From Psammoneis japonica (Eukaryota), in contig QPGO01000137.1 in the NCBI GenBank assembly GCA_008632985.1, positions 124,001 through 188,000 of the forward strand: a stretch of DNA of 64,000 bases. Reading direction: 5' to 3'. Positions within the stretch are counted from its first letter, which is position 1. Every line of letters begins with the position of its first letter. A program made the translations under genes and the position numbers. Positions 1 through 64,000 of this stretch are shown here, piece by piece. The notes beneath the pieces are model-generated. The model searched no databases and was not told the DNA's origin. It was given only the letters and a program-made list of their open reading frames with translations.

Positions 1-186
1 GCTTACAGTAATCTTTGAACCTAGTTTAGTGCGGTATGTTGAATGTTTCGAATGCTTGTCTCTAGAGCATAGTCTTGATCTTGCATCAGAGAGACGAAGG
101 GGTGCAAAATTCAGAAGCAGAAATGTGGATGCAGACCACGGCAATGCATTTCTAACAGAAACCTCAAGCTAGCTAGCTAAAAAAGC

Positions 187-1059
187 CTATTCCTTGATTT
201 GTCGGATTCTCGGGCCTTTCATTTTCTGAATCGAATTCCAGATACCGTCCAGAGCAATCTGGGTTCTTTCTTCTGCTGACTTTGCCTGTAAAAGCTGAGG
301 TCGAATTTCTCGTGCCACAGTCAGCGCTGGAGATGCATTAATGAGGGCGCCAACCCAGAATGCACACTCGGATGGCTGTTCCCACGATGGCAACGGGCCA
401 AGTTCCTTCAGCAGCTTGTCCACTTGCGCTCGAGATAGCTCTTCTTTGGCTAGTTGAACCCACATGTCCACAAGACTCTTGGATTCATCCAAATTGACAT
501 TGGGATGAGTGAATTCTCTAGCCATTTGCATGGCGCGTGTCATGCTCATGGGATCGGCTGCCGTATCGGCTGCATCTTCTGTTGCAGAGGTGAGAAATGT
601 AACTCGAGCTTCGCTCCATCCAGCCTCGTTCTCGGCGACTGTTTCGGGACGAATACGAAATCGACGAGTGGCTTTGACTGTCACCTCAACCGAATCCTTG
701 TTTTCTATAATGTGCGGTTTCCCTAGAATCTCGACAAGTACTCCCACGCCTCCCCAACCTCCGAGAATGCCAAACTGCGGTGTTTCCTCTTGCAGTCTTG
801 CTCGAACAAGAGGCAAGTCGTTAACGATAATGGTTGCTGTTTGACGCGGTAAAATGCAAAAGTCTTTCATCACGACCAACGGGAGGCTACTTTCTGCAAT
901 ACCATCTATTCTTTTCTGAAGAGACGCCATGGAAAAACCATTATTGTTCGACAGATGAATCCGAGTTTCTGGTCGTCGAAATGGTGACAACGGAGCAAAG
1001 GCAGAAACTGTATTCAGCCCGAAAATCAAAAAGCAACTGAACAAACAGTGGTAGCTCAT
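187..1059 (-). CDS. LON peptidase substrate-binding (LON-N/PUA-like) domain protein, probably plastid-targeted
   Basis: Within ORF 187..1302. The likely start is the ATG at 1059 (MSYHCLFSCFLIFGLNTVSAFAP), a signal peptide plus diatom ASAFAP-type motif. LON-N-like segments include LPLVV..ILPRQT, GVLVEI, RRFRI and RPQLLQAKSAEER. Confidence 0.7.
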   Translation of the reverse strand: MSYHCLFSCFLIFGLNTVSAFAPLSPFRRPETRIHLSNNNGFSMASLQKRIDGIAESSLPLVVMKDFCILPRQTATIIVNDLPLVRARLQEETPQFGILGGWGGVGVLVEILGKPHIIENKDSVEVTVKATRRFRIRPETVAENEAGWSEARVTFLTSATEDAADTAADPMSMTRAMQMAREFTHPNVNLDESKSLVDMWVQLAKEELSRAQVDKLLKELGPLPSWEQPSECAFWVGALINASPALTVAREIRPQLLQAKSAEERTQIALDGIWNSIQKMKGPRIRQIKE

Positions 1060-1801
1060 ACTGTAATGTGTTTTGGGTGCCGAGCCGAAGAATGAATGGA
1101 AATTCGTTGCCTCATTGGCATCGGCATGTTGGCATCCTGCTTGCTCATGTTTTTCGAATGCTTTCGTTCTTTTTCCGTTTCTGGCTGATGACGTGTCACA
1201 GAAGAAGCACCAACAGCTAAATGCCATATCCAAACAAACCCGGATGTCATACTTATGGCAAAACAAACCCGGACAATGCCTGGTGCCCGCGGCGGCGACC
1301 AAACTTTCGGATGACCAACTTTCGCGTTGCGGCAGCTCAAGGCTTTGGCATTGCAGTCGCCGTCACGTCCAATTGTTGCAAAAAGATTTGAATCTTGTAG
1401 CAGCGGTGTCTATCACGCCACGATGAGACCAATGGCGTTCTTGCGGGCTCCTTGGCAAACACAAGAAAGCCGAGCAAAACGTAGTCGTAGTAGGTTCTTC
1501 TTCGTGTCAGACGATGCATCTTTCTGATCTTCAAATTACACATCAATGCTACTGCTGTCGTTGATAAGCATCGGCTTGATGTAATCGTACAGGTAACCAT
1601 TAAGCCCAAACCATGATCCGTTAGACGGTTTGAAGAGGTAGGCATACCTTGACTTTAAACTATTCTCACCTACAGTATTTATCTTTTGGGAACACATCAA
1701 TGATATTTCCATAGGATCAATGCAACTCATAGCATGTAACATTGCATTCTTGATAGCTCTGTTCGCTGCATTTGGTACAATCGCGCATGGAACCAAACTC
1801 T

Positions 1802-4800
1802 CTACACCAAGAAATACCTGGAACCACTCCCTGTTGTCACGACTTCGCCTCCCGCCACCGTGCCTTTCGCAATCGGACTTGTTGTGACGCGCTCGCCTTC
1901 GGAGAAAGCTTCTGATCCACTGATAAAGCCAGAGATCGATCCATCCCTATTGCGTTTCCAGTTCACAATGGTTGGCACACCTTTCGGGGCCTGCATCGAC
2001 GGTTTCTTTAGCGGCGCCTTCTTTGCTGGAGGAGGAGCAGGTGAAGAGCTGTCCTTGTCATTGTTCCCACCACCCAACCCAAAGAGTGAAATCGTTACTC
2101 CGGGTCGTGCGCTTTCCACGGCCTCTTGGGCGGCTTTTGCTTCTCGCTCCTTGCGCTCCTTTGTCAGTCTGATAGTTGCTCCAGGCCTTGCGTTCATCAT
2201 GTCCTTTATTGCTGATCTCTGGTTTGATGTGTTGCCCTTGGGTGCGTCGGAACTCAAAAAGTAACGACTGCCGGATCCTGTTGTAACGACAACGCCGTCC
2301 TCGATCGCACCGGATGTAATGGGAGATGTGTCGATGCGCTCTCCTTCTTCAAAGTTTGGAGAGCCATAAACTTTACCGGTGATTCCGCCTACAAACAACG
2401 ACCAAGGAGTCAGAAAATAGACAGCGGTAGCGCAACTAAGTCATATTATGCAGCTTACCATCTCTTCGCTTGGACCAACTCACGACAGTCGGGACGCCCC
2501 GTGGTGCCCTGGCAAGCTTATTCACTTTTGGAGGTGCAGAAACAGCCTTCTTTTTAGGTGCAGAAACAGCCTTCTTTTTAGCCGCTGCAGCAGCAGCAGC
2601 TCTGGCTTCCATTTCTTGCCGTTTCCGTGCGGCGGCTGCCTCTCGGGCTTCAATGGCTTCCTTTCTCTTGGCTTCTGCAGCCGCCTTCCGCTCCGCTGCA
2701 GCCCGTTGTCTTGCTTCAGCTGCCGCTGCTTTCTTTGCAGCAGCTTCAGCTTGAGCGGCGGCCCTTTTCTCCGCTGCTAATTTCTGAGCAGCGGCCCTAG
2801 CACTGGCAGCTTTGTCGACTGTCGACGGAGAAGGAGCTGGAGTTGCTCCTCCTCCGCCGCCGCTGCCAAACCCACCAAACAAACCACCCCCTTTTTTCTT
2901 CTCGGCTTGAGGCTCAAGATAATATCTACAAGAGATAATAGGGAACTGAATTAGAAAAGCGAGGAGGAGTGAATCCAAAGACACCACAGAGCAACTTACT
3001 TTGAACCGGAAAGTGTCTGAACAACCATACCCCCTGATGCATCGCCACGAATAGTGGAAGTCGTCACCGACTCCCCTTCTCTAAAGTTAGGAGATCCAGA
3101 AATTTTCCCTGAAATAGAGCCATCTTTATTTTGTGTCCAGGCCGAAATTGTAGGCACACCACGAGGGGCGGCAGATTTTTGCGGAGTAGCAGGCTTCGGA
3201 GGGGTGTCAACTTGGTCCTCGGACCGTCCGAAATTGAAAAGAGATATTGTGGCACCGGGTTTCGCACTCTCTACGACCTGCGCCGCTTTCTTTGCCTTTG
3301 CTGCGGCTGCTTTCTGTGAAGCTGCCTCCTGACGCCTTGCTTCTGCGGCCGCTGCTGCCGCTTCTTTCTTTTGTTGAGCTTCGACACGACGAGCTTCTGC
3401 AGCTGCCGCAGCGGCAGCTTTTTTCTCCTCCGCTTCTCTCCTTTTAGCTTCGGCAATCTCGGCACGTTTTGCTGCCGCTGCTGCTTTCTGTTCTTCCGCA
3501 TCCCGTCGCTTGGCTTCGGCAATCTCGGCACGTTTTGCTGCCGCAGCCGCCTTCTGTTCTTCTGCTTCCCGTCGTTTCGCTTCGGCAATCTCGGCACGTT
3601 TCGCTGCCGCTGCGGCTTTCTGTTCTTCTGCCTCCCGTCGCTTGGCTTCGGCAATCTCGGCACGTTGGGCTGCCGCAGCTGCTTTCTGCTCTGCTGCTTC
3701 TCGTCGCTTGGCTTCTGCTGCCGCCTTTCTCGCCTCCGCTTCCTGGCGCCTAGCCTCGGCAATTGCCGCTCGTTGTTCTTCGGCCTCCCGTTTCTTGGCC
3801 TCTGCCGCTGCTTTTCTCTCTTCAGCCAGTCGCTTCGCCTCTTCCGCCTTTTGCGCTGCTACAGTGGCGGCATCGTCCTTGGTAGGGGCTGGAGGAGGCG
3901 CCGGAGCTCCGCCGCCAAATACACCAAAGATACCACCGCCGCTAGCGGCAGCCTCCTCCTGAGGATCCAGATAATACCTAAATGACAGACCAATGAGATA
4001 CGACAAGGCCAGCAGAGAACATTGAAAACAAGCGCTGTTTCTCGATAACTTACTTGGAACCAGAAGAAGTTTGAACAACGGCCCCTCCTGTAGCTTCTCC
4101 TCCAATCGGAGACGTTGTAACTTGTTCTCCTTCGTTAAAGCTAGGAGACCCAAATACTTTTCCGGATATAGACCCATCTCGATTTTGCTTCCATTGAGAG
4201 ATTGTCGGAACTCCCCGTGGAGCCGCTGCAACCTTTTTAGGGGGTGGCGCTTTTACGCCGGAATCTTCAGTCGCCGCTATCTTGGCTCCACCTCCCAGCC
4301 CAAAGAGAGGAATACTTGCTCCTGGTTTGGCGCTCTCAACTCTGGCTTGAGCAGCTGCTGCCGCGGCTTGACGTTGTTCTTCTGCCTTCTTTCGTTTGGC
4401 TTCAGCAGCAGCTTGCATTTCCGCCATTTTGGCAGCCCGTTCTTCCTCCCTCTGCCGCTTCAATTCTGCAGCTGCCTGGGCAGCTTCCTTTTTCTTTCTG
4501 GCTGCTTCTTTACGAGCTTCATTTTGTTGACGAGCTTGTTCTTGTTTCTTTTCTTCTGCTTCGCGTTTCTTCTCTTGTGCGAGTGCGGTAGCTCGTGCTT
4601 GCGCTTCTTCTCTTGCCCTCAACTTCTCCTCCATTTGCTTCTTCTTTGCAGCTTGAGCTTCTTCTCTCGCTTTCTGTTGCTCTTGCTGGCGTTGTTTGAT
4701 ATCTGCTGCTGCTGCTTTGGCTTTTTCGGCAGCAGCACCTGCTTTTTTCTTGTCTTCTCCTTCTTGTTGTTGCTTCTTTTGCTCTGACGCCTGCTTCTTG

Positions 4801-6380
4801 GCTCGATCGACAGCCGCCTTGGCTTTGGCTTGGAAAAATCCTTCCGTGGCAGATTCGCTCTTGGTATCCTCCTCTTGTTTAGTGCCTCGTTCCGCTTTGA
4901 CATCCTTTACAAACTGTTGCAAGGCAACTTCACTAAACACAAACTTGTCTTCCTTTTCCTTCTTGGGAGGAGGTACCGCTGGTGTTTTTGGTGCTTGTGG
5001 AGTAGTACTACTCGTTTTGATCTCGGGTATCTTTGGTAACTCAATCTTGGGTATTCCCAACTTGGGTGGTTCCGGAGCTTTTTTCGGAGGAGTTGGTGGT
5101 GGTGGTTTCGGTTCTGCCTTGAGTGGAGGTTCCGATGATATCTTTGGAAGTTCAATCTTGGGTAGACTTAGTTTGGGTGTCTCTACTGGTTTCTTTGGAG
5201 GTGGTGGTACCTTTGGAGGTTGGGCAGCCTTTTTCGGGGCTTCTACTTTGGGCAAATCAATCTTTGGAATCTTGAGCTGTGGTACCTCGGGCGGTGGCTT
5301 GGGAGGTGCCTTGGGAGGAACCTTTGGAGGCGCTTTCGGAGGCACCTTGGGAGTCAGTTCGGGAGGCGCTTCAAGAGGAGGCTTTGGCGTCGTGGTGGTG
5401 GTCTTGGCCGTAGTAGTAGTATCTAACGGAACAATATCCGCCACAGAGGCCTCGAGTTCCTTGATTGCTTTGGAAGGCAATGCTTGTATATCTTCGACTG
5501 CTTTGTTGATGGACTCTTTGGTTTCATCCACCTTTTGCTCAACGGCTCGCTTTGTAGACTCTGCCACCTTTGCGGGTGCCGCCTTGACTTCTTCCACGGC
5601 ATCTTCAATGGCATCTTCCACCGCATCGGCAACCTTGGATGGGATCTGCTTAATTTCTTGAGCCGTTTCCTCTGCTTTTTGCTTGGCAGCATCCGTAACT
5701 TTTTGGGGTATGGCCTTGACATCTTGTACGGTTTCATCCACCTTGGTTTGTACCGCCTTTTGAATACGTCCCGGAATTGCCGTAATCTCGGCAACGACCT
5801 TATTCACTGCGCTTGTGGCTGCATTCTTTCCAAAGTCAAAGACGGCTCGAGCGGCTCTTCCGATTGTATTACGAAAGAGTGATGACGTTTTTGGATTCGT
5901 GGCACCCGCATACGCTCCAGCACCAAGTGCAGCACCGAGAACAACAGGTGGAACGGCGGGTGGTACACCAGCATCACCCAATTCCAAGCCTACACCAACA
6001 CCCAAGGCAGCTCCAATGGCTGCTCCTCCCGCAATCGTGGCAATGACTTGTTCATCCAAGCCATCACTAGAGGGAGGAGGAGTAGATGGTGTTTCAGCAG
6101 CTTCAAGAGCTTCCTCTGCCTCTCGAAGTGCTTCCTCTGCTTCTGCCGTCACGTCATCAATGTTGATAACATCGCGCTTCTTTTCATCATCGTTGTTGTC
6201 GCCTCCAAAGGGGTTCTTGATCATTTCAAGTTTTTGTTTACCAATACTAGTATCATGATGTGTCGTCGGACGAGTTGTCAAGGTTGGCAACGCATTCGGC
6301 AAAATGGATTTAGATGGTAAGAACGCATTCGTTGTAGCCAAAAGGTTGGCCGATGCCAATAAGGACAAGCACCACCTCAT
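1802..6380 (-). CDS. Large (~1452 aa) plastid-targeted Ala/Lys/Glu coiled-coil protein with four copies of a ~60-aa 'RGVPTI.W..N.DGSISG..GSP.F.EGE.VTTSPI...GSKYYL' domain; exons 6380-4054, 3977-3000, 2925-2459, 2388-1802
   Basis: Four collinear ORFs joined in frame by GT-AG introns 3978-4053, 2926-2999 and 2389-2458 (4359 nt total, divisible by 3). The N-terminus MRWCLSLLASANLLATTNAF is a bipartite presequence. Confidence 0.8.
3415..3720 (-). repeat. Coding tandem repeat, 63-bp / 21-aa unit (AAAAKRAEIAEAKRREAEEQK) x ~4
   Basis: Visible in the translation of ORF 2996..4231 and as repeated 'ttcggcaatctcggcacgtt' in the DNA. Confidence 0.85.
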
Positions 6381-7054
6381 GGTGAACGGAATGATGTGTT
6401 GTTTTTGATTTCACTCTTTAGAGCTCGGTACTTTAGCGCTCTCTCGACAGCTCGTTTCCAACGTAACAAATAATACACACGCAAGCAAACAGAGATCTTA
6501 TGTTGTAGGTCTACAGAGATCTATTACGGTAAAGCTATTGTCTGCTTCCAACAAAGAGGGGTTGGGATCGCATTGACAAGAGAGTTGGGAGAGCAGAAAG
6601 ATCTGTGATGTCACTCAAACCATCATGAGTGTCGTCGTAGCAACTGGTACAAGCTCTACGTAAAGATCTGCGTTCAACCAGCCGCACACCCTCGCCTCGA
6701 AGTTTGGGCCGGCGCGGTTGTGCGTTTGTTTGTCTGTGCCTGTCATTGTTGCTGCTGTTGTTTTGTCTGTGCTCTTTGCTGATTCCAGTCTGCTGCACTC
6801 ACCTGCGAAGGTTTATCTCTGTTACCAATGAGGAGTCGTCTCTCTCTCTACGGTACTCTCTCTAGCTAGAGTGGCAGCTCTCTACAGGTTCAGTGAAGAA
6901 TACTCGTTGCCTGATGACCTAAAATGGAAATAGGTGTGGAAGGAATGCTAGAGTGCTGCCTTATTGTAGCTAGAGGCCAAAGCTACAAACCAAAAACATC
7001 TATACTTTTCAAAAAGCAAGAACTTCAAGCTACAACACTAGTACTACTAACGCT

Positions 7055-7730
7055 TTATTTGCGACGACCCGTCGAGCACGTGTGCTGTCCTCGAACACGA
7101 ATCCCCCACCAGTGACGAAGACCACGATGAGCTCGAATTTTCTTCATGCGTTCAATATCATCACGCAATTTCGCGTCAAAGTTTTGTGCAAACACTTGCG
7201 TGTACTTGCCCGTTTTGAAATCCTTTTGACGATTCAAAAACCACAGCGGAATTTTGAATTGACGCGGATTCTGAATAATGGCCACCAATTTTTCAATCTC
7301 GTCCGCCGTCAATTCACCCGCGCGTTTGTTGACATCAATTTCGGCTTTTTTGCAAATCAAATCGGCAAAACGACGGCCGAGGCCCTTGATTTTCGTCAAG
7401 GCAAACACCACATTACGCTTCCCCTCCACGTTGGTGTTGAGAATACGCAAAATGTGCTGAAACTCGGGGCCTTGCATCAAACTGTCTGCCCTGTAGTAAT
7501 AGTGAGAATAGCAAATTATTTGGTGAATAAAAAGACCCGGATGAAAAATGAAGTGAAGACAGACGACGCAAGGACGGGCGTTCGCTCGATCCATCGATAG
7601 CGACAACGCCATGATGAAGACGACGACGCATCCGTCAATCCATTTCTTGTCCTCTCGAACGCATTCCTCACGACGCAGCTGGAATAATCACAATGCCTGC
7701 ATTTTTTCCCTTTGTTTGCGATACGTACAT
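7055..7730 (-). CDS. RPS18: 40S ribosomal protein S18 (uS13); exons 7730-7729 and 7490-7055
   Basis: [16 protein letters not shown]...KRAGEL...[11 protein letters not shown]...HRGLRH.WG.RVRGQHT is classic uS13. Intron 7491-7728 (GTACGT...TACAG) splits the start codon AT|G. Confidence 0.93.
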
Positions 7731-8615
7731 GGTGTCCTTTTTTCGTTTCTCGTCAACACACACAAGAGACAGGGTTGTTGTGTGAGATGGTGAGTGTGTG
7801 TGCGGTGTGAGGAGTGGGGTGAGCTTCTACGTTGGTTCTGGTATTAGTTCTACGTGACTTTTTTACTTTCTACCGTTTTACTTGGGATATGAGCTGCTTA
7901 TTTAGTTGGACAAACAGACAGACTTCTTGCAACAGCATAAACACCTAATTTTTTGTTGACCCGAAGAATGCCCGTTCCCACTCTTGTTCCATCCAATGGA
8001 GAGACGCAACGTGCCATGGGAGCACAAGACACCATCAGAGTGGGGCACTGCAACCATGATGTTTGGACTTTTTCAACATCAGCCAGCTGCTCACCCTCTG
8101 CGAGCAGTGCAACCTCTCATTGCAGTGTGGTGACAAAACAGCCTCTCATTGCAGTGTGGTGGTGTGTCAAGCAATGCTTTGCAAGGGAAGAAATGACTGG
8201 CATCGATGCCTTGTGGCTTGCATGCTTGTTGTCATTTCTTGCAATTTTCTGTCATTTTAGAGAATTTGCCACAAAGGCTCCAGTGCAAATTCTGCATGAC
8301 TCAGCAACAAATGCTGGCGACCTCCTCCTTCTTGTCAAATCACAAAACTGCTTCCATCCACACCACCCCGCCAGCAGCCCTCCTCAACAATCTTCCTTTC
8401 TCCCATTGTCCAATCAAGTGCTTCACTCTGTGGGATGGTGAGAGCACTGCCTCTGTTGCAGCACATGTGCACATGAGTGAGTTGCCATCCTCTGGCGGCA
8501 TTGTTGATTTTGATTGCCACTCATTTGCTGCATGAGCCAGCATTTCTGCACAAGCTCCGGCGCTGTTTCTGCGTGGGGTGCAATGAATGATTTTTCCAAT
8601 GTGCCAACCAGTCTT

Positions 8616-10476
8616 TCTTGGAACATCAGGGTTGGAGGCAGTTTTCACAGGACAGAGAGAGACAAAGTTGTGGTGGAAAGATGTGCCAATGAGGCTGTGA
8701 ACAACACGTGATGAGTTTGTGCTCGCAACTTGGTTTGCCTTGAGCTGCAGGTCTTGTGCTCACTTTTTAGCTTCTGCACCTGGTCAACATGGCAGCAGCA
8801 GTTGGTGGCAACAGCAATGCATTTGCAAGCCACACGGTGAGTTGGAAGTTGGTGAGACCAAATGTGCACCAGTCAGCAAGCAGCAAAACTCCAACACAGA
8901 AGCCAAAAAGGTTCAGCACGACACACTCAAAGAACTGGTGTCATGTGTCAGAAGGCTGGTGGGAAGTTGAGAGGAATCCAAAAACAAGGGCTGGGAAGGA
9001 AAGTCAACAGGAATCCAAAGGTGTGTCTCATGTCAGCAGATCAATCTCTGGAGGGCCTTGCTGCCCAAGAAGCTGTCAAGGGTCTGCTGAAGAAGAAGGG
9101 CATGTCAAGGTTGTGTCGGGGTCAGAGAGACAGAGTGCACAGCTGTCAGCAAGTGATGGAACTCAAACACAAGTCCCGGAAAAAATGGGCAAGGACACAG
9201 CTGAGTGCAGGAGCATGAAAGATTCAAGTGAGGGCAGGTTTGTGACACCATTGCCAATTTGGGGGGGGGGGGGCAGCAGGCAGATGGTTCTTGCACAGAA
9301 ATCACAAGGAAGATCAGCAAGCATGTGCATGTCAGAAGAGTGTTTGGGCCAGAGGTGCAGGCGCGCTGGTGTTGCTGAGGCAAGAGAGCAACCCAAAAGA
9401 GCTGGTGCATCCATTGGGAGTCACCATGTTGGAGAAGGACAAGGCAATCTGGGGCAAGGAATGGAGCGTGATCTCTGCAAGACATGGAAGGTGAGGGCAT
9501 TTGATGTTGTTGTGGGGCAATGTGCAAAGGATGTTCATCACAAGCTTGAAGGAGTGATGGAGTTTGCAAGAGCTGCAAAGGAGCGGGACATGGCAGCACT
9601 GCTGGACACTCTCAAGTTGATCTTGTTCAATGCAAGTCTGAAGTTGAGCCCACCACATGTCCAGGTGATCAAAGCTTGGCAGCAGCAGGTGCTCATTCAT
9701 CAAGATGAAGAAGAGGCACTTCAAGATTGCCAAAATTGGCTCATGAGTGTGGCTCACAAGTGACGGAAACATCTTGTGGCCGGGTCATCAGGAAAAAATG
9801 CCAAGAAAGAAAATGGGTTCAGCAAGGATGCTGATGACACCCGGAATGAAGAAAGGAACAAGCGTGCCAAGGAACATTGGCATCATGTCCTGAAAGACCA
9901 GCATTGGCAGTTTTCACTGGGGTTTGAAATTTGTCCCAATCAAGCCAAGGAGGCACTGCAGGTGTTGGGCACCTGAAGGGCCAACAAGAACCTGATGGAC
10001 AAGCTTTGTGCAGAGCAAGAAGAGCCAGGTTAGATGCTGGAAATGTGACACAAGGTTGAGCATGTGAGAAAGGACTGTCATGACAGGGATGCATCGTTCA
10101 TTGGCACAGTTGAGCAACATGGAGCATGGGAGTCAATGGAGCAGTTGGCATGGTGTTGGGTGGCACAGATTCCAACTGTCATCCTCCTGTGCTTGACTCA
10201 CATGTGGTCAACCAGTTGACACTTCTTGTGTGAAGGAGTGTGTTGGAACATTTGGATCAAAGGTGGTTTTCACAAGAGGACAGACAGACAAAGTTGCAGA
10301 GTTTGCAACTCAGCTTGAGTTGTGGGTCTCATGTGCTCACTTTTTGGCTTCTGCACCCAGTTGACATGGAAAGAACAGCAGTTGACAGCAACAGTGGTGT
10401 GTTTGTGAGCCGTGCAGGGAGTTGGGAGTTGGGGAGACCAAATGTGCACCAGCCAGCAAGCTGCAAAACTCCAACA
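8616..10476 (+). mobile_element. Non-autonomous (gag-only) Copia-like LTR element, decayed; LTRs ~8616-8896 and 10241-10476
   Basis: Direct repeats both ending CTCCAACA. The 3' LTR starts TGTTGGA after a purine tract (tgaaggag). 5-bp TSD GTCTT at 8611-8615 and 10477-10481. Gag-like remnant RAFDVVVGQCAKDVHHKLEG...DMAALLDTLK. Confidence 0.75.
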
Positions 10477-11864
10477 GTCTTGCCTTCAAGGCTCCTTGTT
10501 GCACACATCCAAGTCCTGGCCAGGCAATCTCTTTCTTCTGTCTGTCAGCTTGTCAAGGTTGCTGTTTTGAGTGACAAACTTCCTGCCACTCTTGTTGCAG
10601 CTCTCCTTGGTGCAAAAGATGAGCAACCTTTTGACCCTGGTTGGTGCTTGTTTTGGAAGCAAATTCCAGTGCAGTTTGTGGTTTCTTTTGAAGCTCTTCC
10701 TGAATGTGACTGTCCTTTGCTGTCATGGTGTGCTGGCCTCTGTGTGGTTGCTGCCAGAGCAAATGCAACAAACTCTTTCAAGTGTTGTCTCCTCTCTGCA
10801 CCAGCTGTTTCAGCGAGGCATCACCATCTGGTGACATCTTTCCTGGCCCATCTCCTGCAACCCCTTCTGCCACACCAGTTGGTCCACTGGAAGTGTGAGT
10901 TGACCGGCACCAGTGTTGCTGGGCAAAGGTGGTGCACCATTGGTTTTTTTTCATCATGTTTGATGGGTGCCCATCATGCAGCAAAAAATTCTGGCTCAAA
11001 AATGAAGTGCAGTCAGCTGAAAAGGACAGGCACAATGGCAGGAGAAGTGAGTTGGGTGGCCGCTGCAAACCAGCAACCATGGATGTCTTGCCACTCTCTT
11101 CAAAAAAGGATGCTTTTGTCGTGTGCAACATGCAACCTGACATGCTGCTGCAGCCACATTTCAGCAAAGTGCCCATGTCCATCAAGGGAAGAGAGTGGCA
11201 TGATGAAAAGGAAAAGGTGCACAGCCTTGCATTTCATGTCATGCCCCCAACCCCCAATGTGGTTGCTTGATGAGCATGGCAGTGTTCTTGTTGAAAAACA
11301 ACTCACAACAGAGGACACCTGGGGCAAAGAGGTGAGTGGTCCTTTCTTTTTGAAAGATGGTGATGAGAATGGTGACCATGCCACAGAATGCTTCTCTCTG
11401 CCCTGTTGGAATGCCGAGCTGCAGCAGTCTCAAAGCAATCACCAGATGTTGGAAAAACACCCATTGCACACATTGTTCAATGGCATGCTTTGAGTCGCTG
11501 CCTTGTTTGAAGTGGTCAAAAGTGCCGCTTAAAAATTGACAGTCTTTTTTCTTGAGGCAGCAGCTGAGCAGGGATGCAGCAAGCTCTGCGACAGTCATGA
11601 CACCTGCTTGATGCTTGTCAACTCAGTCCAACTCATGGAGTTTGCTCAATCTTTTGCCAGGAACTCAAGTTGCAGCTCAACATCATGAGCAGCTGGTTGG
11701 CACTTGAAGAAATGCCAAGCAGCCCTCATGGCCATTGTGTCAAGAGAGCCATTGTGCAGGCCAAACTCTGTGCTTGGATGCAAGCAGATGCTTCAATGTT
11801 AAAACCACAGCCTCAGATCTTTTCTGCCAATTTGATGATGTCAACAACAAGGTCTGGCCAGCCA

Positions 11865-12250
11865 GTGTTTCCCAAATGTGCACTTTGGTTGACCAAAATG
11901 GGCACTTTGGTTGGCGCAAATTTGGTTGAGACAAATTGATGCTCATCACCAAAATGACTTTGTTTCCCAAAAACATCATTTTGGTCAGGGAAATTTGGTG
12001 TGCTTTGGAGGGAATCTTCCATTGGAAAGCAAGCATGTTGAGTCCAACACATTGTGCAAACTTTGCAGAAGCTGCATCAGCACTGTTTTTGTGTGGAAAT
12101 GTGCACAAAAATGAATTTGGTTGACACTTCACAGGTGTTAATTTGGCCAACCAAATTGGTTGGGTCAGTCTGCAAATTGGCCAACCAAAACATTTTGGAT
12201 CAACCAAAATGGCAAATTGGTCCAACCAAAATGCACACTCAGGAAAAAGC
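11865..12250. mobile_element. Decayed MITE with ~60-bp degenerate terminal inverted repeats and multiple TTGGTTG/CAACCAA subterminal motifs
   Basis: The left end ttcccaaatgtgcactttggttgaccaaaatgggcactttggttg resembles the reverse complement of the right end caaccaaaatggcaaattggtccaaccaaaatgcacactcaggaa. Confidence 0.5.
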
Positions 12251-14029
12251 GCTGAGCTCAACCATTCTCTGGCGCTGTTTGACCCTGAAATCAAGCAAGA
12301 CTTGACCACCACCAAAGGTCTCCAGCCATGTGTGGAGCCATGCAAGTGATGAAGAACTCATTTGCTTTGGTGTTGAAACATGAAACACCAAGAAATGCAC
12401 CACTCTGGGTGGAAGTTGGTGCATCACCAGCAGTGATGTCATGATGTTTTGTCCATCTTTGAGTGGCCAGCAGAGTGGCCAGATCAACTCGCAAGAAGCT
12501 CTCCATTGCAGTTGTCTGCCATTCCATCCAGTCAAACTGGGGCTGTCAAGTGCAAGAACATTGATGTCATGCACCCACAATTTGCTTGGTCAAGCATTTC
12601 AGTTGAGGTCACAACACCCAGTTGTGGCACGCCTTCATGAGTTGTCCACCGTGTTGTGCCAGTGCAACAGAATTGGCCTTCAGATGCATGAATTGCCAAT
12701 GCCATGCTGAAGTTGTGGAGGCAAGGGTCATCAAGAAAAGAGCTGCAGATTTGGTGGTGTCTCAAGCAAACAGAACATGAGGCAAACAAACAAATTGTGG
12801 AGCAGAGTTGCCAAAATCACAACAAATTTGCAAAGACAAGAACCAAATCTCATCTCTTGCTCTCTTCTTCCAGAGAACAAGTCACAGTGCTGTGATGCCT
12901 GCTCAGAGAACAAAGTGGGTTGTCTCTCTCTTGAGGTTGCACAATCCATGGTGCAGAAGCCAGAAGATGCGGCGCTGACAACAAAAATGCCACAAGTTCT
13001 AAAGACACACAAACCACAAGCAGACATGATTTTCTTCATCACCTGCATGGAGCAATTGCACTGCATGACAAACACTGCACAACAGACAACAATGTGCCCA
13101 ATGGTCAATGGCTGCTGCTGCAGTGGGACTGCACACTTTCATTTTTTTGGCTCCCACACAACCCCACATGTGATGCACAAAATCATGCCAAATCCTGCAC
13201 AACTGTCATGCAGTGAGCACCAATGGTTCAAAACACTCTTGCTTGTTCAAAAAAATTGAGACAGATGGAGTGCCACTTTGCTGTTGCTGCAGTCACTGAT
13301 GTGACAATGGGTGCTGAACACAGGTCACAGGTGCTTGGCTTCATTGAACACTCAAACCTCATCATTTTGTGCAGTGTTGGTTCACAGGAGGGCAGAAAAA
13401 GCTGGGTGAAAGGGTCAGCCAACAATTCCTGTTGATCTGCCATGGTTGTTTTTCAACCTCAAAGGCAACCAAGGTCTTGCTGATGCCAAAGCTTGTGTTG
13501 TCATGCATCTTGAGGTGTTTTGGAGGAGAGACAGAATGAGCACAGCAGTTGTCTGTTGCCCCCACAAGATGATGTCATTCCATGATCCATGAGAAAGCAT
13601 CAATTTTTCATGTCGTCACAAATGTCAGCAAAGTGTTTCTGAGGCAATTCAACCCCAAATGGAGCTCATGAAGACCAGCAAAGTGCTTCACATGGAAATT
13701 CATGCTGCAGCTCAACAAGTGAAGAACACACTTTTGCAAAAAAGAGGAGGGTCCATGCCAAGCTGACAACAAAGTTGTTCAGCATCTGCCATTTGGTTGA
13801 TTTGTTGGTGCTGCTGTCACAAATTGGAAATGATGTGGGCCCTCATTTGTGGCTTGAAAGACTCATCTGCAGGCAACAAAGCTCAACTTTGGGAACACAA
13901 GTCAGCACTCCATGTGCAACAAGCAGTGGAGGTGCACCACCTGATGAGATGCCAAATTGTCCGCTGCTGGATGGCGTTGGCAACATGCGCACAAGTTGTT
14001 TGGCTGGTCATGTTCTCAGAAGTCAAGGC

Positions 14030-14072
14030 TCTCCTCCCCCCCCCCNTCTCTCTCTCTCTCTCTCTCCCCCCT
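14030..14072. repeat. poly-C/(TC)n microsatellite containing one N
   Basis: ctcctccccccccccntctctctctctctctctcccccc. Confidence 0.9.
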
Positions 14073-14302
14073 CCACAAAGAAAACAACAGCATTTGCAGG
14101 CACACTTTTGGCAAGCACTGTCCCAAGTTGCCAAAAGCTGTAGAAGCACCACGTTGTTGATTTTGAGGCTGGGTTGCTGATTGACAGACAGCGGTGAATG
14201 AGTTGTGGAGCATTGCATCTCTGGTGACACACCACACCTTGCATTGCTCAGAATGTTGGCACGCCATTTGGACATTTCTTCTTTTCCAAAGTGTTTGAAG
14301 CA

Positions 14303-14498
14303 CTCAGTTGCACTCCCCTTGACTTGTTTGGGAAGAGAAGTTGCAAGTTTCCACAGGTTTCTGAGGACACACAACGAATCCAATCAGAAAGGTGCCAAAA
14401 TCGCGACGTTCGAGTTTTTTAAAGAGCCACACAAAATGAGAAACCTGTGGAAACTTGTGACTTCTCTTCCCAAACAAGTCAAGGGGAGTGCAGTTGAG
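14303..14498. repeat. ~60-bp inverted repeat pair (14303-14362 / 14439-14498) with ~76-bp spacer
   Basis: ctcagttgcactccccttgacttgtttgggaagagaagttgcaagtttccacaggtttct matches the reverse complement of 14439-14498 with about 4 mismatches. Confidence 0.8.
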
Positions 14499-15155
14499 GA
14501 TGGATCTACGTGCTGCAGTCTGTTTTTTGGGAGCTCGCACTTTTTATAAAAATGACCCGGATTCGTTGCACCAAACACACGCGTTGTTCGCCAAAAAAAC
14601 ATTTCAGCGATGGGCCGAACTTTGTCCGCTTCAAAGACACTGCAGAGTGCACAAACAATGGTTTTGACCATGTGTGACTTTTACCTTGTCGACTGCAGAC
14701 ATGTCAACAGCCAGTCAAATGCCACTTGTCGGCAATTCCCGGAAAGTTGCGGCTTGTTTCCCATGAGAAGCCCGATTTTAGCGAAAATCAGCTGTTTTTT
14801 CGACCGGGCAACTGGGCAGAGGCCGACAAGTGGCATTTGAAGCACTGAATGTGCAGCTCTTATAGCCGTCTAACAGCCCCCAAGAGGGTTTGACGAACGC
14901 ATGAGTGTTCGGGGGCGTTCCGAGGCAGGTCAAAATAACACGGTGAAGTGCGGGAAATTCGAGCTATTTTAAATTAGACCGCTGCACCTAGATCCATCAA
15001 GTTGGCGAGCCGACTTTGGCGATTTGTGTAGAAAACATACTAAGCTCTACGTACGTAGAATCTGAAAACTTAGGACTTGGCATCGACTCTCATCGATTCC
15101 AATCCAACTTGAAACTTACTCGACAGAAACGACAACATCGCTGCAAGCCGTCACG

Positions 15156-16301
15156 ATGAGTTTGCTGCAAAAGTTCAGGCCGTTCCTGAAAGTTGCAGTT
15201 GCAGTCGTTGTGTTTCATGGCCTTTTTCAGATGTTGCGCCTTTCAGACGACTGCTCGACTGCAACGCTCAGCTCGGAAACAAGCAAAACGGCGATTCATC
15301 GAACGTCTCCTTTTGACATGCCCATCAAGGGTGAACGCTTTGAATTGTTCCAACCACTCTATGACTTGCCCACATCCGCCGCCACCATGATGGGACCTCC
15401 TGAACCGCTGATTGAAGATCTGACGAAACGGTTGACTTGGTTGGATGGAATCACGTATGTTGGACCAGAGACAAAACCAGCAACGGAACGAGCTCAGTTG
15501 GCCTATCTGGAAATCCTCAAAAGGATGGTGTCAGGGATTTCCTATGGTGCTGCTGAATTTGCTATCCAACCGAGAGTGAGGCAAGATCGTGGAAGAATGA
15601 TTCCTCTCAACGAGGGCCGGCGACAGAATGGGCAGGATTGGACTTATCTAGGTGACACAATGACTGGATACAAGCGCCTTGACAACGTCCGTAATTTGCT
15701 GACCGACGTGATCAACAACAACATTGAAGGAGACTACATCGAAACCGGTGTTTGGAGGGGAGGCTCTTCAATTTTTGCGCGTGCAGTCTTACATGTCCAT
15801 GGGCAGGCGAAGAATCGTACAAGCTATGTTTGTGATTCTTTTCGCGGGCTACCTCCTGGAGACAGAAACTTGACATTGAAATCTGATTTGGGTTGGGACA
15901 AAACCCCATACTTGGAAGTGCCAGCCGAAATTGTCGCACAAGGATTCCAGAAGTACAGTTTGCTCGATTCTAATGTAGTCTTTGCCAAAGGCTTCTTCAA
16001 CGAAACAATGCCGCCTCTTGGGAAACGAATCGAGAAGCTGGCAGTCATGAGACTGGATGGTGACATGTACGAGAGCACCGTGGATGTTCTCTATCATTTG
16101 TATGACAAGCTCAGCATCGGGGGTTATGTGATTATGGACGACTGGACTGGTTTTCCCTCAAAGGATGCCTGCCTCGACTTTTTCAAAGTCCATGGGATTT
16201 CACCGCAAATAATTCCAATTGATACTATGTCGGCATACTGGAAGAAAACGGAGCAAGTGGAAGTGCAGAAGTGGCGATATGCCAAGAACCAGTTTTCCTG
16301 A
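15156..16301 (+). CDS. TylF/MycF/NovP-family (macrocin) O-methyltransferase, type II membrane
   Basis: TMTGYKRLDN, IEGDYIETGVWRGG, CDSFRGLP, KGFFNETMP, LRLDGDMYEST-like motif and GGYVIMDD; N-terminal hydrophobic anchor. Confidence 0.9.
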   Translation: MSLLQKFRPFLKVAVAVVVFHGLFQMLRLSDDCSTATLSSETSKTAIHRTSPFDMPIKGERFELFQPLYDLPTSAATMMGPPEPLIEDLTKRLTWLDGITYVGPETKPATERAQLAYLEILKRMVSGISYGAAEFAIQPRVRQDRGRMIPLNEGRRQNGQDWTYLGDTMTGYKRLDNVRNLLTDVINNNIEGDYIETGVWRGGSSIFARAVLHVHGQAKNRTSYVCDSFRGLPPGDRNLTLKSDLGWDKTPYLEVPAEIVAQGFQKYSLLDSNVVFAKGFFNETMPPLGKRIEKLAVMRLDGDMYESTVDVLYHLYDKLSIGGYVIMDDWTGFPSKDACLDFFKVHGISPQIIPIDTMSAYWKKTEQVEVQKWRYAKNQFS

Positions 16302-17257
16302 GATACAATCGTATTGCCCAAATGTTTCGGAAAGCACTCGAGAAATTGGCGATCGGAGTGAATGAAGAGATGGTTCTGATGGTGAAGAGTATTTTAGATA
16401 AAAGGGGGCAACAATTTAGAAGCATCTAGAAGACGAAACAGAATTTAGAAAATTTTCCCCTCTAGTAGAGCTGACACTTATCTTAAATCTTACTCTGTCA
16501 AACCTTGCGGTAGGGCTCTGCGTCTGAATAGGTGGTAACCGCATGACGGGGACGTGCTCTCTGCAATCCCACACCTTGGCGGAAGACCTTCATGCTGGTC
16601 CTCAATTTGTTGAGTGTCGCTGCGTCAGTGACTATTCGTGCACAATGTTGTGAAGGTGGAAAAATTCTACAACATTGTGAATGCGCGACAGTCTCACCAC
16701 AACGACGACATGACAAATGAAAAACTGAGAACTGGTGGCTGCCCTCCGACTCAGTTCCAGTGACCACCCAACTCGGTCTTCAACCAAGCCACCGACAATT
16801 AAAAAGACAAAGGCAAAGAGGCAACAGGCAAAGTGCCAGCAAAGAATGAACTGGACAGTCTTGCTTGCAGATTTGAAGCACTGGTCAATGTCTCTGCTGA
16901 TGACAGGGCAGATTCAGGCAGAAGCAGAAGGGTGTTTTCTTGCATTCCAGAGAGCAGATTGTTGTCTTTCTCCCATCATCAACAAGTGACTCTCTCTTTC
17001 AAAATCTTCTGCACCAATGAAGTGGTTCTGTCATTTCTCACAAAGTGTCAGAGTCTGGTCCTGCCAGTGCTGGCACCACATGGATGACATGACAATCAAA
17101 TGGCAGCAATGCTGGATTTTCAAATTGAGGCAGCAGCAGCTCGGCATCAAGGGTTGCTGTCATGCCAAGTGTCAGAAGATTTGCTGCCACTGCCCAGGCA
17201 CACAATGCTCAAAGTGTGCCAACAATTTGTTGGTCCTGTCAATGCACAAGGCAAAAA

Positions 17258-17488
17258 GTGGTGTGTGAGATGGTGAGTGTGTGTGCAGTGTGACGAGTGG
17301 GACAAGCTTGTGTGCAGATTCTAGAGCAGAGAGCATGAATTCAATGTGACTTTTTTCTTTCTGCCATTTTCGAGTTTGTGGGGGATGCAAGCTTCATGAC
17401 TTGGCAAACAGCAAACAAACTTGTGTGACACAACCAGTCTAAATAAAAGACAGGCTTTCTGCAACAGCACAAACACCTGAAAATTTTG
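17258..17488. repeat. Decayed duplicate of the RPS18 upstream/promoter region (cf. 7775-7955)
   Basis: Shares tgtgagatggtgagtgtgtgtgc, gtgactttttt.ctttct and gcaacagca.aaacacct with 7780-7950. Confidence 0.75.
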
Positions 17489-17566
17489 ACATGGTCATTG
17501 TTTTAGAATCTGCTGCAAACCTCATTGAGCAGCATCAGCAATGTCGATGCAAAACCCAAAACCAAC

Positions 17567-18100
17567 ATGGCAGAACAAGAAGAGGAGTTTGAGACAGAAG
17601 GTGCACTCAAAGCTTGGTTGGAAAGCAAAGGGGTTGGGAGGTGCAAAGCAGCAGAAGCCATTGTTTTGTTCCACAAGGGTTTCGACAATCCAGATTGCTC
17701 AGTGGAATCAGCCCTGATGTCTTGCATGGAAATTGTCTTTCTGATGCCATTGCACAAACTTTGAGCAACAAGCTTGCCAAACAACAGAAGCAAGGTCAAT
17801 CTCCCACTGTGTGTGCATTGGGGAAAGGCTTGGTTGGTCTGGACAAATCACATGAGGAGCAATGCTGAATGTGCAACTCTTGAACCTCTAGAGCAAGATC
17901 ATGTGAGGACCCTTTTTGAAAGATTTGGCTTGATGGATGAAGATGAGAAGTTTTTTCAGTCAGCTTCACAAGTCCACCACCGGTGTTCTAAGGTTTGTTG
18001 CCCATGTGGTCAATTTCTTTGCAGATTGGCATCCCGGGGCAGGTAATGAAAAGGCAAAGAATGGGAGGGAAAGACATTGATCTGATGTGCCTTGGAGTTT
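17567..18100 (+). pseudogene. Decayed gene with a diatom SAM-like N-terminal module (MAEQEEEFETEGALKAWLESKGV...FDNP...LSNKL)
   Basis: Recognisable N-terminus of a multicopy diatom family (from recall, not searched), followed by frameshifts in TA-depleted sequence. Confidence 0.4.
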
Positions 18101-19388
18101 TGACAGTGTCTTTGTTGGGAAAGCAACCAAGAGATGAATCCTCTCCAAGGCAATGCTTGCAATCTGTGTGCATTCTTCATTGAGATGATTTGAGTCACTG
18201 CTCCGCATCTGCCTCTCAACCTTGATGCAAAAATCATTGGATCCAATGGGGGTTGGAAGCAAATTCAATCATGCTCAATGTGTGTGGTGTCTGTCTGCTG
18301 CACTTGAAGAAGCACACTGAAGTGGGAACATCTGAGCACCATTTTGTCACAATGCCCCCCAGCTGTTTGGACAATGTCTCGGCAGCCTGCCAGGATTTGC
18401 TCATCCCCTTTTGGGCTTCCTTGTGCAAAATAAATCCAGCCCAGGCAAGTGCACAAAAGACTCAGGAAGCATTCCAGAGTCAATGGCACAACAGCGTCCA
18501 TGCCCTTGTGTGAGTGAAGAGTCAAATCAAGGACAAAAAACATTGGTGGAGGTTCTTGAGTTTGTCAAGGATTTGAAAATTGCAGGCTCAACATTTGAGC
18601 CCAACACAGATCATGCACTCAAGAAGTTCTCCAAAATTGCTTTGGCTCCAAGTCCAGGCAACTTCATGCTGGCAGAAGGCAGTGCACAAGTCTTTCTTCT
18701 CCAACCAGCGTTGCTTTTTCTGTTGCCATGTGTGCTCTCTGCCATCAAAAGCCAGCATTGCTGTTTTGAAGATGCTGCCACCACTCAGCAGTGCCAAGAA
18801 AGCGCCCCCTTCAATGGCCGTGCCCTGCACCCAGTGCTTGCTTTGCTCACACAGATGTTTTTTTTGCAGTTTGAGAAAAAGAAAGGTGTCAGCTGCCATT
18901 GTCTTCATTGTTGATTGCACCTGTGCACTTGCAGCAGGTGCTTCAGTCATTGACAACTTGCACAGTGTCTGTCATTGAGGAGTTCCTCAGGGGGCACCTC
19001 TCCTCTGTCTCCTCTTGTGTGGTCACCAATTTTTTCCTGACAAAGTGGACACTCTCCACTGCTTTCAATGGCACTGAATGCACCAAGCACACAGGGGGAG
19101 ACAAGAGCTGCTGCAAGGCTTTAGAAGAGCTGTTTTGGATCAAGCTTGGCTGTCTCCTTGTCATCAAGCAAGGCATCATTGCAGCAATGCAGTGGAGCGA
19201 GCATTGCTGCTGTGTGGAGAGCTGAGAGAGCCTTCCAAACAACTTCGGCACCTTCTTTGTTGCCCACTCTCTAATCTCTTTGGGCTCTGAAAAGAGCTGG
19301 GAAGTTGGCACAGAGCAACAAGCAGCAGCGCAAGGCTCTTGTTGTTGGCTGTGATTGCGGAATTTCTTGCAACCACCACCAGCACTGG

Positions 19389-20575
19389 CATTGAGAACAA
19401 ACAAAATGTGCCAAAACTTGTGGCCCTGCATGAAGCTGTCTGGCCTGCAGCATTGAGCAAGAAGAATTTGTTGTGAATGGAAAAGACCTGGATGAAAAGA
19501 AAGCAAGCACAGACGACACAAGCAAGGGTGGATTTTCAATCCATCCATGATGATGTCATGATGAGATGATGACACATCCATCACACAAGTGATGGCAGTG
19601 TTGACATGACACAAATTTGCACAAAACATTGGCATGGAACATGAGCCACAAATTTCAGAAAAAGCCAATGCCCAACCCCAAATTGCCACACACGCCACTT
19701 GCCAGTGCTCCTTTAGAAGCCAGCGCTGCTTGTTGACATCAACGTCAAGTCAACTGGGGCTGCTTGCACCCTTTTGTCTGAGTTTTGTTTGATGAGCTGA
19801 ATTTTGGAGGTGAACTCAAGCTGTCAGGAGTGCAAAATCCCATGCATTTTTAGCTGGCTTGTCATCAACCTCGCTCTCACGCCACTCGCTCTTGTTGTGT
19901 TTCTTCAAAGTGGCAAGCTCATTTGCAAAACAACATGATGTGCTCAAGGGACTCACCTGGCACCTGATTTAAAGGAATGAGCAGAACTCAGCAAGGTCAA
20001 TTTGCATCTGATGAATTCTGGAGAAATGCATCCCCATGGATGTCCAGGATGATGTCATCTCAATCGCGCAGCGCCACATCATGCACACTCAGAAGCTGCA
20101 GTGTGTTGTCAACAACAAGCACGCAAAATTCTTTTAGCTGCTGACTGGCAGTTTTCAAGAATGGGATCACATCGGCTCTTTGCCATCATCATTTGTTGGC
20201 ATGCACTGCAGCTGACAAACAAAAACAAGTCGCGCCAGCCAAGTTTCTTTTTCGTGAACGCCAAACTTGTCAATTTTTGCAACCTGTGCAAAGAGCGGTT
20301 TCAGCGGGATGTTGTGCCCACATCTTGAACACATTCCTCATGCCAGCTTTTTTCACATGGTGTCCTTTTTTCGTTTCTCAAGAGCAAACACACAAACACA
20401 GAAAGGAGAAAGTGTTGTGCGATTATTTGTGTGCGGCGAGCTTGTACGTGGATTCTCGTATGAATTCTACGTGACTTTCTTACTTTCTACCGTTTTACTT
20501 GAAATAACTGTAATATTTGGTTTGAGTAAGGGAAAACAGACAGACTTCTTGCAACAGCATAAACACCTAAATTTT
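19389..20575 (-). pseudogene. RPS18: RPS18 pseudogene fragment: exon 2 start plus intron (19389-19583), ~740 bp of unrelated insert, then exon 1 and promoter (20322-20575)
   Basis: CCRPDSFMQGHKFWHILFVLNA versus [22 protein letters not shown]. Intron similarity (aaaagacc.ggatgaaaa, agacgac.ca). 20322-20575 matches 7655-7952 (acatggtgtccttttttcgtttctc, aaacagacagacttcttgcaacagcataaacacctaa). Confidence 0.8.
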
Positions 20576-20723
20576 GAGATTGTCGTAGTTGAAGACTGAT
20601 CTCCCGCGTTGCGTGCGCAAGATTTTTTCTCACGCGACGAGCGAGCGATGTGGCCCTTGAAACAGCTGTTTCATGTCTCATTTTTTTCTGTTTTTCTTTT
20701 TGTATGAATCTTCAACCGTCATC

Positions 20724-22743
20724 ATGTTTGTGACCATGGTGCAAAACAGGGCGTTAGCTGTCGGCTTGCTTTTTATGCTGGTCTCCATGAGTCATTATGA
20801 TTGTGCGGTAGTGTTTGGATTTGCTCCATCATGGAAAGGCAGACCACCACTTGTTCATTTCCACAACAACAACAACCCACTCTCCATGAGTGTCAATGGA
20901 AATGTCAATGGAAATACCAAGGACGACGACGATATTAACGGCAGCAAGGTCAATGGCAAGGTCAATGGAGGAGGAACAACTAGTACGGATCGCTCGTCGT
21001 TTGAATCTGCAGATAAATGGATGGACGCTGCCGTCAAGTCGACATTGGAAGAGGGTGGCTTTGATGATTCGTCCTTTCTTATTGGAATTCTTGGAGATTT
21101 GCATATTGATCCCCGCAAGATGGATGAATACGCACAGGGACACGGACATTGGCTTCCCATCTTTGAACGGGCCAAGCAAGCGCACGGCAATGCCGCTCTA
21201 GTTTCGTTGGGAGATTTGGGAGAGTCCAAGAATTGTGACCATAATGACGAGAACCCAGCGGAGTTGTTTGCGGGAACGACCCAATGTCACGAATTGGCAG
21301 CCGAGTTTCTATCAAGCTTTGGTGTGCCCTATGAAGTGATTGGTGGGAATCATGACTTGGAAGGTATTGATGAATTCAAGGTGAGTAACACGAGCCTTTT
21401 TTATTTTTATCCTCCCTGCCTCATGGGTCTGATTTTCATCTCTACTCATTCTTACCTATTTTTCTCCATAAAAAAAGTCGGACGAAGAAAATCTAGAGAT
21501 ATTTCTAAAGGCGCATAAAAAGGCAACGGCTCAGTTTTGTCGAGAAATTGCCGACAAGACGCTCTTGGTTGGACTTGGATCGACCGTCTTTCGAGAAGCA
21601 CCCTACACGTCACACGAAGTCATTATCGATACCGAACAAATCGAGTGGTTTGAGGATTTGTTACAGACACACCCGGCCGATGACGGATGGAAAATATTTG
21701 TCTTTACCCACGCTCCACCCAACGGATCGGGTTTACGTGTCCTGCAAGAAAATCACGTGGTCAATGGTTGTTGTTGGCTCAACCATTCCAATGAAGGACA
21801 GTGTCGGAAATTTATAGAGCTCGTTCGAGAGCACCGTGCCATCAAGGCTTGGTTTTCGGGGCATTTCCATTTGGGACAAGATTATCAAGATTCCATTACC
21901 TTCCCCACCATTGACCCATCCGAGGGGCCCTATCCAAACCGAGGGAGTTGTGTCTTTGCACAAACGTCCGTCATGCGAGCAGGCACGTCCAGAGATGGAC
22001 GACAACAATCGCGGTTGTTACGAGGGAACAAGAGGGGCTTTGAGATTTGTACCGTGGACCATAAACTGGGAGGCAAAATACGACTCGACGCGACCGTCAC
22101 CTACAAGGATTCGGGACACGAGGTTGGTATCTACGCCCACGACGATGAGGCGTACGAACATGATAATTATTTCAAAGTGTACCAGCCCACGGAGGGGGAT
22201 CAATCCTACTTTTGTGGGGCAGAGACGGATGAGGAGTGCTCCATTACAGACGATGAACCCGTTACAATGGAAACGAGAATTTGGTGGCGACTTAGTAATG
22301 GGAGAGTCCTGGGTGTCATGAATGGGATGCTCCTCGAGTACGATAGTTCCACCTTGGCACCGTTGGGACTTGTCTTGTACGCCGAAGAACTTTTAGGAAG
22401 AGCCATTGCTGTGGTTGACTCTGGTATTGACGAGTGTATCATTACGGATGATGAAGATGCAATGGAGGGTGTCGAGTGTGACGATCACTACCTAGAACGG
22501 GAACAAGCCGTAATTGTCTTTGATCCAGAAACAGGAAAAATCACCGTTGTTCAACCAAATGAGGATGGGTCGTATTGGAGAAAGATTGTCCGCAATAAGA
22601 TTGCAAGGATGAAAGAAAAGCGGAGGGAGCAAGCGGCTGTGCAATACGCCATGGAAAGGTTCTGTCAGAGCCCCGAAGATTCAAAGAAGAATGTCGTGTC
22701 TACATGGGGGCCATACATTACCACTTCAGGAAATGCGTTGTAA
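20724..22743 (+). CDS. Calcineurin-like metallophosphoesterase, probably plastid-targeted; intron 21381-21477
   Basis: GDLH, LGDLG, GGNHD, FTHAP and SGHFH motifs. The GTGAGT...AAG intron joins ORFs 20673..21518 and 21565..22743 in frame. Signal peptide plus GFAP. The 3' end is uncertain. Confidence 0.85.
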
Positions 22744-23200
22744 TTTTATCAACCTACATCTTAGTAAGGAGAGATTGTGCAGCACCCGTTGACATGGTAC
22801 TATTGGGGAGTGAGCGCTCTAGAGATTCCGCGTGCATTTCGTTGTCGCTTTCGAAAGAACGACTATACTTTAGAGAGTTTCTCTCAAGTTAGGGTTCGTA
22901 GTGGTCGAATACTATCTATCCCTTCCTTCCGAGTGACTTTGGTAGCAACAGTCATCACAAGAAGCATTGTCTTCAACTGTGGCTAGCGAGGGCGATAGAG
23001 GATGTTTTGCATATTCATTTGTAGCAGGACTTTGTGCGTTTATCTGTTTTCTAAAGACGCTACATTTATCGTCGCATTTCTTCATCTATCTGAAGCCGCC
23101 ACGGCCATTTCTCCCCATGTGTGAAGTATTTGTACTGATTCCCCCCGAGTGATGCAATGTTGATGACATGGGTAATACACGTACTGTGACTTCCGCCCTT

Positions 23201-25108
23201 TCATTTTGTATATTCAACGTTTCGCTTGACTTTACCAAAGGATACCTGATTCACTTGCTGTGCGAATCGAAGGGAACAGAGACTCTCGCCTCCACTCCGT
23301 TCTGTCGGTGATAAATTCACCAGCATTAATGCTTTTCCATCGCCGCTCAAACAGTCCTGAAGAAGAAACGTCAACTTTGAGTTTCGATATGGGACGTGTG
23401 GGGCCTTGTTGGCGAGGGCATGAAAGACCGTTCCTAGCGCACTAAGACTTTTGTTGATAGCCTGAGTTTCTCGAAGACGAGTCTTGTTTGATCCGGTACC
23501 AGCTCTATGTAAGCGCTCGCTACCGGCTAGATCGCACAAGTTCAAGCTGCCCTTTAGAACTTCCCCGGTATCTTTGCTAATCCCTTCCATGTCAAGTATG
23601 AAAATAGCATGACTACGGGAGCTATGTGTGCTCATATTAGTCTCTGCTACCGACCGCGAACGCATTGCGCTGCTCATCAAACAATTGAATTGTCGCATGC
23701 CCTTGTCTGGATTTTTGAAATCGATCTCAACCTGCGTGAGATTTTCAACATAGCATCTGCCCTCCTTGTTTCGTTTGATGGCAAGCTTTGCATCTGCTTG
23801 GGAGTCTAGTCTTTCTGTAAGAAGATCAACTAGCTTTTCATTGTAGATCTCTAAGAAGCTCGCCTTCATTTTGTACTCAAACTTGTCACTTTCGATGCAT
23901 TTTGCTTGCGTCAAAATTTCCTCCAGGGCTCGTGGGATAATACCCCGCTGTGAACCCTCACCTACCCCTTGCATTGTATAGGTTTTTCCCGACCCTGTTT
24001 GTCCATAGGCAAAAAGACATACGTTGTATCCGTCAAGTGCGCTCTGCACAAAATCAGAGACTTCTTCGAAAACACCTTCTTGTTCCGTCAAAGACGAAAA
24101 GACCCGATCAAAATGAAAATCATGCTGGCTCCTCGTGCTTCTATCAAAAAAGGAAAGGCTCTCGTGATCGTGAGAAACCGTAATTGGAGATATTTCGCTC
24201 GCTTGTTTGCCGTCAATCAGAATGAATGGCCGAGTACGAACGAACACACGAATGTTGCCTCTGAGATCCTGAAGGTGGTTGTGAAGCTTTCGTCGAAGTT
24301 GTCCCCCCTTATATACCTTTGCAAAGAGAGCCTCAATCTTTTTCTCCTGCTCCCTTTTGATGCCTGTCAGTTCATTCAGCTGCTGACAGAGGTCAGTCTC
24401 CATTGTCTGTTTTTCGAATTTTATCTCTCCAACTTGCTGGTTGTGAGACATTTCCAATTTATCAATCCGTAGTTTGTACTGCTTATCGAGTTCCATTATC
24501 TCTCGCCTGAGCCCCTTGAGCTGTTCTTTTCGTTTGTTGAGAAGGTTGTCATCCATGATAACGTATGCCTTGCAATTGGTGCAGTACCAATGATCCACCT
24601 TCTGGACCAGCTTCTTGCCCTCTTCATCTTGACTGGTTTGTTCTTTTCCTCCTGATGGGCATGGCATGTACGTGCTGATAAACTCTTGTAGTGGAAGCGT
24701 GATTGAACATATAGAACACTCCGATGCATCATTGGGGACGTAATTGTGAAGAAGAGAGCCTGAGCAGACGGGGCAATTCTGCAAAGCTTGCCGAAGAGAC
24801 TGATTGGATGACTTCTCGTCAGAATTCGTTTCGTTTATATTGAGCGAGGCGATATCTTCCACAACGCGTTCTTCTTTACAGTCTCGAGCAAGCTTGGGGG
24901 GTTCGTCTTGCCTCGATGCAACATGCGGTCCCTCCATTCCCTTTCCGTAGCATCCGTAGAAGCGATCCTTGTTCTCATTCTTCTCCTTCCGAAGAGTGGC
25001 AACACGGCCCTTGATTCTATCGAGTTGTTTCTGAAAGTCTTCAGTCTTTTTTACAGTTGGCTGAATTGGCGATTTCAGACAATCGTTTTCACTGACATTA
25101 GTCTCCAT
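23201..25108 (-). CDS. Kinesin-14 (C-terminal motor, Kar3/Ncd/KIFC1-like)
   Basis: Coiled coil followed by the neck LRRKLHNHLQDLRGNIRVFVR, AYGQTGSGKT, SSRSH, DLAGSER and HVPYRNSKLT. Confidence 0.93.
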   Translation of the reverse strand: METNVSENDCLKSPIQPTVKKTEDFQKQLDRIKGRVATLRKEKNENKDRFYGCYGKGMEGPHVASRQDEPPKLARDCKEERVVEDIASLNINETNSDEKSSNQSLRQALQNCPVCSGSLLHNYVPNDASECSICSITLPLQEFISTYMPCPSGGKEQTSQDEEGKKLVQKVDHWYCTNCKAYVIMDDNLLNKRKEQLKGLRREIMELDKQYKLRIDKLEMSHNQQVGEIKFEKQTMETDLCQQLNELTGIKREQEKKIEALFAKVYKGGQLRRKLHNHLQDLRGNIRVFVRTRPFILIDGKQASEISPITVSHDHESLSFFDRSTRSQHDFHFDRVFSSLTEQEGVFEEVSDFVQSALDGYNVCLFAYGQTGSGKTYTMQGVGEGSQRGIIPRALEEILTQAKCIESDKFEYKMKASFLEIYNEKLVDLLTERLDSQADAKLAIKRNKEGRCYVENLTQVEIDFKNPDKGMRQFNCLMSSAMRSRSVAETNMSTHSSRSHAIFILDMEGISKDTGEVLKGSLNLCDLAGSERLHRAGTGSNKTRLRETQAINKSLSALGTVFHALANKAPHVPYRNSKLTFLLQDCLSGDGKALMLVNLSPTERSGGESLCSLRFAQQVNQVSFGKVKRNVEYTK

Positions 25109-25620
25109 TGTTTGCTTGGCAGCAAGTGTTGAGCCTCGTGGCTGACAATGTAATGATGTGGATTAGTCTCGACAATCTTTGGATGATCAGGCGTTCGTTC
25201 TTGCTAGCTTCTACAGCGAAAGGTGCAACTTTCAACCAATCGCCCTTGGCGATTTTGTGAGCAGCTTTTGTTTTATATGTATTTTTAAAATAGCTGAATA
25301 AAATATATTGTACAGATGCACTCCACTATCATAATCGATGTACAAATATTTAACGGTCACATATTTTGGTTGCGTGTTGAGTCCCGTGAGCTCGCGACGT
25401 GGGAATTGCAATCGTGAAGAAGAATCACCAATGCCTGCTCTAGACGCGTGTCCACCAAGAGCACCAACCCACCTGATCCTCGGAGCTTGGTGTCTCAAGG
25501 CTCAACAACCTTCTTCATGTCTCCTGCCAGGGTGCTTTCTTTGCGTCTGTCTCTCCCCAGTGGTCGTTTGTGCACAGCTCACAAAAGAGCAAATCTTTTC
25601 TTCACACATCACTTTTCCAG

Positions 25621-28600
25621 TGACAGGATTTGAACAAGATCCCAGTTTGTCACACACAATTGTGTGTGCTCTTAGTTCTGCGCGCATCGCGCGACGTAGT
25701 TTGCTTTCGAGCCACAGGCTCACGAGAACAATGACAGCAGCACCAACATCAAGACACCAGTCTTTCGGCTCCTGTGACGGTCTCTGCACGGAAACTCATC
25801 TGCTGTTTAGACAGCAGCAAGGAGTCATTGTTTTCTTCCACCCAGTCATCTTCATTTTCTGTCAGATTAACAGTCTTGCTCTTCATCATCCATTGAGCGT
25901 TCATCATCGTCATCGAGAAATTTTTGATGACACGCACCGCTTGTGGCAGAAGCACACATCTGCCTTCTTCACTGCTGGACACTGGATTAAATCTACACGT
26001 TTGGATTTGTCCAATGCCTCCCATCGTTGGATGTGTTTGTTCAACGGACATTTGTTTGGCCAGGAATTCCCAAATTCTCAGACATCCGAGATTCCGGATT
26101 CCTCACAGCGGATCCCACCAATCCATCCGCACACGTCCATGCACACACGACATGAACCCCTGACTCTGGCTCTGCTCCACGCATGCCAAGTCTACCGCCT
26201 TGCATCTGCACTGGATTGCTGGTCCTCTGCAGTCCCACAAGGTCTACTGGGACAACTGTGAGAGGAAGCAGTTTGTGATTGCAGCCTGCGTTGGGGCGAG
26301 GGTGCATTTCCCACGTTTGTTCATCCCTCCACAGCGCCAAATTTGGCCGGCCTGATCGGGTTGTCCAACTGACACAAAACAAGAACGGTTCAGAGGTCTT
26401 GTCCACCTCTGGCCAGCTTGTCAGCAGGGGTTTTTAACCCATTGCTCTGCTCTCAAGCAACCCAAAGCATCGCCAGCTGCGGGTTCGGACATGCCGGCAC
26501 AACTCTGCGGACTGGACAGGAAACTTGGCACTCAACTGCAAACGGGATGTCACAGCCCAGCGGTTTCTGACTCTTGAGACAGTTCAAGACATCAAGTCAA
26601 GATTCAAGTCAAGTTTCAAGTTGTTTCAAGCCCACACTCTGATTCCAGCCAGCTGTGACATCCACCCAGTTGCAACATGGTTCTCACCAGGCAACAACAA
26701 ATCGATGGCCTCGAGCACATTCTAGGCACTGTTCTGAATCAAGCCACAGACAGTCCAGTGTGCTCCGCCCTCAACATTGATGGAACCAATTTGCATCAGG
26801 ACCTTTTCACTTTTACTCTGATGCAATTGGATGCCCTTGTGTGCAACGACGGCACCAAGCAAATGCCCTTGCCACGTGGTTACAAAGCACAGACAGCTGC
26901 GCTGATTAGCCTGCACACGGCAAAAGCACGCGGCGGCGCGGATGTCAGCAATGACCCTCAGTTGTTCACACAAGAGGAGTTCACCAACTGTCATCTTAGT
27001 CCTGAGTGTGCAGCGTCCCTCTCGATGGGTGCAGCACCATCTGCTCCCACTCCTGGCTCGTTGCCACCCAAACCACGTGATCCCATGCATGACTTTAAAT
27101 GAGGCATTAAACGTGACCCACTTGCCTTCGCACTTCTCAAGTCCGACAAACAGTGGCACATGTGGCACACCTCCATCATCACACAGGCCCACTCCCAAGA
27201 CATTGCATGTGCACTCTCGATCTGATGCACAAGCCCTCCACAGCTGAGGACAAGGCCCTGTTTGATGAACAACAGAAGCACATGTTCGCAGTGTTTGAAC
27301 GGATCTTGCAGAATGACAAAGGCAAGGCACTTGTTCATCAACATGTCGGCTCCTCTGATGCTCAAGCGGTGTGTCATGACCTCTCCAAGTGCACCCTCAC
27401 TTCCACCCATGCATCCCTGGAGTCCTTGACCCTTCTCACACACCTCACCACTGCTCGCCTTGGTGATGGCACCTGGAAAGGATCCACTCATGCCTTCACA
27501 CTTCACTGGCAGGATTTGCTTCGCAAGTGTGAAGCTCTTGTCCCGGGTGCGGACCATTTCTCTGCTGGCCAGAAACATGTCATGCTTGAGAACGCCATTC
27601 ATCCTGTTGAAGAACTCCATTCAGTGAAGAATCAGGCCAATCAGTTCCGCACTCAGAATGGAAAGGGGCCCTCTTACAAAGAGCACTGTGGACTCCTGCT
27701 TTCTGCTGCAGCACAGCATGACAGCACGTTCGCTCCCAAGACAGCTCCTTGCACTCCGCGCCGTGCCATCTACAAACATGACCTGGTCCCTGATGACCCT
27801 GATGATGATGCATTCTTCAACATTGACAGTGATGTTGACGTCATCCAAGCTCATGCTGCACAAACTCGCAGCAATTCCCTCACCAAGGAACAACGGCGTC
27901 GCATTCCGCCGGACCATCAGCGCATTTGGGACACCTCACCCCAGCCCACCAAAGCGATCATTCTTGGCTCGCACACCGCCCACACCGGCAACTGCCATGA
28001 CTTGACGGCGGTCAACCTGCATGACCTCCGCATTGGCAGTGATGGCAATGTCAACTTGTCCGCCAACACTCACGATCTTGCGTCAGCCTCAACACAATCC
28101 GACACTGCAGCCGATGCAGCCGATGCCAACCCCATCCTGGCTCATCTCACCAGGCGCAAGCCTCTGCCACCTGGCAACTTGCAACATCTCCTGGCACCTG
28201 AATGGCCTCCTTCCACCTGTTCTGGCAAAAAACCGCCCGGATCTGCACCTTCCGTCCGCTCCGACGCAAAGCCCAATGACACTGTCATTGAGATCAACAG
28301 CCACAAATGCTGTCACGTCAACAACCACAATGTTGTCTGCTCTGCCTCGACCCACAAGTCAACTCGCAAAGGTGCTCTCGTGGATCATGGTGCAAACGGT
28401 GGCATCGCCGGTGATGATGTTTGTGTCATTGCCCGCACTGGTTGCCAGGTTGACGTCCAAGGTGTCAACGATCATCAACTGGTGGTGGACATTCCCATTG
28501 TCACTGCTGGTGGTGTCATCCACACGCAACGCAGCCCTGCCATTGCCATCCTTCACCAGTGTGCCCACACTGGAAAGGGGAAGACGATGCACTCTTGCAG

Positions 28601-31600
28601 CCAGCTCGAGTGGCACAAACATGATGCCATGAATGTGAACTCAATCCCAAGGATCCTGACTTTGAGTCCCTCTGCCCTTGCTTTGGCTTTTTCCCAAAGG
28701 ACACTGTCCGCCGCACTTTTGATTGCATGACACAGTGCACCCGCATGCCAGCCAGCACGCACCTGAAAAAGGCGCGCAAACTGCCCAACCCAGCTCTCAA
28801 TGTCCGCCGACGTGACAACCCGTTGCCACCGACATGGTCCACTCCGACACCCCTGCCATTGACTCTGGTTGCACCAGCGCCCAGCTCTTTGTCGGCATGG
28901 AATCTCTTGTCACTGACGTGCATGACACCAAAACTGACAAAGGACGCATTCCAGCCCTAGGTGGGAGCTCGCAGCACTGACGTGTGACACAAATAATTTT
29001 TGTCATCCGTCGCATGTTTCGCACGCTGTTTTGCGAAGCCCCAGACGTTTTGTGTGACGAATTTATAGAAACAATGATGTGCCAGTTACATTCTTCAATG
29101 TCTGAAGAATGTAACTGGCTGAGTAAAAAATGATGTACTTCAATCATGGGCGAGTTTGTGCGTTCGCAAAATTGCCTCATTTTCTGTTGGCGATCATTGA
29201 CATTTTAATTACCGCACAATTTTAGTGCGGAGCTCGCACGTAGAATTCTACGGGCCCAATGTCACACGGATTCCCACCTGCGTCTGGAACGCGTCAAAGA
29301 ATTCGTCAACACCCTTGAAGACAACATTCGTGATCGTGGTGCCCCGTCCAAGCTCATCAGCGACCGTGCTCAGGTTGAGATCAGCAACAAGGTTCTTGGC
29401 ATCCTTCATGCCCTCTTCATCTCTAGTTGGCAAAGCGAGCCTCACCAACAGCATCAGAATTTTGCTGAACGCCGCTGCCAAACTGTGAAGACCATGGCCA
29501 ACACTGTCATGGATCGCTTTGGGTCCCCGGCTCACACCTGGCTGCTCGCCCTGATGCACGTGTGCTTTGTGCTCAACCACATGGCGTCAGCCAAGCTCCA
29601 CTGGCACACCACCACCAAGGTGCTGTCCGGCTCCACTCCCAACATCGCCCGCTCCTCCGCTTTCAATGGTGGGAACCCAAGTGCCACCACCTGGATGATT
29701 CCAACTGGCCACCCGAATCCCGTGAATTGCATGGCCACTTGGTTGGCATCGCCGAACACGATGGTCACCAAATGACATTCAAGATTCTTTCTGATGACAC
29801 TCAGAAGATTCTCTGCCGTTCCAACATGCGCTCCGCCCATGATCCGTCTGCTCCAAACCTGCTTCTTGATCCTCCTGACAAGAAATCTGCTGAACCTGTC
29901 ATTAAATCCTGCCACGACTCTGAGGATTTGCCAGATTCACCAGATGGGGCGGCGATGAGGATGCCCAAAATGCCAGTCTTTGACCCCGAGGATGTCATGG
30001 GACGCACCTTCCTCATGAAGCCACAAGAGGATGGACAATGCCACAGAGCCTGCATTGTCAAAGCCGTTGAGGACCATGACTGGAAAATTGGAGACAATCC
30101 TGAACTGGTCAAGTTCATTTGCTCCGTCAACAATGACGAATGCAAGGAAGTCCCAGCCTGCAACAACATCATGCACCACATTGAGCAAGAAGATGAGGAC
30201 ACCACCCTCTGGAAGTTCTGATGCATCACATCGCACGAAGGGCCATTGCGACCCCATCATCCCTCTTTGAAAGGCTCAAGCTACAATGTCATGCTTGAAT
30301 GGGAGAATGGAGAGATCACGTCTGAACCCCTTGCCATCATTGCCAAGGATGACCCCCGTCACCTGTGCCATCCACGCGCGTGAGCACGGCCTTCTAGAAA
30401 CCGAAGGATGGAGACATTTTTGCAAGACAGCCCTTTGTCAGAAGAAGCTGTTCCGCATGGCCAACCAAGCCAAGTTGTGCTCCTTTTGCACTGCGCCATG
30501 ACACAAGTGCGGGCATGAAGTGCCATGGGACTGCAAGCATGCCATGGCCCTTGATGAGCACAATGGCAACCGCAAGTGGGGAGACGCAACGGACCTCGAG
30601 ATGACTCAGCTTGATGAGTGCAAGGTCTTCCACGACTGCGGACACCACAAGGATTCCAGTGCTCCATCAGGACACAAGAAGATCCGGGTGCATCTTGTCT
30701 GCGACGTCAAACATGACGGACGGCACAAAGCAAGGCTTGTTGGCGATGGACACCTCACAGACGTGCCCATCGACAGTGTCCATTCCGGAGTGGTGTCTCT
30801 CCATGGCCTGCAAATGATGATCTTCCTCCTGGCTGAGCTCAACGAACTAGAGACCTGGGCCACTGACACTGGGAATGCCTGCCTTGAAGCTACGACCAAG
30901 GAGAAACTGTGCATCGCAGCAGGCCCCGAGTTCGGCGACCTGGAAGGACACATCCTTGTCATCCACAAGGCCTTGTGCGGACTCACTTTGCTGATTGCTT
31001 GCATGCCGAAGGCTTCTTCCCATGCAAAGCCGAACCTGACATCTGGCTGCGTGGGAATGGTGACCACTGCAAATGCGTGGCAGTGCATGTGGACGACCTG
31101 GCCTTCGCCATGAAGGACCCCCAGGCTTTTGCAGACACCCTCATGGAGAAACACAAGTTCAAACTCAAGGGCACTGGACCATTGGAGTTCCATCTTGGCT
31201 GCGACTTCACCCGTGACCCAGACGGTGCCCTGTGTCTTGCCCCCTGCAAGCACATTGAGCGCATGGTTGACAACTGTGCGTGCCTCTTTGGAGAGAAGCC
31301 CCGCACTGATGTGCTTTTACCCCTTGACAAGGGTGACCACCCTGAGCTCAACACCTCCGAATTGCTCAAACCGGAGGGCATCCACCAACTCCAATCCTTG
31401 ATTGGATCCCTGCAATGGGCCGTGTCTCTGGGTCACATTGACATTGCTGCGGCTGTCATGTCCCTGTCTGGCTTCCGTGCAGCACCCCGTCAAGGCCACC
31501 TGGACTGTGCCAAATGCATCTGCGGATTCCTCTCCAAGATGCGTCATGGCACCCTCCAAGTGCGCGCCGAGGAGCCCGACTGTTTGGACCTCCCTGAGCC

Positions 31601-32465
31601 CGTGCATGACTGGGCTCAATCTGTGCATGGGGAGGTAGAAGAGCTGCTCCCACAAGATGCACCCAAGCCACTTGGCAAGTTTGTCACCACCACACACCAT
31701 GTTGATGCAAACTTGTTCCATTGCATGCTCACTGGACACTCTGTCACTGGCATCCTCCATTTCCTCAACAAGTTTCCAGCTGATTGGTTCTCTGACAAAC
31801 AAGCAACAGTCGAGACTGCTGCACATGGATCCGAGTTTGTTGCCGCAAGGACGTGTGTTGAGCAGATCATTGATCTGCGCATCACTTTGCGTCACCTTGG
31901 CATCCCCATTCGTGAAACATGTTGCATGTTCGGGGACAACAAGTCGGTTGTGGACAGTGCCACCATCCTGCACTCCAAGTTGCACAAGCGACATGCCGCC
32001 CTCTCATTCCATCATGTGCTTGAGGCAATTGCCTCCAGTTTCCTCAAGTTTCATTTCATTGAAGGCTCCCACAACCCAGCTGACATCCTCAGCAAGCATT
32101 GGGGTTGCTCACAAGTCTGGAACCTCCTTTGTCCTCCAATGTTTTGGAACTTCGATCCTGAGGCTTTCAACCAATCTGACCTTGAATCCATCACTGTTGA
32201 CCCCTCAAGCAAACTGGGGAGTGACAGGATTTGAACAAGATTTCAGTTTGTCACACACAATTGTGTGCGCTCTTAGTTCCGCGTGCATTGCACGGCATGG
32301 TTTGCTTTCGAGCCACAGGCTCACAAGAACAATGACAGCAGCGCCGACATCACGACACCAGTCTTTCGGCTCCTGTGAAGGTCTCTGCATGGAGACTCAT
32401 CTGCTGTTTAGACAGCAGCAAGGAGTTGTTGTTTTCTTCCAACCAGTCATCTTCATTTTCTGTCA
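25621..32465 (+). mobile_element. Ty1/Copia (CoDi-like) LTR retrotransposon, structurally complete but mutationally dead; LTRs 25621-25864 and 32222-32465
   Basis: 244-bp LTRs with TGACA...TGTCA termini, 5-bp TSD TCCAG (25616-20 / 32466-70) and PPT aaactggggag. Gag from 26677, protease ALVDHGANGG, integrase (FVNTLEDNIRDRGAP), RT (KARLVG, AVHVDDL) and RNase H (HGSEF, GDNKSV, NPADILSK), in Copia order. Confidence 0.95.
28943..29295. mobile_element. 353-bp MITE nested in the Copia integrase
   Basis: Imperfect 24-bp TIRs (gacgcattccagccctaggtggga / tcccacctgcgtctggaacgcgtc) and 4-bp TSD AAAG. Removing it restores ...KTDK-EFVNTLEDN. Confidence 0.88.
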
Positions 32466-34031
32466 TCCAGCTTGGTCAAGACAGAAATGAGCAACGGATC
32501 AACCACACAAAAACAAACAAGGGTGAGACTCGCTCACCTCTTTCTTCCTTTGGTCATTTTGGGGAGATTGCCAGCAGTCAAGTGGTGTGCATTGGGTGTG
32601 TTTTCATGCCCCCCAGGTGAGAAGCTTCTGGACAAATTGCAAGGTTTTCTGTGTGTTTTTGCGTGTCACATGCACCCAGTGCTAAATCTGTGCAAGAAAA
32701 TTGAGCTCCAAAGCACAGGTGTGCTTTTTGTGCCACCAACCACAAATCACCCATGATGCAGAGAAAATGGTGCCATGCCACAACCACAAACTTGGTGGCT
32801 CTTGCACCAGTGCCCACAATGACAAAGAAGGCAAGAATGTCAACAGAGCACAGATCAACAAGACCACATGCTCAATGCAATGATGTGGTTGAAATTTTTT
32901 TGATGTTTGTTGTGTCTTGTGCAGCCTTTTTTCTTGCAACTTTTTTGACATCTGTGTTTGGGCAAGTTGTCATGACATGAAAAGGGAGGTCAGAGCGGCA
33001 CATTGGCAAGATTCTGTGCTTTCTTTTTGTTGATGCCTGTGCCAGACTTTGCATTTGGAGAGGATCTCAAGGATTGAGCTGCCACACTGAACAATTGTGG
33101 AGATCTGCAGGTGCAGCAGACAACTCACATCAACACCCATGAGTGCTGTGCTCTTGATTCTCAAATTTGCACACAGCAAATTGGCTCAGCACAGACAATG
33201 GAGTGCTGATGACATTTTGGAACTTCTGGAATGTTCCAAATTGTTGTGTGAGTCAGATGCTGCGTCAACTCTGAGAAGAAGGTGACAAAAGAGTCGCCAA
33301 CTCATGTGTGTGTGAGAGAGTTTTTCTGAGCTGTTTGATGATCAGCCCTCAAATGGAAATGTCATCATCCTCAGTTGTTCCTTTCTCCAGCAAATGATGG
33401 AGATTGGTGCCCTCATCACATTCCTCTTGGTTGACGCTCCCAGTGTCACCACAGTCAAGTGCAAGATGGGGGGGGGGGCAGCTGGTGCACTCCTCATCAA
33501 CGTTGGAGTGGCCAATGGCCACTGTGAAAGAACCTGACAATTGGGGCATCTGCCATGGATTCTTGATCTGAGTCAGAGCACCCTTTTTTCCGCCACTCTC
33601 TGTTGGCTCTGACGTGCACAAACACAATGAGAGAGCTTTGCTCACTCTGCGGTGTGGTTGTGAGAAACTTCCACTGTTGCACTCACCCCACTTGTTTTTA
33701 AATTTTGACGCTGTTGCAAAAATGATGAATTCAAAACCTTGGCGAGTTGCAGGTTTTTGTTGCACAAAAAGACCAGAGTGCCAAATGGCAAACGGAGGGG
33801 GGTCTACTCTAGCTAGAGAGCAAGGGAGCAGAGGGGGGAAACGAGGCCGTGAAACGTCCTGGCCCTACAATGACTGGGACACATGCCTCTCGATGACCAA
33901 CGTATTATACGGTACCTGTTGTACCGAACACCATCTTTCCGTTGTCGTGAAAATTGTACCACACAGTATGTGCCACAAACGCACACCTACCGTACCTCGC
34001 TCCCTGCCTAATTTTGCGGGATGCATGAACC

Positions 34032-35225
34032 ATGGCCTGCAAGGGCAAACGCTGCGTCCGGATCGCCGTCACATTGATTTTAGTGCAGGTAGTACATCTT
34101 GCTTCTATTCAGTTAGCTTACCTTTTCCGACTCAGTTTTCCAACCCTCAGTGATGAGCAATACGTTGCTGCGCTTGTGAATGATGCTACCGAAAAAGTTC
34201 AGAAGAAAAATGAAAACAGAACGTTGGTGATTTTAATGGGAAACTTGCGATGCGGTGAACTGGCATGGGAAACCCTGTACAGAAATGTGTTGGATGTGAA
34301 TTCAGCTGATTTGGCTCTGTTCACCCAAGAGCCCGCACCGCAATATCAGAACGCATCGATCCTACAGAGAGCAAAGTATGTTTACAAATACCCCAAGTAC
34401 GATGATTGGGCCGATGCTGTTGACTTGATCAATGGCACAGCGTGGCGAGGGCGCTTGTTCCCCATCTACAACAAGAGAACGAATATAGCACTGGGAGGTA
34501 TGGGAGACATCAAGGGGAGTGGTACAATCATATTCATGTATCGATGGTTTATCTCACAACGCATCCAAGAACTTGAATGGACTAAAAAATACGATCGCTT
34601 TGTCATTTCACGAACGGATCATTATTACATGACCCCTCATGATCTCTCGGACCTTGATAATCAATACATGTGGGTACCAGAAGGAGAAGACTATGGGGGG
34701 GTATGTGATCGTCATTTGGTAGTAAACTCAACCTCGGTCTTGAAAGCTCTTAATGTACTTCCCCCCATCATTGAAAACCCGGAAAAGTTTAAAGCACAGC
34801 TGGCTCCTACACGCCGCTTCAACTCGGAACGACTTTTATTGGCACGCTGGAGACAAGAAGGGCTTGTTGGCTCTGTGAGACGTTTTAAGCGAATAATGTT
34901 TATTTGTGGTGTTCCTGGTGACCAAGTCGGAATAAATCCCCTCCTGACCATGTCGGAAGAAGGAGTGCAACCCAAGTACGGGGGAGAATATGCCCTTGCC
35001 AAATCCAAAGGTGGTCAGAACCCAATAGACTGTGGATGTCCGGAGCGTTGCAATTTTCTTACATTGAGCAGTGTGGAAGACAGCATGCCGTATTCGTGCC
35101 GGGAGCGGATAGAGTATATTATGGATAAGCACAAGCTGAGTCAGAATGCATCATGTGTACATGCGGCAGATTCAGGAGCTTGTGGACCCGATTGTAACCC
35201 GAATCTTTGTGTCGTAGCAACTTAA
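34032..35225 (+). CDS. Uncharacterised type II membrane protein, glycosyltransferase-like, with C-terminal Cys-rich CGCP..C..CRERI..C..C..CNP..C module
   Basis: 397-aa ORF of normal composition with an N-terminal TM. Motifs YDRFVISRTDH and WVPEGEDYGGVCDRH. Confidence 0.7.
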   Translation: MACKGKRCVRIAVTLILVQVVHLASIQLAYLFRLSFPTLSDEQYVAALVNDATEKVQKKNENRTLVILMGNLRCGELAWETLYRNVLDVNSADLALFTQEPAPQYQNASILQRAKYVYKYPKYDDWADAVDLINGTAWRGRLFPIYNKRTNIALGGMGDIKGSGTIIFMYRWFISQRIQELEWTKKYDRFVISRTDHYYMTPHDLSDLDNQYMWVPEGEDYGGVCDRHLVVNSTSVLKALNVLPPIIENPEKFKAQLAPTRRFNSERLLLARWRQEGLVGSVRRFKRIMFICGVPGDQVGINPLLTMSEEGVQPKYGGEYALAKSKGGQNPIDCGCPERCNFLTLSSVEDSMPYSCRERIEYIMDKHKLSQNASCVHAADSGACGPDCNPNLCVVAT

Positions 35226-35489
35226 AAACAATGGTGCAGAAACTAAATAATGTCGCAAAATTGAGCCACCACAACACTCTGCGCACTGTACCGTACTACA
35301 ATCCCAAAGTTACAATGCTCGAGCAAAACCACGAATGCTGACTAGCTTTCATTTTTGTCTGCTTTGGAGCTCTTGCTTGGTCGGTACCCTCTTGTTTTAG
35401 GATGAGGAGTGCCTTTCTGTCCGTCAACCGAGCAGAGCGTACGGATGATGACCCTTGATGATGCATGCGACGGTTTGCCATTGCATTTA

Positions 35490-36020
35490 AAAAAGTTCCA
35501 GCATCCACCATCCAGCACCAAGTGCCTGCAGTCTGGCGCCCACCATCCAGCACCCAGCACACACCATTCGTCAGCTGCCATCTAGCATCAACCATCTTGG
35601 GTTTTGCCACTTGAAAGGAGAGTCACAGTGGCAGTCTGTCTACAAAATGGTTTCTGCACATGTTTTGCACTTTTGCCCATCACCATCACCTCCAGCCCGA
35701 TCCAATTGGAGCTGGGCTGGTCGGGATTGGGCTGGAGGAGGTGGTGGGGGCAGATGACAGTGCAAACCATGCATGGAAACTGTCATGCAGACAGACTGCC
35801 ACTGCGGTTCTTTTTGCAAGTGGTGATGCCCAGTGTGCCATCCACCACCCACCATCCAGCATCTGGTGTCTGCAGCCCACTGCCCACCATCCACCACCCC
35901 GTGGTCCAGCATCCACCACCACCCACCCTCCAGTGCTCAACATCCATCACCCAACACCCATCACCTGCCATCAACCATCTGCCATTCAGCACCTGCCATT
36001 CAGCACCACTCAGCATCCAG
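35490..36020. repeat. Low-complexity imperfect tandem repeats (catccac/ccagcac units) in decayed sequence
   Basis: Repeated ccatccacca/ccagcatcca blocks at 35500-35590 and 35840-36020. Confidence 0.55.
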
Positions 36021-36995
36021 GCTGATCAGGTCTGGCCCAGCGTGGCTTTGTCAGAGACAAAAACAAACCTCCAAAAAAAATGTGTGGACAAATCCAATGT
36101 TGTCTGCCTCTCTTCTGACAATGCTCACAGAGCAAAACAAGAAATTGCTTTGTCCATCATGCTCTGTTTTCTGTTTGACAGTTTTGAAGGGGAGAGGACA
36201 CTGTGGACAACACCTCCGCACCCCAGCTGTGCCCACACAGTCAAAATTGTTGTCTCATTTTTGCTTTGACAGCAGGAGCAAAAAGATTGCTTTGGTGGTC
36301 ATTTTTCCCAGTTGCTGATTCTCAAAAATTTGAAATCAACAACCAAAGACAACACAGTGTGCAGAGATGGCTGCGCGCAATGCAATGAACCTGTGGCGCG
36401 ATGGCAGGAGATGGGGGCCTGTTCCAGCCCCAGGTGATCCGCAACCCATCAAGCAAGATTTTCCATGCAGGTCTCAGCACCAGACAATTTTCCCAGCAGA
36501 GCTTGCATTTTTGGGCTTTTGGTGAACATCAAACATCAAACCCTTTGAACGATGTGACACACATTTGTGACAAGAGCACATGTCTCCAACAACTGGGGCG
36601 TGCATTTCGTCACAGGAACAACAGTGTCAGCTGGCATCCAACATTGTTCTTGTGATGTGTTGATCAATGCTTGCTTCTGCACGCATGTGTGGTTCACACA
36701 AAAAAACACCCCATGCACAACATCAGAGCCACAACACAGCACACCACTGTTGCTGCTCTCCAGCCCCCTCTTTGCCCTTGAGGTTGCAAGGAACCATCTG
36801 TTCCTTTCATTTGAAAGTCATGCCATTGTCACCACAGCACAATTGCAGCTCCGTGCAGTTGCTTTTGTTGTGGACAATGTCATCTTTTCACATTTTCTTG
36901 TGTTTGCAATTTGGCGCTGGTGACAGGGAACAGACGGGTGACAAGAAATGGGCAGCCATGCTGCTGAACTGTGGCACTTGTCCTTTTCTGACTGG

Positions 36996-37446
36996 TGCAA
37001 CACACAGCTGCCAATGAGAGTTGATGCATCACGGTGACGTGTTGCAGCCTTTACATGTCACAAAGGGCGTGACAAAAACAACCTTTTGTCTGCATGCATG
37101 CTGCATTGTGAATTCACAGCGGAGTGGTTCATCGCAACCATTGGGCAGGAGGCCAGGGGTTCGAAACCCTGAGTGGGAGTTGTCTGCAGCAACGTTGATC
37201 ACTGTCGAACGTGCAAAACTCTGTGCAGTTCTGTGTGTTCCTTCACACGTGCCCACACTGTTCCGCCAAAACCGTGCAGTGTCAGCACACGTTCGTCAGT
37301 GAAGAGCCGCATGGACGCGTGATGCATGGGGAGGAGTGCAACATGCAGCCACCAATGAGAGTCAGTGCATCACGGCAATGTGTCACAGCCTTTAAATGTC
37401 ACAAAGGGCGTGACAAAAACAACCTTTTGTCTGCATGCATGCTGCA
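36996..37446 (+). mobile_element. TRIM (miniature LTR element) copy A; 110-bp LTRs 36996-37105 and 37337-37446
   Basis: TG...CA direct repeats, PPT ggggaggag before the 3' LTR, 4-bp TSD CTGG. Confidence 0.88.
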
Positions 37447-38774
37447 CTGGACTTGTTCAAGCCATTTTGTTTGGCTTGAACAAGAAGTTGGAGGCATGTC
37501 TTCATTGTCAGAAGTTGCTGTTGCCTCATTGCATGGGAGTGTTGGGTTTTGAGAATGTTGTGGATGCCACACCTCAATGTCCAGACTTGACAGAGGTCTG
37601 CAAGCACTGAGAGTGGGACAATCTCATGAAAAACAATGGAGACAACACTGTTGCACTGTGTGCAAAGGAGCTGGTTGCTCCAACAAGTGCTGCAGCTGTT
37701 CTGGCATTGCCTCATTCCAGCCAAGAGCATGTCAGCCATGCCACTGAGATGAGCAACGATCATGACTCTTGGGAGGAACTGCTTGCTGAAAGCAAAAGCT
37801 GCATTGCCAAGAGTCATCATGTCAGCGCTGCCAAGTGACAGCCAGGTCAACATTGATGGCTCAGAAAAGTGTGATCCTCCAATGTCAGAACCAGAGATCC
37901 AAAAAAGACTGCACGACCATGTTTTGGCAAGATCATGTTTGACAGTTGCTGGACAACTGAGTCCAGGTTGAGAGTGAAGAACAAACTTAAAATGTTGGCA
38001 TTGAAGGAATTACACGTCAAGCTGCATTGCAACACAAAGTGCGCCATTTCATCTGCTGAATGGCTTTGGCATGAAACACACACAACCGCCAGTCTGATGG
38101 ATCAGAAGTTGTTGCTCAAGAGGAAGCAGGTGGACAAAACACAGTGTTGCACACCAGGTGTCAAATGTCACAAGCAGAAGAAGTCCAACGGTGGGTGCAA
38201 CAACAGCAATTGTGTTTTCCATGACAAGCATTGTGAGAGGCACCAGGATCTTGTCTGGCATTCCCCAGCATCTCCAGGAGTGCACCATCCTCTGGCCCTT
38301 GGAACATGGTTTAGATGTGCTCCCTTGCAACCCCATTTGCCAGCCTTGACAGTTGTCATGGGTGGGCCAAACTTGCTCCACACCATGTCTTCCTGTGCTT
38401 TGCAGGACAGCTCATCCCATTGCAGCAGATGGAAACCCTCATCAAATTCACAAGACAGTGCAGCACAGCCCTTTGTGACAACTTCATCTGCCATTTCCTC
38501 AGTCAAAATGTCCAACTCACAGATTTGTGAACCAGCTGCACCTCGTCAACATCACTCTCAGTTGTTTGAGCTGCCTGACAAACTGTCCAATCATTCAGTC
38601 CCTCAAAGATGGGCCACAGTTTGCAAGCTCAGTTGCCAGCTGCATGCCAAGGCTGCTCGGCAGGGCTGACATTGTTCTTTGCCCAAGGTCATCTTGAGCT
38701 GATCCAGGAGGCAGTCTTCACAAGCACAAGGAGTGCATTGAATGGCAACCCAACCAACAGCAGGAAAAAGAGGC

Positions 38775-39400
38775 TCAAATTGAAAATGGCGCGTGGCACC
38801 AATGCCACAATGCACAGTGCCACTGATGCAGTTGCGCCAATCCCAACAACTTGACTCTGGCTGCTGAAGAGCCAAGACCGTCATTTGGATCTTGCAGATG
38901 ACACACCCTTTCTTTCAACTTTAAAAGGGATTCCCTCACAGCATGTTTCCTGTTGTCATCTGCACCTTTGGCATTCTCTTCCCTGAGAAGAATTCCAGAA
39001 CATTCTTTTGAGTGCCTGTTCTCAACTGCAACATTGTTGTCATTCACAACCAAAGCACCAGCTCCAATTTTTTGCAGACTGCATTTCTCAATGCAGCACA
39101 AGTGATTTGACACAGGCTCCAACTCCATCAACCTCTCCTTTGCCATGTCCGGGTGCTCCAACCACCATCAAATCAAAAAAATTGCAACGTGCACAAAATT
39201 TGTGACAAATTCCAAGTCCCCGCACAATTGCCGTGCAGCAAGTCAAGAAACAACCCTTGTCACCCTCAAAGATCATCTTTGCAATGCAGGCAACATCCTT
39301 TGAAAAAAGATGTGATGCACAAGAAAGGAGAAATCATCATTTTCAAAGGAAACTGCCTTCTTGTGACTGCAACTCATGCCAATGCATCACAAAATTTCAA
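38775..39400 (-). mobile_element. Decayed DDE/DDD transposase remnant (HGKG..DG.G motif, Sola2-like)
   Basis: ORF 39088..39276 contains APGHGKGEVDGVGA. The superfamily assignment is from motif recall only. Confidence 0.45.
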
Positions 39401-40007
39401 CAAAAATGACCTTTTTGGACAACTGCACTGCCTTTCCTCACAAACAAAACATCACATGGCTCTTTGCAATGACAATGACCCGGTTGGTGTGTTGTTTCAT
39501 GTTGCTTGCAGACCTGCAGTTGTCAAGCAACAAAACAGCAGCATTTGCTCATTTGAAGCAAAAAATGAAGTGCTCTGAGACCTCCCATGTGCTCTCATTG
39601 TGAAAGAATGTGAGCTGTTTGTCTTCACAAATCAATTTGTGACTCACAAATTTTGCATCTCAGCGGCCAATGGCACACGGTCAAAGACAACTTTCTTGCA
39701 TTTGTGGGCAAACACAGACAACAAGTGCAGCGCCAAAGTGCATCAATGCTGTTTGGCGCAACCATCTGTGTGATCCCAAATCACAAGCCACACCTGACAC
39801 AGTCCATGGTTCTCCAAGGGGGGGCGGCTGTTGCTCAATTTGGGAGGGGGCAGGTTGTTGTCTTGGAAAGGACAACCCTTCACGATGACACTTTTTGTTT
39901 TTGCTGTTGTCAGTTTGTGACTTGTGTTGATGGCCAACTCCAGTTTGCCTCCTCTTCTTTGTCATGATGCACTGCAATTTGAGCAAAAAATGTGCACTGA
40001 GAGGGCT

Positions 40008-40454
40008 TGCAATGCACAGCCACTGATGAGAGTTAATGCATCACGGCGACGTGTTGCAGCCTTTAAATGTCACAAAGGGCATGACAAAAATGACCTTTTG
40101 TCTGCATGCATGCTGCGTTGTGAATTCACAGCGGAGTGGTTCATCGCAACCATCAGGCAGGAGGCCAGGGGTTCGAAACCCTGAGTGGGAGTTGTCTGCA
40201 GCAACGTTGATCACTGTCGAACACGCAAAACTCTGTGCAGTTCTGTGTGTTCCTTCATGCGTGCCCACACTGTTCCGCCAAAACCGTGCAGTGTCAGTGC
40301 ACGTTGGCAAAGAGCCGCATGGACGCGTGACACATGGGGAGGAGTGCAACACACAGCCACCAACAAGAGTCAATGCATCACGGCGACGTGTTGCAGCCTT
40401 TAAATGTCACAAAGGGCATGACAAAAACAACCTTTTGTCTGTGTGCATGCTGCA
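40008..40454 (+). mobile_element. TRIM copy B
   Basis: Same LTR-internal-PPT-LTR structure as copy A; 4-bp TSD GGCT (40004-07 / 40455-58). Confidence 0.88.
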
Positions 40455-41795
40455 GGCTGGTGGATGAGATGGATGAGAGGTTGAGAAGGACATCATTTTG
40501 TTGTGCATTCAACCAATTTAACTGTCTGGTGTCTGCAGAAACAGGGCATGTTCAGACACAGTTGAGTTGAAGCAGACCAAAAACATGAGCTCAAAAAATG
40601 AAAACGTGAGCGGGCAGAGAGCATTTTTCACGTGGGTTGCTGTGCTGGCCAGAAGTTGCATTTGGCACAATAAACTCACTCAAGCAACCTTGATTGTTTG
40701 AAAAAATTGAAAGGTGAGTGTGCATGAAAAATGCAAGTTTTATTTGCACTCACCCTTTGAATTGGAAAAAAATTGAAATTGAAAGAGCTCATCTGGCCCA
40801 AATGCAAAAATGGGCCAGAAAGCTGGAGCAGGCCTTTTTTGACTTGCGTGCTGCAGCAACATTGGATGACGGTCAGGCCACACCTTTGTGTGGAGCAGAG
40901 CAACATGATGACCAGCTTTCATTGGAGAGGCGCATCCAAGTGTGGTGGCACACAAGAACCCAGGGGCTCTGCAGTGCCTGCGCGAGTGTGAGCTGAGCTC
41001 TCCGGGGGTCTGCGGGAGCAACGGCGGCAAGCAAGTTCGAGCCCAATTTTCTGCTCTGTTTTTTTTTAAAATGAGCAAGTGAAAGATGATCATTTCAAGT
41101 TTCAACTTGTGCACTGGAGGTGAGCAGAATTTTGTCTTGGACCAAAGATTGGCTTTGAGCTCAGAGCCAGTGGTGCGGCACTGGCAAAACGCCAGCTGAA
41201 CTCTCTCTGCAGCTTCAAAAACACAAAGTGTTGCACAAGCTGACACCGCATCATTGCCTGGTCCAAGAATCACAATGGTGCACCCTACCCAGAGAGAGCT
41301 GGGCTCCGCCCAAGCTGCTTGAAACTGCTGTGCCTCTGCGCGCAGCTGCCACTGTCAAGGGAGGGCCCCACACACACGCACACCGCATCCGCCATGGTTC
41401 CGAGTCTTGCCGCGCATGCGCCAGTCGTGAAACCGGCGGTTGAAGTTGGGCACGCGCACTTTTTCTTCAACCAAACTTGCCTCCGAGATGTGTGTAGAAT
41501 TCTACGTATGAGTAGGGCGAATGCGTTTGATCCGCGGATAAGATACGCGTGAAAGCGGCGATAATGTTCTGGGATCTTGTGTGTCTCGGTCCCATAAAAC
41601 CGACAACCTGCCTTTTGATTGCATCCATCTGTGTTGTTCTTTTCTGTAAAGAAAGAGGTATGTATGATTATGTGTATGATTGTACAGCTGAAAATCAATT
41701 CCAAAAGAGATTTGATGCGAAAGCAAATCACCGCGCTCATCATGTTTTTTCTGAATTGTTGCTTTTCTTGGGCAGGTTCACTTGTGTTTGACATC

Positions 41796-44700
41796 ATGAG
41801 TTCTGAGGCTGAACGCCGTCAATCGCACGGCATTACAGCGATTCCTCCTCCATCTCGTGGCAGGGAGCAAGCGATTAGTGATTCAGCTCCTCCGCCGCCC
41901 TTGCAAGATCCCGTGGCTGCAGCTTCTGGCGGCTCTGCCGCACAAAATGTCAGTTCCACCAATCTCTTTGCCAAGTCAACCGCACCCACAACGGCGTCGA
42001 AACCCAATTCGTGGGACAGTACCTTTGCATGGTCGCAAATGGAAGAGGGTGCACGCAAGTACGAAGCGTACAAGTATCAAGAACCGGGCTTTTGTGAAAA
42101 GCACAAGCGACTCATCATTATTGGCGGCATCATTGCTATTGGTCTTGCAATTGGGTTGGGTGTCGGTTTGACCAACAATAATGACGACAATGACAGCGCT
42201 TCCTCTCTTTTTGCGTTTGGACTTACGAGTAGCAAGCTATTTGTCATGACAAATGCTCAAGATGGCAATGAGGTGGTCATGTATGAGCAGAATGGAAGCA
42301 ATGGAATGCTTTCTCAAGTGGGTTGCTTCCCAACTGGTACGTACGGAAATGTTATGGAATTTTCTTTATGGATCAGGTGAACACTATAAGTTCTATGCTC
42401 ACCACTTTTTCCCTTTCTGTTGTGTTTGCTTCATTTCAGGTGGCATTGGAGGCGCCTTGGGAGGTGCTCAAGCCGGCGAGGTAGCTCCACCCGATGATCC
42501 CTTGGCGTCCGAAGACTCCTTGATTGTCGCTGGCGACAATTGTCTCTTGGCCGTCAATGCAGGTTCCAACACTGTGACGAGTTTTACGGTGGAAAATCAC
42601 GGACTCGCCAACATGGGATCGCACGATACCCAAGGAACCTATCCCGTGAGTGTAGCCGAGTACAATGGCATGGTGTACGTAATGAATGCCGGAGGAGACG
42701 GCAGTTTGGTAGGATTTAATCTACAAGAGGATTGTAGTTTGGAACCCACTGGAGCGGACCCCATTTCCTTGGAACAGGCTGGACCGTTGGATCCACCCTT
42801 TTTTGTAGCGTCACCGGCTCAAGTTAGTTTTACACCGGATGGATCCTTTCTGGTTGTTTCCATCAAGGGCATTAGCGGAGCCGTCGGTCCTGGAACCATT
42901 CGTCTGTATCCGGTGCAGCCCGGCGAGGGACTCGGTACGCCTGAGATTACCACCACGAATGGATTTACTCCCTTTACCTTTGCCTTTGACAACGATGGAA
43001 ACCTAGTCATTGTGGAAGCCTTTGGTACGGCCACCGAGATTCCTACGCTCAATGCAGGCGCGGTTTCCTTGTACACCATTGAAGAATCTGGCTCTCTTAC
43101 AGTGAGCGAAACAAGCGAATCGGTTCCAACCGGTCAAACCACCACTTGTTGGATGTACCATTATGACGGGTGCCTTCTCACGACGAACAATGGAGGGAAC
43201 TCCATTAGCTCATTGAGTGTGTCGAATGGTGAATTAACGCTTCTCAATGAAGGTTCCGAGCCACAGTTGAATGCCCCGATTGATGGCGCATTTTCCGGAG
43301 ACGGAGCCTACTTTTATGTGCTGAGTACGGGCCATACTCTTCCAGATACAGACCCGAACCAGGGTCATCCTGGAATCTATGTGTACTCGGTGGAGGATTG
43401 TGGCCTGACGCAGATTCAAACCATTGCCGACGGCCTTCCTACTGAGTTTGAAACCGTTTTTGGTGCCGTGGGCATGGCCTTCTTGGCTGTTCAAGGCGGC
43501 AGTGATGCGAGCTCGGTTGGTGGTGGTGGTGGTCCCACGTCTCCTCCTCCTCCTCCTCCTCCAGGACCAGCACCTGGACCCGGAACAAGCAACAATCTCT
43601 TTGTCATGACCAACGCTGAATCTGGAAATGAAGTTGTGTACTACGTTAGTGATGCAGATAGTGGGATGCTGTCACGCATCGGAAGCTTTGCGACGGGTAC
43701 GTGTCGTTGTCCTTGGTCTCGTTGCTTTTTCCTACACTACTCATTCGTGTGGTGTCTAACAAATTGGTTTCTTCTCTTCTTTTAAAGGCGGAATCGGTGC
43801 TGCTTTGGGAGCAGAAGCACCTCCCGATCTTGCTCCCCCAGACGATCCTCTAGCTTCTCAAGGATCTGTAATTGTGGCTGGCGAGGATTGTCTCCTTGCC
43901 GTGAATGCTGGTTCCGATACGGTCACTAGTTTCACTGTACAGAGTCACGGGTTGCAAAGCCATGGCTCTGTTCCAAGTGGTGGAGACCTCCCAGTCAGTC
44001 TTGCAGAGAACAACGGGGTTGTTTATGTCATGAATGCCGGCGGAACGGGCAGCATCAGTGGCTTCAACCTGGATGCAAGCTGTGTCTTGACCCCCATTCC
44101 CGGATCTACAGTCTCCTTGGGTCAAACAGGAACCAACGATCCTCCCTTCTTTGTGGCATCACCCGCTCAAATTTCCTTTACACCTGATGGTCAGTTCCTT
44201 GTGGTTTCAATCAAGGGAATCAACGGAACTCCGGGACCTGGAACGATCAGTCTGTATCCAGTAAGTGGCCCTTCGGGATTGCTCGGAACTCCGCAAGTCA
44301 CAACTACAAATGGCAACACTCCGTTCAGTTTTGAATTTGATAATGATGGACATTTGATCATTGTGGAAGCTTTTGGTACTGCTTCAACAATTCCCACCTT
44401 GGAAGCTGGCGCAGTCTCATTGTACACGGTTGAATCGGACGGAGCTCTTACCGTGAGCCCAACGAGCGAATCAATTCCTACGGGCCAAACTACGACGTGC
44501 TGGATTTATCACTATGAGGGTTGCCTTGTCACGACAAACAATGGTGGCAACTCAATTAGCGCCCTCAGCGTCTCGGAGGGAGAGTTGTCATTGCTCAATG
44601 GTGGTACAGAGCCGCAGTTAAATGCTCCGATTGATGGATCGTTCTCTAGCGATGGTCGTTACTTTTATGCCATCAGTACGGGCCACACCATTGCCGCTGG

Positions 44701-46103
44701 AGCACCGGGACAAGGACAACCTGTCATTTACGCTTACTCTGTCTCGGACTGTAGCCTTGACTCGATTCAGACCATAAGTGATGGACTTCCGAGTGAATTT
44801 ACTACTATCTTTGGAGTTGTTGGCATGGCTGTAATGGAAAGGATTGCCGGGCCGTTTGTCCCGTCCCAGTCGAACTCTCTTTTTACCATGACTAACGCGC
44901 AATTGGGAAATGAGGTCGTCATGTATAATCGGGACGTGACTACTGGTCTCCTTTCCTTTATTGGTAGCTTTCCTACAGGTACGCGTTATCAATTCGATTC
45001 GTAATGTTGCTTGTCTAGGTTCAACTAACAAAATGGTTTTCTTCGATTTCTGATTAGGCGGAATCGGTGCTGCTTTGGGAGGAGAAGCGGCTCCCGATTT
45101 GGCGCCACCTGACGACCCACTGGCGTCCCAGGACTCCTTAATTGTCACTGGAAATTGCTTGATTGCAGTCAATGCTGGTTCCGATACCGTGACTAGCTTC
45201 TCGATTGAAGACTTTGGTCTGCAAAGTCATGGTATGCAGTCCTCTGGCGGTAGCTTGCCAGTCAGTATTGCTGAAAGCAATGGCGTCGTTTACGTCATGA
45301 ATGCTGGTGGAGCTGGTAGCATTAGTGGCTTTAATCTGGATTCGAATTGTGTGTTGAGCCCCATTGCGGGATCGACAACGACGTTGGGACAGACAGGCAC
45401 GGCGAATCCTCCCTTCTTTGTAGCATCTCCCGCCCAGGTTGGTTTTACACCCGACGGTGATTTCCTTGTTGTTTCCATCAAGGGAATCAACGGAACGCCC
45501 GGACCCGGAACGATTAGTCTTTACCCCGTTGGAGCTGATGGCGCCTTGGGTACGCCGCAAATTACAACGACGAATGGAAGCACGCCATTTACATTTGAAT
45601 TTGACAACGACGGGAATCTCATTATTGTAGAAGCCTTTGGCACGGCTCCTGACATCCCCACCCTAAATGCCGGGGCCGTCTCGCTGTATGCGGTTGAGAC
45701 AAGTGGTGCTCTTACCGTGAGTACCACCAGCGAGTCTGTCCCAACCAACCAGACCACGACTTGCTGGCTGTATCATTACGAAGGATGCCTCCTCACGACG
45801 AATAACGGAGGCAACTCCATTAGTGCATTGAGTGTCTCGGGCGGTGAACTGGCCCTGTTAAATGGTGGTTCCGAGCCGCAGCTGAATGCACCAATTGACG
45901 GGGCATTTTCGAATGACGGTGCCTTCTTTTACGTTTTGAGCACGGGTCATACACTTCCTGATGACGACACGAATCAAGGCCAGCCGGGCATATATGTGTA
46001 CTCTGTTACGGACTGCAGCCCCACAGAGATCCAGACAATTTCAGATGGTATCCCGAGCGAACTTGTTACCGTCTTTGGTGCGGTAGGTCTTGCTGTTTTC
46101 TAA
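41796..46103 (+). CDS. Type II membrane protein (~1344 aa) with three tandem lactonase-like (6-phosphogluconolactonase / 3-carboxymuconate cyclase-type) 7-bladed beta-propellers; introns 42337-42439, 43697-43787, 44979-45057
   Basis: Three similar ~380-aa units (LFVMTNA..GNEVV, DPLASQ.S, LAVNAGS.TVTSF, PAQV.FTPDG, GQTTTCW). A TM (LIIIGGIIAIGLAIGLGVGL) lies near the N-terminus. The spliced length of 4035 nt is in frame. Confidence 0.85.
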
Positions 46104-46204
46104 ATTGTTTGAGTCGTCAGAGTCGCTGTTTGAGGGATAACTACTCTATATTATTTGCAAGAATTTATGGTACCGTAGGAAATTATATGTGGAAACAATG
46201 CAAG

Positions 46205-46570
46205 TGTGACTCTAGCTCTACCTACTCTACTCTAGAGTGCAAGTATCATTTGTCTTTCTGTGGAGAGAGAGAGAGAGAGAGATAGCCTCTATTCTCTCTC
46301 TAGTAGCTAAGCTTACTACTACTACTACTCTAGGAGTAGCTCTCTCTCTAGAGTAGAGAGAGTATAAATAGTTCTGTACTGTAGAGAGACTCTACTCTCT
46401 ACTCTAGAGAGTAGTGAGTAGACGAGGGCCCCCTTTAGCTAAGCTACTAGTAGCTCTAGAGCTACCGGTAGCTACTACTCTACTAGCTAGAGTAGAGAGT
46501 AGAGTAGACTTTCTATTTCGAACGAGCTCTCTCTCTCTCGATCGAACGAGCTCACTCTACTCTCTACTGC
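46205..46570. repeat. CTA/TAG/GA-rich low-complexity intergenic tract
   Basis: ctactctactctagag, (ga)n, (cta)n and tagagtagagtag. Confidence 0.85.
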
Positions 46571-46802
46571 CATACCGGTGCTGTAGCTAGTCTACCGTGT
46601 GGTATGATGTTCTACAATAGACAGACCTCTGCCGTCAGCCAGGATACCGCGTATGCACGTCAAAAAGCATTCCGTTTGTTTGGCCGTTAGCGTGGCATGT
46701 TGTTGTCTTTCAAGTTCATTGGCACACAACATTGGCGCAGCATTTTATCTATCGGTGGCCCACAACAACAAAAACACACACATGAGACTACAGTAGGCTA
46801 GC

Positions 46803-48476
46803 ATGTCGTCCTCTTCAATAACGCACAAAACAAATCTGGAGGAGATTCGTGAGACGCAAATCGAGAAAAGTATCTACGAGGAAACGCCGCCAGGAACGAC
46901 TACTACTGCAAGATTATGTGTTGCTGAAGAAAAAGTATCGGTGGAGAATCATGCGACAGCGGCAAAGAACCATGAAGAATTTATATCGACGTCTCACAGC
47001 GACAATACGAAAGAAGATAATGATTCCATAATACAAAACAGGATTTCATATGCCATTTTTCGAGGTCCTTTGAATCGAGACGCGGTGATTTTTGCTTGTC
47101 GCATGTGTTTTGTGCTGACGGCAAGTTCGCTCTTTGTCTTGCTACCGCCAATTGACGGAGACAATTGGTATCCTTCAGGAGTTACAGTCTATGTAACCGC
47201 AACCATTGTTTCGTGGTTTCCCTCCTTGGGTTCGGCCAATGTAATTCACAAGACGATGCACCGCATTTTGGGAACACTTGTCGGTGCCGGGTTTGGTTTG
47301 TCGCTCGGGGTGTTGTGTGCTCGAACGACTGGTGATAACTATACGCAATTGGCATGGTCCATTGGAGTGTGTGTTGTCTGTATTACATTTCTATGGCCAT
47401 TCTTTTCGATTCAATGGAAAATCAACAACAATTATAGCTACGCTTGCATGCTGGGTCTCTTTACGTTTGGGATCGCTCTGCTTCCGTTTTATACTACAAA
47501 AGATCCAAAATGGAAAAACGGAGTCAATCGAGTAGCCGACGTGTTGGTGGGATGTGTCATTGGTGCAGCCGGAGCGCTCCTTGTCTTTCCCCGATCCACC
47601 AAGCTCATTTTGCAAGATAAGGTTATCCTTCAAATCCGCAAGGCGGGCGAGACGTCGTGTGCCGTACTGCATGCCGCAGCACAATTGCTGTCTCATGAAA
47701 CCAAGGCGGCGGCGGTTCCTCTTGCCGATGTGTTGGAAGAAACTGCACAGGATGACCATGAAGCATTGGTGGCGGCACGTCAATTGCATGATTCCTATAC
47801 AGCCGCCATTATGGATTACAAGGCAACTCGGGGCCTGTTTCCACTTTTGAAATGGGATCCATTCATGGCCTTTTCTGAGCGGACCCAGTTTCAGCACGAA
47901 TCGGCTGTCACCTTGGCTCGAGCGTTTCGGATTCAAACAACCGTCGTCTTGATGGATTCGGTATTGAGAAATGGAATGGAAGCCATGGAGTTTGACGATC
48001 ACACTTTGAACTTGTTTCATGAAACGGGAACACTTATTGAACAAATGCTCCATCCGGTTCCGACAAGCACCAGTAGTGATAAGACGCCGTCTCGCTTGTT
48101 TGTCCGGCAAGAGAGTGAGTGGGCCGCTGAGCAATTGTTGGATCACTTGCGACAATTTCGTCATTTGGCGATACAAGAATGTACGCATTTGACAGAAGAA
48201 GATTACAGCGGAGAGGATTTGTTTGCCGGCAGTGTCACCAAGACTCAGTTTCGGGGAGTGCTGGCCAACGCCATGCCAATTGCCGTCCATGCCACTTCCA
48301 AGGCGAGTTGTGTCCTATTTTTGCAATTGACAGAACACTTGATTATGCGTTCTCTGCGACTCTACCACGCCTGGCATGACAGTGGTGTGAAAAAGATTTT
48401 TGACGACAAGCAGCACCATCGCAACAAGGTGCAAAACCGGTTCTTTGCCTCATCTCAAGCATCAGGAACGGACTAA
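46803..48476 (+). CDS. Aluminium-activated malate transporter (ALMT)/FUSC-family membrane protein
   Basis: Six hydrophobic segments with KTMHRILGTLVG and RVADVLVGCVIG...LVFP, followed by a helical cytosolic domain. Confidence 0.8.
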   Translation: MSSSSITHKTNLEEIRETQIEKSIYEETPPGTTTTARLCVAEEKVSVENHATAAKNHEEFISTSHSDNTKEDNDSIIQNRISYAIFRGPLNRDAVIFACRMCFVLTASSLFVLLPPIDGDNWYPSGVTVYVTATIVSWFPSLGSANVIHKTMHRILGTLVGAGFGLSLGVLCARTTGDNYTQLAWSIGVCVVCITFLWPFFSIQWKINNNYSYACMLGLFTFGIALLPFYTTKDPKWKNGVNRVADVLVGCVIGAAGALLVFPRSTKLILQDKVILQIRKAGETSCAVLHAAAQLLSHETKAAAVPLADVLEETAQDDHEALVAARQLHDSYTAAIMDYKATRGLFPLLKWDPFMAFSERTQFQHESAVTLARAFRIQTTVVLMDSVLRNGMEAMEFDDHTLNLFHETGTLIEQMLHPVPTSTSSDKTPSRLFVRQESEWAAEQLLDHLRQFRHLAIQECTHLTEEDYSGEDLFAGSVTKTQFRGVLANAMPIAVHATSKASCVLFLQLTEHLIMRSLRLYHAWHDSGVKKIFDDKQHHRNKVQNRFFASSQASGTD

Positions 48477-48905
48477 CGGCCTAAACCTGATTGTCCTCCT
48501 GTTTGCAAAGCTTGGTCAAGATGCTGGCACTTTCTAGGACAACCGAAACTTACGTAACCAGAACAGTTCATAGAGGATTTCTATTCTTGAGAAATTTAGC
48601 AGCAATCTTCGCAGTAGTACTATGCGCATCCATTATCGTACTCTTTTTCTTGTCAGAAGAGGACTACAGTAGCAAGCACGTACCTATAATTGCGATCGAC
48701 AAGTTGTTTCCAATGTCAGTGATGTTGCTGTTAAAATAAAGCACTTTTGTTTCCCATATACACTTTTTCTGAGTGCTTCACCTAATGATGCAAAAGTGCG
48801 ATTTGAACGCAGTCTTAGAATCTTCCAGTTTTTCTAGCATTTAACACTAAGCATGCGATTTTCTGAAGAGATACCACTAGCATGCACCTTGAACCTCATT
48901 ACTTA

Positions 48906-49787
48906 CTAACAGTCATCGTACTGGTATCGCTGACAAAGTTGACGTGCATGTTCAAGAACTCGTCTTTCATTGGGTGATGACACCTTTTGTTCGAGGTCAT
49001 TCCAAGATACCGACGTCTTATTCTTTTTGTGTGTATTGTAACCGTTTCTATCTTCGATGATTTTGGTCCAATTCTTCTCGTGGCAGTCCTTCAATTCGGC
49101 TCTCTCACACACACCCAGAAGCAATTCGCTGCCAATGTCTTCGTTTCGAATGCGGCATTCCGCCAGGTTTTCGGCCAGTAAGGAGAACGAGATCCACCAC
49201 TCCAGTGTTTTAAATTCAACTTGCATTGCATCAAATGCAGTGGCATTCCTCAAGATGCCCGCTTGGCGAACGTCAACCTTTTTCAAGACAAAATTCCACC
49301 TGGTGCCATATTTTGAACGAACCACATTCAAAGGGTGTCGCACCAGAAAGAAAACGTGCCGGTATGCAAAGGGCGACCTCCCCGACGAGTGTAGATAGGC
49401 AGCCTCTATCCAGCTGCTCGCGCCATGCCCCAACACCCTCTCGTGACCAACGGGATAGCCAGCGTCCGAGAGCGCTGCGGCAAAAAAAGCTGTCGAGGAA
49501 TACCCGCAGCCGGTGATGAGAATGTCGTAATCGGCTCGGTCGCCGAGTGCTCCCGTGCGCCAGCAAACTAGGGGATGATGGTTCTCTCCTTCTTTTTTTT
49601 CTTGGATGCTCTCGAGTGCCTGATTAGGGCTGACTTCTTTTTCCACACCCGATTTAGACTCGTGCGTGTTGTTGTTGATGCGCATCATCAGATTCGACCT
49701 GGTCTCCAACGCGTCTTTTGCAATGTACAAAAAGACAGCCAGAATCAAACAACTCAAATACCAACGACTGCTGCTGGCACGAAACAT
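48906..49787 (-). CDS. Sulfotransferase-fold (P-loop) type II membrane protein
   Basis: ILITGCGYSST (5'PSB-like), VGHE and LVRHPLNVVRS (3'PB-like). Likely start MFRASSS followed by a TM. Confidence 0.6.
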   Translation of the reverse strand: MFRASSSRWYLSCLILAVFLYIAKDALETRSNLMMRINNNTHESKSGVEKEVSPNQALESIQEKKEGENHHPLVCWRTGALGDRADYDILITGCGYSSTAFFAAALSDAGYPVGHERVLGHGASSWIEAAYLHSSGRSPFAYRHVFFLVRHPLNVVRSKYGTRWNFVLKKVDVRQAGILRNATAFDAMQVEFKTLEWWISFSLLAENLAECRIRNEDIGSELLLGVCERAELKDCHEKNWTKIIEDRNGYNTHKKNKTSVSWNDLEQKVSSPNERRVLEHARQLCQRYQYDDC

Positions 49788-50214
49788 TGTTTGTTGCAAA
49801 AAAGAGAGAGAGGAGACGGATGTGGGTAGATTAGCATGCAAGTGCCACAAAACGAACGGTGCAGTATGGTGCAGAAGATGGTGCGATGATTCTCTCGTTT
49901 GTGATGATGGGTGCGTCGACTGCCGCAGTAGCTAGAACAACGTGTGTCGTTTTCGAAAATACAGTGCCGTGCACGGCGATTTTGAGGAAGCAGAGCGCGA
50001 AAATGCCTGCTCCTGGACCGTTCGCTTGTTATTTCTTTTTCGTATCGAAGCTCCGATACTAGCTGCAAACAGTGGTACTGTAGTTGCGGCTTTTTGTTCA
50101 CTTCTTATCTTCTTGTTGGTGTTGTCCCCGCGGGTGATGTTAGTCTATGTACGGTAGCCTCTAGAGAGTAGAGGTACAGTACAGTTTTTCGTGAGTTTTT
50201 CACTGTGTTGGAGT

Positions 50215-50601
50215 CAAGGATTTATAAGTCTATCAGGATGTACAAGCTCCAGTACAAATCCACGCGAGAGCCTGTTGCCATGCGTGGTGCGAACACCGTT
50301 AAACTTTGTACTGGATTTTACGGAGGTCTACGTCGGGCTTCTGACGGGACGAACTTAACATTAAATATTATTCAAACATTAATAACTTTGATTTCCAGAA
50401 ATGTTCAAAAGTTCTGGCGGAAGAATGACAGACGCCATTTTTCCAGAACTTTTGCTTTTTATACATACTAATAATTGAAAGCATATTTAAATACAATAAC
50501 GTCGGAGTTCGCCCCGTCAAGATTACTTAGAGACTCGTCGCCGAGCATGGCAACACACGTTCTACGTAGCTTGTACATCCTGATAGACTTATAAATCCTT
50601 G
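50215..50601. mobile_element. 387-bp MITE with perfect 34-bp TIRs and 8-bp TSD (P- or hAT-type)
   Basis: caaggatttataagtctatcaggatgtacaagct with its exact reverse complement at 50568-50601. TSD GTTGGAGT at 50207-14 and 50602-09. Confidence 0.92.
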
Positions 50602-51577
50602 GTTGGAGTGCTCTCCAAATGGCATTACAGTACAGTAAATTCAAACTTTATATGTAAACATACGTTTTTTAATACATAAACAGGTTTTTGAATTTTATAC
50701 CTCTTTTAAAACTGAATATAAACACTTAGTTTGAAGTCGATTTTCAAATTTGCCGGGAGAGTTGGTCATGACACTGTGTCAACTAAACCACAAAACGGCA
50801 CACGCCAAAAGCAAGAGTGCAAACCACCGCACGCACTTCCTCAAGTGAAATGATGTCCATGATGAATGGCCAGCCCATCAATCTGTCATCATCTTCCCTT
50901 GAGAAAAAATGCTCTCATTTGATTCCCACATGGAAGAGGGCAATGACGCACAGCAGCAGTGCTTCTTGCACAAAGATGGCCTCATTGGCAACACTGGTGG
51001 CAGTGTGGCATTGATGCAGCTGAAGGGGGTGTTGGCACTCTGGAGTGCAGGTCTTTGTCAGTGCACGAGAAATGCAAAAGGACAAAAGCTCGGTGAGTTG
51101 GGGATTCCATGCTGCTGTGCCACTTGGGCTGCACCTCCATTGCGTGACACAGTGATGCCACAAGAGATTTGAAGAAAACAAATTTGAAATTTTGAATTTT
51201 TGGAAAAGAAGGTGCACGCCAATGTGTCAAGAGGGTGCTGCCATGCAAGTGAGCCAAAAAGGCCATCAACCACCATTGCAACAGCCGCTGATTGGACTCC
51301 ACGCTGAGGAGGTTCATCTGGCAAAGCAGCACACATGCATCCACCAAAAGAGAGAAAAAGAAGGTGGCCTGAAATCAATTGCTTCCTTGTCCTTGACCAG
51401 GTCAAGTTTGTGCAATTTTGCTGCAATCTTCCACATTTTATCCTCCGTGTGTCTTGAGGCAGTGAGAGGAGCAACATGACCGCCAGCAGGAAAATGAAGA
51501 GCCAAAGGGGCAGCACTGGCATCCTCTGACCCTTCTTGAAGATGAACAAACCACTGGACAACATGGCACATTTGCGC

Positions 51578-51975
51578 CATGCTCAAAAAGAATGAGTGCA
51601 AATGAAAGCAGAGCAAATCATGAAAAGCAGACATTGTGGCTGAGACTGGATTTTGCACTGCGATTTTGGGATTCTCACTTGACAACAGATTGTCTGGCTG
51701 TGATCGACATGCTCAAAAAGAATGAGTGCAAATGAAAGCAGAGCAAATCATGAAAAGTGGACATTGTGGCTGAGACTGGATTTTGCACTGTGATTTTGGG
51801 ATTCTCGCTTGACAACAGATTGCCCGGGTGTGACCGACATTGACATCTTATGTGTCAACTTTGTCTGTTGATTGCATTTGCAATTTTTGACTTCCAATCA
51901 ACTCTGTGTGATTGATCTTGTCTGTCAATTGCATTTGCAATTTTGGACTTCCAATCAACTCTGTGTGATCGATCT
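51578..51975. repeat. Tandem duplications: ~130-bp unit x2 (51578-51840) and ~57-bp unit x2 (51860-51975)
   Basis: catgctcaaaaagaatgagtgcaaatgaaagcagagc occurs twice; gcatttgcaatttt.gacttccaatcaactctgtgtg occurs twice. Confidence 0.8.
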
Positions 51976-52689
51976 GACCATCATGTGCATCCACAATTGC
52001 CGTGCGATTGACACACACCCAACAAAATGCACAATTGTGAACATGCACAATTTTGTCCACTTGACAATGCACACTGCATTTACCTCCCCAATGGAGACCA
52101 GGACAATTAAAAAATGGGTGACAGTGTGCCAAGTGCATGGAAAATCAAAAAAGACACAAAACATCAAAAGATTTGAGCATCAAGTGCTTGTGAGAAAGGC
52201 AGTTGACAGGTTGTCAGGGACAACAAGAACACATGTGACACATTTACATTGAAGGATTGTGCACAAAATTAGCCTGGAACCCACCAAAGGCAAGCCATGT
52301 GTCACATGCTTGTTCCATGGTGGTGCTCAAGTTGACTTTGATGCCATGCTTGTGCTTGCTCAATGGCATAGACAACAAGAGCTGGGGCGGATCTGGCATG
52401 GACAACTTTCAGATCAAAGCAGCTGACACCGAGAGCAAATGAAATGTGTCTGATTTTTTAAGTTGGTGGTGCAGTGTGCTGCGCATTCAGCAATGCGGCA
52501 ATGACCAGATTGTCTGTCAAGTGAGATTGACTCCATTGTCTGTCAAGCAATCACATTTGACAATGCTGTTCTGTCCACTGCCATTCTACGTTGTCTTTGG
52601 AAATTTTTTGCCAGTTTGAAATTGACTGCTTCTTGAGTGTCTGTTGTGCTCCAGCACTTCTGGCAATCTGTCTTTTTGGTTAAGCCAGA

Positions 52690-54300
52690 GAAGCCTTGGC
52701 ACACCATGCAATGATGCACACAATGCCAACAATTGCTTCAATTGGCAAACCATTGCAACGGCCTTCAAAGGTGCCATTGACAAGTCCTTCCACGGTCCTG
52801 AGTGCAATGACAAGCTCTGCTCCATCTGTTGCTCCTCCTTCAACCAAACAAAGGTGGCACACCTTTGCTCACTCCAGCTGGTGCTGTGCTGTCAACTGCC
52901 CCACATCCATGGCACCCAGAGCACCATTTCCAAGCAACATGTCATCTGCAACTCCATTGGCTGAACCCAGTGGTGTGCTGTCTTTGAAGCCCTCCATTGT
53001 GGCCTCTGCAACTCCATCAGGATTTCCAACCTTAGAGCAAAGTGATGTGCCATCAACAACTCCATCAGATGTGCCAAGCAACATGCCATCTCAAAACCGC
53101 CAACTGCTGACACTTCAACAACACCTTCAATGGTTCCAAGTGTGGTCCCCAGCAATCTTCCATCTCAGCAAAGCTGTCATTTCAACCCAGTGATGCACCA
53201 TCCACATCACCTTCAAGAGGTCCAAGTGTGCTCCCCAGTGATGCACCATCTGTGGTGCCATCATCTGCCCCAAGTGGTGAGCCATCACAGCAGCCTTCAA
53301 TGGCACCATCCACAAGTCCTTCCACCATCCTGAGTGCAATGCCGACCTCTGTTCCATCTGCAGCTCCCTTGTCCAAACTGAGCAGCATGCCTTCACTTGC
53401 TCCATCCAATGCACCATCAACTTTTGCTGTCCATGGCACCCAGTGTGTTTCCAAGCAACATGCCATCAACAGCTCCGTTGGCTAAACCTGGTGGTGCACC
53501 ATCCTTGAGGCCATCCTCAGTGGACAGTGTGGACTCCACAACTCCTTCAGATTTCCAAGCTTGGGGTGGAGTGATGTGCCATTGACAGTTTCGTCCAATG
53601 TGCTGAGCAACATGCCATCAGAAACCCCTCCAAGGATTCCAAGTGTGGTTCGTGGTCAAGCACCATCAACAAATCCATCATTTAAACCAAGTGATGCACC
53701 ATCCCCAACACCTTCAGTGGTTCCATCAAATGCACCTTTTGCATTTCCAAGTGTGCACCCCAGTGAAGAATCATCTGCAATGCCGTTGTCTGCCCCCAGG
53801 CACCCAGCAAAACACCATCAATGAAACCATCTTTAGAAGCAAGCAGTGCATCTCCATTTGCACCCTCCTCCTCCACACCAAGCACCATTGTGATTGACAT
53901 GACATTGACTCACCATCATCTGAACCAAGTGACATGCCAGCAACTGCCCCTTTGTCAGCTCTGAGCGGATCTCCTGGCATTGTCCATCAATGAACAGCTC
54001 CTTCAGGTGAGCCAAGTGGCAAGCCATCTTTGCTGCCATCCAAAGTGCCAAGCTTGCAACCAAGCAATGTGCCATCATCAACTCCATCACACAAACCAAG
54101 TGATGTGCACCTCTTCAAAAAATCTGTCCTCTGTTCCAAGTGGGGCGCTGCCGTTGACATGTTGGAACCGCCAAGTGTGGCCCCAAATCCATGCTCACAC
54201 TTTGAACCAAGCAATGTGCCATTGGTTCTTTCTCTCAAAATTGCAAGTGTTGACACAGACTCTTTGGAAATGCAGTCTTCTGAACCATGGTGACAACTGA
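52690..54300 (+). pseudogene. Decayed PS-x-x-PS (mucin/adhesin-like) repeat protein gene with internal duplication
   Basis: Fragments PSDAPSVVPSSAPSGEPSQQPSMAPS and PSTNPSFKPSDAPSPTPS are scattered over shifting frames. 52755-53050 resembles 53295-53600. Confidence 0.65.
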
Positions 54301-55576
54301 AAGAAGACAATCAGGTGTCAGTTGATCAAGTGCAGACATGCAGCTGCTTGCGTGCAACAAGGCACATGGTTGCCACTTGTTCCTCTGCCTCTTCCTGATG
54401 GCACATTTCCAAGATAAGCCAGTTGGCATCAACATGCAACAAATGAGTCATCTCCACCACCCACCACACCATGCACCACAGCTCTGTGCCACAAAATGGT
54501 GCACAAGTCAAAAAAAACAATGCTCCTTCTTTCTTGAGAACATGACCAGTGAGCACATGCTTTTTGTCAAACTGCTGGATTCACCATCCTCTCACACTTG
54601 CACCCATTCTCCCATTTGATGTGTTTGCAGCAGCACTTTTTAGAGTGTAACTCAAGAAGCAGGAGGCTGGAAAGGGCTTCTGGGCACATTCCTTTGTGGT
54701 GCACTAGACACATGAGGTCCAGTGCTTTTTCCTTGTCAACTCCGGCCCTGCAAGAAAGGAACACAGGAAATTCATCGCCACATCCATGAGAAAGCAGTTC
54801 AGTGGATGCAGGAGATTGCAGCTCACAAAAGTGTGCTGTCTCGTGCCATCATCACCTTGCCTTTGTTGTTCCTTGCAGCCATGACAAATGCATTGGGCTG
54901 TCACAGCACAGTGGCATGTGTTCAGCAAAACAACTTGTCTTTTGTGAAGTAATTCATTTGACATTCGTCATCCAACTCCATTGTTCTGTCCACACAAAAC
55001 ACAAAATGTGGTGGCTTCTGGACCCCACCTCATTTGAGGCAGCCAAACAATGATCTCTCGGTGGCATGGGAGCTCTCCACATTCAACACCAAGCTTCCGA
55101 CAAGTCTTGCACACATCTGTGACTGGAAATCTCCAATCACTTTCTTTTGGCGCTGCTCCAAGAGCCACCTTCTGTTCAGAGCCCCGCCAAGATTCCCAGT
55201 GGTTTCTTCTCTGAGTCGATTGCAAACTGCCCTCAGGCATTTGAGCATGGTCCTGCCAGGTCCACTTACATCCTCATCCACATGATCGTCAGGGTGTTGT
55301 TGCGGTGAAGCCAAAAGTTCGTGTGTGCAAGACTAAAGGTATAATAAAAGCATTCACGGTTGCCTCTTTGTGACCTTGTTTCTGTTCAAGATAAAAGTGA
55401 ATCTTCCTGTGACACAAGATGAACCAATCGGCATCAAAAGGTGTTTTGGGAGACATTCCAAAGTGCAGCAGTGTCACTCCTCGCATTCACGTTTACCGAG
55501 AGACTTGGCCATGTCACAAGGCCGCATGTATAAAGCCACATTGTGAGGATTTCTCTTACAGTATAGTCGTGTTAAA

Positions 55577-56683
55577 TTATGAATTCCTTGTGAAAGTAAA
55601 GTTTTGACTGGAAAACTCCTGACTTGCCAGACTGTCTTTTAATCTCAATGTGACAAGCGCATTGACTGCCTCGGCACAAGACTTGTTATTTCGTTTGCGT
55701 TCTGCATGATAGATCGTCATTCCCGACATATCCCATGCCATGTGCTTGGTGTTTCCATGAATGGCACTTCGCAGCACCCATTCATTGCAAGTGGTGCGTC
55801 GACCGACAACTGTGACACTTCGATTTCCAAGCCCCATGTATAGTCCAGCCGACGGTTTATGATGTTGAGGATCAAACTTCTGTGTGAACAGGTGAAATCC
55901 TTGCATCAAAGCTCCTGGACCTGTTACATAAGGAACATATTGATTCCCAACGTCCTCAACATTGAGCAAACGTAGCAGTGTAGAAGTGACTGAGGCAAAC
56001 ATGAGAGGATGCCTTGGCGAAACAGCCATGAAGTACTGCGATAAGAATCCCTCCCTTTCTTGCAGAAAATAAGCATCATCCTGCGGACCGATTGCAGAGC
56101 CATTCAAAAGATTTCGTCCAGGAGCATTGTCCACGTCCGTGTATATCCCACCATACTCCCACAAGATCAAATATCGCCACAAATCTGCTAATGCAGCTCC
56201 AGACACGAGACAGCTGTCGACAACCAGCTTCAGGTACGGAAATTCGGGCCAATATCTCGAGAGCAACTTGTCGACTGCTGCATCGTCATGAAAGTAGATG
56301 GAATGGTTGTCAAACTTCCACAACGCGATATTGTCGTGGAGCAACTGCGCCATGCACCGAGTTTTCGATGTGAGATGAATCACACGAGGAATCTTTCTGC
56401 CGGAATGAGTAATGCCCGTGGGCAGAACGACGTTCTCCATTATTGCCGCACCGCTTCTATCATTGCACCTGGCCTTTTCTTCAGAGTAATCATCCATGAG
56501 CTGATCCAGAGAAAGACGAGTTGGAACAGTTGCTTCCTTTTGGGATTCTTGAGATGCTTGAATTCCAAGCAATGCAGCATCCGGCACAAACGATCTCAGA
56601 GATAACAACGTATAAACAAAAACAAACAGCAAACTCAATCGCGCCCGACTCTTTCCGGGGCAGCTCTTCTTTTCGTTTTCCAT
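55577..56683 (-). CDS. Glycosyltransferase family 32 (DXD, OCH1/SUR1-like)
   Basis: KIPRVIHLT, ADLWRYLILWEYGGIYTDVD, PRHPLM and VTGPG; N-terminal TM. Confidence 0.88.
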   Translation of the reverse strand: MENEKKSCPGKSRARLSLLFVFVYTLLSLRSFVPDAALLGIQASQESQKEATVPTRLSLDQLMDDYSEEKARCNDRSGAAIMENVVLPTGITHSGRKIPRVIHLTSKTRCMAQLLHDNIALWKFDNHSIYFHDDAAVDKLLSRYWPEFPYLKLVVDSCLVSGAALADLWRYLILWEYGGIYTDVDNAPGRNLLNGSAIGPQDDAYFLQEREGFLSQYFMAVSPRHPLMFASVTSTLLRLLNVEDVGNQYVPYVTGPGALMQGFHLFTQKFDPQHHKPSAGLYMGLGNRSVTVVGRRTTCNEWVLRSAIHGNTKHMAWDMSGMTIYHAERKRNNKSCAEAVNALVTLRLKDSLASQEFSSQNFTFTRNS

Positions 56684-57255
56684 GGCCTGCGATCTTTAAA
56701 TTTCCACAAAAAGTGATCTTCCTTGCAACTACTTACGGTAGTGATGAAACGGACGCAACTGAAAACAGGAATAAAGACAGCAGGTAATTCCAAAATTTCC
56801 AGAATGAAGAATAGCCTGTGGGCGGTAGTCTACTTCTACCGGTACCGGTAGCTACCGGTACCGGGATGGCTTACAGTACAGTGCGCAGTACTATGGCATT
56901 CATACGCAGGCATGAGACGTAGACCCTGATTTCTATGTAAATACTGTACGTAGGTCGCATTACCGCACGTGGGATATGGTACAAATTCCACGTGCAACGG
57001 AAATAAGGTGTTCGTGGCCATTATATAAATGTCCGTTGCGATGCCGCTGTGCTGTGTGGGTATTCGGCGACAACGCTTGGTCATTATGACTCAAGTTCCA
57101 ATACACAGCCTACGTAGCGCAACGAACAACAATGTCAGTCACATGCACAAGCACGGGCAAACCATCTCCTCCAAAAAATTCATCCGCTCTTTCGTTTTTC
57201 CAGCTTTGGGGCTGTCCTCTTTCGTTGACATTGTTGCTCCAAAACAGATCTTGTG

Positions 57256-58684
57256 ATGGTGTCCAGGATTCTTAGGACGAGGAGTCGTCACGACAATTCC
57301 AAACACAACAACAAGATTGGGTCATTAACTCCAAGACCACGATGCAAAGCGCTATTATTGAAAGCGATCACGGCGAGTGTGGCGGTGCAAATGTACTGCC
57401 TTTCCTCTACCACACCATCAACCAGCTGGAGTAGCAACAGCAGCATTGAATATGAGGATGCTGGCCCCATTGCCACCGTAGCCTATGTAATGAGTCTGAC
57501 GGCATGTGCCCCCCGGTTTGCCAGCAAGGCTCACGATCCCGCCATGGTGCTTCGCAAATCCATCGAATTGAATTCTTATCCCGTCCATGCAAAAGCACAA
57601 TACGCGGCTGACTTTTGGGTCGTATTGCCGCCACACTTGGTTCAATCCAGATGCGCGAAATTGTTTCAGCAAGCCGGATGGCAGCTCCAAGTCCATGACT
57701 TGCCTGTCACACCCGAACAAATTGCCATTAGCCCTCAGGAGCAGGGGGGGGAGTTTCTAAAAAAGAACATTGGTCGCGATGGATGCTGTGGACATTCCGA
57801 ACTGCTCAAATTGCATGCTTGGAGCCGCAGCGGTGCACCTGGATTTGGATACTCTCGTCAACCGACCAATGGACGAATTGTTCAATCTCATTCACTATCC
57901 ACCTGACACCCCACAAGGTCAAGAAGCGCGACAACACTTTGTCCGAGAACGCTTGGCTACACCCACCTTTGACCCCGTTCATCCTTTTCTCAACATGACC
58001 TTTGATCACTTTTATACAAAAGACTACAACATGCTGCCCGCTGGAAAAGAAAAAGTCGTCGGCATACAAGGAGGATTCTTTGTGGTGCGACCCAATGTTA
58101 CTGTACGAGATGACATCATTGCCAAAATAAAACAAGGATACTACTCACCATCGAATGGGGGGTGGTTTGGCTCTGGATATGCCGGTCATATATGGGGGGG
58201 TTTGACTATTCAAGGCTTCTTGGCGTACTACTTTGATTTGATTGCAAAAGCCACCAGTGTCGAATTGCATCGCTGTAAATACAACCAAATTGCCGAAAAT
58301 CCACGACGGTCCACTACCGGCAAATTTCCGCGGCCCACACCTCTGCCCGGAAGCAATTTTAGCAAACAATGGCATGATACTGGTTGTCGGGATGGACGCG
58401 AGAGCTGCGACGATGTTCAATGTCAAACGTGGCCCATAAACGATACCCGTGTCTTTCATTATACCTACTGCAAATTGCCCTGGAATTGTCGCAGACACCA
58501 GCCAATACCGCAATGCTTGAATGATAGGACGTGCTGGCACATGCATCATGCGTGGTTTTTGGTACGAAAACAAGTTCAAGGGGTGGAAATCGCGGATGGT
58601 GAAACCATGGAAGGGTTTTGCAGAGGCGAGGGACAGTATATTCCGTATCAAGCGCCACCGGTCAACCATACGAGTACACCGTAA
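57256..58684 (+). pseudogene. GT8-like glycosyltransferase with one frameshift near 57822-57830 (pseudogene or assembly error)
   Basis: ORF1 ends after GCCGHSELLKLHAW. ORF2 resumes with VHLDLDTL...QGGFFVVRP...TIQGFLAYY...HYTYCKLPW. Confidence 0.65.
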
Positions 58685-58797
58685 ATGAGCATGAACATGC
58701 CACGTAGTTGAGTGCTGCGGTGTTCTAATTAAAAATTAGTGCTTCTTGTCGACTTAACCGCAGCAACCCAGTCTTAGGACATCAAAGTACTGTCAAG

Positions 58798-61700
58798 TGT
58801 CAAACCAAGGTCACCACATGCCTTGTGCTCCTCACAGGAGGCTAACCTCCTGTCGTTTCGGATTGTGGAGTTTCAGAGTCTGCAGGTGGGCGAGCAGCAT
58901 TGGTTTTGCTGCTGTTCCAATCAATCATCTTTGCATTGCTGCAGCGATCCAAGCAAGCACTGTTGGGTTGGGATGTGGCTCCATGTCCATGCTGTGACCA
59001 GGCCAATCAGAGGTGCACAGCAACATGAAACCACTGCCTTTCCAAGAAAGTGAGCTTGGTGCCACAAAGGTCAGAAGTGCAAGCTCAAGCTGAGGTTGAT
59101 GTCAAAACAAAGAAGTGAGTAGACCAAAGAGAGGGAGAGCCTGAGTGTCAGTGAGCGCTGGCGAGCCCTCTCAAATGGCTGCGTCAATCTAACATCCAAA
59201 ATTAACACTGCATGTCAGAAGCGTGCGAGTGAGTTGCTGCACTCTTCCCTTCCATGATCCGAAAGAACTAGAGGATCATGCAAAGGGTTAAAACCAGGGA
59301 CCAAAACCCAAAGAAATTGCAACAGCAGGAGGAAACCCAGGTGTTGGGAAGAAAATGCAGCATGCATGCAGACAAAAGGTTGTTTTTGTCATGCCCTTTG
59401 TGACATTTAAAGGCTGCAACACGCCGCCGTGATGCATTGACTCTTGTCAGTGGCTGCGTGTTGCACTCCTCCCCATGCATCACGCGTCCACACGGCTCTT
59501 TGCCAAAGTGTGCTGACACTGCACGGTTTTGGTGGAACAGTGTGGGTGCGTGCGAAGGAACATGCAGAACTGCACAGAGTTTTGCGTGTTCGACAGTGAT
59601 CAACGTTGCTGCAGACAACTCCCACTCAGGGTTTCGAACCCCTGGCCTCCTGCCTGATGGTTGCGATGAACCACTCCGCTGTGAATTCATGGCGCAGCAT
59701 GCACGCAGACAAAAGGTTGTTTTTGTCACGCCCTTTGTGACATTTAAAGGCTGTGACACGTCGCTGTGATGTGTTGACTCTTGTTGGCAGCTGTGTGTTG
59801 CAAAAACCCCCTGATCAACCACGAAAGGGAATCAGGCGCCGAATGTTGAGGCGCTCAACCACATGAGGAGCTCGATGAAGCGAGAGCGTGCCATTCACAT
59901 GCACTTGAACAATGGGACAAGGGCCATGAGCACGAGGCTCGAGTCTGGACGGGTCAACCGACTTGATTGGAACTTGATCACCCACTTGACAATCGCAGGA
60001 TCTTCTCTTGGCATTGGCTCTTCGCAAATTGTCATTGATCAGCGTCTGGCGATGGCCTTGAATCGTCAACAAGTCTGCCAGCACAGGGACACCTGGGATC
60101 ATGTCACGTCCAAACACCATGGCACCTGGTGAAGTCTGTAAAGAACGGGAAACAGCACAGCGAGTTGCATGCATTGCAGTTGCCAAAGCATGATCCACGA
60201 GGCCAGCTGCACCCTGAAGGTTTTGAGGTGGATTGGAAGCAATGAGCGTGCGCAGTGCATTGCCGACAGTCTGGTGCATTCGTTCGCAAACAGCATTGGC
60301 TTGAGGGTTGTATGAAGCAGTCGGCACATCATCAATTCTGGCTTGTTGCAACAGCATCTGAAAATCGCACCCGGTGAACTCGCCGCCGTTGTCGTGGATG
60401 CATCGATTCGGTCTGGGACAGCGTGCAAGCCAGCAGTTTTCGAATTGGTTGGCAACATGTCGGGCAGTTTTATTTTCAATTCTCACCAGTTCAACAAGAT
60501 TGGAGACAGGATCAACACAGGTCAATGCCCGAAACTCAATCTCTCAATTCGGCACTTTGATTTTCCACGGGCCAATGAGGTCAACCGCCACTTCTGACCA
60601 GAGAGCCAATGGAGCTTCTCGCTCGGGTGACTCTCCACAGCCAGGACCTAAAGATTTGTTACATTGGCAATCAGCACAAGAGCACTCATCACACATGCGA
60701 CGCAACCCAGGATGACAACAATGAGCCTGGATCATTTCATGCATGCGCTGGCTTCCGGCATGGCCAAGGACGAGATGACACCACCGCAATGTGTCGGGCA
60801 TGAGCGCAGTCGGCAAACAGATTTTCCACTGTCCTGGAGGATCATTTGGTTGCATGCGATGACACACAAGCAGTCGATCATTCACACATTCTACGAGGAA
60901 ACGATCAGGGTGAGCAATGCGCATCTGGTTCAACTGTTGGTCCTCGAACTGGTGCTCTTGAATGCATTGTAACGTCATCGGATTCTGCATCTCTTGCATC
61001 GTAGGGTGGTTCAAGAAAGAATCGAACAGTTCCGGCTCATCCACAAAGAAAGAGAAGAAGTGTGAGTGGCCTTCATTTTCAATGTTGCAACAACACTTGA
61101 ATCGGCACGCGCCGAGCTCCAAGTCCTCATCGCGGAAATCCTTGAATTCGGATGGTTCCTCACTCGGCACCAACTTCGAATCGAGCAGAGCAAAATCAAC
61201 AACAGTTCCTTTGCCCGGAGCCAAGCTCTTCCCTTTAGAGGGAGGATCCACACGAGGTGAGTGAGAAAAACAATCAGCCAAGACATTCAATCGGCCTTCA
61301 ATGTGATGAAATTGAGGGGCAAAGTCTTCCAGAAAGAGTCGCCAACGAAGCACACGTTGTGAATTCAAGGTGCGAAAGGTGAGGTTCTTGTGGTCAGTGA
61401 ATGCATGCAAGTCGCCACCAAGGAGCATCAATCGGCATTCTCGGAAGCACATGACAATGGCCAACAGCTCTTTTTCGATCGTCGAACAGTTTTGTTGCGC
61501 CGCATTGAGCTTTCGAGACCAGCACGCAATGGGCTTTCCATCCTGTTCAATCACTGTGCCCATCTGGCAATCACTTGCATCGGTGTAGACATGGAAGGGT
61601 TTGTCATGATTCGGATGTGCCATTGATGTTTCAGCCGCTGGGACTGCTTTCATCTCATTGAACGCCACCTGACTTTCCGCTGTCCATGTCCACGTGCCTT

Positions 61701-64000
61701 TACCTGTGAGATCTGTTGAGGGTTTCAACAGGTGAGAACGCCAAGGCCACACATTGCGACAGTGCGTTGCAGCGCCAAGGAACGAACGAAGCTGCTTGAT
61801 GTTTTCCGGAGGTTGCATTCGCAGGACAGCTTCCACCTTTTTCTTCCACGGATGAATTCCAGTCGGAGTTAGCCAATGCCCAAGGAAATCCGTTTCCTGC
61901 ACACACCATTCGCATTTCAAAGGATTTACTTTGAACCCAGCTTCTTCCAAGCATTGTAAGAGTTCATCAAGACGGTCAAGGTGAATGTCAAAGTTGTCAT
62001 CAAATTGAGCAAGATCATCAATGTGCGCGTCAACGTCCAAGTTGTGCACAGTTTTCTCAATCAAACATTGCGCAACATCTGGAGCTGGCTTCAGACCCAT
62101 TGCCAAATGGCAGCATCGGCACTTTCCAAAGGGTGTCACGATTGTCGTCAAATCCTTGGAGTCATCATCCAATTCGAATGCATGGCACATCATTGAGAGG
62201 TCCAATTTGGTCAAAAACTTGCACCCGGCTCTCTTCTGAAGCACATCTTGAATGATCGGCAAAGGACAAACCTTGCGCTTGAGGGCTTTGTTGAGTTCCC
62301 AAAAATTGCTGAGCCACCGCACTCGACCATCCTTCTTTGGCCGAATGAAAGTGCCAGCAGCCCATTCCGAAGTTCCGGCTTCTTCAAGAACGCCAAGAGC
62401 CACCAAGTGATCCAGTTCTCGTTTGAAAGTTTCAACATCATTGTGCGGCACTGCATGCACTCGAGAATGACAAGGAACAGCGTTGGGATCAATGTCAAGG
62501 TGAACTTTTTCGCCAGCATGCTTGCCGAGAGTGCCATCAAAAAGAGCAGTGTGTTTTTCCAATGCGAGGCGTAATTTTTCTTGTTGTTCGGCAGTGAGAT
62601 GCTTCTGAGCCGACGCTGCTTCAGAAGGGGACGTCTCCTCACACTTTGCATCGAGGATGTGGCTGTCCCATGCATCATCATCGTCAGCTGGCTCATCAGT
62701 CAAGTCGTCAAGCCACTGCTGGATGCCAATCCGATGGTTTCTTGGTTTCATTGCAATGCTTGAATCGAGCCACTTGACAGTTCCGTGTTCAAAATCTAAC
62801 GTGATGCCTGCTCTCGCCAAGAAGTCCTGTCCAAGGATCACATTGCACTGGCAAGGTGAGTCAAACACATGCGCATGCATGCCATCAACACGTTTGGTCT
62901 TGTCAAATTCAGGGAGCACCACATCCCGCAGTCAAACGTAATGAGCAGATTTGAATTCTCCCGCTGACGTCCGAAACTTCGCAACAATTGGTCCTGTGTC
63001 CTCCAATGCTGGTGCTGCTCCAACTGGCAACACCCGAGCATGAATCATTGAATGGGTTCCACCAGAGCTGAGTGACACCCGCATCACGTGCTTGCTTTCC
63101 TTATCTTGAATGAATCGCGCCGCGAACAAGGTTGCAGGGACCACGTTCAAAGGTTTGGTTGGTTTTGTTTTTGGGGTTGGCACAGCGCACTCAAGTCCCA
63201 CATCGTCTTCGTCATTCACAGTGTGATTTTCGAAATCGTCATCATCAAACAAATCAGCAGCATGCACATGACAATCATCAATGCAGTCAGCACAATCATC
63301 AAACACACAGGAATCAGGAGTGACACACTCGGACGACAGCTCTTCAAGCTCATTGGGTCAGCATCAACCGCGTCCCGAGAAGCGACCACCAGGTCGAAAA
63401 CTTCCCACTCCACCTCGATGCTCACGAGGCCCTCCCACAGAATCAAGATGATGGCTTTCAGCAGACCAATCATCAGGAGGAGCCATTCTGGCCAGATTGC
63501 CGTAACCGCCACCATCTGCATTGGTTTGGGTGTCGTTTTGATGTTGCATGCAGGAGCCACCATCTTCATGATGCTCGCCGCCATTGCCACCAGAGTTGCA
63601 GTTTCCTTGACCGCCACAATTTCCTTGGCCACCACCACGACCTTGACAGCCACGGCCTTGCCAACCATGACCTTGATTTCCACCATGACCATGACCTCCA
63701 CCGCGACCGCCACCTCGACCACCACGGCCACCACATCCACGACCGCCACGATCAGTTCTTGGACAGCAGTTGTTGGAGTCAGGATTCATGACGCAATCTT
63801 TCCACTTGTGATTGTGAGTGTGCAACGGACATTGGGTTTCTGGGTCAATGCGATTGCCTTTCTTCTTGTTCGAGCCGCCTTTAGACTGTCCATCTTTGCG
63901 CTTTTTCGACGTCTTCTTGTTCCCATCTGCAAACGATTTCTCCGTGCTCATGTGCGTGACTGTTTCCGCCAGTGTGTCATTTCCAATCGTGCGTCCTGCT
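58798..64000 (-). mobile_element. Ty3/Gypsy LTR retrotransposon (5' part outside the window); 3' LTR ~58798-59241
   Basis: Gag with CPLH..H.W..C and RGG tract (63364-63951), then protease, RT (LDLSM, TPFG, HIDD), RNase H (VYTDAS, EKELLA, TDHKNL) and integrase (HAG..R, DLIGP, DNGGEF, NPQAN..ER). PPT ggaagggaagag lies next to the LTR at 59241. The distal LTR end is approximate. Confidence 0.93.
59356..59802 (-). mobile_element. TRIM copy C, nested in the Gypsy 3' UTR
   Basis: Reverse complement of copies A and B; 4-bp TSD AAAA. Confidence 0.88.

Follow-up and report, generated by a model that had tools for sequence, protein, structure and literature searches.

A probable mutational process turning TpA into TpG or CpA in transposon islands of the diatom Psammoneis japonica

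We analyzed one 64-kb window of Psammoneis japonica, i.e., the whole stretch of 64,000 nucleotides at positions 124,001 to 188,000 of contig QPGO01000137.1, in which genes, among them a host ribosomal protein gene, alternate with six blocks nearly devoid of the dinucleotide TA. The limits of the low-TA segments come from a two-state segmentation on TA density; dinucleotide contents are observed/expected ratios (o/e), and strands are given where assigned.

7061-7953, minus strand: host uS13/S18 ribosomal protein gene with its upstream region (Pfam match 7061-7447, Met 7477)
7947-14506: low-TA block 1 (TA o/e 0.02, i.e., 9 TA in 6,560 bp; CG o/e 0.15)
16669-20423: low-TA block 2 (TA o/e 0.06, CG o/e 0.21), carrying hypermutated copies of the uS13 5′ region
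17171-17422: second hypermutated uS13 copy (distal upstream part), in block 2
19331-19583: hypermutated uS13 copy (first codons and proximal upstream region), matching 7378-7637
19714-19715: surviving TA (TTTAGA), the one place in 15035-20563 where the X1 read contig departs from the window
20355-20575: unmutated continuation of the duplicated uS13 segment, matching 7727-7952 (85-100% identical)
25363-33804: low-TA block 3, older hypermutated sequence (25363-25620 and 32466-33804; TA o/e 0.07 and 0.02) with a Copia element nested inside
25621-32465, plus strand: Copia-type LTR retrotransposon (LTRs 25621-25864 and 32222-32465)
28943-29295: MITE-like insertion of 353 bp with 24-nt terminal inverted repeats, not hypermutated
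35489-41494: low-TA block 4 (TA o/e 0.04, CG o/e 0.32), with two Gypsy-family LTR copies
36996-37446: LTR copy A (Gypsy family), in block 4
40008-40454: LTR copy B (Gypsy family), in block 4
50785-55266: low-TA block 5 (TA o/e 0.06, CG o/e 0.19)
58844-64000: low-TA block 6 (TA o/e 0.09, CG o/e 0.72), continuing past the window end
59356-63147, minus strand: Gypsy-type LTR retrotransposon (3′ LTR, copy C, 59356-59803; pol 59821-63147)

The Copia-type element is flanked by a 5-bp target duplication (TCCAG, at 25616-25620 and 32466-32470), is present at high copy number in the reads and encodes a polyprotein that aligns, frameshifts included, to residues 1-1850 of a relative. This polyprotein is interrupted at residue 884 of the relative by the MITE, which is unmutated (TA o/e 0.51, CG o/e 1.23) and on which the peak read depth of the stretch falls (85,639, bin 28708-29371). 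The Gypsy-type pol features an open 795-aa frame (60547-62931) with reverse transcriptase (RT), RNase H and integrase domains; a matching target duplication was looked for around LTR copies A and B, and none was found. Four of the six blocks yielded no recognizable transposon protein in profile and relative searches. In block 1, which contains one N at 14046, the ORFs showed no Pfam family, comparison with the Gypsy and Copia relatives gave no match and a search of 1.84 billion representatives returned 0 relatives for a 419-aa ORF (10234-11490). Block 5 displays degenerate tandem repeats at ~52430-54250, and block 2 is single-copy by read depth (67-92 vs 57-96 across the flanking genes).

A preliminary description of this DNA held that TA is nearly absent from these blocks and TG/CA enriched, and both the totals and 1-kb windows bear this out. 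The seven low-TA segments (7947-14506, 16669-20423, 25363-28957, 29250-33804, 35489-41494, 50785-55266 and 58844-64000), with limits within ~350 bp of those first proposed, hold 117 TA in 34,110 bp as against 1,178 in 29,890 bp of background, together with 3,489 TG (2,372 in the background) and 3,969 CA (2,016). In 1-kb windows, TA o/e is 0.00-0.14 within blocks and 0.38-1.16 in the intervening genes, while the values for TG and CA climb to 1.4-2.1; by segmentation, a slight TA deficit is present everywhere (background o/e 0.44-0.70). The clustering far exceeds chance: TA-free runs extend up to 1,499 bp, 25 of them spanning at least 400 bp, as opposed to a longest run of at most 726 bp and at most 3 runs of at least 400 bp in 2,000 trials of random placement of the same number of TAs. 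The islands were shown to stop abruptly a few hundred bases short of active genes. Read support for the assembly, on which the first reading had been made to depend, is found at block 2, whose presence in the reads follows from a 5,529-nt contig (word depth 67) that covers 15035-20563 with one difference and was built from run X1, which may be the same sample as the assembly source.

The direction of change is recorded in conserved residues, Tyr being encoded by TAY codons only. Across 67 Tyr-conserved columns of the Gypsy and Copia elements, which are unrelated to each other, 3 Tyr are left, with 31 replaced by Cys (TG) and 27 by His (CA); the Copia share (46 columns) comprises 2 Tyr, 19 Cys, 19 His, 4 Phe and 2 Leu, and the Gypsy share (21 columns) 1 Tyr, 12 Cys and 8 His. 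Control relatives, for comparison, retain Tyr in 42-47 of 48 or 21-22 of 22 columns, and Tyr content is 0.13% and 0.22% in the window ORFs vs no less than 2.56% in any of the 240 transposon relatives. The residue changes named in the preliminary description are thus present (Tyr to Cys/His at 58 of 67 columns, Leu to Ser at 4, Leu to Pro at 2 and Val to Ala at 7), as is the destruction of the elements, the catalytic YIDD motif of the Gypsy reverse transcriptase reading HIDD in the window. Adenines outside TA were shown to be spared, with Lys to Arg at just 7 of 79 conserved Lys. Equal TA depletion of intact relatives, which would have weakened the case, is not what was found: 80 related Gypsy loci have TA o/e of 0.45-1.08, and hence the TA loss is not native to this family.

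A second record comes from the working uS13 gene, which adjoins block 1, is unmutated (TA o/e 0.55, CG o/e 1.10) and provides, through its 5′ region, the ancestral state against which the block 2 copies are read. At all 12 aligned TA sites, these copies carry TG (7) or CA (5), with no reverse case, and at 21 of 22 CG sites TG (9) or CA (12). The segment at 20355-20575 is colinear with 19331-19583, 771 bp of other sequence lying between them, so that the mutated/unmutated border falls inside one duplicated segment; it adjoins an expressed gene, RNA-like X2 contigs starting at 20681. The concern that the ancestral state might have been CG is thereby answered: judged by sequence comparison, the Tyr codons, the unmutated host paralogue and other copies in the reads all show it to have been TA.

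The claim that A:T->G:C change affects both strands also holds, the outcomes being near equal (31 TG : 27 CA). With runs of 19 observed vs 20.0 expected in Copia and 13 vs 10.6 in Gypsy, the adenine of either strand was shown to be hit equally often and independently of its neighbors. The 117 surviving TAs include 70 YTAR and 1 RTAY, and the background 203 YTAR and 340 RTAY (Fisher p = 4e-26 for low-TA vs background); R-TA-Y is almost wholly erased, whereas Y-TA-R, TTAA above all, frequently survives. CpG is also depleted in the low-TA segments: against a CG o/e of 0.83-0.95 outside, four blocks fall to 0.15-0.32 and the Copia and Gypsy blocks to 0.45-0.72, so part of the TG/CA excess derives from CG. 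Of the 84 conserved Arg, 33 have changed to His, Cys, Gln, Trp or a stop. This CpG->TpG/CpA decay was shown to occupy exactly the same islands as the TA loss, at a slower pace, and is consistent with the transposon methylation described for diatoms in the cited part of PMC9998398. The young Gypsy has lost 91% of its TA with little CpG loss (CG o/e 0.72), and TA loss was therefore not waiting on CpG deamination. The preliminary description had overlooked the CpG decay of these blocks.

LTR copies A, B and C vary at 62 columns, of which 56 are transitions within Y-R dinucleotides and just 6 fall among the other 196 columns, identity rising from 91% to 99% when transitions are disregarded. Twenty sites have a CA/TG mixture and one has CA, TA and TG; 12 CG sites are intact in all three copies, and ~1/4 of CG copy-sites have decayed. 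The 13 doublets that separate A from B are no proof of post-insertion change, because these two lack a matching target duplication. In the reads, other Copia copies carry TA at 25947, which is CA in the window, and CA at 31318, which is still TA in the window; they also have a TG/CA doublet at 31226-7, and the many diverged copies display 799 transition vs 138 transversion places. In single-copy block 2, the X1 contig differs from the window at 19714 (T>C, i.e., TA->CA at the surviving TA), and this one site is the evidence for ongoing activity. Both Copia LTRs are TA-poor (o/e 0.12-0.19) with nearly all TG/CA states in common (1 doublet and 1 TA/TG difference); conversion of ~8-10 TAs wholly in place after insertion is expected to leave ~4-5 doublets, and since there are fewer, the template of this copy may already have been mutated, or the two LTRs may have been homogenized. 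The unmutated MITE within the element implies either gaps in the action of the process along the island or a sparing of short or young insertions.

We consider it probable (about 70%) that a diatom mutational process has turned nearly every TpA in silenced transposon islands into TpG or CpA. As TG/CA is no longer a target, conversion saturates and no CG is created. The process would act in place on chromosomal double-stranded DNA, as supported by the border inside the colinear duplicated host segment and the TA->CA difference at 19714. Its targeting would follow the chromatin state through which transposons acquire cytosine methylation, rather than repetition itself. We posit enzymatic deamination of adenine to inosine, copied as G, with a TpA-specific DNA adenine deaminase, like that put forward for the Bigelowiella natans signature, as the candidate agent; transposons would be permanently inactivated in a RIP-like manner with the opposite base change. 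The earlier interpretation thus stands in the direction of change, the involvement of both strands and the death of the elements, but repeat targeting is not supported: block 2 is at single-copy depth, four of six blocks are without a recognizable transposon protein, the very high-copy MITE is unmutated and so are two of the three copies of the short duplicated host segment.

The same targeting and outcome might arise by a different chemistry, which we regard as rather unlikely. One version is thymine modification at TpA in silent chromatin, where a TET/JBP-type enzyme, for example, would oxidize the base to a hydroxymethyl- or formyl-uracil that mispairs with G; another is error-prone repair after 5-methylcytosine deamination with a Pol eta-type WA->WG error. 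TA is self-complementary, so sequence cannot separate T->C from A->G, the thymine modification of dinoflagellates favors TpA, and CpG decay in the same islands would suit repair coupled to T:G mismatches. Yet the Pol eta error motif is WA and AA should be hit too, in conflict with Lys to Arg at 7 of 79 against a Tyr loss of 58 of 61; near-total saturation and the sharp R-TA-Y preference resemble a motif-reading enzyme, not polymerase noise, and coupling to CpG repair fits poorly with a Gypsy element that kept its CG at o/e 0.72. Misreading of a modified base in silent chromatin, or polishing errors, would place the signal in the assembly rather than the genome, and the sole read data are from a sample that may be the assembly source, with no library type on record. 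Such an artefact is extremely improbable: the contig over block 2 has depth 67, equal to the flanking genes; strandwise misreading would give two strand-phased half-depth versions, but TG and CA are randomly interspersed at undivided depth; and transitions of these kinds recur among the many diverged Copia copies in the reads.

Editing during retrotransposition, by an adenine deaminase acting on element RNA or single-stranded cDNA (cf. APOBEC3, ADAR) so that copies arrive dead, would accommodate the shared outcomes of the Copia LTRs, the independent outcomes of LTR copies A, B and C, the unmutated DNA-type MITE and the coincidence of the block 1 start (7947) with the end of homology to the uS13 upstream region (7953). 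We hold it to be improbable, as single-strand editing would be one-sided, and the 31:27 ratio comes with no strand-coordinated runs; a host gene fragment with promoter sequence is hypermutated, with the border within a colinear duplicated segment; the 19714 difference lies in an old single-copy block; and the Bigelowiella natans signature, as described in the cited part of the preprint, arises in place in integrated viral DNA. That no TA-specific mutation took place, the blocks being natively TA-poor, selected against TA or just CpG-decayed, has next to no chance of being right. CpG decay is genuine (21 of 22 CG sites and 33 of 84 conserved Arg changed) and TA is mildly scarce everywhere, but 58 of 67 conserved Tyr, that of YIDD included, are now Cys/His, relatives are normal in TA and in Tyr content, and, by hand arithmetic, CG should account for <1 fully decayed mixed site, as against 20 seen. 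For Copia, Gypsy and the uS13 copy, this reading is refuted by the Tyr columns and paralogue sites.

Literature searches found no report of a TpA-only signature in diatoms, in keeping with the initial assertion that no such diatom system was known; beyond diatoms, the signature is already described in the chlorarachniophyte Bigelowiella natans (Rhizaria; the diatom belongs to Stramenopiles) in a 2026 preprint. The cited sections of that source report 230 of 231 changes in mutation-accumulation lines as TpA->TpG/CpA in two integrated viral regions, hypermutable regions mutating ~1000-fold faster than the rest of the genome, TpA-poor coding sequences enriched in reverse-transcriptase and DDE domains, and an adenine deaminase as proposed candidate cause (bioRxiv 10.64898/2026.01.13.699255). 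On this account, both systems are TpA-only, yield TpG or CpA by strand, target foreign or selfish DNA and form clustered mutated regions. They differ in targets (LTR retrotransposons, a host-gene fragment and islands here vs giant-virus/virophage insertions), in saturation (TA o/e 0.02-0.10 here vs 3.3% TpA retained in a virus region), in CpG decay (accompanying here vs almost no G/C->A/T in the hypermutable regions) and in evidence (a fossil record and one site here vs live mutation accumulation). The R-TA-Y/Y-TA-R preference is described here, whereas 'flank', 'context' and 'trinucleotide' occur 0 times in the preprint's main text. By analogy, the same rare A-to-G signature in an unrelated alga suggests a wider genome-defense mutator.

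Ascomycete RIP converts C->T/G->A, chiefly at CpA, creates TpA, requires duplication and hits both copies. The islands resemble it in that dinucleotide-specific transitions saturate selfish DNA with sharp ends, genes are spared, elements are permanently killed and similarity is eroded, so copies evade ordinary searches; unlike RIP, the change is A->G/T->C and destroys TpA, and the single-copy block 2 and the untouched high-copy MITE give no support for a dependence on duplication. DNMT4 enzymes related to RID are present in many diatoms, according to the cited part of PMC9998398. Methylation-driven CpG decay shares the islands and the TG/CA end products, but 5-methylcytosine deamination cannot remove TA and is slower here (Gypsy block CG o/e 0.72, TA 0.09). 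As with APOBEC3, ADAR, TadA and ADAT2, the pattern is one of deaminase-like transition clusters in selfish nucleic acids, and ADARs mostly prefer U 5′ of the edited A, as stated in the cited part of the preprint (bioRxiv 10.64898/2026.01.13.699255). Working on RNA or single-stranded DNA, these enzymes produce one-sided tracts coordinated by strand, unlike the equal and random hits on the two strands in the islands. A34, the natural target of TadA/ADAT2, has U33 just before it, and early base editors derived from TadA had a preference for YAC, which resembles the T-A-Y context seen here.

We found TA to be nearly absent from six stretches of the window, in which its observed/expected ratio (o/e) is 0.00-0.14 as against 0.38-1.16 in the genes between them, and in which TG and CA rise to o/e values of up to 1.4-2.1 (all in 1-kb windows). 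A two-state segmentation of the window delimits the corresponding low-TA segments as follows:

Low-TA segments of the window
7947-14506: block 1
16669-20423: block 2
25363-28957: block 3, left part
29250-33804: block 3, right part
35489-41494: block 4
50785-55266: block 5
58844-64000: block 6

These segments hold only 117 TA dinucleotides in 34,110 bp, compared with 1,178 in the remaining 29,890 bp. TA-free runs extend to 1,499 bp, with 25 of them at least 400 bp long, whereas in 2,000 randomisations of TA placement the longest run was at most 726 bp and no more than three runs reached 400 bp. The segmentation, the counts and the runs thus bear out both the block coordinates and the dinucleotide pattern of the preliminary description. 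The assembly itself is supported by raw reads for block 2: a 5,529-nt contig (word depth 67) built from the reads of sequencing run X1 covers 15035-20563, i.e., the entire block with both flanks, and departs from the window at one position only, and read depth is the same over the block (67-92) as over neighbouring genes (57-96). X1 is possibly the source sample of the assembly, so that the agreement guards against errors of assembler and polisher but not against those of the DNA preparation. A single N is present at position 14046, close to the right end of block 1.

The features of the window that bear on the origin of these blocks are listed below.

Genes and mobile elements
between the blocks: kinesin, TylF-type methyltransferase, three tandem lactonase paralogues, ALMT-type channel, glycosyltransferase and ribosomal protein uS13, all ordinary and well-supported genes
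7061-7477, - strand: working copy of the ribosomal protein uS13/S18 gene (Pfam E = 6e-50), adjoining block 1
25621-32465: nearly full-length Copia element of block 3, with 244-bp LTRs and a TCCAG target duplication
28943-29295: MITE-like insertion of 353 bp that splits the Copia polyprotein, with 24-nt terminal inverted repeats that are 83% complementary
59356-59803, - strand: 3' LTR of the Gypsy element of block 6, which displays an open 795-aa pol frame

The best named relatives of the kinesin come from pennate diatoms (54-62% identity), which marks the host as a diatom. The Copia element sits nested in older low-TA sequence, and block 4 holds two further copies of the Gypsy LTR (A, 36996-37446; B, 40008-40454; the block 6 LTR being copy C). 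Pfam searches of blocks 1, 2, 4 and 5 (29 + 86 ORFs) recovered no transposon domain, the matches being sub-threshold or low-complexity, and tblastn of 60 Gypsy and Copia relatives against the window gave no match beyond the two known elements.

The direction of change can be read from conserved tyrosines. Tyrosine is encoded by TAY codons only; therefore, columns in which relatives conserve it (Tyr in at least 70% of them) reveal the ancestral state. When the Gypsy frame is aligned with 60 relatives (42-59% identity), just one of 21 such columns retains Tyr, with 12 having become Cys (TGY) and 8 His (CAY), whereas five control relatives keep Tyr at 21-22 of 22 columns. The Copia element, mapped onto 45 full-length relatives under the same criterion, shows 2 Tyr, 19 Cys, 19 His, 4 Phe and 2 Leu across 46 columns, against 42-47 of 48 kept in five controls. 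Pooled, 58 of 67 columns have changed to Cys (31) or His (27), the reverse-transcriptase motif YIDD now reads HIDD, and the Tyr content of the two frames is 0.13% and 0.22%, whereas none of the 240 transposon relatives falls below 2.56%. Among all changed conserved columns, a single TA→TG/CA step accounts for 30 of 69 in Gypsy and 47 of 223 in Copia, and a single CG→TG/CA step for 10 and 45, respectively; those matching neither (29 and 131) include many from the poorly aligned N-terminal part of Copia. Conserved Lys has changed to Arg in only 7 of 79 columns of the two elements, so that adenines outside TA were largely spared. No Tyr-poor, hypermutated relative was detected among the 240 transposon proteins, nor any TA-poor one among 80 metagenome loci; both sets are biased to intact copies, and these negative results do not imply that other diatoms lack the process. 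Other Copia copies in the reads variously carry TA at 25947, for which the window reads CA, and CA at 31318, for which it retains TA, as well as a TG/CA doublet at 31226-31227.

A fragment of a host gene points the same way. The 5' end and upstream region of the uS13 gene (about 250-590 bp) are present three times in the window: at 7368-7953, at 17171-17422, and at 19331-19583 with 20355-20575, the third lying upstream of a phosphoesterase gene at 20661. The first codons of the working gene, and the sequence upstream of it as far as 7953, have escaped mutation (TA o/e 0.55, CG 1.10). In the block 2 copies (19331-19583 and 17171-17422), all 12 working-copy TA have become TG (7) or CA (5) and 21 of 22 CG have become TG (9) or CA (12), with no change in the reverse direction in the aligned Y-R dinucleotides. 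The copies furnish a second, independent polarisation of the TA→TG/CA change. The duplication is colinear: 7378-7637 of the working locus matches the mutated 19331-19583, followed by 771 bp of other sequence, after which 7727-7952 matches the unmutated 20355-20574. The unmutated segment (about 20355-20575) is 85-100% identical to the working locus. Accordingly, the border of mutation falls inside one duplicated segment, adjoining an expressed gene.

The three copies of the Gypsy LTR record how specific the process is. Their alignment has 62 variable columns, of which 56 show transitions in Y-R dinucleotides, and the other 196 columns hold just 4 transitions and 2 transversions; identity rises from ~91% to ~99% once transitions are ignored. 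Decay of methylated CpG would likewise yield TG and CA, and it could by itself be proposed as the cause of the blocks. However, the Tyr codons cannot come from CG, and 20 dinucleotide sites of the LTR mix CA and TG among copies (one more shows CA, TA and TG). With 12 CG sites retained by every copy and about one quarter of the CG copy-sites decayed, arithmetic from the alignment predicts fewer than one fully decayed mixed site from CG ancestry; hence, the mixed sites descend from TA and were resolved independently in each copy. We therefore reject 5mC-driven decay as the sole cause. Editing of RNA or cDNA by an APOBEC3- or ADAR-like enzyme acting on a single strand is also unlikely, since it predicts a strand bias and coordinated tracts: the outcomes are balanced between TG on the sense strand (31) and CA from the antisense strand (27), and the number of runs along each element is close to expectation (Copia, 19 vs 20.0; Gypsy, 13 vs 10.6), their order thus being random. 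Taken with the Tyr columns and the uS13 copies, this balance upholds the earlier proposal of a TA-specific A:T→G:C process that acts on both strands and kills transposons.

CpG depletion, which the preliminary description had overlooked, nevertheless accompanies the loss of TA. Outside the blocks CG o/e is 0.83-0.95, whereas it drops to 0.45-0.72 in the two blocks that carry a recognisable element and to 0.15-0.32 in the other four, and conserved Arg in Gypsy and Copia is kept at 46 of 84 columns, with His, Cys, Gln, Trp or stop at 33; these Arg losses are CpG decay. The CG→TG/CA change likely represents a second, separate process, namely 5mC decay. The Gypsy block has lost ~90% of its TA with CpG little changed (CG o/e 0.72), and the oldest-looking blocks have lost both, indicating that TA is lost faster than CpG. 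Fast TA loss set against slower CpG loss offers a clock-like contrast that could rank insertions by age. As TG and CA are not themselves targets, the conversion of TA is self-limiting and creates no CG.

The TAs that survive in the blocks reveal a flanking preference (Fisher p = 4e-26).

Flanking class of surviving TAs in low-TA segments (of 117) and background TAs (of 1,172)
Y-TA-R: 70 surviving, 203 background
Y-TA-Y: 26 surviving, 348 background
R-TA-R: 20 surviving, 281 background
R-TA-Y: 1 surviving, 340 background

TTAA alone contributes 29 survivors and ATAT and GTAC none, and a pyrimidine precedes all three surviving Tyr codons. These class counts better describe the target as the adenine in R-T-A-Y. 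Among Tyr codons of the Y-TA-Y class, which separates the effects of the -2 and +1 flanks, the split of 14 Cys to 8 His is not significant. The balanced, unphased changes on both strands, together with the R-TA-Y context, suggest that duplex DNA is the substrate.

We favour action in place on chromosomal DNA, based on the uS13 border, the lack of strand bias, the live data from the chlorarachniophyte Bigelowiella natans (see below), and the one position at which the X1 contig departs from the window within single-copy block 2, a T>C at 19714 that takes a surviving TA to CA. Two observations go against it. The two Copia LTRs are both TA-poor (o/e 0.12-0.19) with near-identical outcomes, differing by one TG/CA doublet, one TA/TG site and 10 CpG differences; the template of this copy may itself have carried the mutations, or homogenisation may have evened out the two LTRs. 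Furthermore, the MITE-like insertion is unmutated inside a hypermutated island (TA o/e 0.51, CG 1.23); its insertion may be recent, or the process may spare short elements. Post-insertion change had also been argued from LTR copies A and B, and this was dropped as no matching target duplication was found. At most a few hundred bases separate the island ends from gene starts, with no leakage into genes. That the process is targeted at repeats, as proposed earlier, is unproven: block 2 is single-copy (at a likeness of at least 85%), and mutation is absent both from the very abundant 353-bp MITE, which falls in the bin of highest read depth (85,639) of the stretch compared with the reads, and from two of the three 250-bp host copies, although their short length could exempt them from a duplication-triggered process. 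TA and CG decay are both absent from the MITE-like insertion and present around it, so the two processes go together, which suggests that targeting is tied to a silencing state that brings methylation.

The preliminary description held that no such system had been described. This is superseded by a recent preprint on B. natans (Mettrop et al., 2026; bioRxiv 10.64898/2026.01.13.699255), the available text of which reports that 231 of 302 nuclear mutations in mutation-accumulation lines fell in two integrated viral regions, 230 of the 231 being A→G or T→C and every GC-ward one lying on TpA, at a rate that, in some lines only, exceeded that of the remaining genome ~1000-fold; TpA-poor coding sequences there are enriched in reverse-transcriptase and DDE domains, and an ADAT2-like deaminase is proposed. 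Our literature search found no report of TpA→TpG/CpA hypermutation in diatoms. The window shares with B. natans the TpA→TpG/CpA signature (58/67 Tyr columns, 12/12 host-paralogue TA), the sparing of non-TpA adenines and thymines (6/62 variable LTR columns outside Y-R; Lys→Arg 7/79) and clustered selfish-DNA targets (Copia in block 3 and Gypsy in block 6, besides one host-gene fragment). However, the near-pure A/T→G/C spectrum of B. natans contrasts with islands that also carry heavy CG→TG/CA change (o/e 0.15-0.72; 21/22 sites); the lineage here is a diatom, the targets are LTR retrotransposons, a host fragment and blocks with no recognisable protein, the conversion is saturated, and a four-base R-TA-Y context is evident where the main text of the preprint names no flanking preference. 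Moreover, the live rate data there stand against a fossil record and one TA→CA read difference (19714) here. We file the process in the window as a further case of this very recently described kind of hypermutation, to which the present analysis adds a flanking preference, the independence of the two strands, the coincidence with CpG decay in the islands and a control from the host fragment.

Fungal RIP, which has a similar outcome, proceeds by C→T/G→A changes, mostly at CpA, and raises TpA, whereas here TA is destroyed and CA/TG created. It is triggered by duplication, mutates all copies above a length threshold, requires a RID-type DNMT and acts before meiosis. According to the available text of PMC9998398, transposons are methylated in diatoms, many of which possess DNMT4 enzymes that are related to RID and whose function is unknown.

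Tentatively, and at a rough probability of 0.3, we posit that diatoms and chlorarachniophytes share an old, chromatin-guided enzyme, possibly SAR-wide, that would recognise 5'-R-T-A-Y-3' in double-stranded DNA and, on either strand, flip out its adenine for deamination. Such an enzyme would be a natural double-stranded-DNA adenine base editor, serving as a heritable, RIP-like genome defence of opposite polarity, and in diatoms it would be guided by the silencing marks that also direct cytosine methylation rather than by sequence repetition. If the two signatures do share a cause, a TpA-specific A:T→G:C mutator would be a widespread eukaryotic genome defence, not a one-alga curiosity, and would act in one of the ocean's main primary-producer groups; the putative enzyme would be directly relevant to base editing.

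The process also has consequences for annotation. TAA and TAG (both strands) number 186 in the low-TA segments against 1,037 in the background, and TGA 1,718 against 1,040. Long empty ORFs are therefore expected in these segments, e.g., the 419-aa frame of block 1 (10234-11490, + strand), for which phmmer returned 0 matches among 1.84 billion representatives. The relative-less long frames of the blocks are by-products of TAA/TAG loss that gene callers would probably annotate as orphan genes. Conversely, the repeats are hidden from ordinary similarity searches, with purine/pyrimidine recoding restoring 99% identity, and the transposon content of such genomes is probably underestimated.

Several further observations concern individual loci. 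In the Gypsy LTR family (~450 bp), a direct repeat of ~110 bp occupies either end of the LTR itself, and the middle resembles a tRNA and includes a T-loop-like motif, GGTTCGAAACC, although ARAGORN called no tRNA there; CG sites in this middle part are kept in all three copies. Block 5 features degenerate tandem repeats at 52430-54250 (68% DNA identity, 74-79% with transitions ignored), the frames of which give weak Pro-Thr repeat matches; they may stem from an ancient satellite or from a repeat-protein gene that was hypermutated. An open frame at 2999-4252 (- strand), with no Pfam family, contains tandem repeats at 3268-3880 with a spacing of ~130 bp and copies 79-85% identical. Within the part of the window compared with the reads, contigs of sequencing run X2 match only genic parts, with none over the blocks, which has no bearing on silencing; they skip 97 nt with GT..AG ends (21377-21475) inside the gene at 20661-22740, and X2 behaves like an RNA library, though it is not recorded as one. 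The lactonase genes (42250-46100, + strand) are three tandem 7-bladed beta-propeller paralogues with 68-71% DNA identity.

Follow-up and report, generated by a model that had tools for sequence, protein, structure and literature searches.

Flanking bases of surviving TpA sites suggest a context-dependent TpA-to-TpG/CpA process in transposon DNA of a diatom-like genome

Introduction

The contexts of the few TpA sites that survive in TA-erased DNA are probably the kinetic footprint of a process that converts TpA to TpG or CpA in silenced, CpG-decaying transposon DNA. This footprint was analyzed in a window of 64 kb, by which the whole stretch of DNA is meant. Nothing points more directly to the identity of a mutator than its flanking preference, through which both APOBEC enzymes and RIP have been linked to their footprints. 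TpA-directed hypermutation has so far been described once, in a preprint of 2026 that concerns an unrelated alga and whose main text contains the words "context", "flanking" and "trinucleotide" 0 times and thus does not describe a flank rule (Mettrop et al., bioRxiv 10.64898/2026.01.13.699255).

Results

Erased and normal DNA were delimited by two-state segmentation of the window. Seven TA-erased blocks were found, with a total length of 34,756 bp and 128 TA left. The observed/expected ratio (o/e) was 0.06 for TA and 1.75 for TG/CA in these blocks, versus 0.61 and 1.17 in normal DNA. All dinucleotides other than TA, CG, TG/CA and GC were stable, and AA, CA and GA did not drop, indicating that the loss was specific to TA and the 5' T was strict. 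CpG decay accompanied the TA erasure, which was near complete, in the same blocks. The features concerned are listed below, with YTAY and RTAR sites counted together as the mixed class.

7954..14855, no strand: TA-erased block A; 14 TA (9 YTAR, 5 mixed, 0 RTAY)
14861..16537, + strand: unmutated island separating A from B, with normal TA and CG content
15066-16301, + strand: TylF-type O-methyltransferase ORF in the unmutated island
16542..20419, no strand: TA-erased block B; 17 TA (12 YTAR, 5 mixed, 0 RTAY)
25367..33790, + strand: TA-erased Copia-type retroelement
25619-25864 and 32220-32465: LTRs of the Copia-type element
28958-29250: unmutated 293-bp insert interrupting the Copia-type element
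35446..41494, no strand: TA-erased block with a 450-bp repeat in two copies (36996-37446, 40008-40454); 17 TA (11 YTAR, 6 mixed)
50732..55329, no strand: TA-erased block; 21 TA (11 YTAR, 10 mixed, 0 RTAY)
58791..63998, - strand: TA-erased Gypsy-type retroelement, pol ORF 60544-62931; 28 TA (12 YTAR, 15 mixed, 1 RTAY)

The borders of the blocks were sharp. The Copia and Gypsy elements lay inside erased blocks and the neighboring genes were spared: the kinesin, TylF, ALMT-like and glycosyltransferase ORFs were all inside normal DNA, and three tandem gene copies (42484-46096) with 68-71% identity were not mutated. The Gypsy-type block, the youngest, showed the least CpG decay among the blocks (CG o/e 0.71). 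In the old blocks A and B (7950..20420), TA o/e was 0.03 and 0.06, CG o/e was 0.19 and 0.23, respectively, and TG/CA o/e was 1.7-1.9. A search of these two blocks for a protein family gave none that was recognizable; they are presumably of mobile origin. No deaminase gene was present among the window ORFs scanned.

The survivors in the seven blocks comprised 74 YTAR, 53 mixed and 1 RTAY site (n=128), and 66, 52 and 1, respectively, when repeat copies were removed. In neighboring normal DNA, the corresponding counts were 199, 617 and 339 (n=1,155; 17.2% YTAR, 29.4% RTAY). Expected contexts were taken from the host genes of the window or from the TG and CA sites of the same blocks (24/51/25%), rather than from unmutated ancestors of the elements, and the survivors differed from both baselines (chi-square p=1.7e-28 and p=1.1e-20, respectively). 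The pattern was the same in 7/7 blocks, RTAY being absent from six and present once in the youngest. It had originally been noted that survivors in the region of blocks A and B are mostly YTAR, and this was confirmed: 21 of the 31 survivors there were YTAR, 10 were mixed and 0 were RTAY (binomial p=6.8e-10 for YTAR against normal DNA; chance of zero RTAY 2e-5). The six example sites named at that time were all present, within 1-3 bases of the positions given:

8258: surviving TA, atttTAgaga
11530: surviving TA, cgctTAaaaa
12139: surviving TA, gtgtTAattt
13000: surviving TA, gttcTAaaga
17322: surviving TA, attcTAgagc
19714: surviving TA, ccttTAgaag

Depletion was not equal across contexts, as the ten strand-symmetric NTAN classes were strongly heterogeneous (chi2=171, df 9, p=3.6e-32). 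The density relative to normal DNA was 0.59 for TTAA, 0.27 for CTAA/TTAG and 0.13 for CTAG; the YTAR classes thus stood at 0.13-0.59 of normal density, in agreement with the original remark that the preference is not absolute. Values were 0.12 for GTAA/TTAC, 0.07 for CTAC/GTAG, 0.05 for ATAA/TTAT, 0.015 for ATAG/CTAT, 0.005 for ATAC/GTAT and 0 for both GTAC and ATAT.

In half-site regression with A at +1 as the reference, survival was reduced to x0.51 by G, to x0.20 by C and to x0.08 by T (likelihood ratio p=1e-32). Adenines followed 3' by T were thus the most mutable and those followed by A the least (T>C>G>A). A base other than A at +2 lowered survival to x0.34-0.46 (p=2.9e-8), i.e., +2 A was protective; its share was 0.56 among survivors versus 0.29 in normal DNA. 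Half-site survival was lower for TAT (0.02-0.03) than for TAC (0.03-0.09), and TACG (9/150) was no more depleted than TACC (8/166) or TACA (19/224). RTAY was depleted beyond the prediction for independent half-sites (p=0.012). This excess is equally compatible with a reading at the level of the duplex and with a strand-specific enzyme. The rule is therefore richer than TAY versus TAR, including a graded +1 order, the +2 A effect and the excess loss of RTAY, in which the other flank takes part.

Survivors were shown to be mostly ancestral TAs. Among 36 residual TAs in coding parts, 17 kept the conserved residue, 4 looked new and 15 were uninformative. One spared motif was present in a repeated unit:

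37390..37397, + strand: spared TTTAAA, intact in 5/6 copies of a 110-bp subrepeat

Former TAs adjoining this TTTAAA now read TG or CA, depending on the copy. Directions in the six copies, which share ancestry, were mixed, one YTAY site giving 2 TG and 4 CA, a point against the favored explanation.

The direction of change, TA to TG/CA, was established from conserved Tyr codons in Copia and Gypsy pol. Of the 76 codons, 35 had become Cys, 29 had become His, 3 were kept and 9 were other. The Copia-type element contributed 41 changed codons (21 Cys, 20 His; 2 kept) and the Gypsy-type element 23 (14 Cys, 9 His; 1 kept). Since Cys and His were 35 versus 29, both strands were hit. There was no overall bias toward the sense strand, RTAY codons having yielded 16 Cys versus 20 His. 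Strand-coordinated runs of TG or CA, as a processive single-strand deaminase might leave, were not visible in the saturated blocks, another point against the favored explanation.

Survival counts alone cannot separate a T-A-Y rule from an R-T-A rule; hence, tests of direction were used. Among the 64 changed Tyr codons, the Cys share by preceding base was 6/9 for T, 13/19 for C, 14/28 for G and 2/8 for A, falling in the order that the 3'-base rule predicts (trend p=0.042). A-to-G changes at T/A codon boundaries (slash marking the boundary) were found at 7/69 T/AT sites (I/M), 3/53 Thr sites and 1/95 T/AA sites (N/K), T/AT exceeding T/AA (Fisher p=0.010). The products YTGY+RCAR were in greater excess than RTGR+YCAY (10.1 versus 6.6 per kb, as sums over the table). 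These data showed that the effect came mainly from the flank adjoining the adenine that was changed. The bias nevertheless fell short of what the 3' base acting alone would predict: an exponent of 0.41 fitted best (likelihood ratio versus no bias, p=0.12), and the log-likelihood of the 64 Tyr outcomes was -45.1 for the 3'-only model and -44.4 for the null model without bias. YTAY codons gave 19 Cys and 9 His (two-sided p=0.087), which counts against the favored explanation. From the weak directional bias together with the over-depletion of RTAY, it may be concluded that both flanks contribute. Of the T-A-Y preference proposed originally, the description (T-A-Y hit, YTAR spared) and the importance of the 3' base were thus retained; in addition, the order was graded, and +2 A and the other flank also acted.

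Discussion

The hierarchy of contexts and its occurrence in every block were shown. To account for them, it is proposed that the changed A:T pair would be read along with its neighbors. A 5' T would be obligatory, and the rate would then depend on the base 3' of the adenine, being highest with T and lowest with A (T > C > G > A), over an approximately ten-fold range; A at +2 would slow the reaction further, and a purine two bases upstream would have a smaller added effect. With rates set by the flanks, RTAY would therefore be lost earliest and T-rich/A-rich junctions (e.g., TTAA, TTTAAA and TCTAGA) last, with mixed sites in between.

As to the cause, the most likely one, tentatively put forward, is that a polynucleotide deaminase contacting both neighbors of its target converts adenine in DNA to hypoxanthine; we infer this chemistry from the pattern. 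More speculatively still, a chromatin-targeted diatom enzyme might deaminate chromosomal adenine at T-A-Y (Y not followed by A) as a heritable transposon-killing defense, a mirror image of RIP. The fingerprint (TAT > TAC > TAG > TAA, +2 A protective, RTAY fastest) would then be the specificity of the enzyme itself and could be used to pick it among candidate deaminases.

Other explanations were weighed against this one. An R-T-A rule, under which mutability would depend solely on a purine located two bases 5' of the adenine in the deaminated strand, is very improbable. Its survival counts are mathematically identical, but with survival-derived rates the log-likelihood of the 64 Tyr outcomes fell to -57.3 versus -44.4 without bias, and it predicts more hits at T/AA than at T/AT, the opposite of what was found; the R-T-A-only model was rejected. 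It is hardly credible, too, that the survivors are new mutations or a composition artifact, arising through the re-formation of TAs in T/A-rich surroundings or through a baseline biased by the avoidance of in-frame TAA and TAG in genes. The 4/36 coding residual TAs that contradict the conserved residue may indeed be new, and host genes under-represent TAR (YTAR 17% versus approximately 25% for random flanks). However, the contrast persisted with the same-block TG and CA baseline, RTAY was 1/128 and the conserved residue was retained by 17/36 coding survivors; even at mutation equilibrium, contexts would reflect context-dependent destruction.

Thymine-directed chemistry, an unlikely explanation, places the lesion on the other strand. 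The opposite-strand T of TpA would be modified, e.g., through oxidation to 5-hydroxymethyl- or 5-formyluracil by an enzyme of the TET/JBP dioxygenase type, and would mispair with G to give T-to-C; the rule would then be R-T-A with T as the target, not T-A-Y with A as the target. A-to-G on one strand is T-to-C on the other, and all flank counts fit both. 5-Hydroxymethyluracil (5hmU) is weakly mutagenic, which counts against this chemistry, as do the TC/GA o/e of 1.00 in erased versus 1.08 in normal DNA and the lack of a rise in CC/GG (0.88 versus 0.95). In its favor, enzyme-made 5hmU marks transposable elements in dinoflagellates, preferentially at TA and TC according to older work (PMC11572971). 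The likeness lies in an enzymatic base modification aimed at such elements with a preference for the T in TA; however, TC is also preferred there, without clear loss here, and in that source the base is presented as a silencing mark and not as a mutator (PMC11572971). The loss of TC was not clear, CC showed no gain, and a mark need not mutate both TA and TC.

Accessibility of the duplex or chromatin, without base recognition, was judged about as unlikely. TAs at T-run/A-run junctions would be shielded by bound protein or by the local structure of the DNA, with RTAY unusually exposed, and the rule would say little about an enzyme pocket. The reach of protection to +2, its symmetric form (TTTAAA, TCTAGA), the two-flank synergy at RTAY and the weak directional bias all suit such shielding. 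However, the asymmetry toward the flank of the changed adenine (p=0.042; p=0.010) would not arise from a duplex property that is purely symmetric, and +1 G was also protective, which is not an A-tract effect.

Among known systems, ascomycete RIP is similar in being a dinucleotide-specific transition hypermutation limited to repeats and transposons, with genes intact, and in having a context signature by which the process is recognized. RIP changes C to T at CpA and so creates TpA, whereas here TpA was destroyed, Tyr codons became Cys or His and not the reverse, and the tandem gene copies were untouched; RIP was therefore rejected. Hyper-editing of retroelement RNA by ADAR is likewise an A-to-G change with a 5' neighbor preference that includes U. 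ADAR favors a 3' G, tolerates 5' U or A and changes the transcribed sense only; in the erased blocks, TAG was among the spared contexts (x0.51 of TAA, versus x0.08 for TAT), the 5' T was strict and both strands were hit equally (Cys 35, His 29), so editing of this type was also rejected.

In Bigelowiella natans, DNA integrated from giant viruses and virophages undergoes TpA-restricted hypermutation, observed as de novo mutations in cultured (mutation-accumulation) lines, and an ADAT2-like deaminase is proposed (bioRxiv 10.64898/2026.01.13.699255). As reported there, and in likeness to the erased blocks, A-to-G/T-to-C changes occur only at TpA, giving TpG/CpA, in foreign or mobile DNA, TpA being low and CpA+TpG high in the long term. 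The differences are the lineage, a chlorarachniophyte versus a diatom-like genome, and the near-complete erasure here, which goes together with CpG decay of these blocks. The flank rule, quantified and with its strand assignment tested, is a prediction that can be checked on the preprint's list of de novo mutations. It also allows candidate deaminases or thymine dioxygenases to be assayed with a yes/no answer, and insertions to be dated and ordered by the contexts still intact. A natural DNA adenine deaminase, if confirmed, would be of interest for base editing.

The natural substrate of TadA is a tRNA loop, not chromosomal DNA. TadA-family enzymes require a 5' U, with the motif UACG(A) for the wild type (PMC8052359) and UA for TadA-8e, which is described as having no downstream preference (PMC12296453). 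The likeness consists in the need for a U/T immediately 5' of the adenine that is attacked, the 3' pyrimidine favored by the wild type and contacts with bases on both sides of the target (PMC8052359, PMC12296453, PMC10354150). However, TAT was at least as sensitive as TAC, TACG behaved like TACC and TACA, and +2 A was protective; the wild-type TadA motif was accordingly rejected. Amphioxus ADAT2 (BjADAT2), a natural tRNA deaminase, shows that a eukaryotic ADAT2 can also act on DNA, turning A into I and C into U, with a preference for GAA in the case of adenine and TCG in that of cytosine (PMC10354150). It is the only natural ADAT2 shown in that account to deaminate DNA adenine, and its preference for GAA rather than TA speaks against the enzyme part of the proposal (PMC10354150). 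Adenine hits in the window, unlike those of BjADAT2, needed a 5' T, and CpG decay followed no 5' T rule, the CpG density ratio by 5' base being 0.38 for T, 0.42 for A, 0.43 for C and 0.65 for G.

Layout of the window and delimitation of the erased blocks

The window was eukaryotic and contained single-exon genes (kinesin, TylF-type methyltransferase, ALMT/FUSC-like transporter and glycosyltransferase) alternating with two retroelements, one Copia (25367..33790, forward strand) and one Gypsy (58791..63998, reverse strand). For the Copia protein, the best-named relatives were diatom proteins of Phaeodactylum and Nitzschia, and a search of viral contigs with the Gypsy alignment returned relatives at 27-29% only.

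In the erased stretches, where nearly every TA had been rewritten to TG or CA, dinucleotide counts per kb gave o/e values of 0-0.1 for TA, 0.1-0.7 for CG and 1.5-2.1 for TG and CA. Two-state segmentation (TA versus TG+CA) resolved seven large, sharply bounded erased blocks, the first two separated by an unmutated island:

7954-14855, erased block
14861-16537, unmutated island with a TylF-type ORF inside
16542-20419, erased block
25367-28953, erased block
29257-33790, erased block
35446-41494, erased block
50732-55329, erased block
58791-63998, erased block

The blocks totaled 34,756 bp and normal DNA 27,415 bp; the two differed only in TA, CG, TG/CA and, slightly, GC. Three short TA-poor stretches in normal genes (3279-3858, 4317-4863 and 15124-15453), which were also called erased by segmentation but had normal CpG (o/e 0.7-1.1), are probably of ordinary composition and were excluded from every count. 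All counts came from this one 64-kb window. When the retroelement blocks (25367-33790 and 58791-63998) were compared with older ones, CpG decay was found to lag behind TA erasure: TA o/e in the Gypsy block was 0.09 and CG o/e still 0.71, versus a CG o/e of about 0.2 in the oldest blocks.

Flank contexts of the surviving TAs

For 7950..20420, which comprises the first two blocks, the original prediction held that surviving TAs sit mainly in YTAR (Y, pyrimidine; R, purine) and that an adenine mutator with a T-A-Y preference was responsible. All six example sites quoted in support were present, and the context bias was confirmed both in this region (21 YTAR, 10 mixed and 0 RTAY; n=31; YTAR binomial p=6.8e-10) and in all erased blocks together (74 YTAR, 53 mixed, that is YTAY or RTAR, and 1 RTAY; n=128), compared with 199, 617 and 339 in normal DNA (n=1,155). 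The bias was seen in every block; RTAY was absent from six, and its single occurrence was in the Gypsy block, which had the least CpG decay. Removal of repeat copies left 66 YTAR, 52 mixed and 1 RTAY.

In-frame TAA and TAG are avoided in genes, which makes the choice of baseline important, and the flanks of TG+CA within the same blocks were therefore used as a second baseline (24/51/25%); against it the bias gave p=1.1e-20, the expected contexts being those of host genes or same-block TG+CA rather than of the unmutated ancestors of the elements. Depletion was decisively unequal among the NTAN contexts, with a heterogeneity chi2 of 171 (df 9, p=3.6e-32) over the ten strand-symmetric classes.

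Table. Density of surviving TAs in erased blocks relative to normal DNA, by strand-symmetric NTAN class
TTAA: 0.59
CTAA/TTAG: 0.27
CTAG: 0.13
GTAA/TTAC: 0.12
CTAC/GTAG: 0.07
ATAA/TTAT: 0.05
ATAG/CTAT: 0.015
ATAC/GTAT: 0.005
GTAC: 0
ATAT: 0

Each TA was also split into two half-sites, each strand contributing its adenine with the bases 3' of it. The base at +1 in survivors was A 0.50, G 0.29, C 0.16 and T 0.05 (0.21, 0.23, 0.32 and 0.24 in normal DNA), A at +2 rose from 0.29 in normal DNA to 0.56, and frequencies from +3 onward looked nearly flat. In a case-control logistic model, survival relative to A at +1 was multiplied by 0.51 for G, 0.20 for C and 0.08 for T (LR p=1e-32) and by 0.34-0.46 for non-A at +2 (p=2.9e-8), the +3 term being marginal (p=0.01); RTAY carried an additional penalty over independent half-sites (p=0.012). 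Considering the +1 and +2 effects, TYTARA describes the spared motif better than YTAR does, its extremes being TTTAAA and TCTAGA.

Age of the surviving TAs

The direction of change was fixed by homologues of the Copia and Gypsy polyproteins. At the 76 codons whose Tyr is conserved in relatives, the two elements had Cys 35 times, His 29 times, Tyr three times and other residues nine times. Among the 36 residual TAs in aligned coding parts, 17 were at positions where the residue shared by the relatives was still encoded (Leu as CTA/TTA, Tyr, or a Phe|Lys boundary), 15 were uninformative, and four clashed with a consensus of at least 50% and may be new. A repeat of 450 bp with 110-bp direct terminal subrepeats, the latter present in six copies, provided a further comparison:

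36996-37446, 450-bp repeat
40008-40454, 450-bp repeat
59356-59803 (reverse strand), 450-bp repeat

TTTAAA was intact in five of the six subrepeat copies, and former TA sites near it were TG or CA depending on the copy. Since both coding residues and TTTAAA had been kept, it may be concluded that most surviving TAs are old TAs that escaped. At equilibrium, too, TA contexts would reflect context-dependent destruction.

The flank that determines the change

Survival counts are blind to the difference between T-A-Y (the base 3' of the changed adenine sets the rate) and R-T-A (a purine two bases 5' of it does), because Y after A is R before T on the other strand. The product separates these models: YTAY becomes YTGY if the adenine before Y is changed and YCAY if the adenine after R-T is changed. 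Pfam analysis of 54 ORFs from the four old erased blocks revealed no transposon family, and the two blocks of 7950..20420 had no recognizable coding sequence, so the direction tests were drawn from the Copia and Gypsy blocks elsewhere in the window.

Tyr codons after a pyrimidine had become Cys in 19 cases and His in nine, with three kept, and those after a purine had become Cys in 16 and His in 20, with none kept. The latter split, at RTAY, indicates that the sense strand was not generally favored. The Cys share was 6/9 after T, 13/19 after C, 14/28 after G and 2/8 after A, a trend (z=-2.03, p=0.042) in the order expected if the rate at the opposite adenine depends on the base 3' of that adenine. 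In models whose rates were fixed from survival data, none being fitted to direction data, the log-likelihood of the Tyr outcomes was -44.4 without bias, -45.1 for T-A-N only and -57.3 for R-T-A only, and the R-T-A-only rule was rejected. The pure 3' model overpredicted the bias (best exponent 0.41; LR versus no bias p=0.12).

At codon boundaries (NNT|ANN), where all sites are preceded by T and a change of the sense adenine alters the residue, conserved Ile/Met codons (T|AT) had changed in 7 of 69 cases, Thr codons (T|AC) in 3 of 53 and Asn/Lys codons (T|AA) in 1 of 95, with Fisher p=0.010 for T|AT versus T|AA; the R-T-A rule predicts the reverse order. In bulk, the product excess over normal DNA was 10.1/kb for YTGY+RCAR and 6.6/kb for RTGR+YCAY, a summed table with a noisy baseline. 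The direction tests were each modest (p=0.04 and p=0.01). Taken together, the four of them showed that the outcome depends mainly on the flank adjoining the changed adenine, as the T-A-Y preference had implied, and amended that claim in that the opposite flank adds a smaller effect, which also explains why RTAY was lost faster than independent half-sites predict. A rough hand estimate, based on the 19:9 split together with survival by class, would assign about 3-fold to a 3' Y and about 1.5-fold to a purine at -2. The context hierarchy and the strand assignment are shown in the window.

Among the variant rows of contigs over 50700-64000 (22 of 858 examined), both mixed-context TA/TG or TA/CA differences, at 52352 (TTAT versus TTGT) and 52373 (ATAA versus ACAA) in contigs of runs X1 and X2, fitted the 3' rule, which is anecdotal, the rows being too few to build a context table. 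In the three-copy and six-copy repeat alignments, seven of eight discordant mixed-context sites had the majority state expected from this rule. However, a single state prevailed in the six-copy alignment at RTAY sites as well (5:1). The copies therefore inherited mutations in common and do not represent independent events, and the alignments were not counted as direction evidence. The 32 mismatches of the Copia LTR pair were mostly CG versus TG/CA, and the one TA/TG difference and one TG/CA doublet were too few to use. Runs tests for strand-coordinated TG or CA patches gave no signal in the erased blocks (z -1.6 to +2.1), saturated blocks being uninformative, or among Tyr outcomes (z 0.16 in Copia and -0.43 in Gypsy).

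Possible chemistry of TA erasure

As to the chemistry, we infer that TA erasure may be caused by a deaminase that acts on DNA and converts adenine to hypoxanthine, which would account for A-to-G changes on either strand. ADAR-like editing was excluded, because TAG was spared and both strands were equally affected. RIP acts in the direction opposite to the TpA loss seen in the window.

The TadA family is described as requiring a 5' U/T, with the wild type reading UACG(A) and TadA-8e reading UA (PMC8052359, PMC12296453), and as having a pocket that touches both flanking bases (PMC10354150); both properties fit a deaminase of this kind. Wild-type TadA itself does not match, since TAT was affected at least as strongly as TAC, TACG (9/150) was not more depleted than TACC (8/166) or TACA (19/224), and A at +2 was protective. 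The single natural ADAT2 shown to deaminate adenine in DNA (PMC10354150) prefers GAA, not TA.

The main chemical rival, modification of the thymine on the opposite strand with the rule read as R-T*-A, is considered unlikely. Enzyme-made 5hmU on dinoflagellate transposons is reportedly placed at TA and TC (PMC11572971); TC showed no clear loss in the erased blocks, but a mark need not be mutagenic in both contexts. Accessibility of the duplex or chromatin, rather than base recognition, would be consistent with the protection by A at +2 and with the synergy seen at RTAY; it is at odds with the strand asymmetry and appears unlikely.

TpA-only hypermutation is in print in one 2026 preprint on Bigelowiella, which proposes an ADAT2-like enzyme and in whose main text the words 'context', 'flanking' and 'trinucleotide' are absent (Mettrop et al., bioRxiv 10.64898/2026.01.13.699255). 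Literature searches on the loss of TpA, or on its flanks, in the DNA of transposons or diatoms listed no paper describing it; the 'TpA' match in PMC4504042 was the word 'Tpase'. The flank fingerprint is not yet an enzyme, but it makes the enzyme question testable.

CpG decay, repeats and unmutated neighbors

CpG decay in the erased blocks followed no 5' T rule, and a single deaminase for both T-A and T-C-G is thus unsupported. The decay had a flank bias of its own over all erased blocks: GCGC was fully spared (density 0.98 relative to normal DNA), and the lowest value was that of ACGA/TCGT (0.28; heterogeneity p=1.3e-8). At 93 conserved Arg positions of the retroelement proteins, His was found 14 times and Cys eight times.

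The central ~100 bp of the 450-bp repeat was identical in all three copies with every CpG kept, the arms being full of TG/CA changes. This center contained a tRNA-like box B (GGTTCGAAACC), and ARAGORN called no tRNA in it. A metagenome match to a 21-base pattern of the repeat was dismissed as chance (a single contig, 62% G+C, without likeness to the window). Summed contig depth, which is not a copy number, was about 41,000-52,000 over the repeat versus about 46-120 over adjacent genes, and was likewise very high over Gypsy among contigs covering 50700-64000.

Within the erased Copia, 293 bp at 28958-29250 had normal TA and CG content (o/e 0.54 and 1.30, respectively) and contained, at 29081-29119, a perfect 17-nt hairpin; this looks like a small element inserted after erasure or exempt from it. 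Unmutated direct repeats of about 230 bp with 74% identity (7727-7953 and 20355-20575) lay exactly at the outer edges of 7950..20420, and a partial third copy in the erased block (17259-17370) had its TAs changed (for example, CTAC to CTGC and GTAT to GCAT). Therefore, repetition is not the mark for erasure. A lactonase-like beta-propeller gene at 42484-46096, present as three tandem copies with 68-71% identity, had normal TA and CG content.

Follow-up and report, generated by a model that had tools for sequence, protein, structure and literature searches.

Decayed copies of the RPS18 5′ region lie in TpA- and CpG-depleted domains of a diatom-like genome

The 64-kb stretch of DNA analysed here (the window) carries a working RPS18 gene together with further copies of its 5′ end and promoter, some of which have lost almost every TA dinucleotide while others have kept theirs. 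The locus raises the question of what decides whether a piece of one and the same host segment is mutated or spared. The decayed copies had been noticed in a sequence-only reading, and our analysis confirmed that observation.

Copies of the RPS18 5′ region

The working RPS18 gene consists of exon 2 (7058-7490, with the stop at 7055-7057), an intron (7491-7728) that splits the start codon, and exon 1, which runs from 7729 to at least ~7750. Run X2 is the one with contigs bridging both introns; they connect 7489 to 7728 in RPS18 with 238 bases skipped (CT..AC on the + strand), and 21377 to 21475 (GT..AG) in the calcineurin-like phosphoesterase gene, at whose start (20681) an X2 contig also begins. 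X2 contigs cover the three genes and neither D2 nor most of D1 (Table 1), an absence of cover that is no proof of silence, and X3 contigs gave no match anywhere in the window. The atlas neighbours of the phosphoesterase are diatom phosphoesterases (score 0.89), which is taken as a lead only.

A self-BLAST of 7200-8200 against the 64-kb window revealed that the RPS18 5′ part and promoter (~7375-7955, copy A) have three paralogous pieces, named B, C1 and C2 (C2 as a whole being 20322-20575), with E-values of 5e-16 to 4e-37. The strongest match was between 7727-7953 and 20355-20575 (C2; 75% identity, E 4e-37), followed by 7432-7637 with 19386-19583 (C1; 72%, E 2e-26) and 7761-7925 with 17245-17422 (B; 69%, E 5e-16). 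The C1 match extends to ~7368-7390 of A and 19320-19340 of copy C when transitions are tolerated or a purine/pyrimidine alphabet is used, and RPS18 residues 2-23 were found at 19440-19375 by tblastn. A leftward extension of B into exon 1 and the intron (17171-17226) was weak, scoring 64 against a shuffle maximum of 42, and was not relied on. At the 738-bp stretch that splits copy C (19584-20321), only ~20 bp of A are missing; this insert has some local duplications of C1 sequence, and no convincing terminal repeats or target duplications were found for it.

Table 1. Coordinates of the genes, copies and depleted domains discussed in the text
Feature	Position	Strand	Remarks
Working RPS18 (uS13) gene	7055..7750	-	Pfam Ribosomal_S13, E 1.9e-50
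Copy A, promoter and 5′ flank of RPS18	7732..7955		Normal TA and CG (12 TA, 6 CG); homologous to B and C2
Domain D1	7947..14420		TA O/E 0.02, CG O/E 0.13
Domain D2	16801..20423		TA O/E 0.06, CG O/E 0.18; includes B, C1, the 738-bp insert and the left edge of C2
Copy B, decayed copy of the promoter part (A ~7742-7955)	17226..17516		4 TA, 2 CG left
Copy C1, decayed start of RPS18 exon 2 and 3′ intron part (A ~7390-7637)	19340..19583	-	0 TA, 2 CG
738-bp stretch splitting copy C	19584..20321		Depleted: 4 TA, 17 CG
C2 left edge (intron 5′ part and exon 1 remnant)	20322..20371		The two aligned CGs of A are TG and CA; no TA
C2 promoter part, undepleted	20372..20575		13 TA, 8 CG; two blocks nearly identical to A
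Calcineurin-like phosphoesterase gene, intron 21378-21474	20681..22743	+	Metallophos, E 4.6e-4, just under the Pfam cut-off

Transversions and indels also separate the copies, as in real old paralogues, and the best explanation is that at least two duplications of a ~0.55-kb segment, carrying the 5′ end of RPS18 and its promoter, took place long ago. Since the states found in B agree in part with A and in part with C2, A is a paralogue rather than a strict ancestor, and the description of the locus as an ancestor-descendant comparison was too strong for copies with a background divergence of ~16%. Another proposal, that RPS18 and the phosphoesterase once shared a promoter, was not borne out by the synteny check, in which RPS18 was found near phosphoesterase relatives in 0 of 80 metagenome loci (20 of them with >2.5 kb upstream); no other gene of the window was found in these 80 loci either, so the relatives are too distant to decide the matter. 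A search for the A/C2 promoter blocks upstream of the phosphoesterase relatives yielded chance-level matches only.

Substitution classes and depleted domains

Copies B and C1 are almost TA-free, and the changes quoted by the sequence-only reading (ctgTAgTA to ctgCAgCA, cTAccg to cTGcca and cagcaTAaacaccTAa to cagcaCAaacaccTGa) are present in the alignments. The same reading had called the functional copy unmutated, in agreement with the 24 TA and 32 CG of A as a whole (7375-7955), and had noted that the phosphoesterase-side part of copy C keeps its TAs while the distal part lost them, as is indeed seen (13 TA in 20372-20575, none in C1). TA and CG in the intact copies were found as TG or CA in B and C1, and the reverse was never observed. 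In these alignments, whose counts are small, the predicted excess of TA to TG/CA over other transitions was found for C1 and B together, with TA-type transitions at 9 of 37 TA positions and at 13 of 172 other A/T positions (Fisher p 0.006), while CG-type transitions occurred at 16 of 39 CG positions and 16 of 138 positions elsewhere (p 9e-5). The control copy C2 showed no excess of either type (TA-type 1/24 vs 4/116; CG-type 2/16 vs 8/87), and the comparison of A with B alone was weak for TA (5/23 vs 7/84, p 0.08). In the C1 comparison, which has no outgroup and takes its polarity from the asymmetry alone, 16 CG and five TA positions were changed, leaving C1 with no TA and one unchanged CG. 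In the B lineage, polarised by agreement between A and C2, changes were found at 9 of 19 TA, 4 of 8 CG and 20 of 117 other positions. Divergence at non-TA/CG sites was ~16% and equal in hit and unhit copies (24/151, 26/159 and 32/203), with only TA and CG accelerated; C>T and G>A outside CG were not elevated (7/63 and 9/75). Inside copy C, TA places the edge somewhere in 19583-20424, an interval devoid of aligned ancestral TAs, and CG evidence narrows it to 20331-20372.

Six depleted domains account for 31.6 kb of the 64 kb, with O/E values of 0.055 for TA, 0.36 for CG, 1.78 for TG and 1.75 for CA, compared with 0.56, 0.90, 1.19 and 1.17, respectively, in the non-depleted remainder (28 kb). 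Single domains range from 0.00 to 0.09 for TA and from 0.13 to 0.72 for CG, and the edges of all six are placed within tens to a few hundred bases. D1 starts where the A/C2 homology ends, to within ~10 bp, and its part 8636-10771 is multi-copy, having a read depth of 550-1300 vs ~67. D2 (3.6 kb) is single-copy, with the read depth of the flanking genes (67-81), and its edge lies within ~50 bp of the junction of the 738-bp insert. The bin 14510-15043 is not TA-depleted (TA at 14545, 14547 and 14682, and further TAs), and its summed depth of 2686 is ~40x the single-copy level. The TG and CA counts are nearly equal in D1 (699/718) and D2 (380/391), indicating that both strands were hit. For the two retrotransposon domains, a TG-vs-CA strand bias was considered and dropped, as the O/E values and raw counts disagree. 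Among 1-kb windows of the 80 related metagenome loci, whose gene-centred contigs seldom hold repeats, 0 of 699 were so depleted.

The TAs surviving in depleted DNA comprise 62 YTAR, 48 mixed and two RTAY, against 183, 568 and 301 in normal DNA (chi-square p 2e-22), and a flanking-base rule appears in which RTAY is lost first and YTAR lasts. A tetranucleotide analysis of gain and loss, asking whether the base before T or after A decides, was not decisive, the composition of transposon and host being different. Four polarised cases in the copies, too few to weigh, favour A followed by a pyrimidine.

Two of the depleted domains (D3 and D6) contain decayed copia-like and gypsy-like retrotransposons, recognised as remnants by RVT_2 matches with E 2e-6 and 6e-5, both below Pfam's cut-off, and by an RVT_1/RNase H/integrase match with E 3e-25. 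The gypsy-like pol frame has one Tyr in 795 residues, and 16 tyrosines of Ty3, counted by hand, correspond in it to six Cys, four His and no Tyr. In D3 and D6, regarded as holding the younger elements, TA is almost gone (O/E 0.08-0.09), with 33 and 27 residual TAs, respectively, while much CG is kept (0.51-0.72), which makes TA loss the faster step. No Pfam families were found in 11 long frames from D1 (five), D2 (two) and D4 (four), and these long frames exist mainly because TAA and TAG have been erased. Identity among three copies of a 450-bp repeat is ~90% with the four-letter alphabet and 98.7-99.3% with the purine/pyrimidine alphabet, and their 84 pairwise difference events include 40 paired CA/TG, 19 CG singles and two TA singles. 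In a likely LTR pair, 10 of the 18 difference events are at CG, one is TA/TG and one CA/TG. As differences at TA/CG-derived sites occur both within the LTR pair and among the 450-bp copies, the mutations came after copying, and the repeat copies were hit independently. A tRNA scan of the 450-bp repeat, which has a tRNA-like arm, called no tRNA.

Explanations for the depletion

The depleted sequence might be an artefact, arising if sequencing or assembly took modified TA and CG bases of silent DNA for TG/CA. TA and CG are palindromes able to carry symmetric modifications, and at 9415 and 12082 X1 reads CG in place of the window's TG or CA. Against this, an X1 contig of 5529 bp (word depth ~67) matches 15035-20563, reproducing 5.5 kb of D2, and the sole difference is a TA>CA between the window and X1 contigs at 19714. 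X1 is a DNA run, which may be the source run of the assembly, and the reproduction of the depleted sequence in its contigs makes an assembly artefact unlikely. The transversions and indels between the copies are also those of true old paralogues, and the identical mutation class is described from Illumina mutation-accumulation data of another protist. Overall, we regard such an artefact as extremely improbable.

We consider it probable that the domains result from an in-place, DNA-level change of TpA to TpG/CpA together with CpG decay, confined to silent domains. B, C1 and the left edge of C2, the pieces that landed in silent, repeat-derived DNA, would have been mutated in place, on DNA, and the same domain-limited process would have stripped the adjoining retrotransposon remnants. 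A fast step would convert TpA to TpG or CpA, which amounts to A-to-G on either strand, and a slower step would convert CpG to TpG/CpA, as expected from cytosine methylation and subsequent deamination. The working RPS18 and the promoter copy before the expressed phosphoesterase lie outside the domains and were spared. The chemistry may be a deamination of adenine in DNA, or else thymine may be modified so as to mispair, and silent or methylated chromatin may direct the process; diatom DNA methylation is reported to be mainly at CpG (PMC5124317).

The sequence-only reading had ascribed targeting to chromatin domain or transcription rather than homology pairing. Location rather than duplication is upheld, with A and the C2 promoter spared and D2 single-copy, and targeting by position, not homology, is supported indirectly. 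Chromatin or transcription may set the limits. Both promoter-side domain edges also lie within ~10-50 bp of junctions with inserted DNA, so that targeting of inserts as such fits equally well and would yield the same edge picture.

These nearly coincident edges, along with the retrotransposon remnants in two domains, would also suit editing before integration, whereby RNA or cDNA was mutated in an ADAR- or APOBEC-like manner during retrotransposition and B and C1 were passengers. We find this unlikely: C1 and C2 are collinear with A apart from the ~20 bp and so resemble one duplicated host segment rather than cargo, and D2 is single-copy. Moreover, editing of a single RNA strand would not produce similar TG and CA numbers on one strand, the pol tyrosines became both Cys and His, and the LTR pair and 450-bp copies were altered after copying. 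A RIP-like, homology-dependent mutation of duplicates, with the essential RPS18 kept by selection against mutated versions, seems very unlikely, even though the hit pieces are duplicates and the DNMT4 enzymes of diatoms have been described as relatives of fungal RID (PMC9998398). The intron and promoter of A together retain 22 TA and 26 CG, most of them hardly essential, the promoter part of C2 was spared despite being a duplicate, and single-copy D2 was depleted while the ~40-fold-depth bin was not. In addition, the chemistry is reversed, and the earlier claim of a difference from RIP stands on the direction of change, TA being destroyed rather than created.

Lastly, the domains might be old neutral DNA subject to a genome-wide drift of TA and CG to TG/CA, with selection preserving the remainder. 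We judge this to be highly improbable, although TA falls below expectation even in the normal parts and two A/C2 blocks look conserved, for the RPS18 intron holds 10 TA and 20 CG in 239 bp, and C2 stretches not conserved with A keep their TAs (20424, 20505, 20511, 20514 and 20527). Copies ~1% apart in the purine/pyrimidine alphabet already lack nearly all TA, which argues for a locally raised rate, and ordinary-site divergence is equal in hit and unhit copies.

Related systems and significance

In mutation-accumulation lines of Bigelowiella natans, A>G/T>C changes were reported only at TpA and confined to integrated viral regions, and elsewhere in that genome TpA-poor, CpA- and TpG-rich clusters carry an excess of reverse transcriptase and transposase domains; the authors see invading DNA as the target (Mettrop et al., 2026, preprint; bioRxiv 10.64898/2026.01.13.699255). 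The Discussion of the same preprint quotes the preference of ADAR for U before the edited A (bioRxiv 10.64898/2026.01.13.699255). The window resembles that account in the class of change, A>G/T>C at TpA giving TpG/CpA, in kb-scale regions beside normally evolving DNA, here as footprints only, and in independence of copy number, the B. natans giant-virus region being single-copy. As to de novo mutation, the window gives a single hint, the TA>CA difference from X1 contigs at 19714. However, the genome here is diatom-like and that one is of a chlorarachniophyte, and the depletion here is near saturation (TA O/E 0.00-0.09 vs 0.45 in the giant-virus region). CpG loss is coupled here, whereas the preprint makes no mention of CpG; host-derived fragments (the RPS18 pieces in D2) are hit here too, and a flanking-base rule is seen here.

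Three further systems share part of this picture. Like RIP, the process mutates particular dinucleotides irreversibly by transition, ruining transposons and leaving behind regional domains of distinct composition. Fungal RIP changes CpA to TpA, which creates TA and lowers GC; it depends on duplicated sequence and strikes both copies. The process seen here removes TA and raises GC, and it spares duplicates that lie outside the domains. The decay of CpG in methylated transposons by deamination of 5-methylcytosine likewise turns CG into TG/CA in repeat-derived DNA, but it covers the CG half only, the loss of TA being separate and faster (CG O/E is 0.5-0.7 in D3 and D6). Animal ADAR/APOBEC editing of retroelements also leaves deaminase footprints fixed in retroelement copies, yet it acts before integration, on a single strand of RNA or cDNA, while both strands, non-mobile host fragments and integrated copies are affected here.

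The first report of TpA-specific DNA hypermutation dates from 2026 and concerns a single alga; the same footprint is present here, near saturation, in a diatom-like genome. Our literature search, whose coverage did not extend to subscription journals, turned up no publication describing hypermutation or TpA loss in diatoms. The locus can also be read as a natural experiment, in which some parts of one host segment were mutated and others spared according to location while the mutation rate at other sites was unchanged, suggesting that neither foreignness nor repetition is what gets recognised. It supplies concrete domain edges (~7947 and 20331-20424), and the flanking-base rule is a constraint that any candidate enzyme must explain. 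In practical terms, depleted domains lose all TAA and TAG stops, so that many long false reading frames arise, able to mislead gene prediction. More broadly, it is possible, though on balance rather doubtful, that diatoms, like Bigelowiella, have a chromatin-position-directed adenine editing of DNA at TpA. The preference for the palindrome RTAY would hint at a symmetric reader of double-stranded DNA, which together with CpG methylation would erase silent DNA, foreign or host, and would halt a few hundred bases at most from active promoters. Such a system might represent an old 'reverse RIP' defence of the SAR supergroup that raises GC.

Depleted domains and the order of TA and CG loss

Six domains of the window, with a total length of 31.6 kb, were found to retain 112 TAs, with observed/expected ratios (O/E) of 0.055 for TA and 0.36 for CG, and with TG and CA at about 1.8 times expectation, while the remaining 28 kb show O/E values of 0.56 for TA, 0.90 for CG and about 1.2 for TG/CA. 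The genes of the window, listed in the table, are eukaryotic and intron-poor. Contigs from run X2 skip from 7489 to 7728 and from 21377 to 21475, with GT..AG borders, which confirms the introns of RPS18 and the phosphoesterase gene; the start codon of RPS18 is interrupted by its intron. In the protein atlas, the clusters closest to the phosphoesterase consist of diatom proteins (score 0.89), which is no more than a lead.

Features of the window (window-relative positions; A, working RPS18 5′ region and promoter; B, C1 and C2, its partial copies; D1 and D2, two of the depleted domains)
Feature	Position	Strand	Remarks
RPS18 (ribosomal protein S13/S18)		minus	Pfam E 1.9e-50
A	about 7375-7955		First codons of RPS18 exon 2, intron, exon 1, ~225 bp upstream DNA
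D1	7947-14420		
TylF-type methyltransferase	15156-16298		Pfam scan
D2	16801-20423		
B	17226-17516		Promoter part only; self-BLAST E 5e-16
C1	19340-19583		Exon 2 start and intron 3′ part; self-BLAST E 2e-26
C2	20322-20575		Intron 5′ part, exon 1, promoter; self-BLAST E 4e-37
Calcineurin-like phosphoesterase	20681-22743		Exon 1 against Metallophos E 4.6e-4, just below Pfam cut-off
653-residue open frame	23201-25162	minus	Presumably a kinesin, judged from the sequence without a library scan
Likely LTR pair	25619-25864, 32220-32465		
Copia-like RVT_2 remnant	30502-32231		Within a depleted domain
450-bp dispersed repeat, three copies	36996-37446, 40008-40454, 59356-59803 (minus)		
Gypsy-like RT/RNase H/integrase remnant	59818-62931	minus	Within a depleted domain

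Tyrosine accounts for one of the 795 residues of the gypsy-like pol frame, compared with 3.2% of residues in host proteins, and Cys and His are doubled. The reverse transcriptase of this frame reads HIDD, with tyrosine replaced by His, at the position of the YLDD motif, and by hand count the 16 tyrosines of Ty3 reverse transcriptase (4ol8_A) align to six Cys, four His, three Phe, two Leu, one Asp and no Tyr. Tyrosine to Cys or His is what a change of TAY to TGY or CAY predicts. The frame is open over all 795 codons despite the near-total loss of tyrosine codons. The domains hold 40 frames of at least 150 codons; because TAA and TAG cannot survive there, long open frames arise in many frames, and such spurious frames are a trap for gene prediction.

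In the domains with retrotransposon genes (26450-33650 and 58900-64000), the TA O/E is 0.08-0.09 while that of CG is still 0.51-0.72, and in domains without recognisable genes both dinucleotides have been lost. Since CG is retained where TA has been lost, TA loss is the faster process, and the order of events is TA first and CG later. The TAs surviving in the domains comprise 62 YTAR, 48 mixed and 2 RTAY sites, against 183, 568 and 301 in normal DNA (p 2e-22); ATAT, GTAC and ATAC/GTAT are nearly absent, and TTAA and CTAA/TTAG last longest. Either the base before the T or the base after the A could be the determinant. A tandem array at 42159-46120 has three units, each about 1.3 kb long and 65-68% identical to one another (79-84% as purine/pyrimidine), in DNA of normal TA content.

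Decay of the RPS18 copies

The sequence-only reading had described two decayed copies of an intact RPS18 5′ region. D2 takes in B, C1 and the leftmost 50 bp of C2, whereas the working RPS18 and the remaining 204 bp of C2, on the phosphoesterase side, lie outside the domains, and the three substitution examples it quoted are present in the alignments. C1 contains RPS18 residues 2-23 (tblastn), and its match reaches about A 7368 once recoded as purine/pyrimidine. Both parts of copy C are collinear with A; about 20 bp of A are absent between C1 and C2, with 738 bp of other DNA in their place, so that copy C would be a single duplicated unit, head-to-head with the phosphoesterase gene. Within the insert, short second copies of C1 sequence occur at 20029-20090 (for example TCCAGGATGATGTCAT against TCCATGATGATGTCAT), and part of it may have originated by local duplication. 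B shares a GT-rich block at 7775-7820 with A and other states, for example ATGAATTC, with C2; this mixture does not bear out an ancestor-descendant relation, and the copies are paralogues without a clear order of descent.

With A as the reference, and with all counts small, the changed sites are 5/14 TA, 16/31 CG and 24/151 other positions in C1; 8/23, 4/8 and 26/159 in B; and 2/24, 2/16 and 32/203 in C2. When only the process-defining transitions are counted, C1 and B together show the predicted excess of TA to TG/CA (9/37 TA sites against 13/172 elsewhere, p 0.006) and an excess at CG (16/39 against 16/138, p 9e-5), while C2 shows none at either dinucleotide. For B on its own the TA excess is weak (p 0.08); at positions where A equals C2, its lineage changed 9/19 TA, 4/8 CG and 20/117 other sites. 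C1 keeps no TA and one unchanged CG, and the change is unidirectional. Ordinary sites are about 16% divergent in each of the three comparisons, so the duplications are old and the acceleration in the hit copies is limited to TA and CG. The case is carried mainly by the statistics over whole domains, by the comparisons between repeats and by the support from reads.

The sequence-only reading had also suggested a promoter once shared by RPS18 and the phosphoesterase. Copy C may be the place where RPS18 originally lay, or a partial copy made later. The 80 metagenome loci compared, which hold relatives of the phosphoesterase at 49-82% identity (20 loci with >2.5 kb upstream), carry neither RPS18 nor any other window gene, so these relatives are too distant for synteny; they share no promoter blocks with the window, and TA/CG depletion was seen in 0 of their 699 1-kb windows.

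Repeat copies, reads and domain edges

The three copies of the 450-bp repeat are about 90% identical, and 98.7-99.3% identical in the purine/pyrimidine alphabet. Their 84 pairwise difference events comprise 40 paired CA-against-TG differences, 19 CG singles, 2 TA singles and 23 others; the paired differences indicate that each copy resolved the same ancestral dinucleotide independently. The likely LTR pair shows 18 difference events, among them 10 of CG type, one TA/TG and one CA/TG. On one strand, TG and CA counts are near equal (699/718 in D1, 380/391 in D2). One-strand RNA editing ahead of integration is argued against by this balance, by the differences between repeat and LTR copies and by the collinear host fragments, which together favour an in-place process at the DNA level, with hits that post-date copying and strike both strands. 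The 450-bp repeat has a 110-bp direct repeat at each end and a tRNA-like arm (GGTTCGAAACC), although ARAGORN found no tRNA; it is possibly an element of SINE-like or solo-LTR-like type. Five of its six terminal repeats retain a TTTAAA site, and the other, the first one in copy R1, reads TTTACA.

A 5529-bp contig from DNA run X1 (word depth ~67) spans 15035-20563 with one letter different, CA for the window's TA at 19714. The depth and the clean contigs speak for accurate reads, though X1 is possibly the assembly's own source. At 9415 and 12082, in D1, X1 reads CG where the window has TG or CA. These three sites are the only clean differences within single contigs away from contig ends; all are transitions within depleted domains, and allelic variation, mutation still in progress or errors of the consensus could each explain them. 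The window's single N (14046) lies in D1, with a C run on one side and a CT microsatellite on the other. X1 reads seem cut there (14047-14081), and the N is probably an assembly join.

Targeting by place rather than by homology pairing, as proposed earlier, holds in so far as the hit pieces lie in a depleted domain irrespective of duplication; chromatin or transcription is one possible cause of the edges. D2, single-copy by X1 depth (67-81), is hit, as is D1, part of which is multi-copy (550-1300), whereas bin 14510-15043, with a summed depth of 2686 (~40x single-copy), is spared although it directly adjoins D1. A 196-bp palindrome (14303-14498) adjoins this bin. D1 starts within about 10 bp of the end of A/C2 homology, and D2 ends, by CG evidence, 10-50 bp past the junction of the 738-bp insert. 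One edge lies ~200 bp from the extent of RPS18 exon 1 in an X2 contig (~7750) and the other 310-340 bp from the start of the phosphoesterase contig (20681), distances to contigs that cannot show true transcript ends. A silent-chromatin domain excluded from active promoters fits these edges; marking of inserted DNA that spreads across short embedded host pieces fits as well.

Relation to known TpA hypermutation

In mutation-accumulation lines of Bigelowiella natans, A>G/T>C changes were reported solely at TpA and restricted to two integrated viral regions, at ~1000x the background rate; that genome has 124 TpA-poor, CpA+TpG-rich clusters, and an ADAT2-type DNA adenine deaminase was suggested (bioRxiv 10.64898/2026.01.13.699255). 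No mention of flanking bases was found in the main text of that preprint. The identical pattern would arise if thymine at TpA carried a modification that made it mispair with G, a chemistry indistinguishable here from adenine deamination. As to CpG, diatom DNA methylation is described as mostly CpG (PMC5124317), and DNMT4 enzymes, relatives of fungal RID with unknown function, occur in diatoms (PMC9998398). No paper describing such TpA loss in diatoms was found. Compared with B. natans, the same footprint is seen here nearer completion and in another lineage, joined to CpG decay, and the process also strikes host-derived DNA. Overall, the observation of the sequence-only reading is confirmed and its interpretation partly supported, and the process is most likely a case of the recently described TpA hypermutation, in this instance from a diatom-like genome.

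Follow-up and report, generated by a model that had tools for sequence, protein, structure and literature searches.

The locus raises the question of why a retrotransposon with complete termini encodes a reverse transcriptase that lacks tyrosine, and whether such a loss reflects ordinary decay or a directed process. In the window analyzed here (the whole stretch of 64,000 nt), a dead Ty1/copia LTR retrotransposon occupies positions 25621–32465 on the + strand, as identified by its LTRs, its target site duplication (TSD) and a Pfam RVT_2 match. The 5' LTR (25621..25864, +; 3 TA, TA o/e 0.19) and the 3' LTR (32222..32465, +; located by repeat search and difference count) are both 244 nt long with TG..CA ends, and the TSD TCCAG can be read directly from the sequence at 25616–25620 and 32466–32470. 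An earlier note, made from the sequence alone, had described the architecture as intact; this is correct for the LTRs and the TSD but not for the coding part, which contains three in-frame TGA stops (27100, 30219, and 30499), frameshifts, a deletion of about 400 bp and a 353-bp insert. The note's estimate by eye of roughly 20 LTR differences, mostly at CG/TG/CA/TA positions, agrees with the direct count of 20/244 (17 transitions and 3 transversions; 92% identity in the repeat search), 15 of which fall on these four dinucleotides.

An intact relative of 1859 amino acids, termed P0001, serves as reference for residue numbering, and the coding part of the element matches it in 8 tblastn pieces spread over three frames. 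The N-terminal part of the polyprotein (26677..28610, +; P0001 residues 1–650) is gag-like or unassigned, with no family found by Pfam, and its frame at 27117–28730 contains 2 Tyr, 43 His, and 17 Cys in 537 codons. The adjoining site of the internal deletion (28610..28640, +) appears as a gap between tblastn pieces where P0001 residues 650–784 are absent; the deleted stretch measures 129–200 residues in 40/40 relatives, with 38/135 columns conserved. The integrase region (28765..30356, +; P0001 residues 826–1238) is split by a MITE-like insert and was found by fold alone, as sequence searches against Pfam, NCBIfam, and PDB did not detect an integrase. The fold predicted from this region of 28 relatives is of the retroviral type (pLDDT 73.3) and resembles the PFV intasome (Foldseek E 5.5e-10) and the MMTV core (TM 0.79, rmsd 2.8, 159 columns). 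The RVT_2-type reverse transcriptase (30655..31280, +) is interrupted by a frameshift near 30984 and carries the catalytic motif HVDD at 31086. RVT_2 is the sole Pfam family match in the copia element; the two reverse transcriptase frames score 23 and 28 bits, under the 31.6-bit cut-off, while P0001 residues 1338–1554 score 104 bits and intact relatives (58–67% identity) 97–104 bits. In the relatives, the predicted integrase fold lies at residues 840–1240 and RVT_2 downstream at 1338–1554, and this position of the integrase upstream of RT-RNaseH corresponds to the copia-type gene order, which is reversed in gypsy elements. The nearest named proteins belong to the diatoms Cylindrotheca closterium (61% identity, “Ty1/copia-type”) and C. 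fusiformis (59–60%), and a protein search at near lengths did not find a close sister copy (best identity 65%). Diatom copia elements have been grouped as CoDi, with the references CoDi1–7 from Phaeodactylum and Thalassiosira (Maumus et al. 2009, PMC2806351).

The RT-RNaseH frame (30909..32234, +; 441 codons plus stop; TA o/e 0.03, CG o/e 0.44) contains, as noted earlier, 0 Tyr, while His occurs 32 times and Cys 20 times; if Tyr were as frequent as in the relatives (3.8%), the probability of finding none in 441 codons would be 3e-8. The altered motifs HVDD, HGSEF, HHVDANL, and KHWGC reported for this frame are all present, P0001 having Tyr at each place, and the codon at 31086 within HVDD is CAT where 40/40 relatives encode Tyr. 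The motif KALCGL is likewise real, but it sits at 30967 in the adjacent frame 30502–31113, upstream of the frameshift. A codon table against 40 intact relatives substantiates the earlier view of a directed process rather than neutral decay. Across 41 columns with conserved Tyr, the element encodes 1 Tyr, 18 Cys, 17 His, 3 Phe, and 2 Leu, with 35 of the 40 replacements being exactly TAY to CAY or TAY to TGY, while no more than 10% of the relatives' sequences have His at any such column and 0% have Cys. An equal saturation of other sites, which would speak for general decay, is not seen: 589/708 other conserved residues (83%) are kept as opposed to 1/41 Tyr (Fisher 5e-28), and single-step A:T>G:C replacements outside TA affect 18/708 conserved residues. 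The two outcomes are balanced between the strands (17 His and 18 Cys) and unclustered along the element (19 runs vs. 18.5 expected). Conserved Arg columns read H, C, Q or stop in 20/54 cases, and these losses reflect a separate CpG process.

Tyr is retained at 65–100% of the conserved columns in 80/80 metagenomic loci of relatives with available DNA, with at most 2 His and at most 1 Cys per locus at the Tyr columns. The median TA o/e of the first 40 of these loci is 0.79, compared to 0.10–0.11 in the element, and relatives that are CpG-poor (CG o/e 0.2–0.3) still carry their Tyr. Over the whole element, TA o/e is 0.10, CA 1.57, TG 1.74, and CG 0.58. Given that all 80 relatives retain Tyr and have DNA with no shortage of TA, the loss stems from a directed TA→CA/TG change overlain by CpG decay. 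The two strands are used equally, and sites in other contexts are spared.

The same signature extends beyond the copia element: six blocks of the window (33.4 kb) contain 3.4 TA/kb as opposed to 38.5 elsewhere. One of them is a Ty3/gypsy element (58801..64000, −; Pfam RVT_1, RT_RNaseH, Integrase_H2C2, and rve), whose frame at 60547–62931 encodes 1 Tyr, 41 His, and 38 Cys in 795 codons (TA o/e 0.09). When 69 frames from the depleted blocks outside the copia element were searched against Pfam, the Gypsy block alone was named, and four further blocks gave no family. Host frames in the window contain 2.1–3.3% Tyr and the genes lack the signature, i.e., within the 64-kb window the signature is confined to mobile DNA and host genes are spared. 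Searches with two other frames of the window found 2 relatives for a membrane-protein frame and placed a lactonase-like frame among bacterial lactonases. TA survival depends on the base 5' of the T, with erasure in the order A>G>C>T. Relative to background, survivors number 0/62 for ATAT and 0/112 for GTAC at one extreme and 26/45 for TTAA at the other. These data fit a multiplicative model with a separate factor for each strand (chi2 4.65, df 6, p 0.59) whereas a uniform one fails (chi2 199). Tables of the neighboring bases did not yield a rule for the His vs. Cys outcome; likelihoods over 44 sites are −34.4 for an edited A with the base at −2, −30.7 for the mirror model and −30.5 for the null. 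The background of the genome is also low in TA (o/e 0.4–0.7). The rates rank TA far above CpG and CpG far above other sites.

The left flank, a spill-over zone at 25363..25620 whose last 5 bases are TCCAG, has 1 TA vs. 15.0 expected (o/e 0.07) and 11 CG vs. 16.5 expected (0.67), with CA at 1.53 and TG at 1.39; thus, TA is erased and CpG is near normal, and TA is dense up to 25362. At background density (~10 TA expected), the Poisson probability of at most 1 TA in these 258 bp is 5e-4. The right flank (32466..33800) belongs to an older block in which, following TCCAG at 32466–32470, both TA (2 vs. 94.8 expected, 0.02) and CG (14 vs. 72.4, 0.19) are depleted. In run X1, a public DNA data set, both flanks have single-copy depth, the left one with 0 differences. 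The nested MITE-like insert (28943..29295, 353 bp) lies within the integrase, at P0001 residue 884, and is unmutated, with 13 TA (o/e 0.51) and a CG o/e of 1.23; it is bounded by 24-nt terminal inverted repeats (83% complementary) with AAAG at both sides. Its summed X1 depth is 85,000–102,000 vs. ~57–78 in its flanks, and this copy may have been spared simply because it is younger.

When the erasure took place is addressed by the LTR pair. The LTRs show 1 TA/TG difference and 1 CA/TG discordance, with roughly half of the CpG gone from each. CpG decay alone would give ~3 CA/TG discordances, and ~5.6 are expected where 1 is seen (Poisson estimate ~0.02, based on small LTR numbers). Judging from 12 relatives, whose terminal repeats have a TA o/e of 0.59–1.04, 9–16 TA would be expected per 244 nt; the LTRs are estimated to have contained about 3 when the copy inserted. 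The few discordances together with these ~3 TA argue that most of the erasure predates insertion and that LTR identity cannot time it, so that most of the erasure was, somewhat more probably than otherwise, already present when the copy inserted. The copy would then have been inherited from an already hypermutated template mobilized in trans, and the change after insertion would mainly consist of CpG decay plus the loss of the few leftover TA. Run X1 lists 79 C>T/G>A variant places over the element compared to 220–380 erased TA sites; among 40 of the 167 variant rows, 24 reflect private CpG decay and 4 are of TA type, with most sister copies having TA at these 4. Most erased sites therefore appear to be common to sister copies, in a data set of short contigs placed at at least 90% likeness, which favors copies with the same states as the element. 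Against this timing, amplification of a Tyr-less element would need a helper, and the TA-poor left flank suits strong in-place erasure unless it derives from the older right block.

The element had also been regarded as structurally young and its erasure as fast. Its youth is contradicted by LTR differences at 5/118 sites (4.2%) outside YpR, and fast erasure is not supported by its LTRs. Speed appears better supported by a neighboring pair of direct repeats, copy a (36996..37446, +) and copy b (40008..40454, +), whose comparison serves to time the process. These repeats show 13 CA/TG discordances where ~0.5 would be expected from their own CpG decay, and 1 difference in 188 non-YpR sites. The two copies may be separate insertions rather than one duplication, and site-uneven CpG decay could supply part of their CA/TG discordances; ARAGORN found no tRNA gene in them.

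Taken together, the element very probably records a TpA-specific A:T→G:C mutation process acting on transposon DNA, over ordinary CpG decay. Modification of DNA in place is suggested by the discordances of the repeat pair, by the TA-poor left flank with near-normal CpG and by the 1 TA/TG difference between the LTRs. The adenine in 5'-TA-3' would be enzymatically deaminated on either DNA strand and read as G at replication. Adenine deamination is the foremost chemical candidate, though a tentative one; the main alternative, in which thymine is modified and then mispairs with G, is a fainter possibility. Long transposon-derived blocks are mutated with ~250 bp of spill-over, and genes and the 353-bp MITE are spared. 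Targeting might follow repeat length or homology, or heterochromatin. As regards duplication as a trigger, the repeat pair is heavily mutated and the high-depth MITE is spared, yet flanks of single-copy depth are mutated. It is conceivable, if doubtful as a whole, that diatom-type genomes possess a RIP-like defense of opposite chemistry. Its editor would work on either strand of long repeats, changing A:T to G:C at 5'-NTA-3' (N: A>G>C>T), and would reach saturation within ~0.5% ordinary divergence, spill over by ~250 bp and spare elements of ~350 bp. Tyr-less copia lineages could still be copied in trans, meaning that their genes would be killed but not their propagation.

A copy that inserted intact and lost nearly all TA in place by a fast burst is a rather improbable account of the element. 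The left flank, which lost TA and kept CpG, points to strong in-place erasure at this very locus, the neighboring repeat pair demonstrates that such bursts occur, and the sharing of erased sites is measured in a run biased to like copies. The LTRs, however, contain only the 1 TA/TG and 1 CA/TG difference, even though CpG decay alone predicts ~3 of the latter and the relatives' terminal repeats predict 9–16 TA per 244 nt. As the choice between His and Cys is neither fixed by adjacent bases nor regionally strand-biased, independent erasure of the two LTRs should leave discordances, and the 79 C>T/G>A variant places listed are few relative to the 220–380 erased sites. TA-poor but concordant LTRs and an untouched DNA-type MITE would both be accounted for if RNA or single-stranded cDNA were deaminated during retrotransposition in an APOBEC3-like manner, with the copy born dead and its LTRs identical. 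Nevertheless, this explanation is unlikely: editing of one strand would yield one outcome rather than 17 His and 18 Cys, DNA beyond the element is also erased, the neighboring repeats diverged after their split, and each new copy should have its own pattern, yet few variant places are listed.

It is highly improbable that the signature results from a sequencing or assembly artifact in which a modified base in heterochromatic TA is misread, the strands disagree and CA or TG is called at random. Such an error would imitate the 50:50 outcome, and no sequencing technology is recorded for either the assembly or run X1; moreover, run X1 may be the source data of the assembly and is therefore not independent. 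Even so, a 31-mer contig set (longest contig 315 kb, depth ~57–65) repeats the TA-poor flanks and both flank-LTR junctions at single-copy depth with 0 differences. Such contigs would presumably need accurate reads with modification-independent base calls. Frameshifts, TGA stops, the deletion and the CpG-type Arg losses are furthermore typical of real decay. Ordinary causes, i.e., a family poor in TA by composition, selective pressure against TA, or a general GC bias from drift or gene conversion, have next to no probability and are rejected as far as these data go. The TA-poor background and a few relatives at TA o/e 0.29–0.5 agree with them, but they are at odds with the Tyr kept in all 80 relatives, with replacements that are His or Cys at random and Phe in only 3/41 columns, with the rarity of A:T>G:C changes outside TA (18/708) and with the broken frame.

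A TpA-directed mutation process also affects how such elements are annotated and dated. The element retains 6 TAA and 12 TAG triplets vs. 150 TGA, and due to this disappearance of TAA and TAG, dead elements keep long open frames and seem “intact” to ORF-based annotation. In addition, LTR identity misdates them.

As a defense against mobile DNA, targeted hypermutation is an established mechanism where cytosine is concerned, namely in fungal RIP and with APOBEC. RIP leaks into flanks and spares short repeats. The element resembles RIP targets of Neurospora and other ascomycetes in the dense both-strand transitions within repeats and the destruction of coding capacity (PMC7296669; PMC7882544; PMC2621366). 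The direction is opposite, however, with RIP converting C to T mostly at CpA and creating TpA, whereas here TpA is destroyed and Tyr codons become His or Cys codons. Fungal RIP was accordingly rejected as a cause, TpA being lost and not gained rather than C:G changing to T:A at CpA. APOBEC3 action on retroviruses and endogenous retroviruses shares the deaminase type, the context dependence and the dead proviral copies, but it converts C to U on minus-strand cDNA before integration and leaves strand-asymmetric G>A changes (PMC12548423). In the element, by contrast, A:T changes to G:C symmetrically on the two strands, and the flanks are affected as well. In diatoms, transposable elements undergo DNMT5a-dependent methylation (PMC9998398). 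The resulting CpG decay accounts for the CG o/e of 0.58, the Arg changes (20/54 columns) and 10/20 LTR differences of the element, but it is unable to turn TAY into CAY or TGY. Full-text literature searches yielded no account of TpA being erased in diatoms, and the words RIP, dinucleotide, TpA, and deaminase are absent from the main text of a 2025 preprint on diatom transposable elements (10.1101/2025.10.24.684338).

A TpA-directed A:T→G:C counterpart so far rests on one 2026 preprint on a chlorarachniophyte, Bigelowiella natans, in which integrated giant-virus and virophage DNA undergoes TpA hypermutation (Mettrop et al., bioRxiv 10.64898/2026.01.13.699255). An ADAT-like DNA adenine deaminase has been proposed in that organism, and clusters that are TpA-poor and rich in CpA and TpG contain an excess of reverse-transcriptase and transposase domains (10.64898/2026.01.13.699255). 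Both systems have in common that TpA alone is mutated, to TpG or CpA depending on the strand, that the change is A:T→G:C and that the process is restricted to foreign DNA. The words flanking, context, and trinucleotide are absent from the main text of the preprint (10.64898/2026.01.13.699255), so that the A>G>C>T flank rule may be new. Besides this rule, the window adds strand symmetry, spill-over into flanks, an escaping short element and the rate ranking. The B. natans study measured new mutations in mutation-accumulation lines (~6e-7 per site per generation), whereas the end state alone is seen here. Conversely, depletion in B. natans is mild, with TpA making up 3.3% of dinucleotides in viral regions, while it approaches saturation here (TA o/e 0.02–0.1) and, unlike in B. 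natans, occurs in LTR retrotransposons of a different host, together with CpG decay. The element provides a codon-level read-out of the TpA signature in another algal lineage, unrelated to that of B. natans, in a saturated state and on retrotransposons.

The sequence at 25621-32465 is an LTR retrotransposon whose 5' LTR (25621-25864) and 3' LTR (32222-32465), both on the plus strand, measure 244 nt, carry TG..CA ends, share 92% identity and are flanked by the 5-bp target-site duplication TCCAG (25616-25620 and 32466-32470). A search of longer proteins returned 1247 relatives, the best of which are metagenomic single polyproteins of 1850-1930 residues with 58-67% identity to the RT-RNaseH frame; among named proteins, the nearest come from the diatoms Cylindrotheca closterium and C. 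fusiformis. Residues 1-1850 of P0001, an intact relative of 1859 residues, can be aligned to the element in eight pieces and three frames. RVT_2 is the sole Pfam family in the element, with 23 and 28 bits on its two halves, and scores 104 bits in P0001 (residues 1338-1554). For residues 840-1240 of the relatives, a model built on 28 aligned loci (pLDDT 73.3) resembles the PFV intasome (Foldseek E 5.5e-10) and the MMTV core (TM 0.79, rmsd 2.8, 159 columns), and by this modelled fold the region is predicted to be a retroviral-type integrase. The integrase would thus precede the reverse transcriptase, which is the copia order. Membership in the CoDi groups of diatom copia elements rests on where the RT falls in a tree that includes reference elements (PMC2806351).

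The architecture described as intact in the earlier note is so outwardly, in the LTRs and the target-site duplication, but the coding part contains three in-frame stops on the plus strand, all of them TGA (27100, 30219, and 30499), several frameshifts relative to P0001, a 353-bp insert and, at ~28610-28640, the loss of a stretch of 129-200 residues kept in 40 of 40 relatives. The stop codons left in the element comprise 6 TAA and 12 TAG as opposed to 150 TGA, and many long frames stand open on both strands because TAA and TAG are nearly gone.

As the earlier note had observed, the RT-RNaseH frame (30909-32234) contains no tyrosine in its 441 codons (chance 3e-8 at the 3.8% Tyr of the relatives). 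The altered motifs HVDD (31086), HGSEF, HHVDANL, and KHWGC are all present, as is KALCGL at 30967, although the latter lies in the adjoining frame. Columns covered by the element were counted as conserved Tyr columns if ≥80% of 40 aligned full-length relatives have Tyr there (n = 41). Here, the element has 18 Cys (13 TGC, 5 TGT), 17 His (10 CAC, 7 CAT), 3 Phe, 2 Leu, and a single Tyr, encoded by TAC at 30282. The relatives do not naturally carry these residues (Cys in 0% and His in at most 10% of the 40 sequences), nor are other sites equally saturated, with 589 of 708 other conserved residues retained (Fisher vs. Tyr, 5e-28), so the proposal of a directed process was right.

General GC drift is excluded by the rarity of A:T>G:C changes outside TA, where one-step replacements affect only 18 of 708 conserved residues. 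A second, ordinary process in the element is CpG decay, seen at conserved Arg columns (His, Cys, Gln or stop in 20 of 54; element CG observed/expected ratio, o/e, 0.58). His and Cys outcomes are equally frequent and unclustered over the length of the element (19 runs vs. an expected 18.5), which indicates that both strands are hit alike. A TA-poor composition of the whole family is likewise ruled out by 80 metagenomic loci encoding relatives: Tyr is kept at 65-100% of conserved columns in 80 of 80 (at most two His and one Cys), including some with CG o/e as low as 0.2-0.3, and TA o/e of coding DNA in the first 40 is 0.29-1.00 (median 0.79), compared with 0.10-0.11 in the element. Four of these loci (L002, L005, L013, and L079) combine CG o/e of 0.20-0.24 and TA o/e of 0.49-0.52 with intact tyrosines, which is CpG decay in other hosts unaccompanied by TA erasure. 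The signature might alternatively reflect misreading of modified bases. This is unlikely, since contigs of the public DNA run X1 (depth 57-78), possibly the source of the assembly itself, agree with the assembly, without a single difference, at the two flank-LTR junctions and over the TA-poor flanks, and such contigs presumably need accurate reads.

The element lies in one of six TA-depleted blocks (8001-14400, 16601-20400, 26001-33800, 35601-41400, 50801-55200, and 58801-64000), which together span 33.4 kb and contain 3.4 TA per kb vs. 38.5 in the rest of the window, with CG lowered and CA and TG raised. The block at 58801-64000 holds a Ty3/gypsy element on the minus strand (Pfam RVT_1, RT_RNaseH, Integrase_H2C2, and rve), whose 795-codon pol frame has 41 His, 38 Cys, and 1 Tyr; with CG o/e at 0.76, CpG decay there lags far behind TA erasure. 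A Pfam search of frames in the four remaining blocks found no family. Host-like frames between the blocks have 2.1-3.3% Tyr and TA o/e of 0.41-0.66. Three tandem lactonase-like (7-bladed propeller) paralogues lie at 42250-46103 on the plus strand, with DNA repeats 64-77% identical; their TA o/e of 0.59-0.66 shows that the process has left these diverged tandem genes untouched. A 91-nt TA-rich direct repeat (7799-7889 and 20416-20506, 80% identical) adjoins the outer edges of the first two blocks, and tandem 66-nt units at 3404-3733 (four overlapping 132-nt copies, 71-85% identical) are GC-rich and non-depleted.

Survival of TA depends strongly on the neighboring bases. Survivors in the depleted blocks over counts in the rest of the window, a stand-in only for ancestral composition, are 0/62 for ATAT, 0/112 for GTAC, 1/167 for ATAC, 2/110 for ATAG, 9/172 for ATAA, 15/205 for CTAC, 8/64 for CTAG, 20/149 for GTAA, 30/105 for CTAA, and 26/45 for TTAA. 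A model in which each strand contributes independently, according to the base 5' of its T, fits these counts (chi2 4.65, df 6, p 0.59) with survival of 0.056 after A, 0.147 after G, 0.364 after C, and 0.755 after T; uniform survival fails (chi2 199). A comparison of the element with DNA of 39 TA-normal relatives gives the same order, with 0 survivors in the ATAN classes and GTAC.

On the left, TA is dense until 25362, after which one TA precedes the LTR (258 bp; TA o/e 0.07, CG o/e 0.67, Poisson 5e-4 for TA). The right flank (32466-33800; TA o/e 0.02, CG o/e 0.19) is an older block, and the abrupt change in CpG from one side of the insertion to the other suggests that this block does not include the left flank. 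TA erasure would then spill ~250 bp into neighboring DNA, from either the element or the older block. Within the integrase, a MITE-like insert of 353 bp (28943-29295), with 24-nt terminal inverted repeats, AAAG on both sides and a 17-nt perfect hairpin (29081-29119), is unmutated though nested in erased DNA: it retains 13 TA (o/e 0.51; CG o/e 1.23), several in the most vulnerable flank contexts. Its summed X1 depth, which is not a copy number, is 85,000-102,000 vs. 57-78 in the flanks. Either a very abundant short element evades the process, or its insertion postdates the activity of the process at this site.

The LTRs do not support the argument that a young element implies fast erasure. Aligned, they show CG in both at 4 sites, CG against TG or CA at 10, CA against TG at 1, TA in both at 2 and TA against TG at 1, with differences at 5 of 118 sites (4.2%) outside CG, TG, CA, and TA. 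Arithmetic on these small counts gives a CpG loss of ~56% per LTR and predicts ~3 CA/TG discordances. The one observed therefore needs no TA origin, and the LTRs had ~3 TA when identical. Terminal repeats in loci of 12 relatives, several cut by contig ends and one doubtful, have TA o/e of 0.59-1.04, or 9-16 TA per 244 nt; independent erasure after insertion would leave ~5.6 discordances vs. 1 seen (Poisson estimate ~0.02). In X1, 167 variant places over the element (A>G 44, C>T 40, G>A 39, T>C 33, transversions 11) compare with 220-380 erased TA sites (250-406 expected minus 28 survivors). Among 40 of the 167, 24 have CG in the sister-copy majority and TG or CA in the element, 4 have a TA majority (including Tyr codons 29557 and 31698, and an ambiguous case at 29332) and 12 are other changes. 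Most erased TA sites thus seem common to sister copies, although the contigs are short and matching at ≥90% likeness favors like copies. As neighboring bases do not dictate the His or Cys outcome, this sharing would reflect inheritance. The template from which the element was copied had probably been hypermutated beforehand; CpG decay would then have been dominant once the copy had inserted, with the remaining TA lost at a CpG-like rate.

The claim of speed is recovered from a direct repeat pair 4.5 kb right of the element (~36996-37446 and ~40008-40454, 3012 bp apart). Its units start with TGCAA and end with TGCTGCA. They contain an internal sub-repeat of ~95-145 nt together with a GGTTCGAAACC-like stretch, and ARAGORN found no tRNA gene in them. 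Over 451 aligned columns, CG is shared at 15 sites and opposed to TG or CA at 8, CA faces TG at 13, TA is shared at 2 and TA faces TG at 1, with just 1 difference at 188 other sites (0.5%), below the copia LTRs (Fisher 0.033). The CpG classes imply ~21% loss per copy and ~0.5 CA/TG discordances, so the other ~12 derive from ~25 TA erased independently in both copies. TA loss is therefore about ten times CpG decay and hundreds of times other changes, with the proviso that the pair may be separate insertions instead of a duplication and that CpG decay may be uneven between sites.

Taken together, TA is converted to CA or TG on both strands equally and under a flank rule. The process acts on resident DNA and is restricted to transposon-derived blocks with spill-over, sparing genes and the 353-bp element. 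These features would fit an enzyme acting on DNA, for which we tentatively favor deamination of adenine to inosine at 5'-TA-3' as a possible chemistry; tRNA adenosine deaminases naturally act on A preceded by U. The main alternative, which is less likely, would be a thymine-directed modification that mispairs with G. If RNA or cDNA were edited during retrotransposition, the agreement between the LTRs and the unmutated state of the MITE would be explained, but neither the strand symmetry nor the erased flank would be, and this reading is improbable.

The process is possibly visible in other public assemblies. Among 119 scored near-length relatives (median Tyr retention 0.94), four from public metagenome or genome assemblies show His or Cys in place of conserved Tyr: the 15 scored columns of P0359 include 1 Tyr, 5 His, and 5 Cys, and the corresponding counts are 4, 5, and 6 of 19 in P0313, 12, 4, and 7 of 25 in P0334, and 10, 5, and 0 of 17 in P0295. 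With 87-92% of their other conserved residues retained, these sequences may represent the same process at earlier stages. In a full-text literature search, no account of TpA erasure in diatoms came up, and a 2025 preprint on diatom transposons (10.1101/2025.10.24.684338) does not mention it. The phenomenon, though real and rare, now has a precedent. The one close case is the TpA hypermutation of Bigelowiella natans, described in a 2026 preprint in whose main text the words flanking, context, and trinucleotide are absent; adenine deamination to inosine is also proposed there (Mettrop et al., bioRxiv 10.64898/2026.01.13.699255).

Follow-up and report, generated by a model that had tools for sequence, protein, structure and literature searches.

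Elements in the window

The window, i.e., the whole 64-kb stretch of DNA analysed here, carries three copies (A, B and C) of a short element with long terminal repeats (LTRs), together with Ty3/gypsy and copia-like elements and host-like genes. The element copies and their parts are as follows.

36996..37446, + strand: copy A, non-coding LTR element of 451 bp (5' LTR 36996-37105, internal part 37106-37336, 3' LTR 37337-37446)
36992-36995 and 37447-37450: target-site duplication of copy A, CTGG
37328..37336, + strand: polypurine tract GGGGAGGAG, touching the 3' LTR, with the same letters in all three copies
40008..40454, + strand: copy B, 447 bp (5' LTR 40008-40117, 3' LTR 40345-40454)
40004-40007 and 40455-40458: target-site duplication of copy B, GGCT
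59356..59802, - strand: copy C, 447 bp (5' LTR 59693-59802, 3' LTR 59356-59465), with the target-site duplication TTTT (element strand) on both flanks

The copies are 447 to 451 bp long, with an internal part of 227 to 231 bp and without coding capacity, and their LTRs of 110 bp start with TGCAA and end with CTGCA (CTGCG at the end of two 5' LTRs). All three are flanked by 4-bp target-site duplications, and copy C lies immediately downstream of the gypsy integrase ORF. They represent a very abundant, non-coding, TRIM-like LTR retrotransposon family. TRIMs (terminal-repeat retrotransposons in miniature) were first described in plants, and the features shared with them are a length of less than 1 kb, the lack of coding sequence, short LTRs with TG..CA ends, the polypurine tract, target-site duplications and a high copy number, while the differences are that the host here is not a plant, that the target duplication is 4 bp in comparison to typically 5 bp for plant TRIMs, and that no tRNA-complementary primer binding site was recognised. 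No TGG-type site was legible 3' of the 5' LTR, where the site is possibly mutated, and the window holds no tRNA genes for comparison. No extra copies or solo LTRs were found by blastn in the 64-kb window, and two metagenome scans and one viral scan, with the conserved element cores as queries, returned 0 loci. A tRNA-derived internal module was also considered and rejected: ARAGORN reported none, Rfam gave no tRNA match even at E up to 10, and the fold z-score was 0.27, and the internal region resembles a tRNA only in box-like motifs. Two weak Rfam matches of the element (HBV epsilon and a CRISPR repeat) were regarded as chance.

TA-erased blocks

Profiles of TA, CG and CA/TG computed in 1-kb windows showed that the stretch is bimodal, with 121 TA in 32.5 kb (seven blocks) in comparison to 1181 TA in the remaining 31.5 kb. 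The observed/expected ratios for the whole window were 0.31 for TA, 0.62 for CG, 1.49 for CA, 1.47 for TG and 1.03 for TC, while in the TA-erased blocks, which make up about half of the window, the ratio was 0 to 0.1 for TA and 1.8 to 2.0 for CA/TG. The block edges are sharp, lying within about 100 to 300 bp.

8001..14500, no strand: older TA-erased block, observed/expected TA 0.00-0.03 over 8-14 kb, CG 0.07-0.23
16501-20000 and 51001-55000: blocks similar to the one at 8001..14500
25501-33500: younger TA-erased block with a copia-like element (LTRs 25619-25864 and 32220-32465)
35501..41500, no strand: block with copies A and B, observed/expected TA 0.00-0.09, CG 0.17-0.48, CA/TG 1.8-1.9
59001..64000, no strand: block with copy C and the Ty3/gypsy element, observed/expected TA 0.05-0.12, CG 0.60-0.80

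Blocks with recognisable pol had ratios of 0.04 to 0.22 for TA and 0.47 to 0.80 for CG, while in blocks without recognisable genes both were near zero, and TA loss thus precedes CG loss in the transposon blocks. No Pfam-recognisable ORF was found in the block 35501..41500. The TAs which survive in the blocks are enriched before A or G, the survivors being TTAA, TTAG and CTAA, and TA followed by a pyrimidine seems to be the most susceptible context. The erasure of TAA and TAG leaves long open frames in the dead elements. Two imperfect palindromes, mutually unrelated, are located at block edges (14303-14498 and 35598-35832).

Differences among the copies

The strings which an earlier note on this DNA had quoted from the copies were all found in their places. 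In the alignment of the six LTRs, 29 of 110 positions were variable, and these consist of 15 pyrimidine-purine dinucleotide columns and 3 single sites. The dinucleotide columns are the following.

LTR columns 6-7, 14-15, 17-18, 20-21, 30-31, 48-49 and 84-85: CA/TG only (seven columns)
LTR columns 8-9, 37-38, 40-41, 43-44, 73-74, 98-99 and 109-110: states including CG (seven columns)
LTR column 27-28: three states, TG in the A 5' LTR (37022-37023, + strand), TA in the B 5' LTR (40034-40035) and CA in the other four (37363-64, 40371-72 and both C LTRs)

Over the whole elements, the number of CA/TG double swaps was 13, 13 and 16 for the three copy pairs, and the number of transversions was 2, 3 and 1. 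That the LTRs differ almost only by such swaps, as the earlier note had it, is slightly overstated, since each copy pair also has 6 to 12 CpG-type single differences (CG vs TG or CA) besides its 13 to 16 swaps. Three host-like tandem gene paralogues (42.4-46.1 kb) were used as a control, and they showed 1, 2 and 2 swaps in comparison to 357, 314 and 310 further positions which differ, 51% to 59% of these being transversions. Because this control has only 1 to 2 swaps per pair, the swap excess in the elements is far beyond chance. The swap pattern is limited to the TA-erased blocks. The number of swaps between the 5' and the 3' LTR of one element is 5 for A, 5 for B and 4 for C, while the other LTR sites show only 3 differences across all three LTR pairs. 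The copia-like LTR pair (25619/32220) has 10 CpG-type differences in comparison to 1 swap and 1 TA/TG difference; being mostly CpG-type, it indicates that not every element had many susceptible TAs in its LTRs.

An explanation without any special ancestor would be that CA and TG toggle at equilibrium by ordinary transitions, with TA and CG as brief intermediates and the variable columns arising by chance, and the singletons at swap columns (CG at 8-9 and 98-99, TA at 27-28) are what such intermediates would look like. Most CA/TG dinucleotides, however, are invariant, with 38 to 43 TG/TG columns and 47 to 49 CA/CA columns per copy pair; the variable columns are few and are shared between the window copies and the contigs described below, and the ordinary sites of the LTR pairs have hardly diverged, with just the 3 differences given above. 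We therefore regard equilibrium toggling as highly improbable.

Polarity from coding sequence

The block with copy C contains coding sequence from which the direction of change can be read.

60544..62931, - strand: dead Ty3/gypsy pol ORF (reverse transcriptase, RNase H, integrase zinc finger), with 1 Tyr in 795 aa
59815-60543, - strand: ORF with the integrase core continuation of the gypsy pol

The gypsy pol was compared with 42 homologues, and a column was taken as a Tyr column where at least 60% of the homologues have Tyr (TAY codon). At the 17 conserved Tyr columns the gypsy pol has Cys 11 times, His 6 times and Tyr at none, while every conserved column of Phe (12), Trp (11) and Lys (13) was retained. 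Arg was kept at 13 of 19, and its losses (His 3, Gln 1, Trp 1, Cys 1) are the outcomes of CpG decay. His or Cys stands at 17 of 17 Tyr columns in comparison to 56 of 701 other columns (p = 2e-18), and the catalytic Y-x-D-D motif now reads H-I-D-D. Against the Ty3 reverse transcriptase (4OL8), whose 16 aligned Tyr were counted by hand, the facing residues are C 6, H 4, F 3, L 2, D 1 and Y 0 (p = 6e-8). The transposon ORFs have 0.0% to 0.4% Tyr and 7.6% to 12.9% His+Cys, while Tyr is 2.1% to 4.1% in five of the six host ORFs and 0.1% in the sixth (4050-6410). In coding sequence, the direction is thus from TA to CA or TG. Public relatives of the gypsy pol include Tyr-free ones.

The single pol copy holds both directions of change, with A>G on the sense strand in the 11 Cys and T>C in the 6 His. 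Since 4 to 5 swaps separate the LTR pair of a single element, the strikes fell on integrated DNA, and the LTR-pair swaps together with both directions in one pol copy indicate a process acting on integrated double-stranded DNA.

These observations also bear on RNA-level A-to-I editing, by which an ADAR-like enzyme would change the transcript before reverse transcription and the changes would be fixed at integration. ADARs favour U before the edited A and G after it, and hyper-edited retroelement copies occur in animals, both of which would suit this explanation. The preference for U before the edited A is also given in the Discussion of a preprint on Bigelowiella natans (bioRxiv 10.64898/2026.01.13.699255). 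An LTR pair, however, shares one template and yet carries 4 to 5 swaps between its LTRs, and a single pol copy shows both A>G and T>C on its sense strand, so the footprint is not of the ADAR type. In addition, whole blocks including inter-element sequence are TA-free with sharp edges, and the enrichment of surviving TAs before A or G is the reverse of what ADARs, which prefer G after the edited A, would leave. The probability that such editing explains the pattern is very small.

Other copies in public contigs and the ancestral state

Further copies were available in contigs from the public runs X1-X4, which represent one sample, possibly the window's own source. The frequencies are depth-weighted with variants listed at 5% or more, and in the most variable part of the LTR they lean to the reference state, the depth of this part being 13,725 to 48,151 while that of the conserved LTR core reaches 236,491. 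The phased copies compared were the three in the window and three contigs. The results showed that 36 of 37 variant places were transitions and that the variable columns coincide between the window copies and the contigs. From the frequencies at adjacent positions, TA must make up a minimum of 33% (37250/51), 39% (37300/01), about 26% (37342/43) and 28% (37384/85) of depth, with a range of 25% to 39% over these four columns, and 4% to 10% at four further swap columns. At 37300/01, a column with TG in copy A and CA in both B and C, an X3 contig of 283 nt carries TA. The TA excess at swap columns reaches 39 points in comparison to a CG excess of at most 3.4 points (maximum at 37142/43), and the three long contigs have CG in 0 of 18 cells at six internal swap columns. 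The earlier note had set CG in other copies against its own reading; in the contigs, TA was found at several swap columns and CG essentially never, and on this point the reading is not refuted. The same three contigs all have C at 37212 and G at 37245, both contigs reaching 37377/79 have CG there, and the CG share is 90% to 99% of depth at 37035, 37212, 37245 and 37377/79, where copy A has TG or CA. Small word shares were also seen with the sediment metagenome runs X5-X9, which have no bearing on habitat.

The CG-rich contig columns, together with the depletion of CG in the same blocks (observed/expected 0.07 to 0.8), mean that CpG decay is certainly present. At LTR columns 40-41 and 43-44, CG is the family consensus (90% to 98% in contigs), and these two are thus ordinary CpG decay, as are mostly the seven CG-including LTR columns. 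CpG decay could even be thought of as the only process, in which case every swap column was once a methylated CpG deaminated on either strand, and the lone TA is a double event. In favor of this, CG is still present in some copy at 7 of the 15 variable LTR columns in comparison to TA in 1, so that simple parsimony on the six LTRs alone would favor CG, and a fast-decaying CpG subclass may apply at individual columns. A single-rate CpG model, however, with inputs per pair of 15, 13 and 17 (CG/CG) and 8, 12 and 6 (CG/decayed), expects 0.53, 1.38 and 0.26 swaps, far fewer than were seen, and with a per-copy CG retention of 0.68 to 0.85 the probability of zero CG in six LTRs is 1e-5 to 1e-3 for a column, while there are seven such columns. 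The contig excess at swap columns is in TA rather than in CG, and neither the TA loss nor the replacement of all 17 Tyr by Cys or His can be accounted for by CpG decay, which makes it improbable as the sole cause.

The proposal of the earlier note, that TA was ancestral and was hit independently by A to G changes on either strand, is therefore the best explanation for most swap columns, given the erased TA, the Tyr losses and the contig TA, but mostly not for the 7 of 15 LTR columns which involve CG, and we infer that each individual CA/TG-only LTR column was formerly TA. The three states TA, TG and CA at the 'gagt..a' site are present as described, while the site by itself argues only weakly for TA ancestry because contig TA there is below 5% and a lone CG is equally a singleton at columns 8-9 and 98-99. 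The canonical TGTA start of the reconstructed LTR is not supported, since it changes CA at 3-4 and 10-11, which are invariant in all six LTRs and have no contig variant at 5% or more.

Proposed process

The differences among A, B and C are in our view likely to be explained by post-integration TpA to TpG/CpA transitions in transposon blocks in combination with slower CpG decay, the evidence for the TpA process being comparative only. The DNA of each copy would be struck after integration by TpA-specific transitions, with a strike on the top strand turning TpA into TpG and a strike on the bottom strand being read as TpA to CpA. The process would be limited to transposon-derived blocks and near completion there, and each ancestral TA would be resolved to CA or TG independently per LTR and per copy, giving the swap columns, while the second, slower process, in which CpG, presumably methylated, decays to TpG or CpA, would give the columns which still show CG. 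The TpA process would exceed the background rate by two orders of magnitude or more. A rule which derives CA or TG by strand from the flanking bases and the TA-pyrimidine preference was tried and did not fit in the six LTRs, where numbers are small. As for the agent, the likeliest would be the kind of enzyme put forward for B. natans, a DNA adenine deaminase which acts on T-A.

The same sequence outcome would result if a modified T at TpA (5-hydroxymethyluracil, 5hmU, or a further oxidised form) mispaired with G to give T>C on either strand, and the two chemistries are inseparable by sequence because an A>G change at T-A-pyrimidine reads on the opposite strand as T>C at purine-T-A. In dinoflagellates, TA and TC are reported to be the preferred places where 5hmU replaces T, and transposons to be enriched in it (PMC11572971), which lends this chemistry some weight. 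Against it, for two host proteins, all of the best named relatives come from diatoms except one Nannochloropsis match, with no dinoflagellate among them; a search of the window for spliced-leader relics gave 0 matches at up to 3 mismatches; and TC is not depleted (observed/expected 1.03). 5hmU is not known from the host lineage. A dinoflagellate origin with 5hmU as the cause was rejected, as no spliced-leader match was found in the window and the host proteins point to diatoms, and modified T survives as a chemical rival only, which we consider unlikely.

Comparison with known systems and implications

TpA hypermutation has been demonstrated by experiment in B. natans (Mettrop et al., bioRxiv 10.64898/2026.01.13.699255). 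Among 231 mutations which mutation-accumulation lines gained in two integrated viral regions, 230 were A>G or T>C, every one of the 230 on TpA, at a rate about 1000 times that of the background, and reverse-transcriptase and DDE domains are enriched among the TpA-poor coding sequences of this alga. Both systems share A>G/T>C changes confined to TpA and leading to TpG/CpA, foreign or selfish DNA with local boundaries as the target, a rate far above background, and a footprint of TpA depletion, CpA+TpG enrichment and TpA-poor reverse-transcriptase sequences. The polarity from TA, the confinement to selfish DNA with host genes spared, and LTR pairs saturated at swap columns were all found in the window. 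The differences are that integrated viral regions are struck there and LTR retrotransposons including a non-coding miniature element here, that 124 small clusters genome-wide with a viral region at 0.45 stand against half of a 64-kb window at TA 0 to 0.1, and that mutations were seen de novo there while the evidence here is comparative; the context effect, the concurrent CpG decay and the LTR-pair evidence of post-integration action are additional here. TpA to CpA/TpG hypermutation of DNA was found in the literature only for B. natans, and none was found for diatoms. The window is probably a second case of TpA hypermutation, in another lineage than B. natans and far more extensive. The host is probably a relative of diatoms, and its proteins in the window have best named matches nearly all in diatoms, at about 48% to 69% identity, with no near-identical protein found.

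If this reading is true, TpA editing is old or recurrent among SAR protists, and TpA hypermutation, beyond one alga and two viral insertions, has had a major part in shaping the transposon DNA of a second lineage, one which is ecologically dominant. Editing would act within the time in which about 1% of ordinary sites diverge, outpace the methylation-driven loss of CG and strike TA-pyrimidine hardest, which would account for a signature in which TA and CG are both lost and CA/TG doubled. It would also account for the spurious long ORFs in six frames of such regions, with dead elements forming long stop-free frames which mislead gene finders. The replacement of conserved Tyr by His/Cys in dead pol genes could serve as a diagnostic in any assembly, while dating calls for caution, as most LTR divergence in such genomes would stem from hypermutable sites which are saturated. 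A young TA-intact subfamily may still exist within the TRIM family and could serve as a natural reporter of the process.

Methylated-CpG decay resembles the swap process in giving TG or CA by strand from one dinucleotide and acts in the same blocks, where it explains the CG/TG and CG/CA columns, but it is too slow here for the CA/TG-only columns and spares TA and Tyr codons. Fungal RIP shares with the process proposed here the dinucleotide-specific transitions on both strands of repeated or selfish DNA in place, the sharp skewed blocks and the dead transposon genes. In B. natans a single-copy region is struck, a point of difference from RIP. It is about an even chance that an enzyme-driven TpA to TpG/CpA defence on integrated transposons, RIP-like but of opposite polarity, operates in both a diatom-lineage alga and a chlorarachniophyte; this would make it a eukaryotic counterpart of RIP with the chemistry reversed, for which a DNA adenine deaminase or an equivalent would be the candidate. 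RIP turns CpA/TpG into TpA by C>T changes, enriches TA and makes stop codons, whereas the blocks in the window show the reverse polarity, with TA erased and CA/TG in excess.

Distribution of TA in the window

For the whole window, the observed/expected ratio was 0.31 for TA and 0.62 for CG, and about 1.5 for CA and TG. The 1-kb profile was bimodal: seven blocks, 32.5 kb in sum, showed TA near zero and CA/TG of 1.8 to 2.0, and the other 31.5 kb had TA of 0.4 to 0.75 together with recognizable host genes (kinesin, TylF-type methyltransferase, ALMT/FUSC-like protein, a lactonase-like tandem array and a glycosyltransferase). The TA count was 121 in the depleted half in comparison to 1181 in the rest of the window, and each block gave way to its surroundings abruptly, over no more than a few hundred bases. 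The blocks with a recognizable pol (26-32 kb and 59-64 kb) had lost almost all TA and kept CG at 0.5 to 0.8, while those without a recognizable gene had lost both; TA is therefore lost first and CG later.

The window contains 77 stop-to-stop ORFs of at least 150 aa. Long overlapping open frames occur on both strands in blocks 8001-14500, 25501-33500, 35501-41500 and 59001-64000; they are open because TAA and TAG were erased. Most ORFs of these TA-free blocks lack a Pfam match and are probably spurious, and would lead gene finders astray. An inverted repeat at 14303-14498 (60-nt arms, 93% complementary, 76-nt spacer), which may be a MITE-like element or a hairpin, lies at the right edge of one TA-erased block; a second such block has at its left edge a weaker palindrome (35598-35832), which has no sequence relation to the first. 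In host-like DNA, four to five tandem 66-bp repeats (3404-3733) lie near a 786-aa ORF (4050-6410, minus strand), which is low-complexity and coiled-coil-like with a weak apolipoprotein-type match, and has almost no Tyr, His or Cys although the DNA there is TA-normal.

Direction of change in the gypsy pol

The direction of the substitutions was read from one coding sequence:

60544-62931, minus strand, Ty3/gypsy pol ORF, 795 open codons with a single Tyr

It was aligned with 42 homologues from the first 60 matches, after those of 1600 aa or longer or with less than 2% Tyr were dropped. At the 17 columns in which at least 60% of the 42 homologues have Tyr, the window pol has Cys in 11, His in 6 and Tyr in none, and the catalytic Y-x-D-D motif reads H-I-D-D, while conserved Phe (12/12), Trp (11/11) and Lys (13/13) were all kept. 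As Tyr is encoded by TAY, His by CAY and Cys by TGY, the direction is from TA to CA or TG, and both outcomes are found on the sense strand of this single copy; further changes (Leu to Ser, Val to Ala) are consistent with the same direction. Conserved Arg was kept in 13 of 19 columns, and the six losses, to His, Gln, Trp and Cys, match exactly CpG decay of CGN codons. Other ORFs of the transposon blocks are also Tyr-free with high His and Cys; Tyr is 2.1% to 4.1% in five of six host ORFs. Three of the best 150 pol relatives in public data (P0247, P0277 and P0298) have 0.0% to 0.5% Tyr and raised His and Cys, so pol genes with this footprint are present in other public assemblies too.

Anatomy of the miniature element

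Three copies of a small element, with mutual identity of 90-91%, were delimited:

36996-37446, plus strand, copy A, target-site duplication CTGG
40008-40454, plus strand, copy B, target-site duplication GGCT
59356-59802, minus strand, copy C, target-site duplication TTTT

Each copy has two direct terminal repeats (LTRs) of 110 bp, which start with TGCAA and finish with CTGCA, a polypurine tract (GGGGAGGAG) adjoining the 3' repeat, an internal part of 227-231 bp without coding capacity, and its own 4-bp target-site duplication; this is how a miniature non-autonomous, TRIM-like LTR retrotransposon is built. No tRNA-complementary primer site was recognizable in the element, and blastn found no additional copy within the window. 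Internal box-like motifs were considered as a tRNA, which ARAGORN, Rfam (E up to 10) and folding did not support. The family is clearly abundant: 1049 contig pieces from one public sequencing run (X1) match the element, and the summed word depth on it, which should not be taken as a copy number, exceeds that of the flanks by three orders of magnitude.

Copies A and B both lie within one TA-erased block (35.5-41.5 kb), and copy C lies at the edge of another, directly downstream of a Ty3/gypsy integrase. Copy C starts 13 bases past the end of the integrase-core ORF (59815-60543) in the same orientation and may be an insertion in the 3' portion of the gypsy element; no LTRs of the latter were detected within the window. 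A hairpin with 13-bp arms (37452-37484), with only a chance-level Rfam match, stands immediately past the target duplication of copy A.

CA/TG swaps and the contribution of CpG decay

The earlier note had described the LTRs of the copies as differing almost only by CA/TG swaps; all the strings it quoted are present, and the pattern is genuine and lies far outside what chance would give. When the six LTRs were aligned, 29 of the 110 positions were variable, and these group into 15 pyrimidine-purine dinucleotide columns plus 3 sites that vary singly. Of the 15 columns, seven are CA/TG only and seven contain CG. The number of CA/TG double swaps per whole-element pair was 13, 13 and 16, with just 2, 3 and 1 transversions. 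As a control, we used host-like paralogues (42.4-46.1 kb):

42250-46103, three lactonase-like genes in tandem (7-bladed propeller type), 66-70% mutual identity, normal TA content

The paralogues showed 1, 2 and 2 swaps versus 357, 314 and 310 other differences, half of which were transversions.

The swaps could in principle all be CpG decay at a single rate. The CG/CG columns (15, 13 and 17 per pair) and CG/decayed columns (8, 12 and 6) give a per-copy CpG retention of 0.68 to 0.85, at which 0.53, 1.38 and 0.26 swaps per pair are expected in comparison to the 13, 13 and 16 observed, and the probability of CG being lost from all six LTRs at a column is 1e-5 to 1e-3, with seven such columns present. 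CG is the consensus at LTR columns 40-41 and 43-44 and at internal positions 37212 and 37245, where ordinary CpG decay applies, and a lone CG occurs at two other swap columns, as single as the lone TA at columns 27-28. On these rates, CpG decay is disfavoured as the sole cause. The two LTRs of one LTR element are identical at integration; those of copies A, B and C now differ by 5, 5 and 4 swaps, with ordinary-site differences at just 3 positions over all three pairs, indicating that about ten unstable dinucleotides per LTR were present on arrival and were resolved independently in place.

Further evidence for TA came from contigs of public runs, which represent one sample, possibly the window's own source, are depth-weighted, and are biased to the reference state where the LTR varies most. 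Transitions accounted for 36 of 37 variant places. Given the variant frequencies at adjacent positions, TA must make up no less than 33% of depth at 37250/51 and 39% at 37300/01, roughly 26% at 37342/43, 28% at 37384/85 and 4-10% at four further swap columns; CG was in excess at a single swap column, by 3.4 points. Among three long phased contigs, one has TA at 37300/01, where copy A has TG and copies B and C have CA, and a second has TA at 37214/15; CG occurred in none of 18 cells at six internal swap columns. At 37212 and 37245, where window copies show decay, CpG is intact in all three contigs.

Together, pol polarity, CpG rates and contig TA support in part the earlier proposal of an ancestral TA hit on either strand: it holds as a process and for most swap columns, but it had ignored the CpG-type columns. 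Its three-state site does exist (columns 27-28: TG in the 5' LTR of A, TA in that of B, CA in the remaining four LTRs), but TA there falls under the 5% listing threshold in the contigs and CG is equally single elsewhere, so that the site by itself is weak evidence. The ancestral TGTA start finds no support, as CA at columns 3-4 and 10-11, which the proposal turned into TA, is invariant in all six LTRs and in the contigs.

Possible mechanism and context of surviving TA

The results showed a TpA-specific transition process which acts on both strands of integrated DNA, in transposon blocks only, and faster than CpG decay. RNA editing before integration is rejected, since the two LTRs of a pair differ and a single copy carries changes in both directions. 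A 2026 preprint on Bigelowiella natans (bioRxiv 10.64898/2026.01.13.699255) describes mutation-accumulation lines in which A>G or T>C changes, all of them on TpA, made up 230 of the 231 mutations found in two integrated viral regions, with a rate some 1000-fold above background. TpA-poor coding sequences there were enriched in reverse transcriptase and DDE domains, and an ADAT2-like DNA adenine deaminase was proposed; such an enzyme would fit here too. Modification of thymine at TA, such as 5hmU in dinoflagellates (PMC11572971), would have the same sequence outcome as adenine deamination, and we regard this route as improbable. In the literature searched, that preprint was the only report of such TpA hypermutation, with nothing for diatoms; compared with its integrated viral regions as there described, the window is a new and much heavier case of a very recently described process, here on retrotransposons. 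Two host proteins had best named matches nearly all in diatoms (about 48-69% identity), with one Nannochloropsis match and no near-identical protein in the searched collection; the source is therefore probably a stramenopile related to diatoms rather than B. natans.

The TAs left in depleted blocks are mainly TTAA (28 versus 43 in host-like DNA), TTAG and CTAA, while GTAC (0 versus 112), ATAT (0 versus 62) and ATAC plus GTAT (1 versus 167) have been lost. The TA retained in the element LTRs lies in TTTAAA in five of six and TTTACA in the sixth, and the TA of the earlier note at columns 27-28 lies in GTTAAT; T precedes each, and all except TTTACA are in the most resistant context, TTAA. One further LTR pair was compared:

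25619-25864 and 32220-32465, LTR pair of a copia-like element, 246 bp, 92% identical, RVT_2 matches at 30502-32234

Its differences were 10 of CpG type in comparison to one CA/TG swap and one TA/TG, and three TAs were kept, each in T-A-G context; the number of susceptible TAs carried varies from LTR to LTR.
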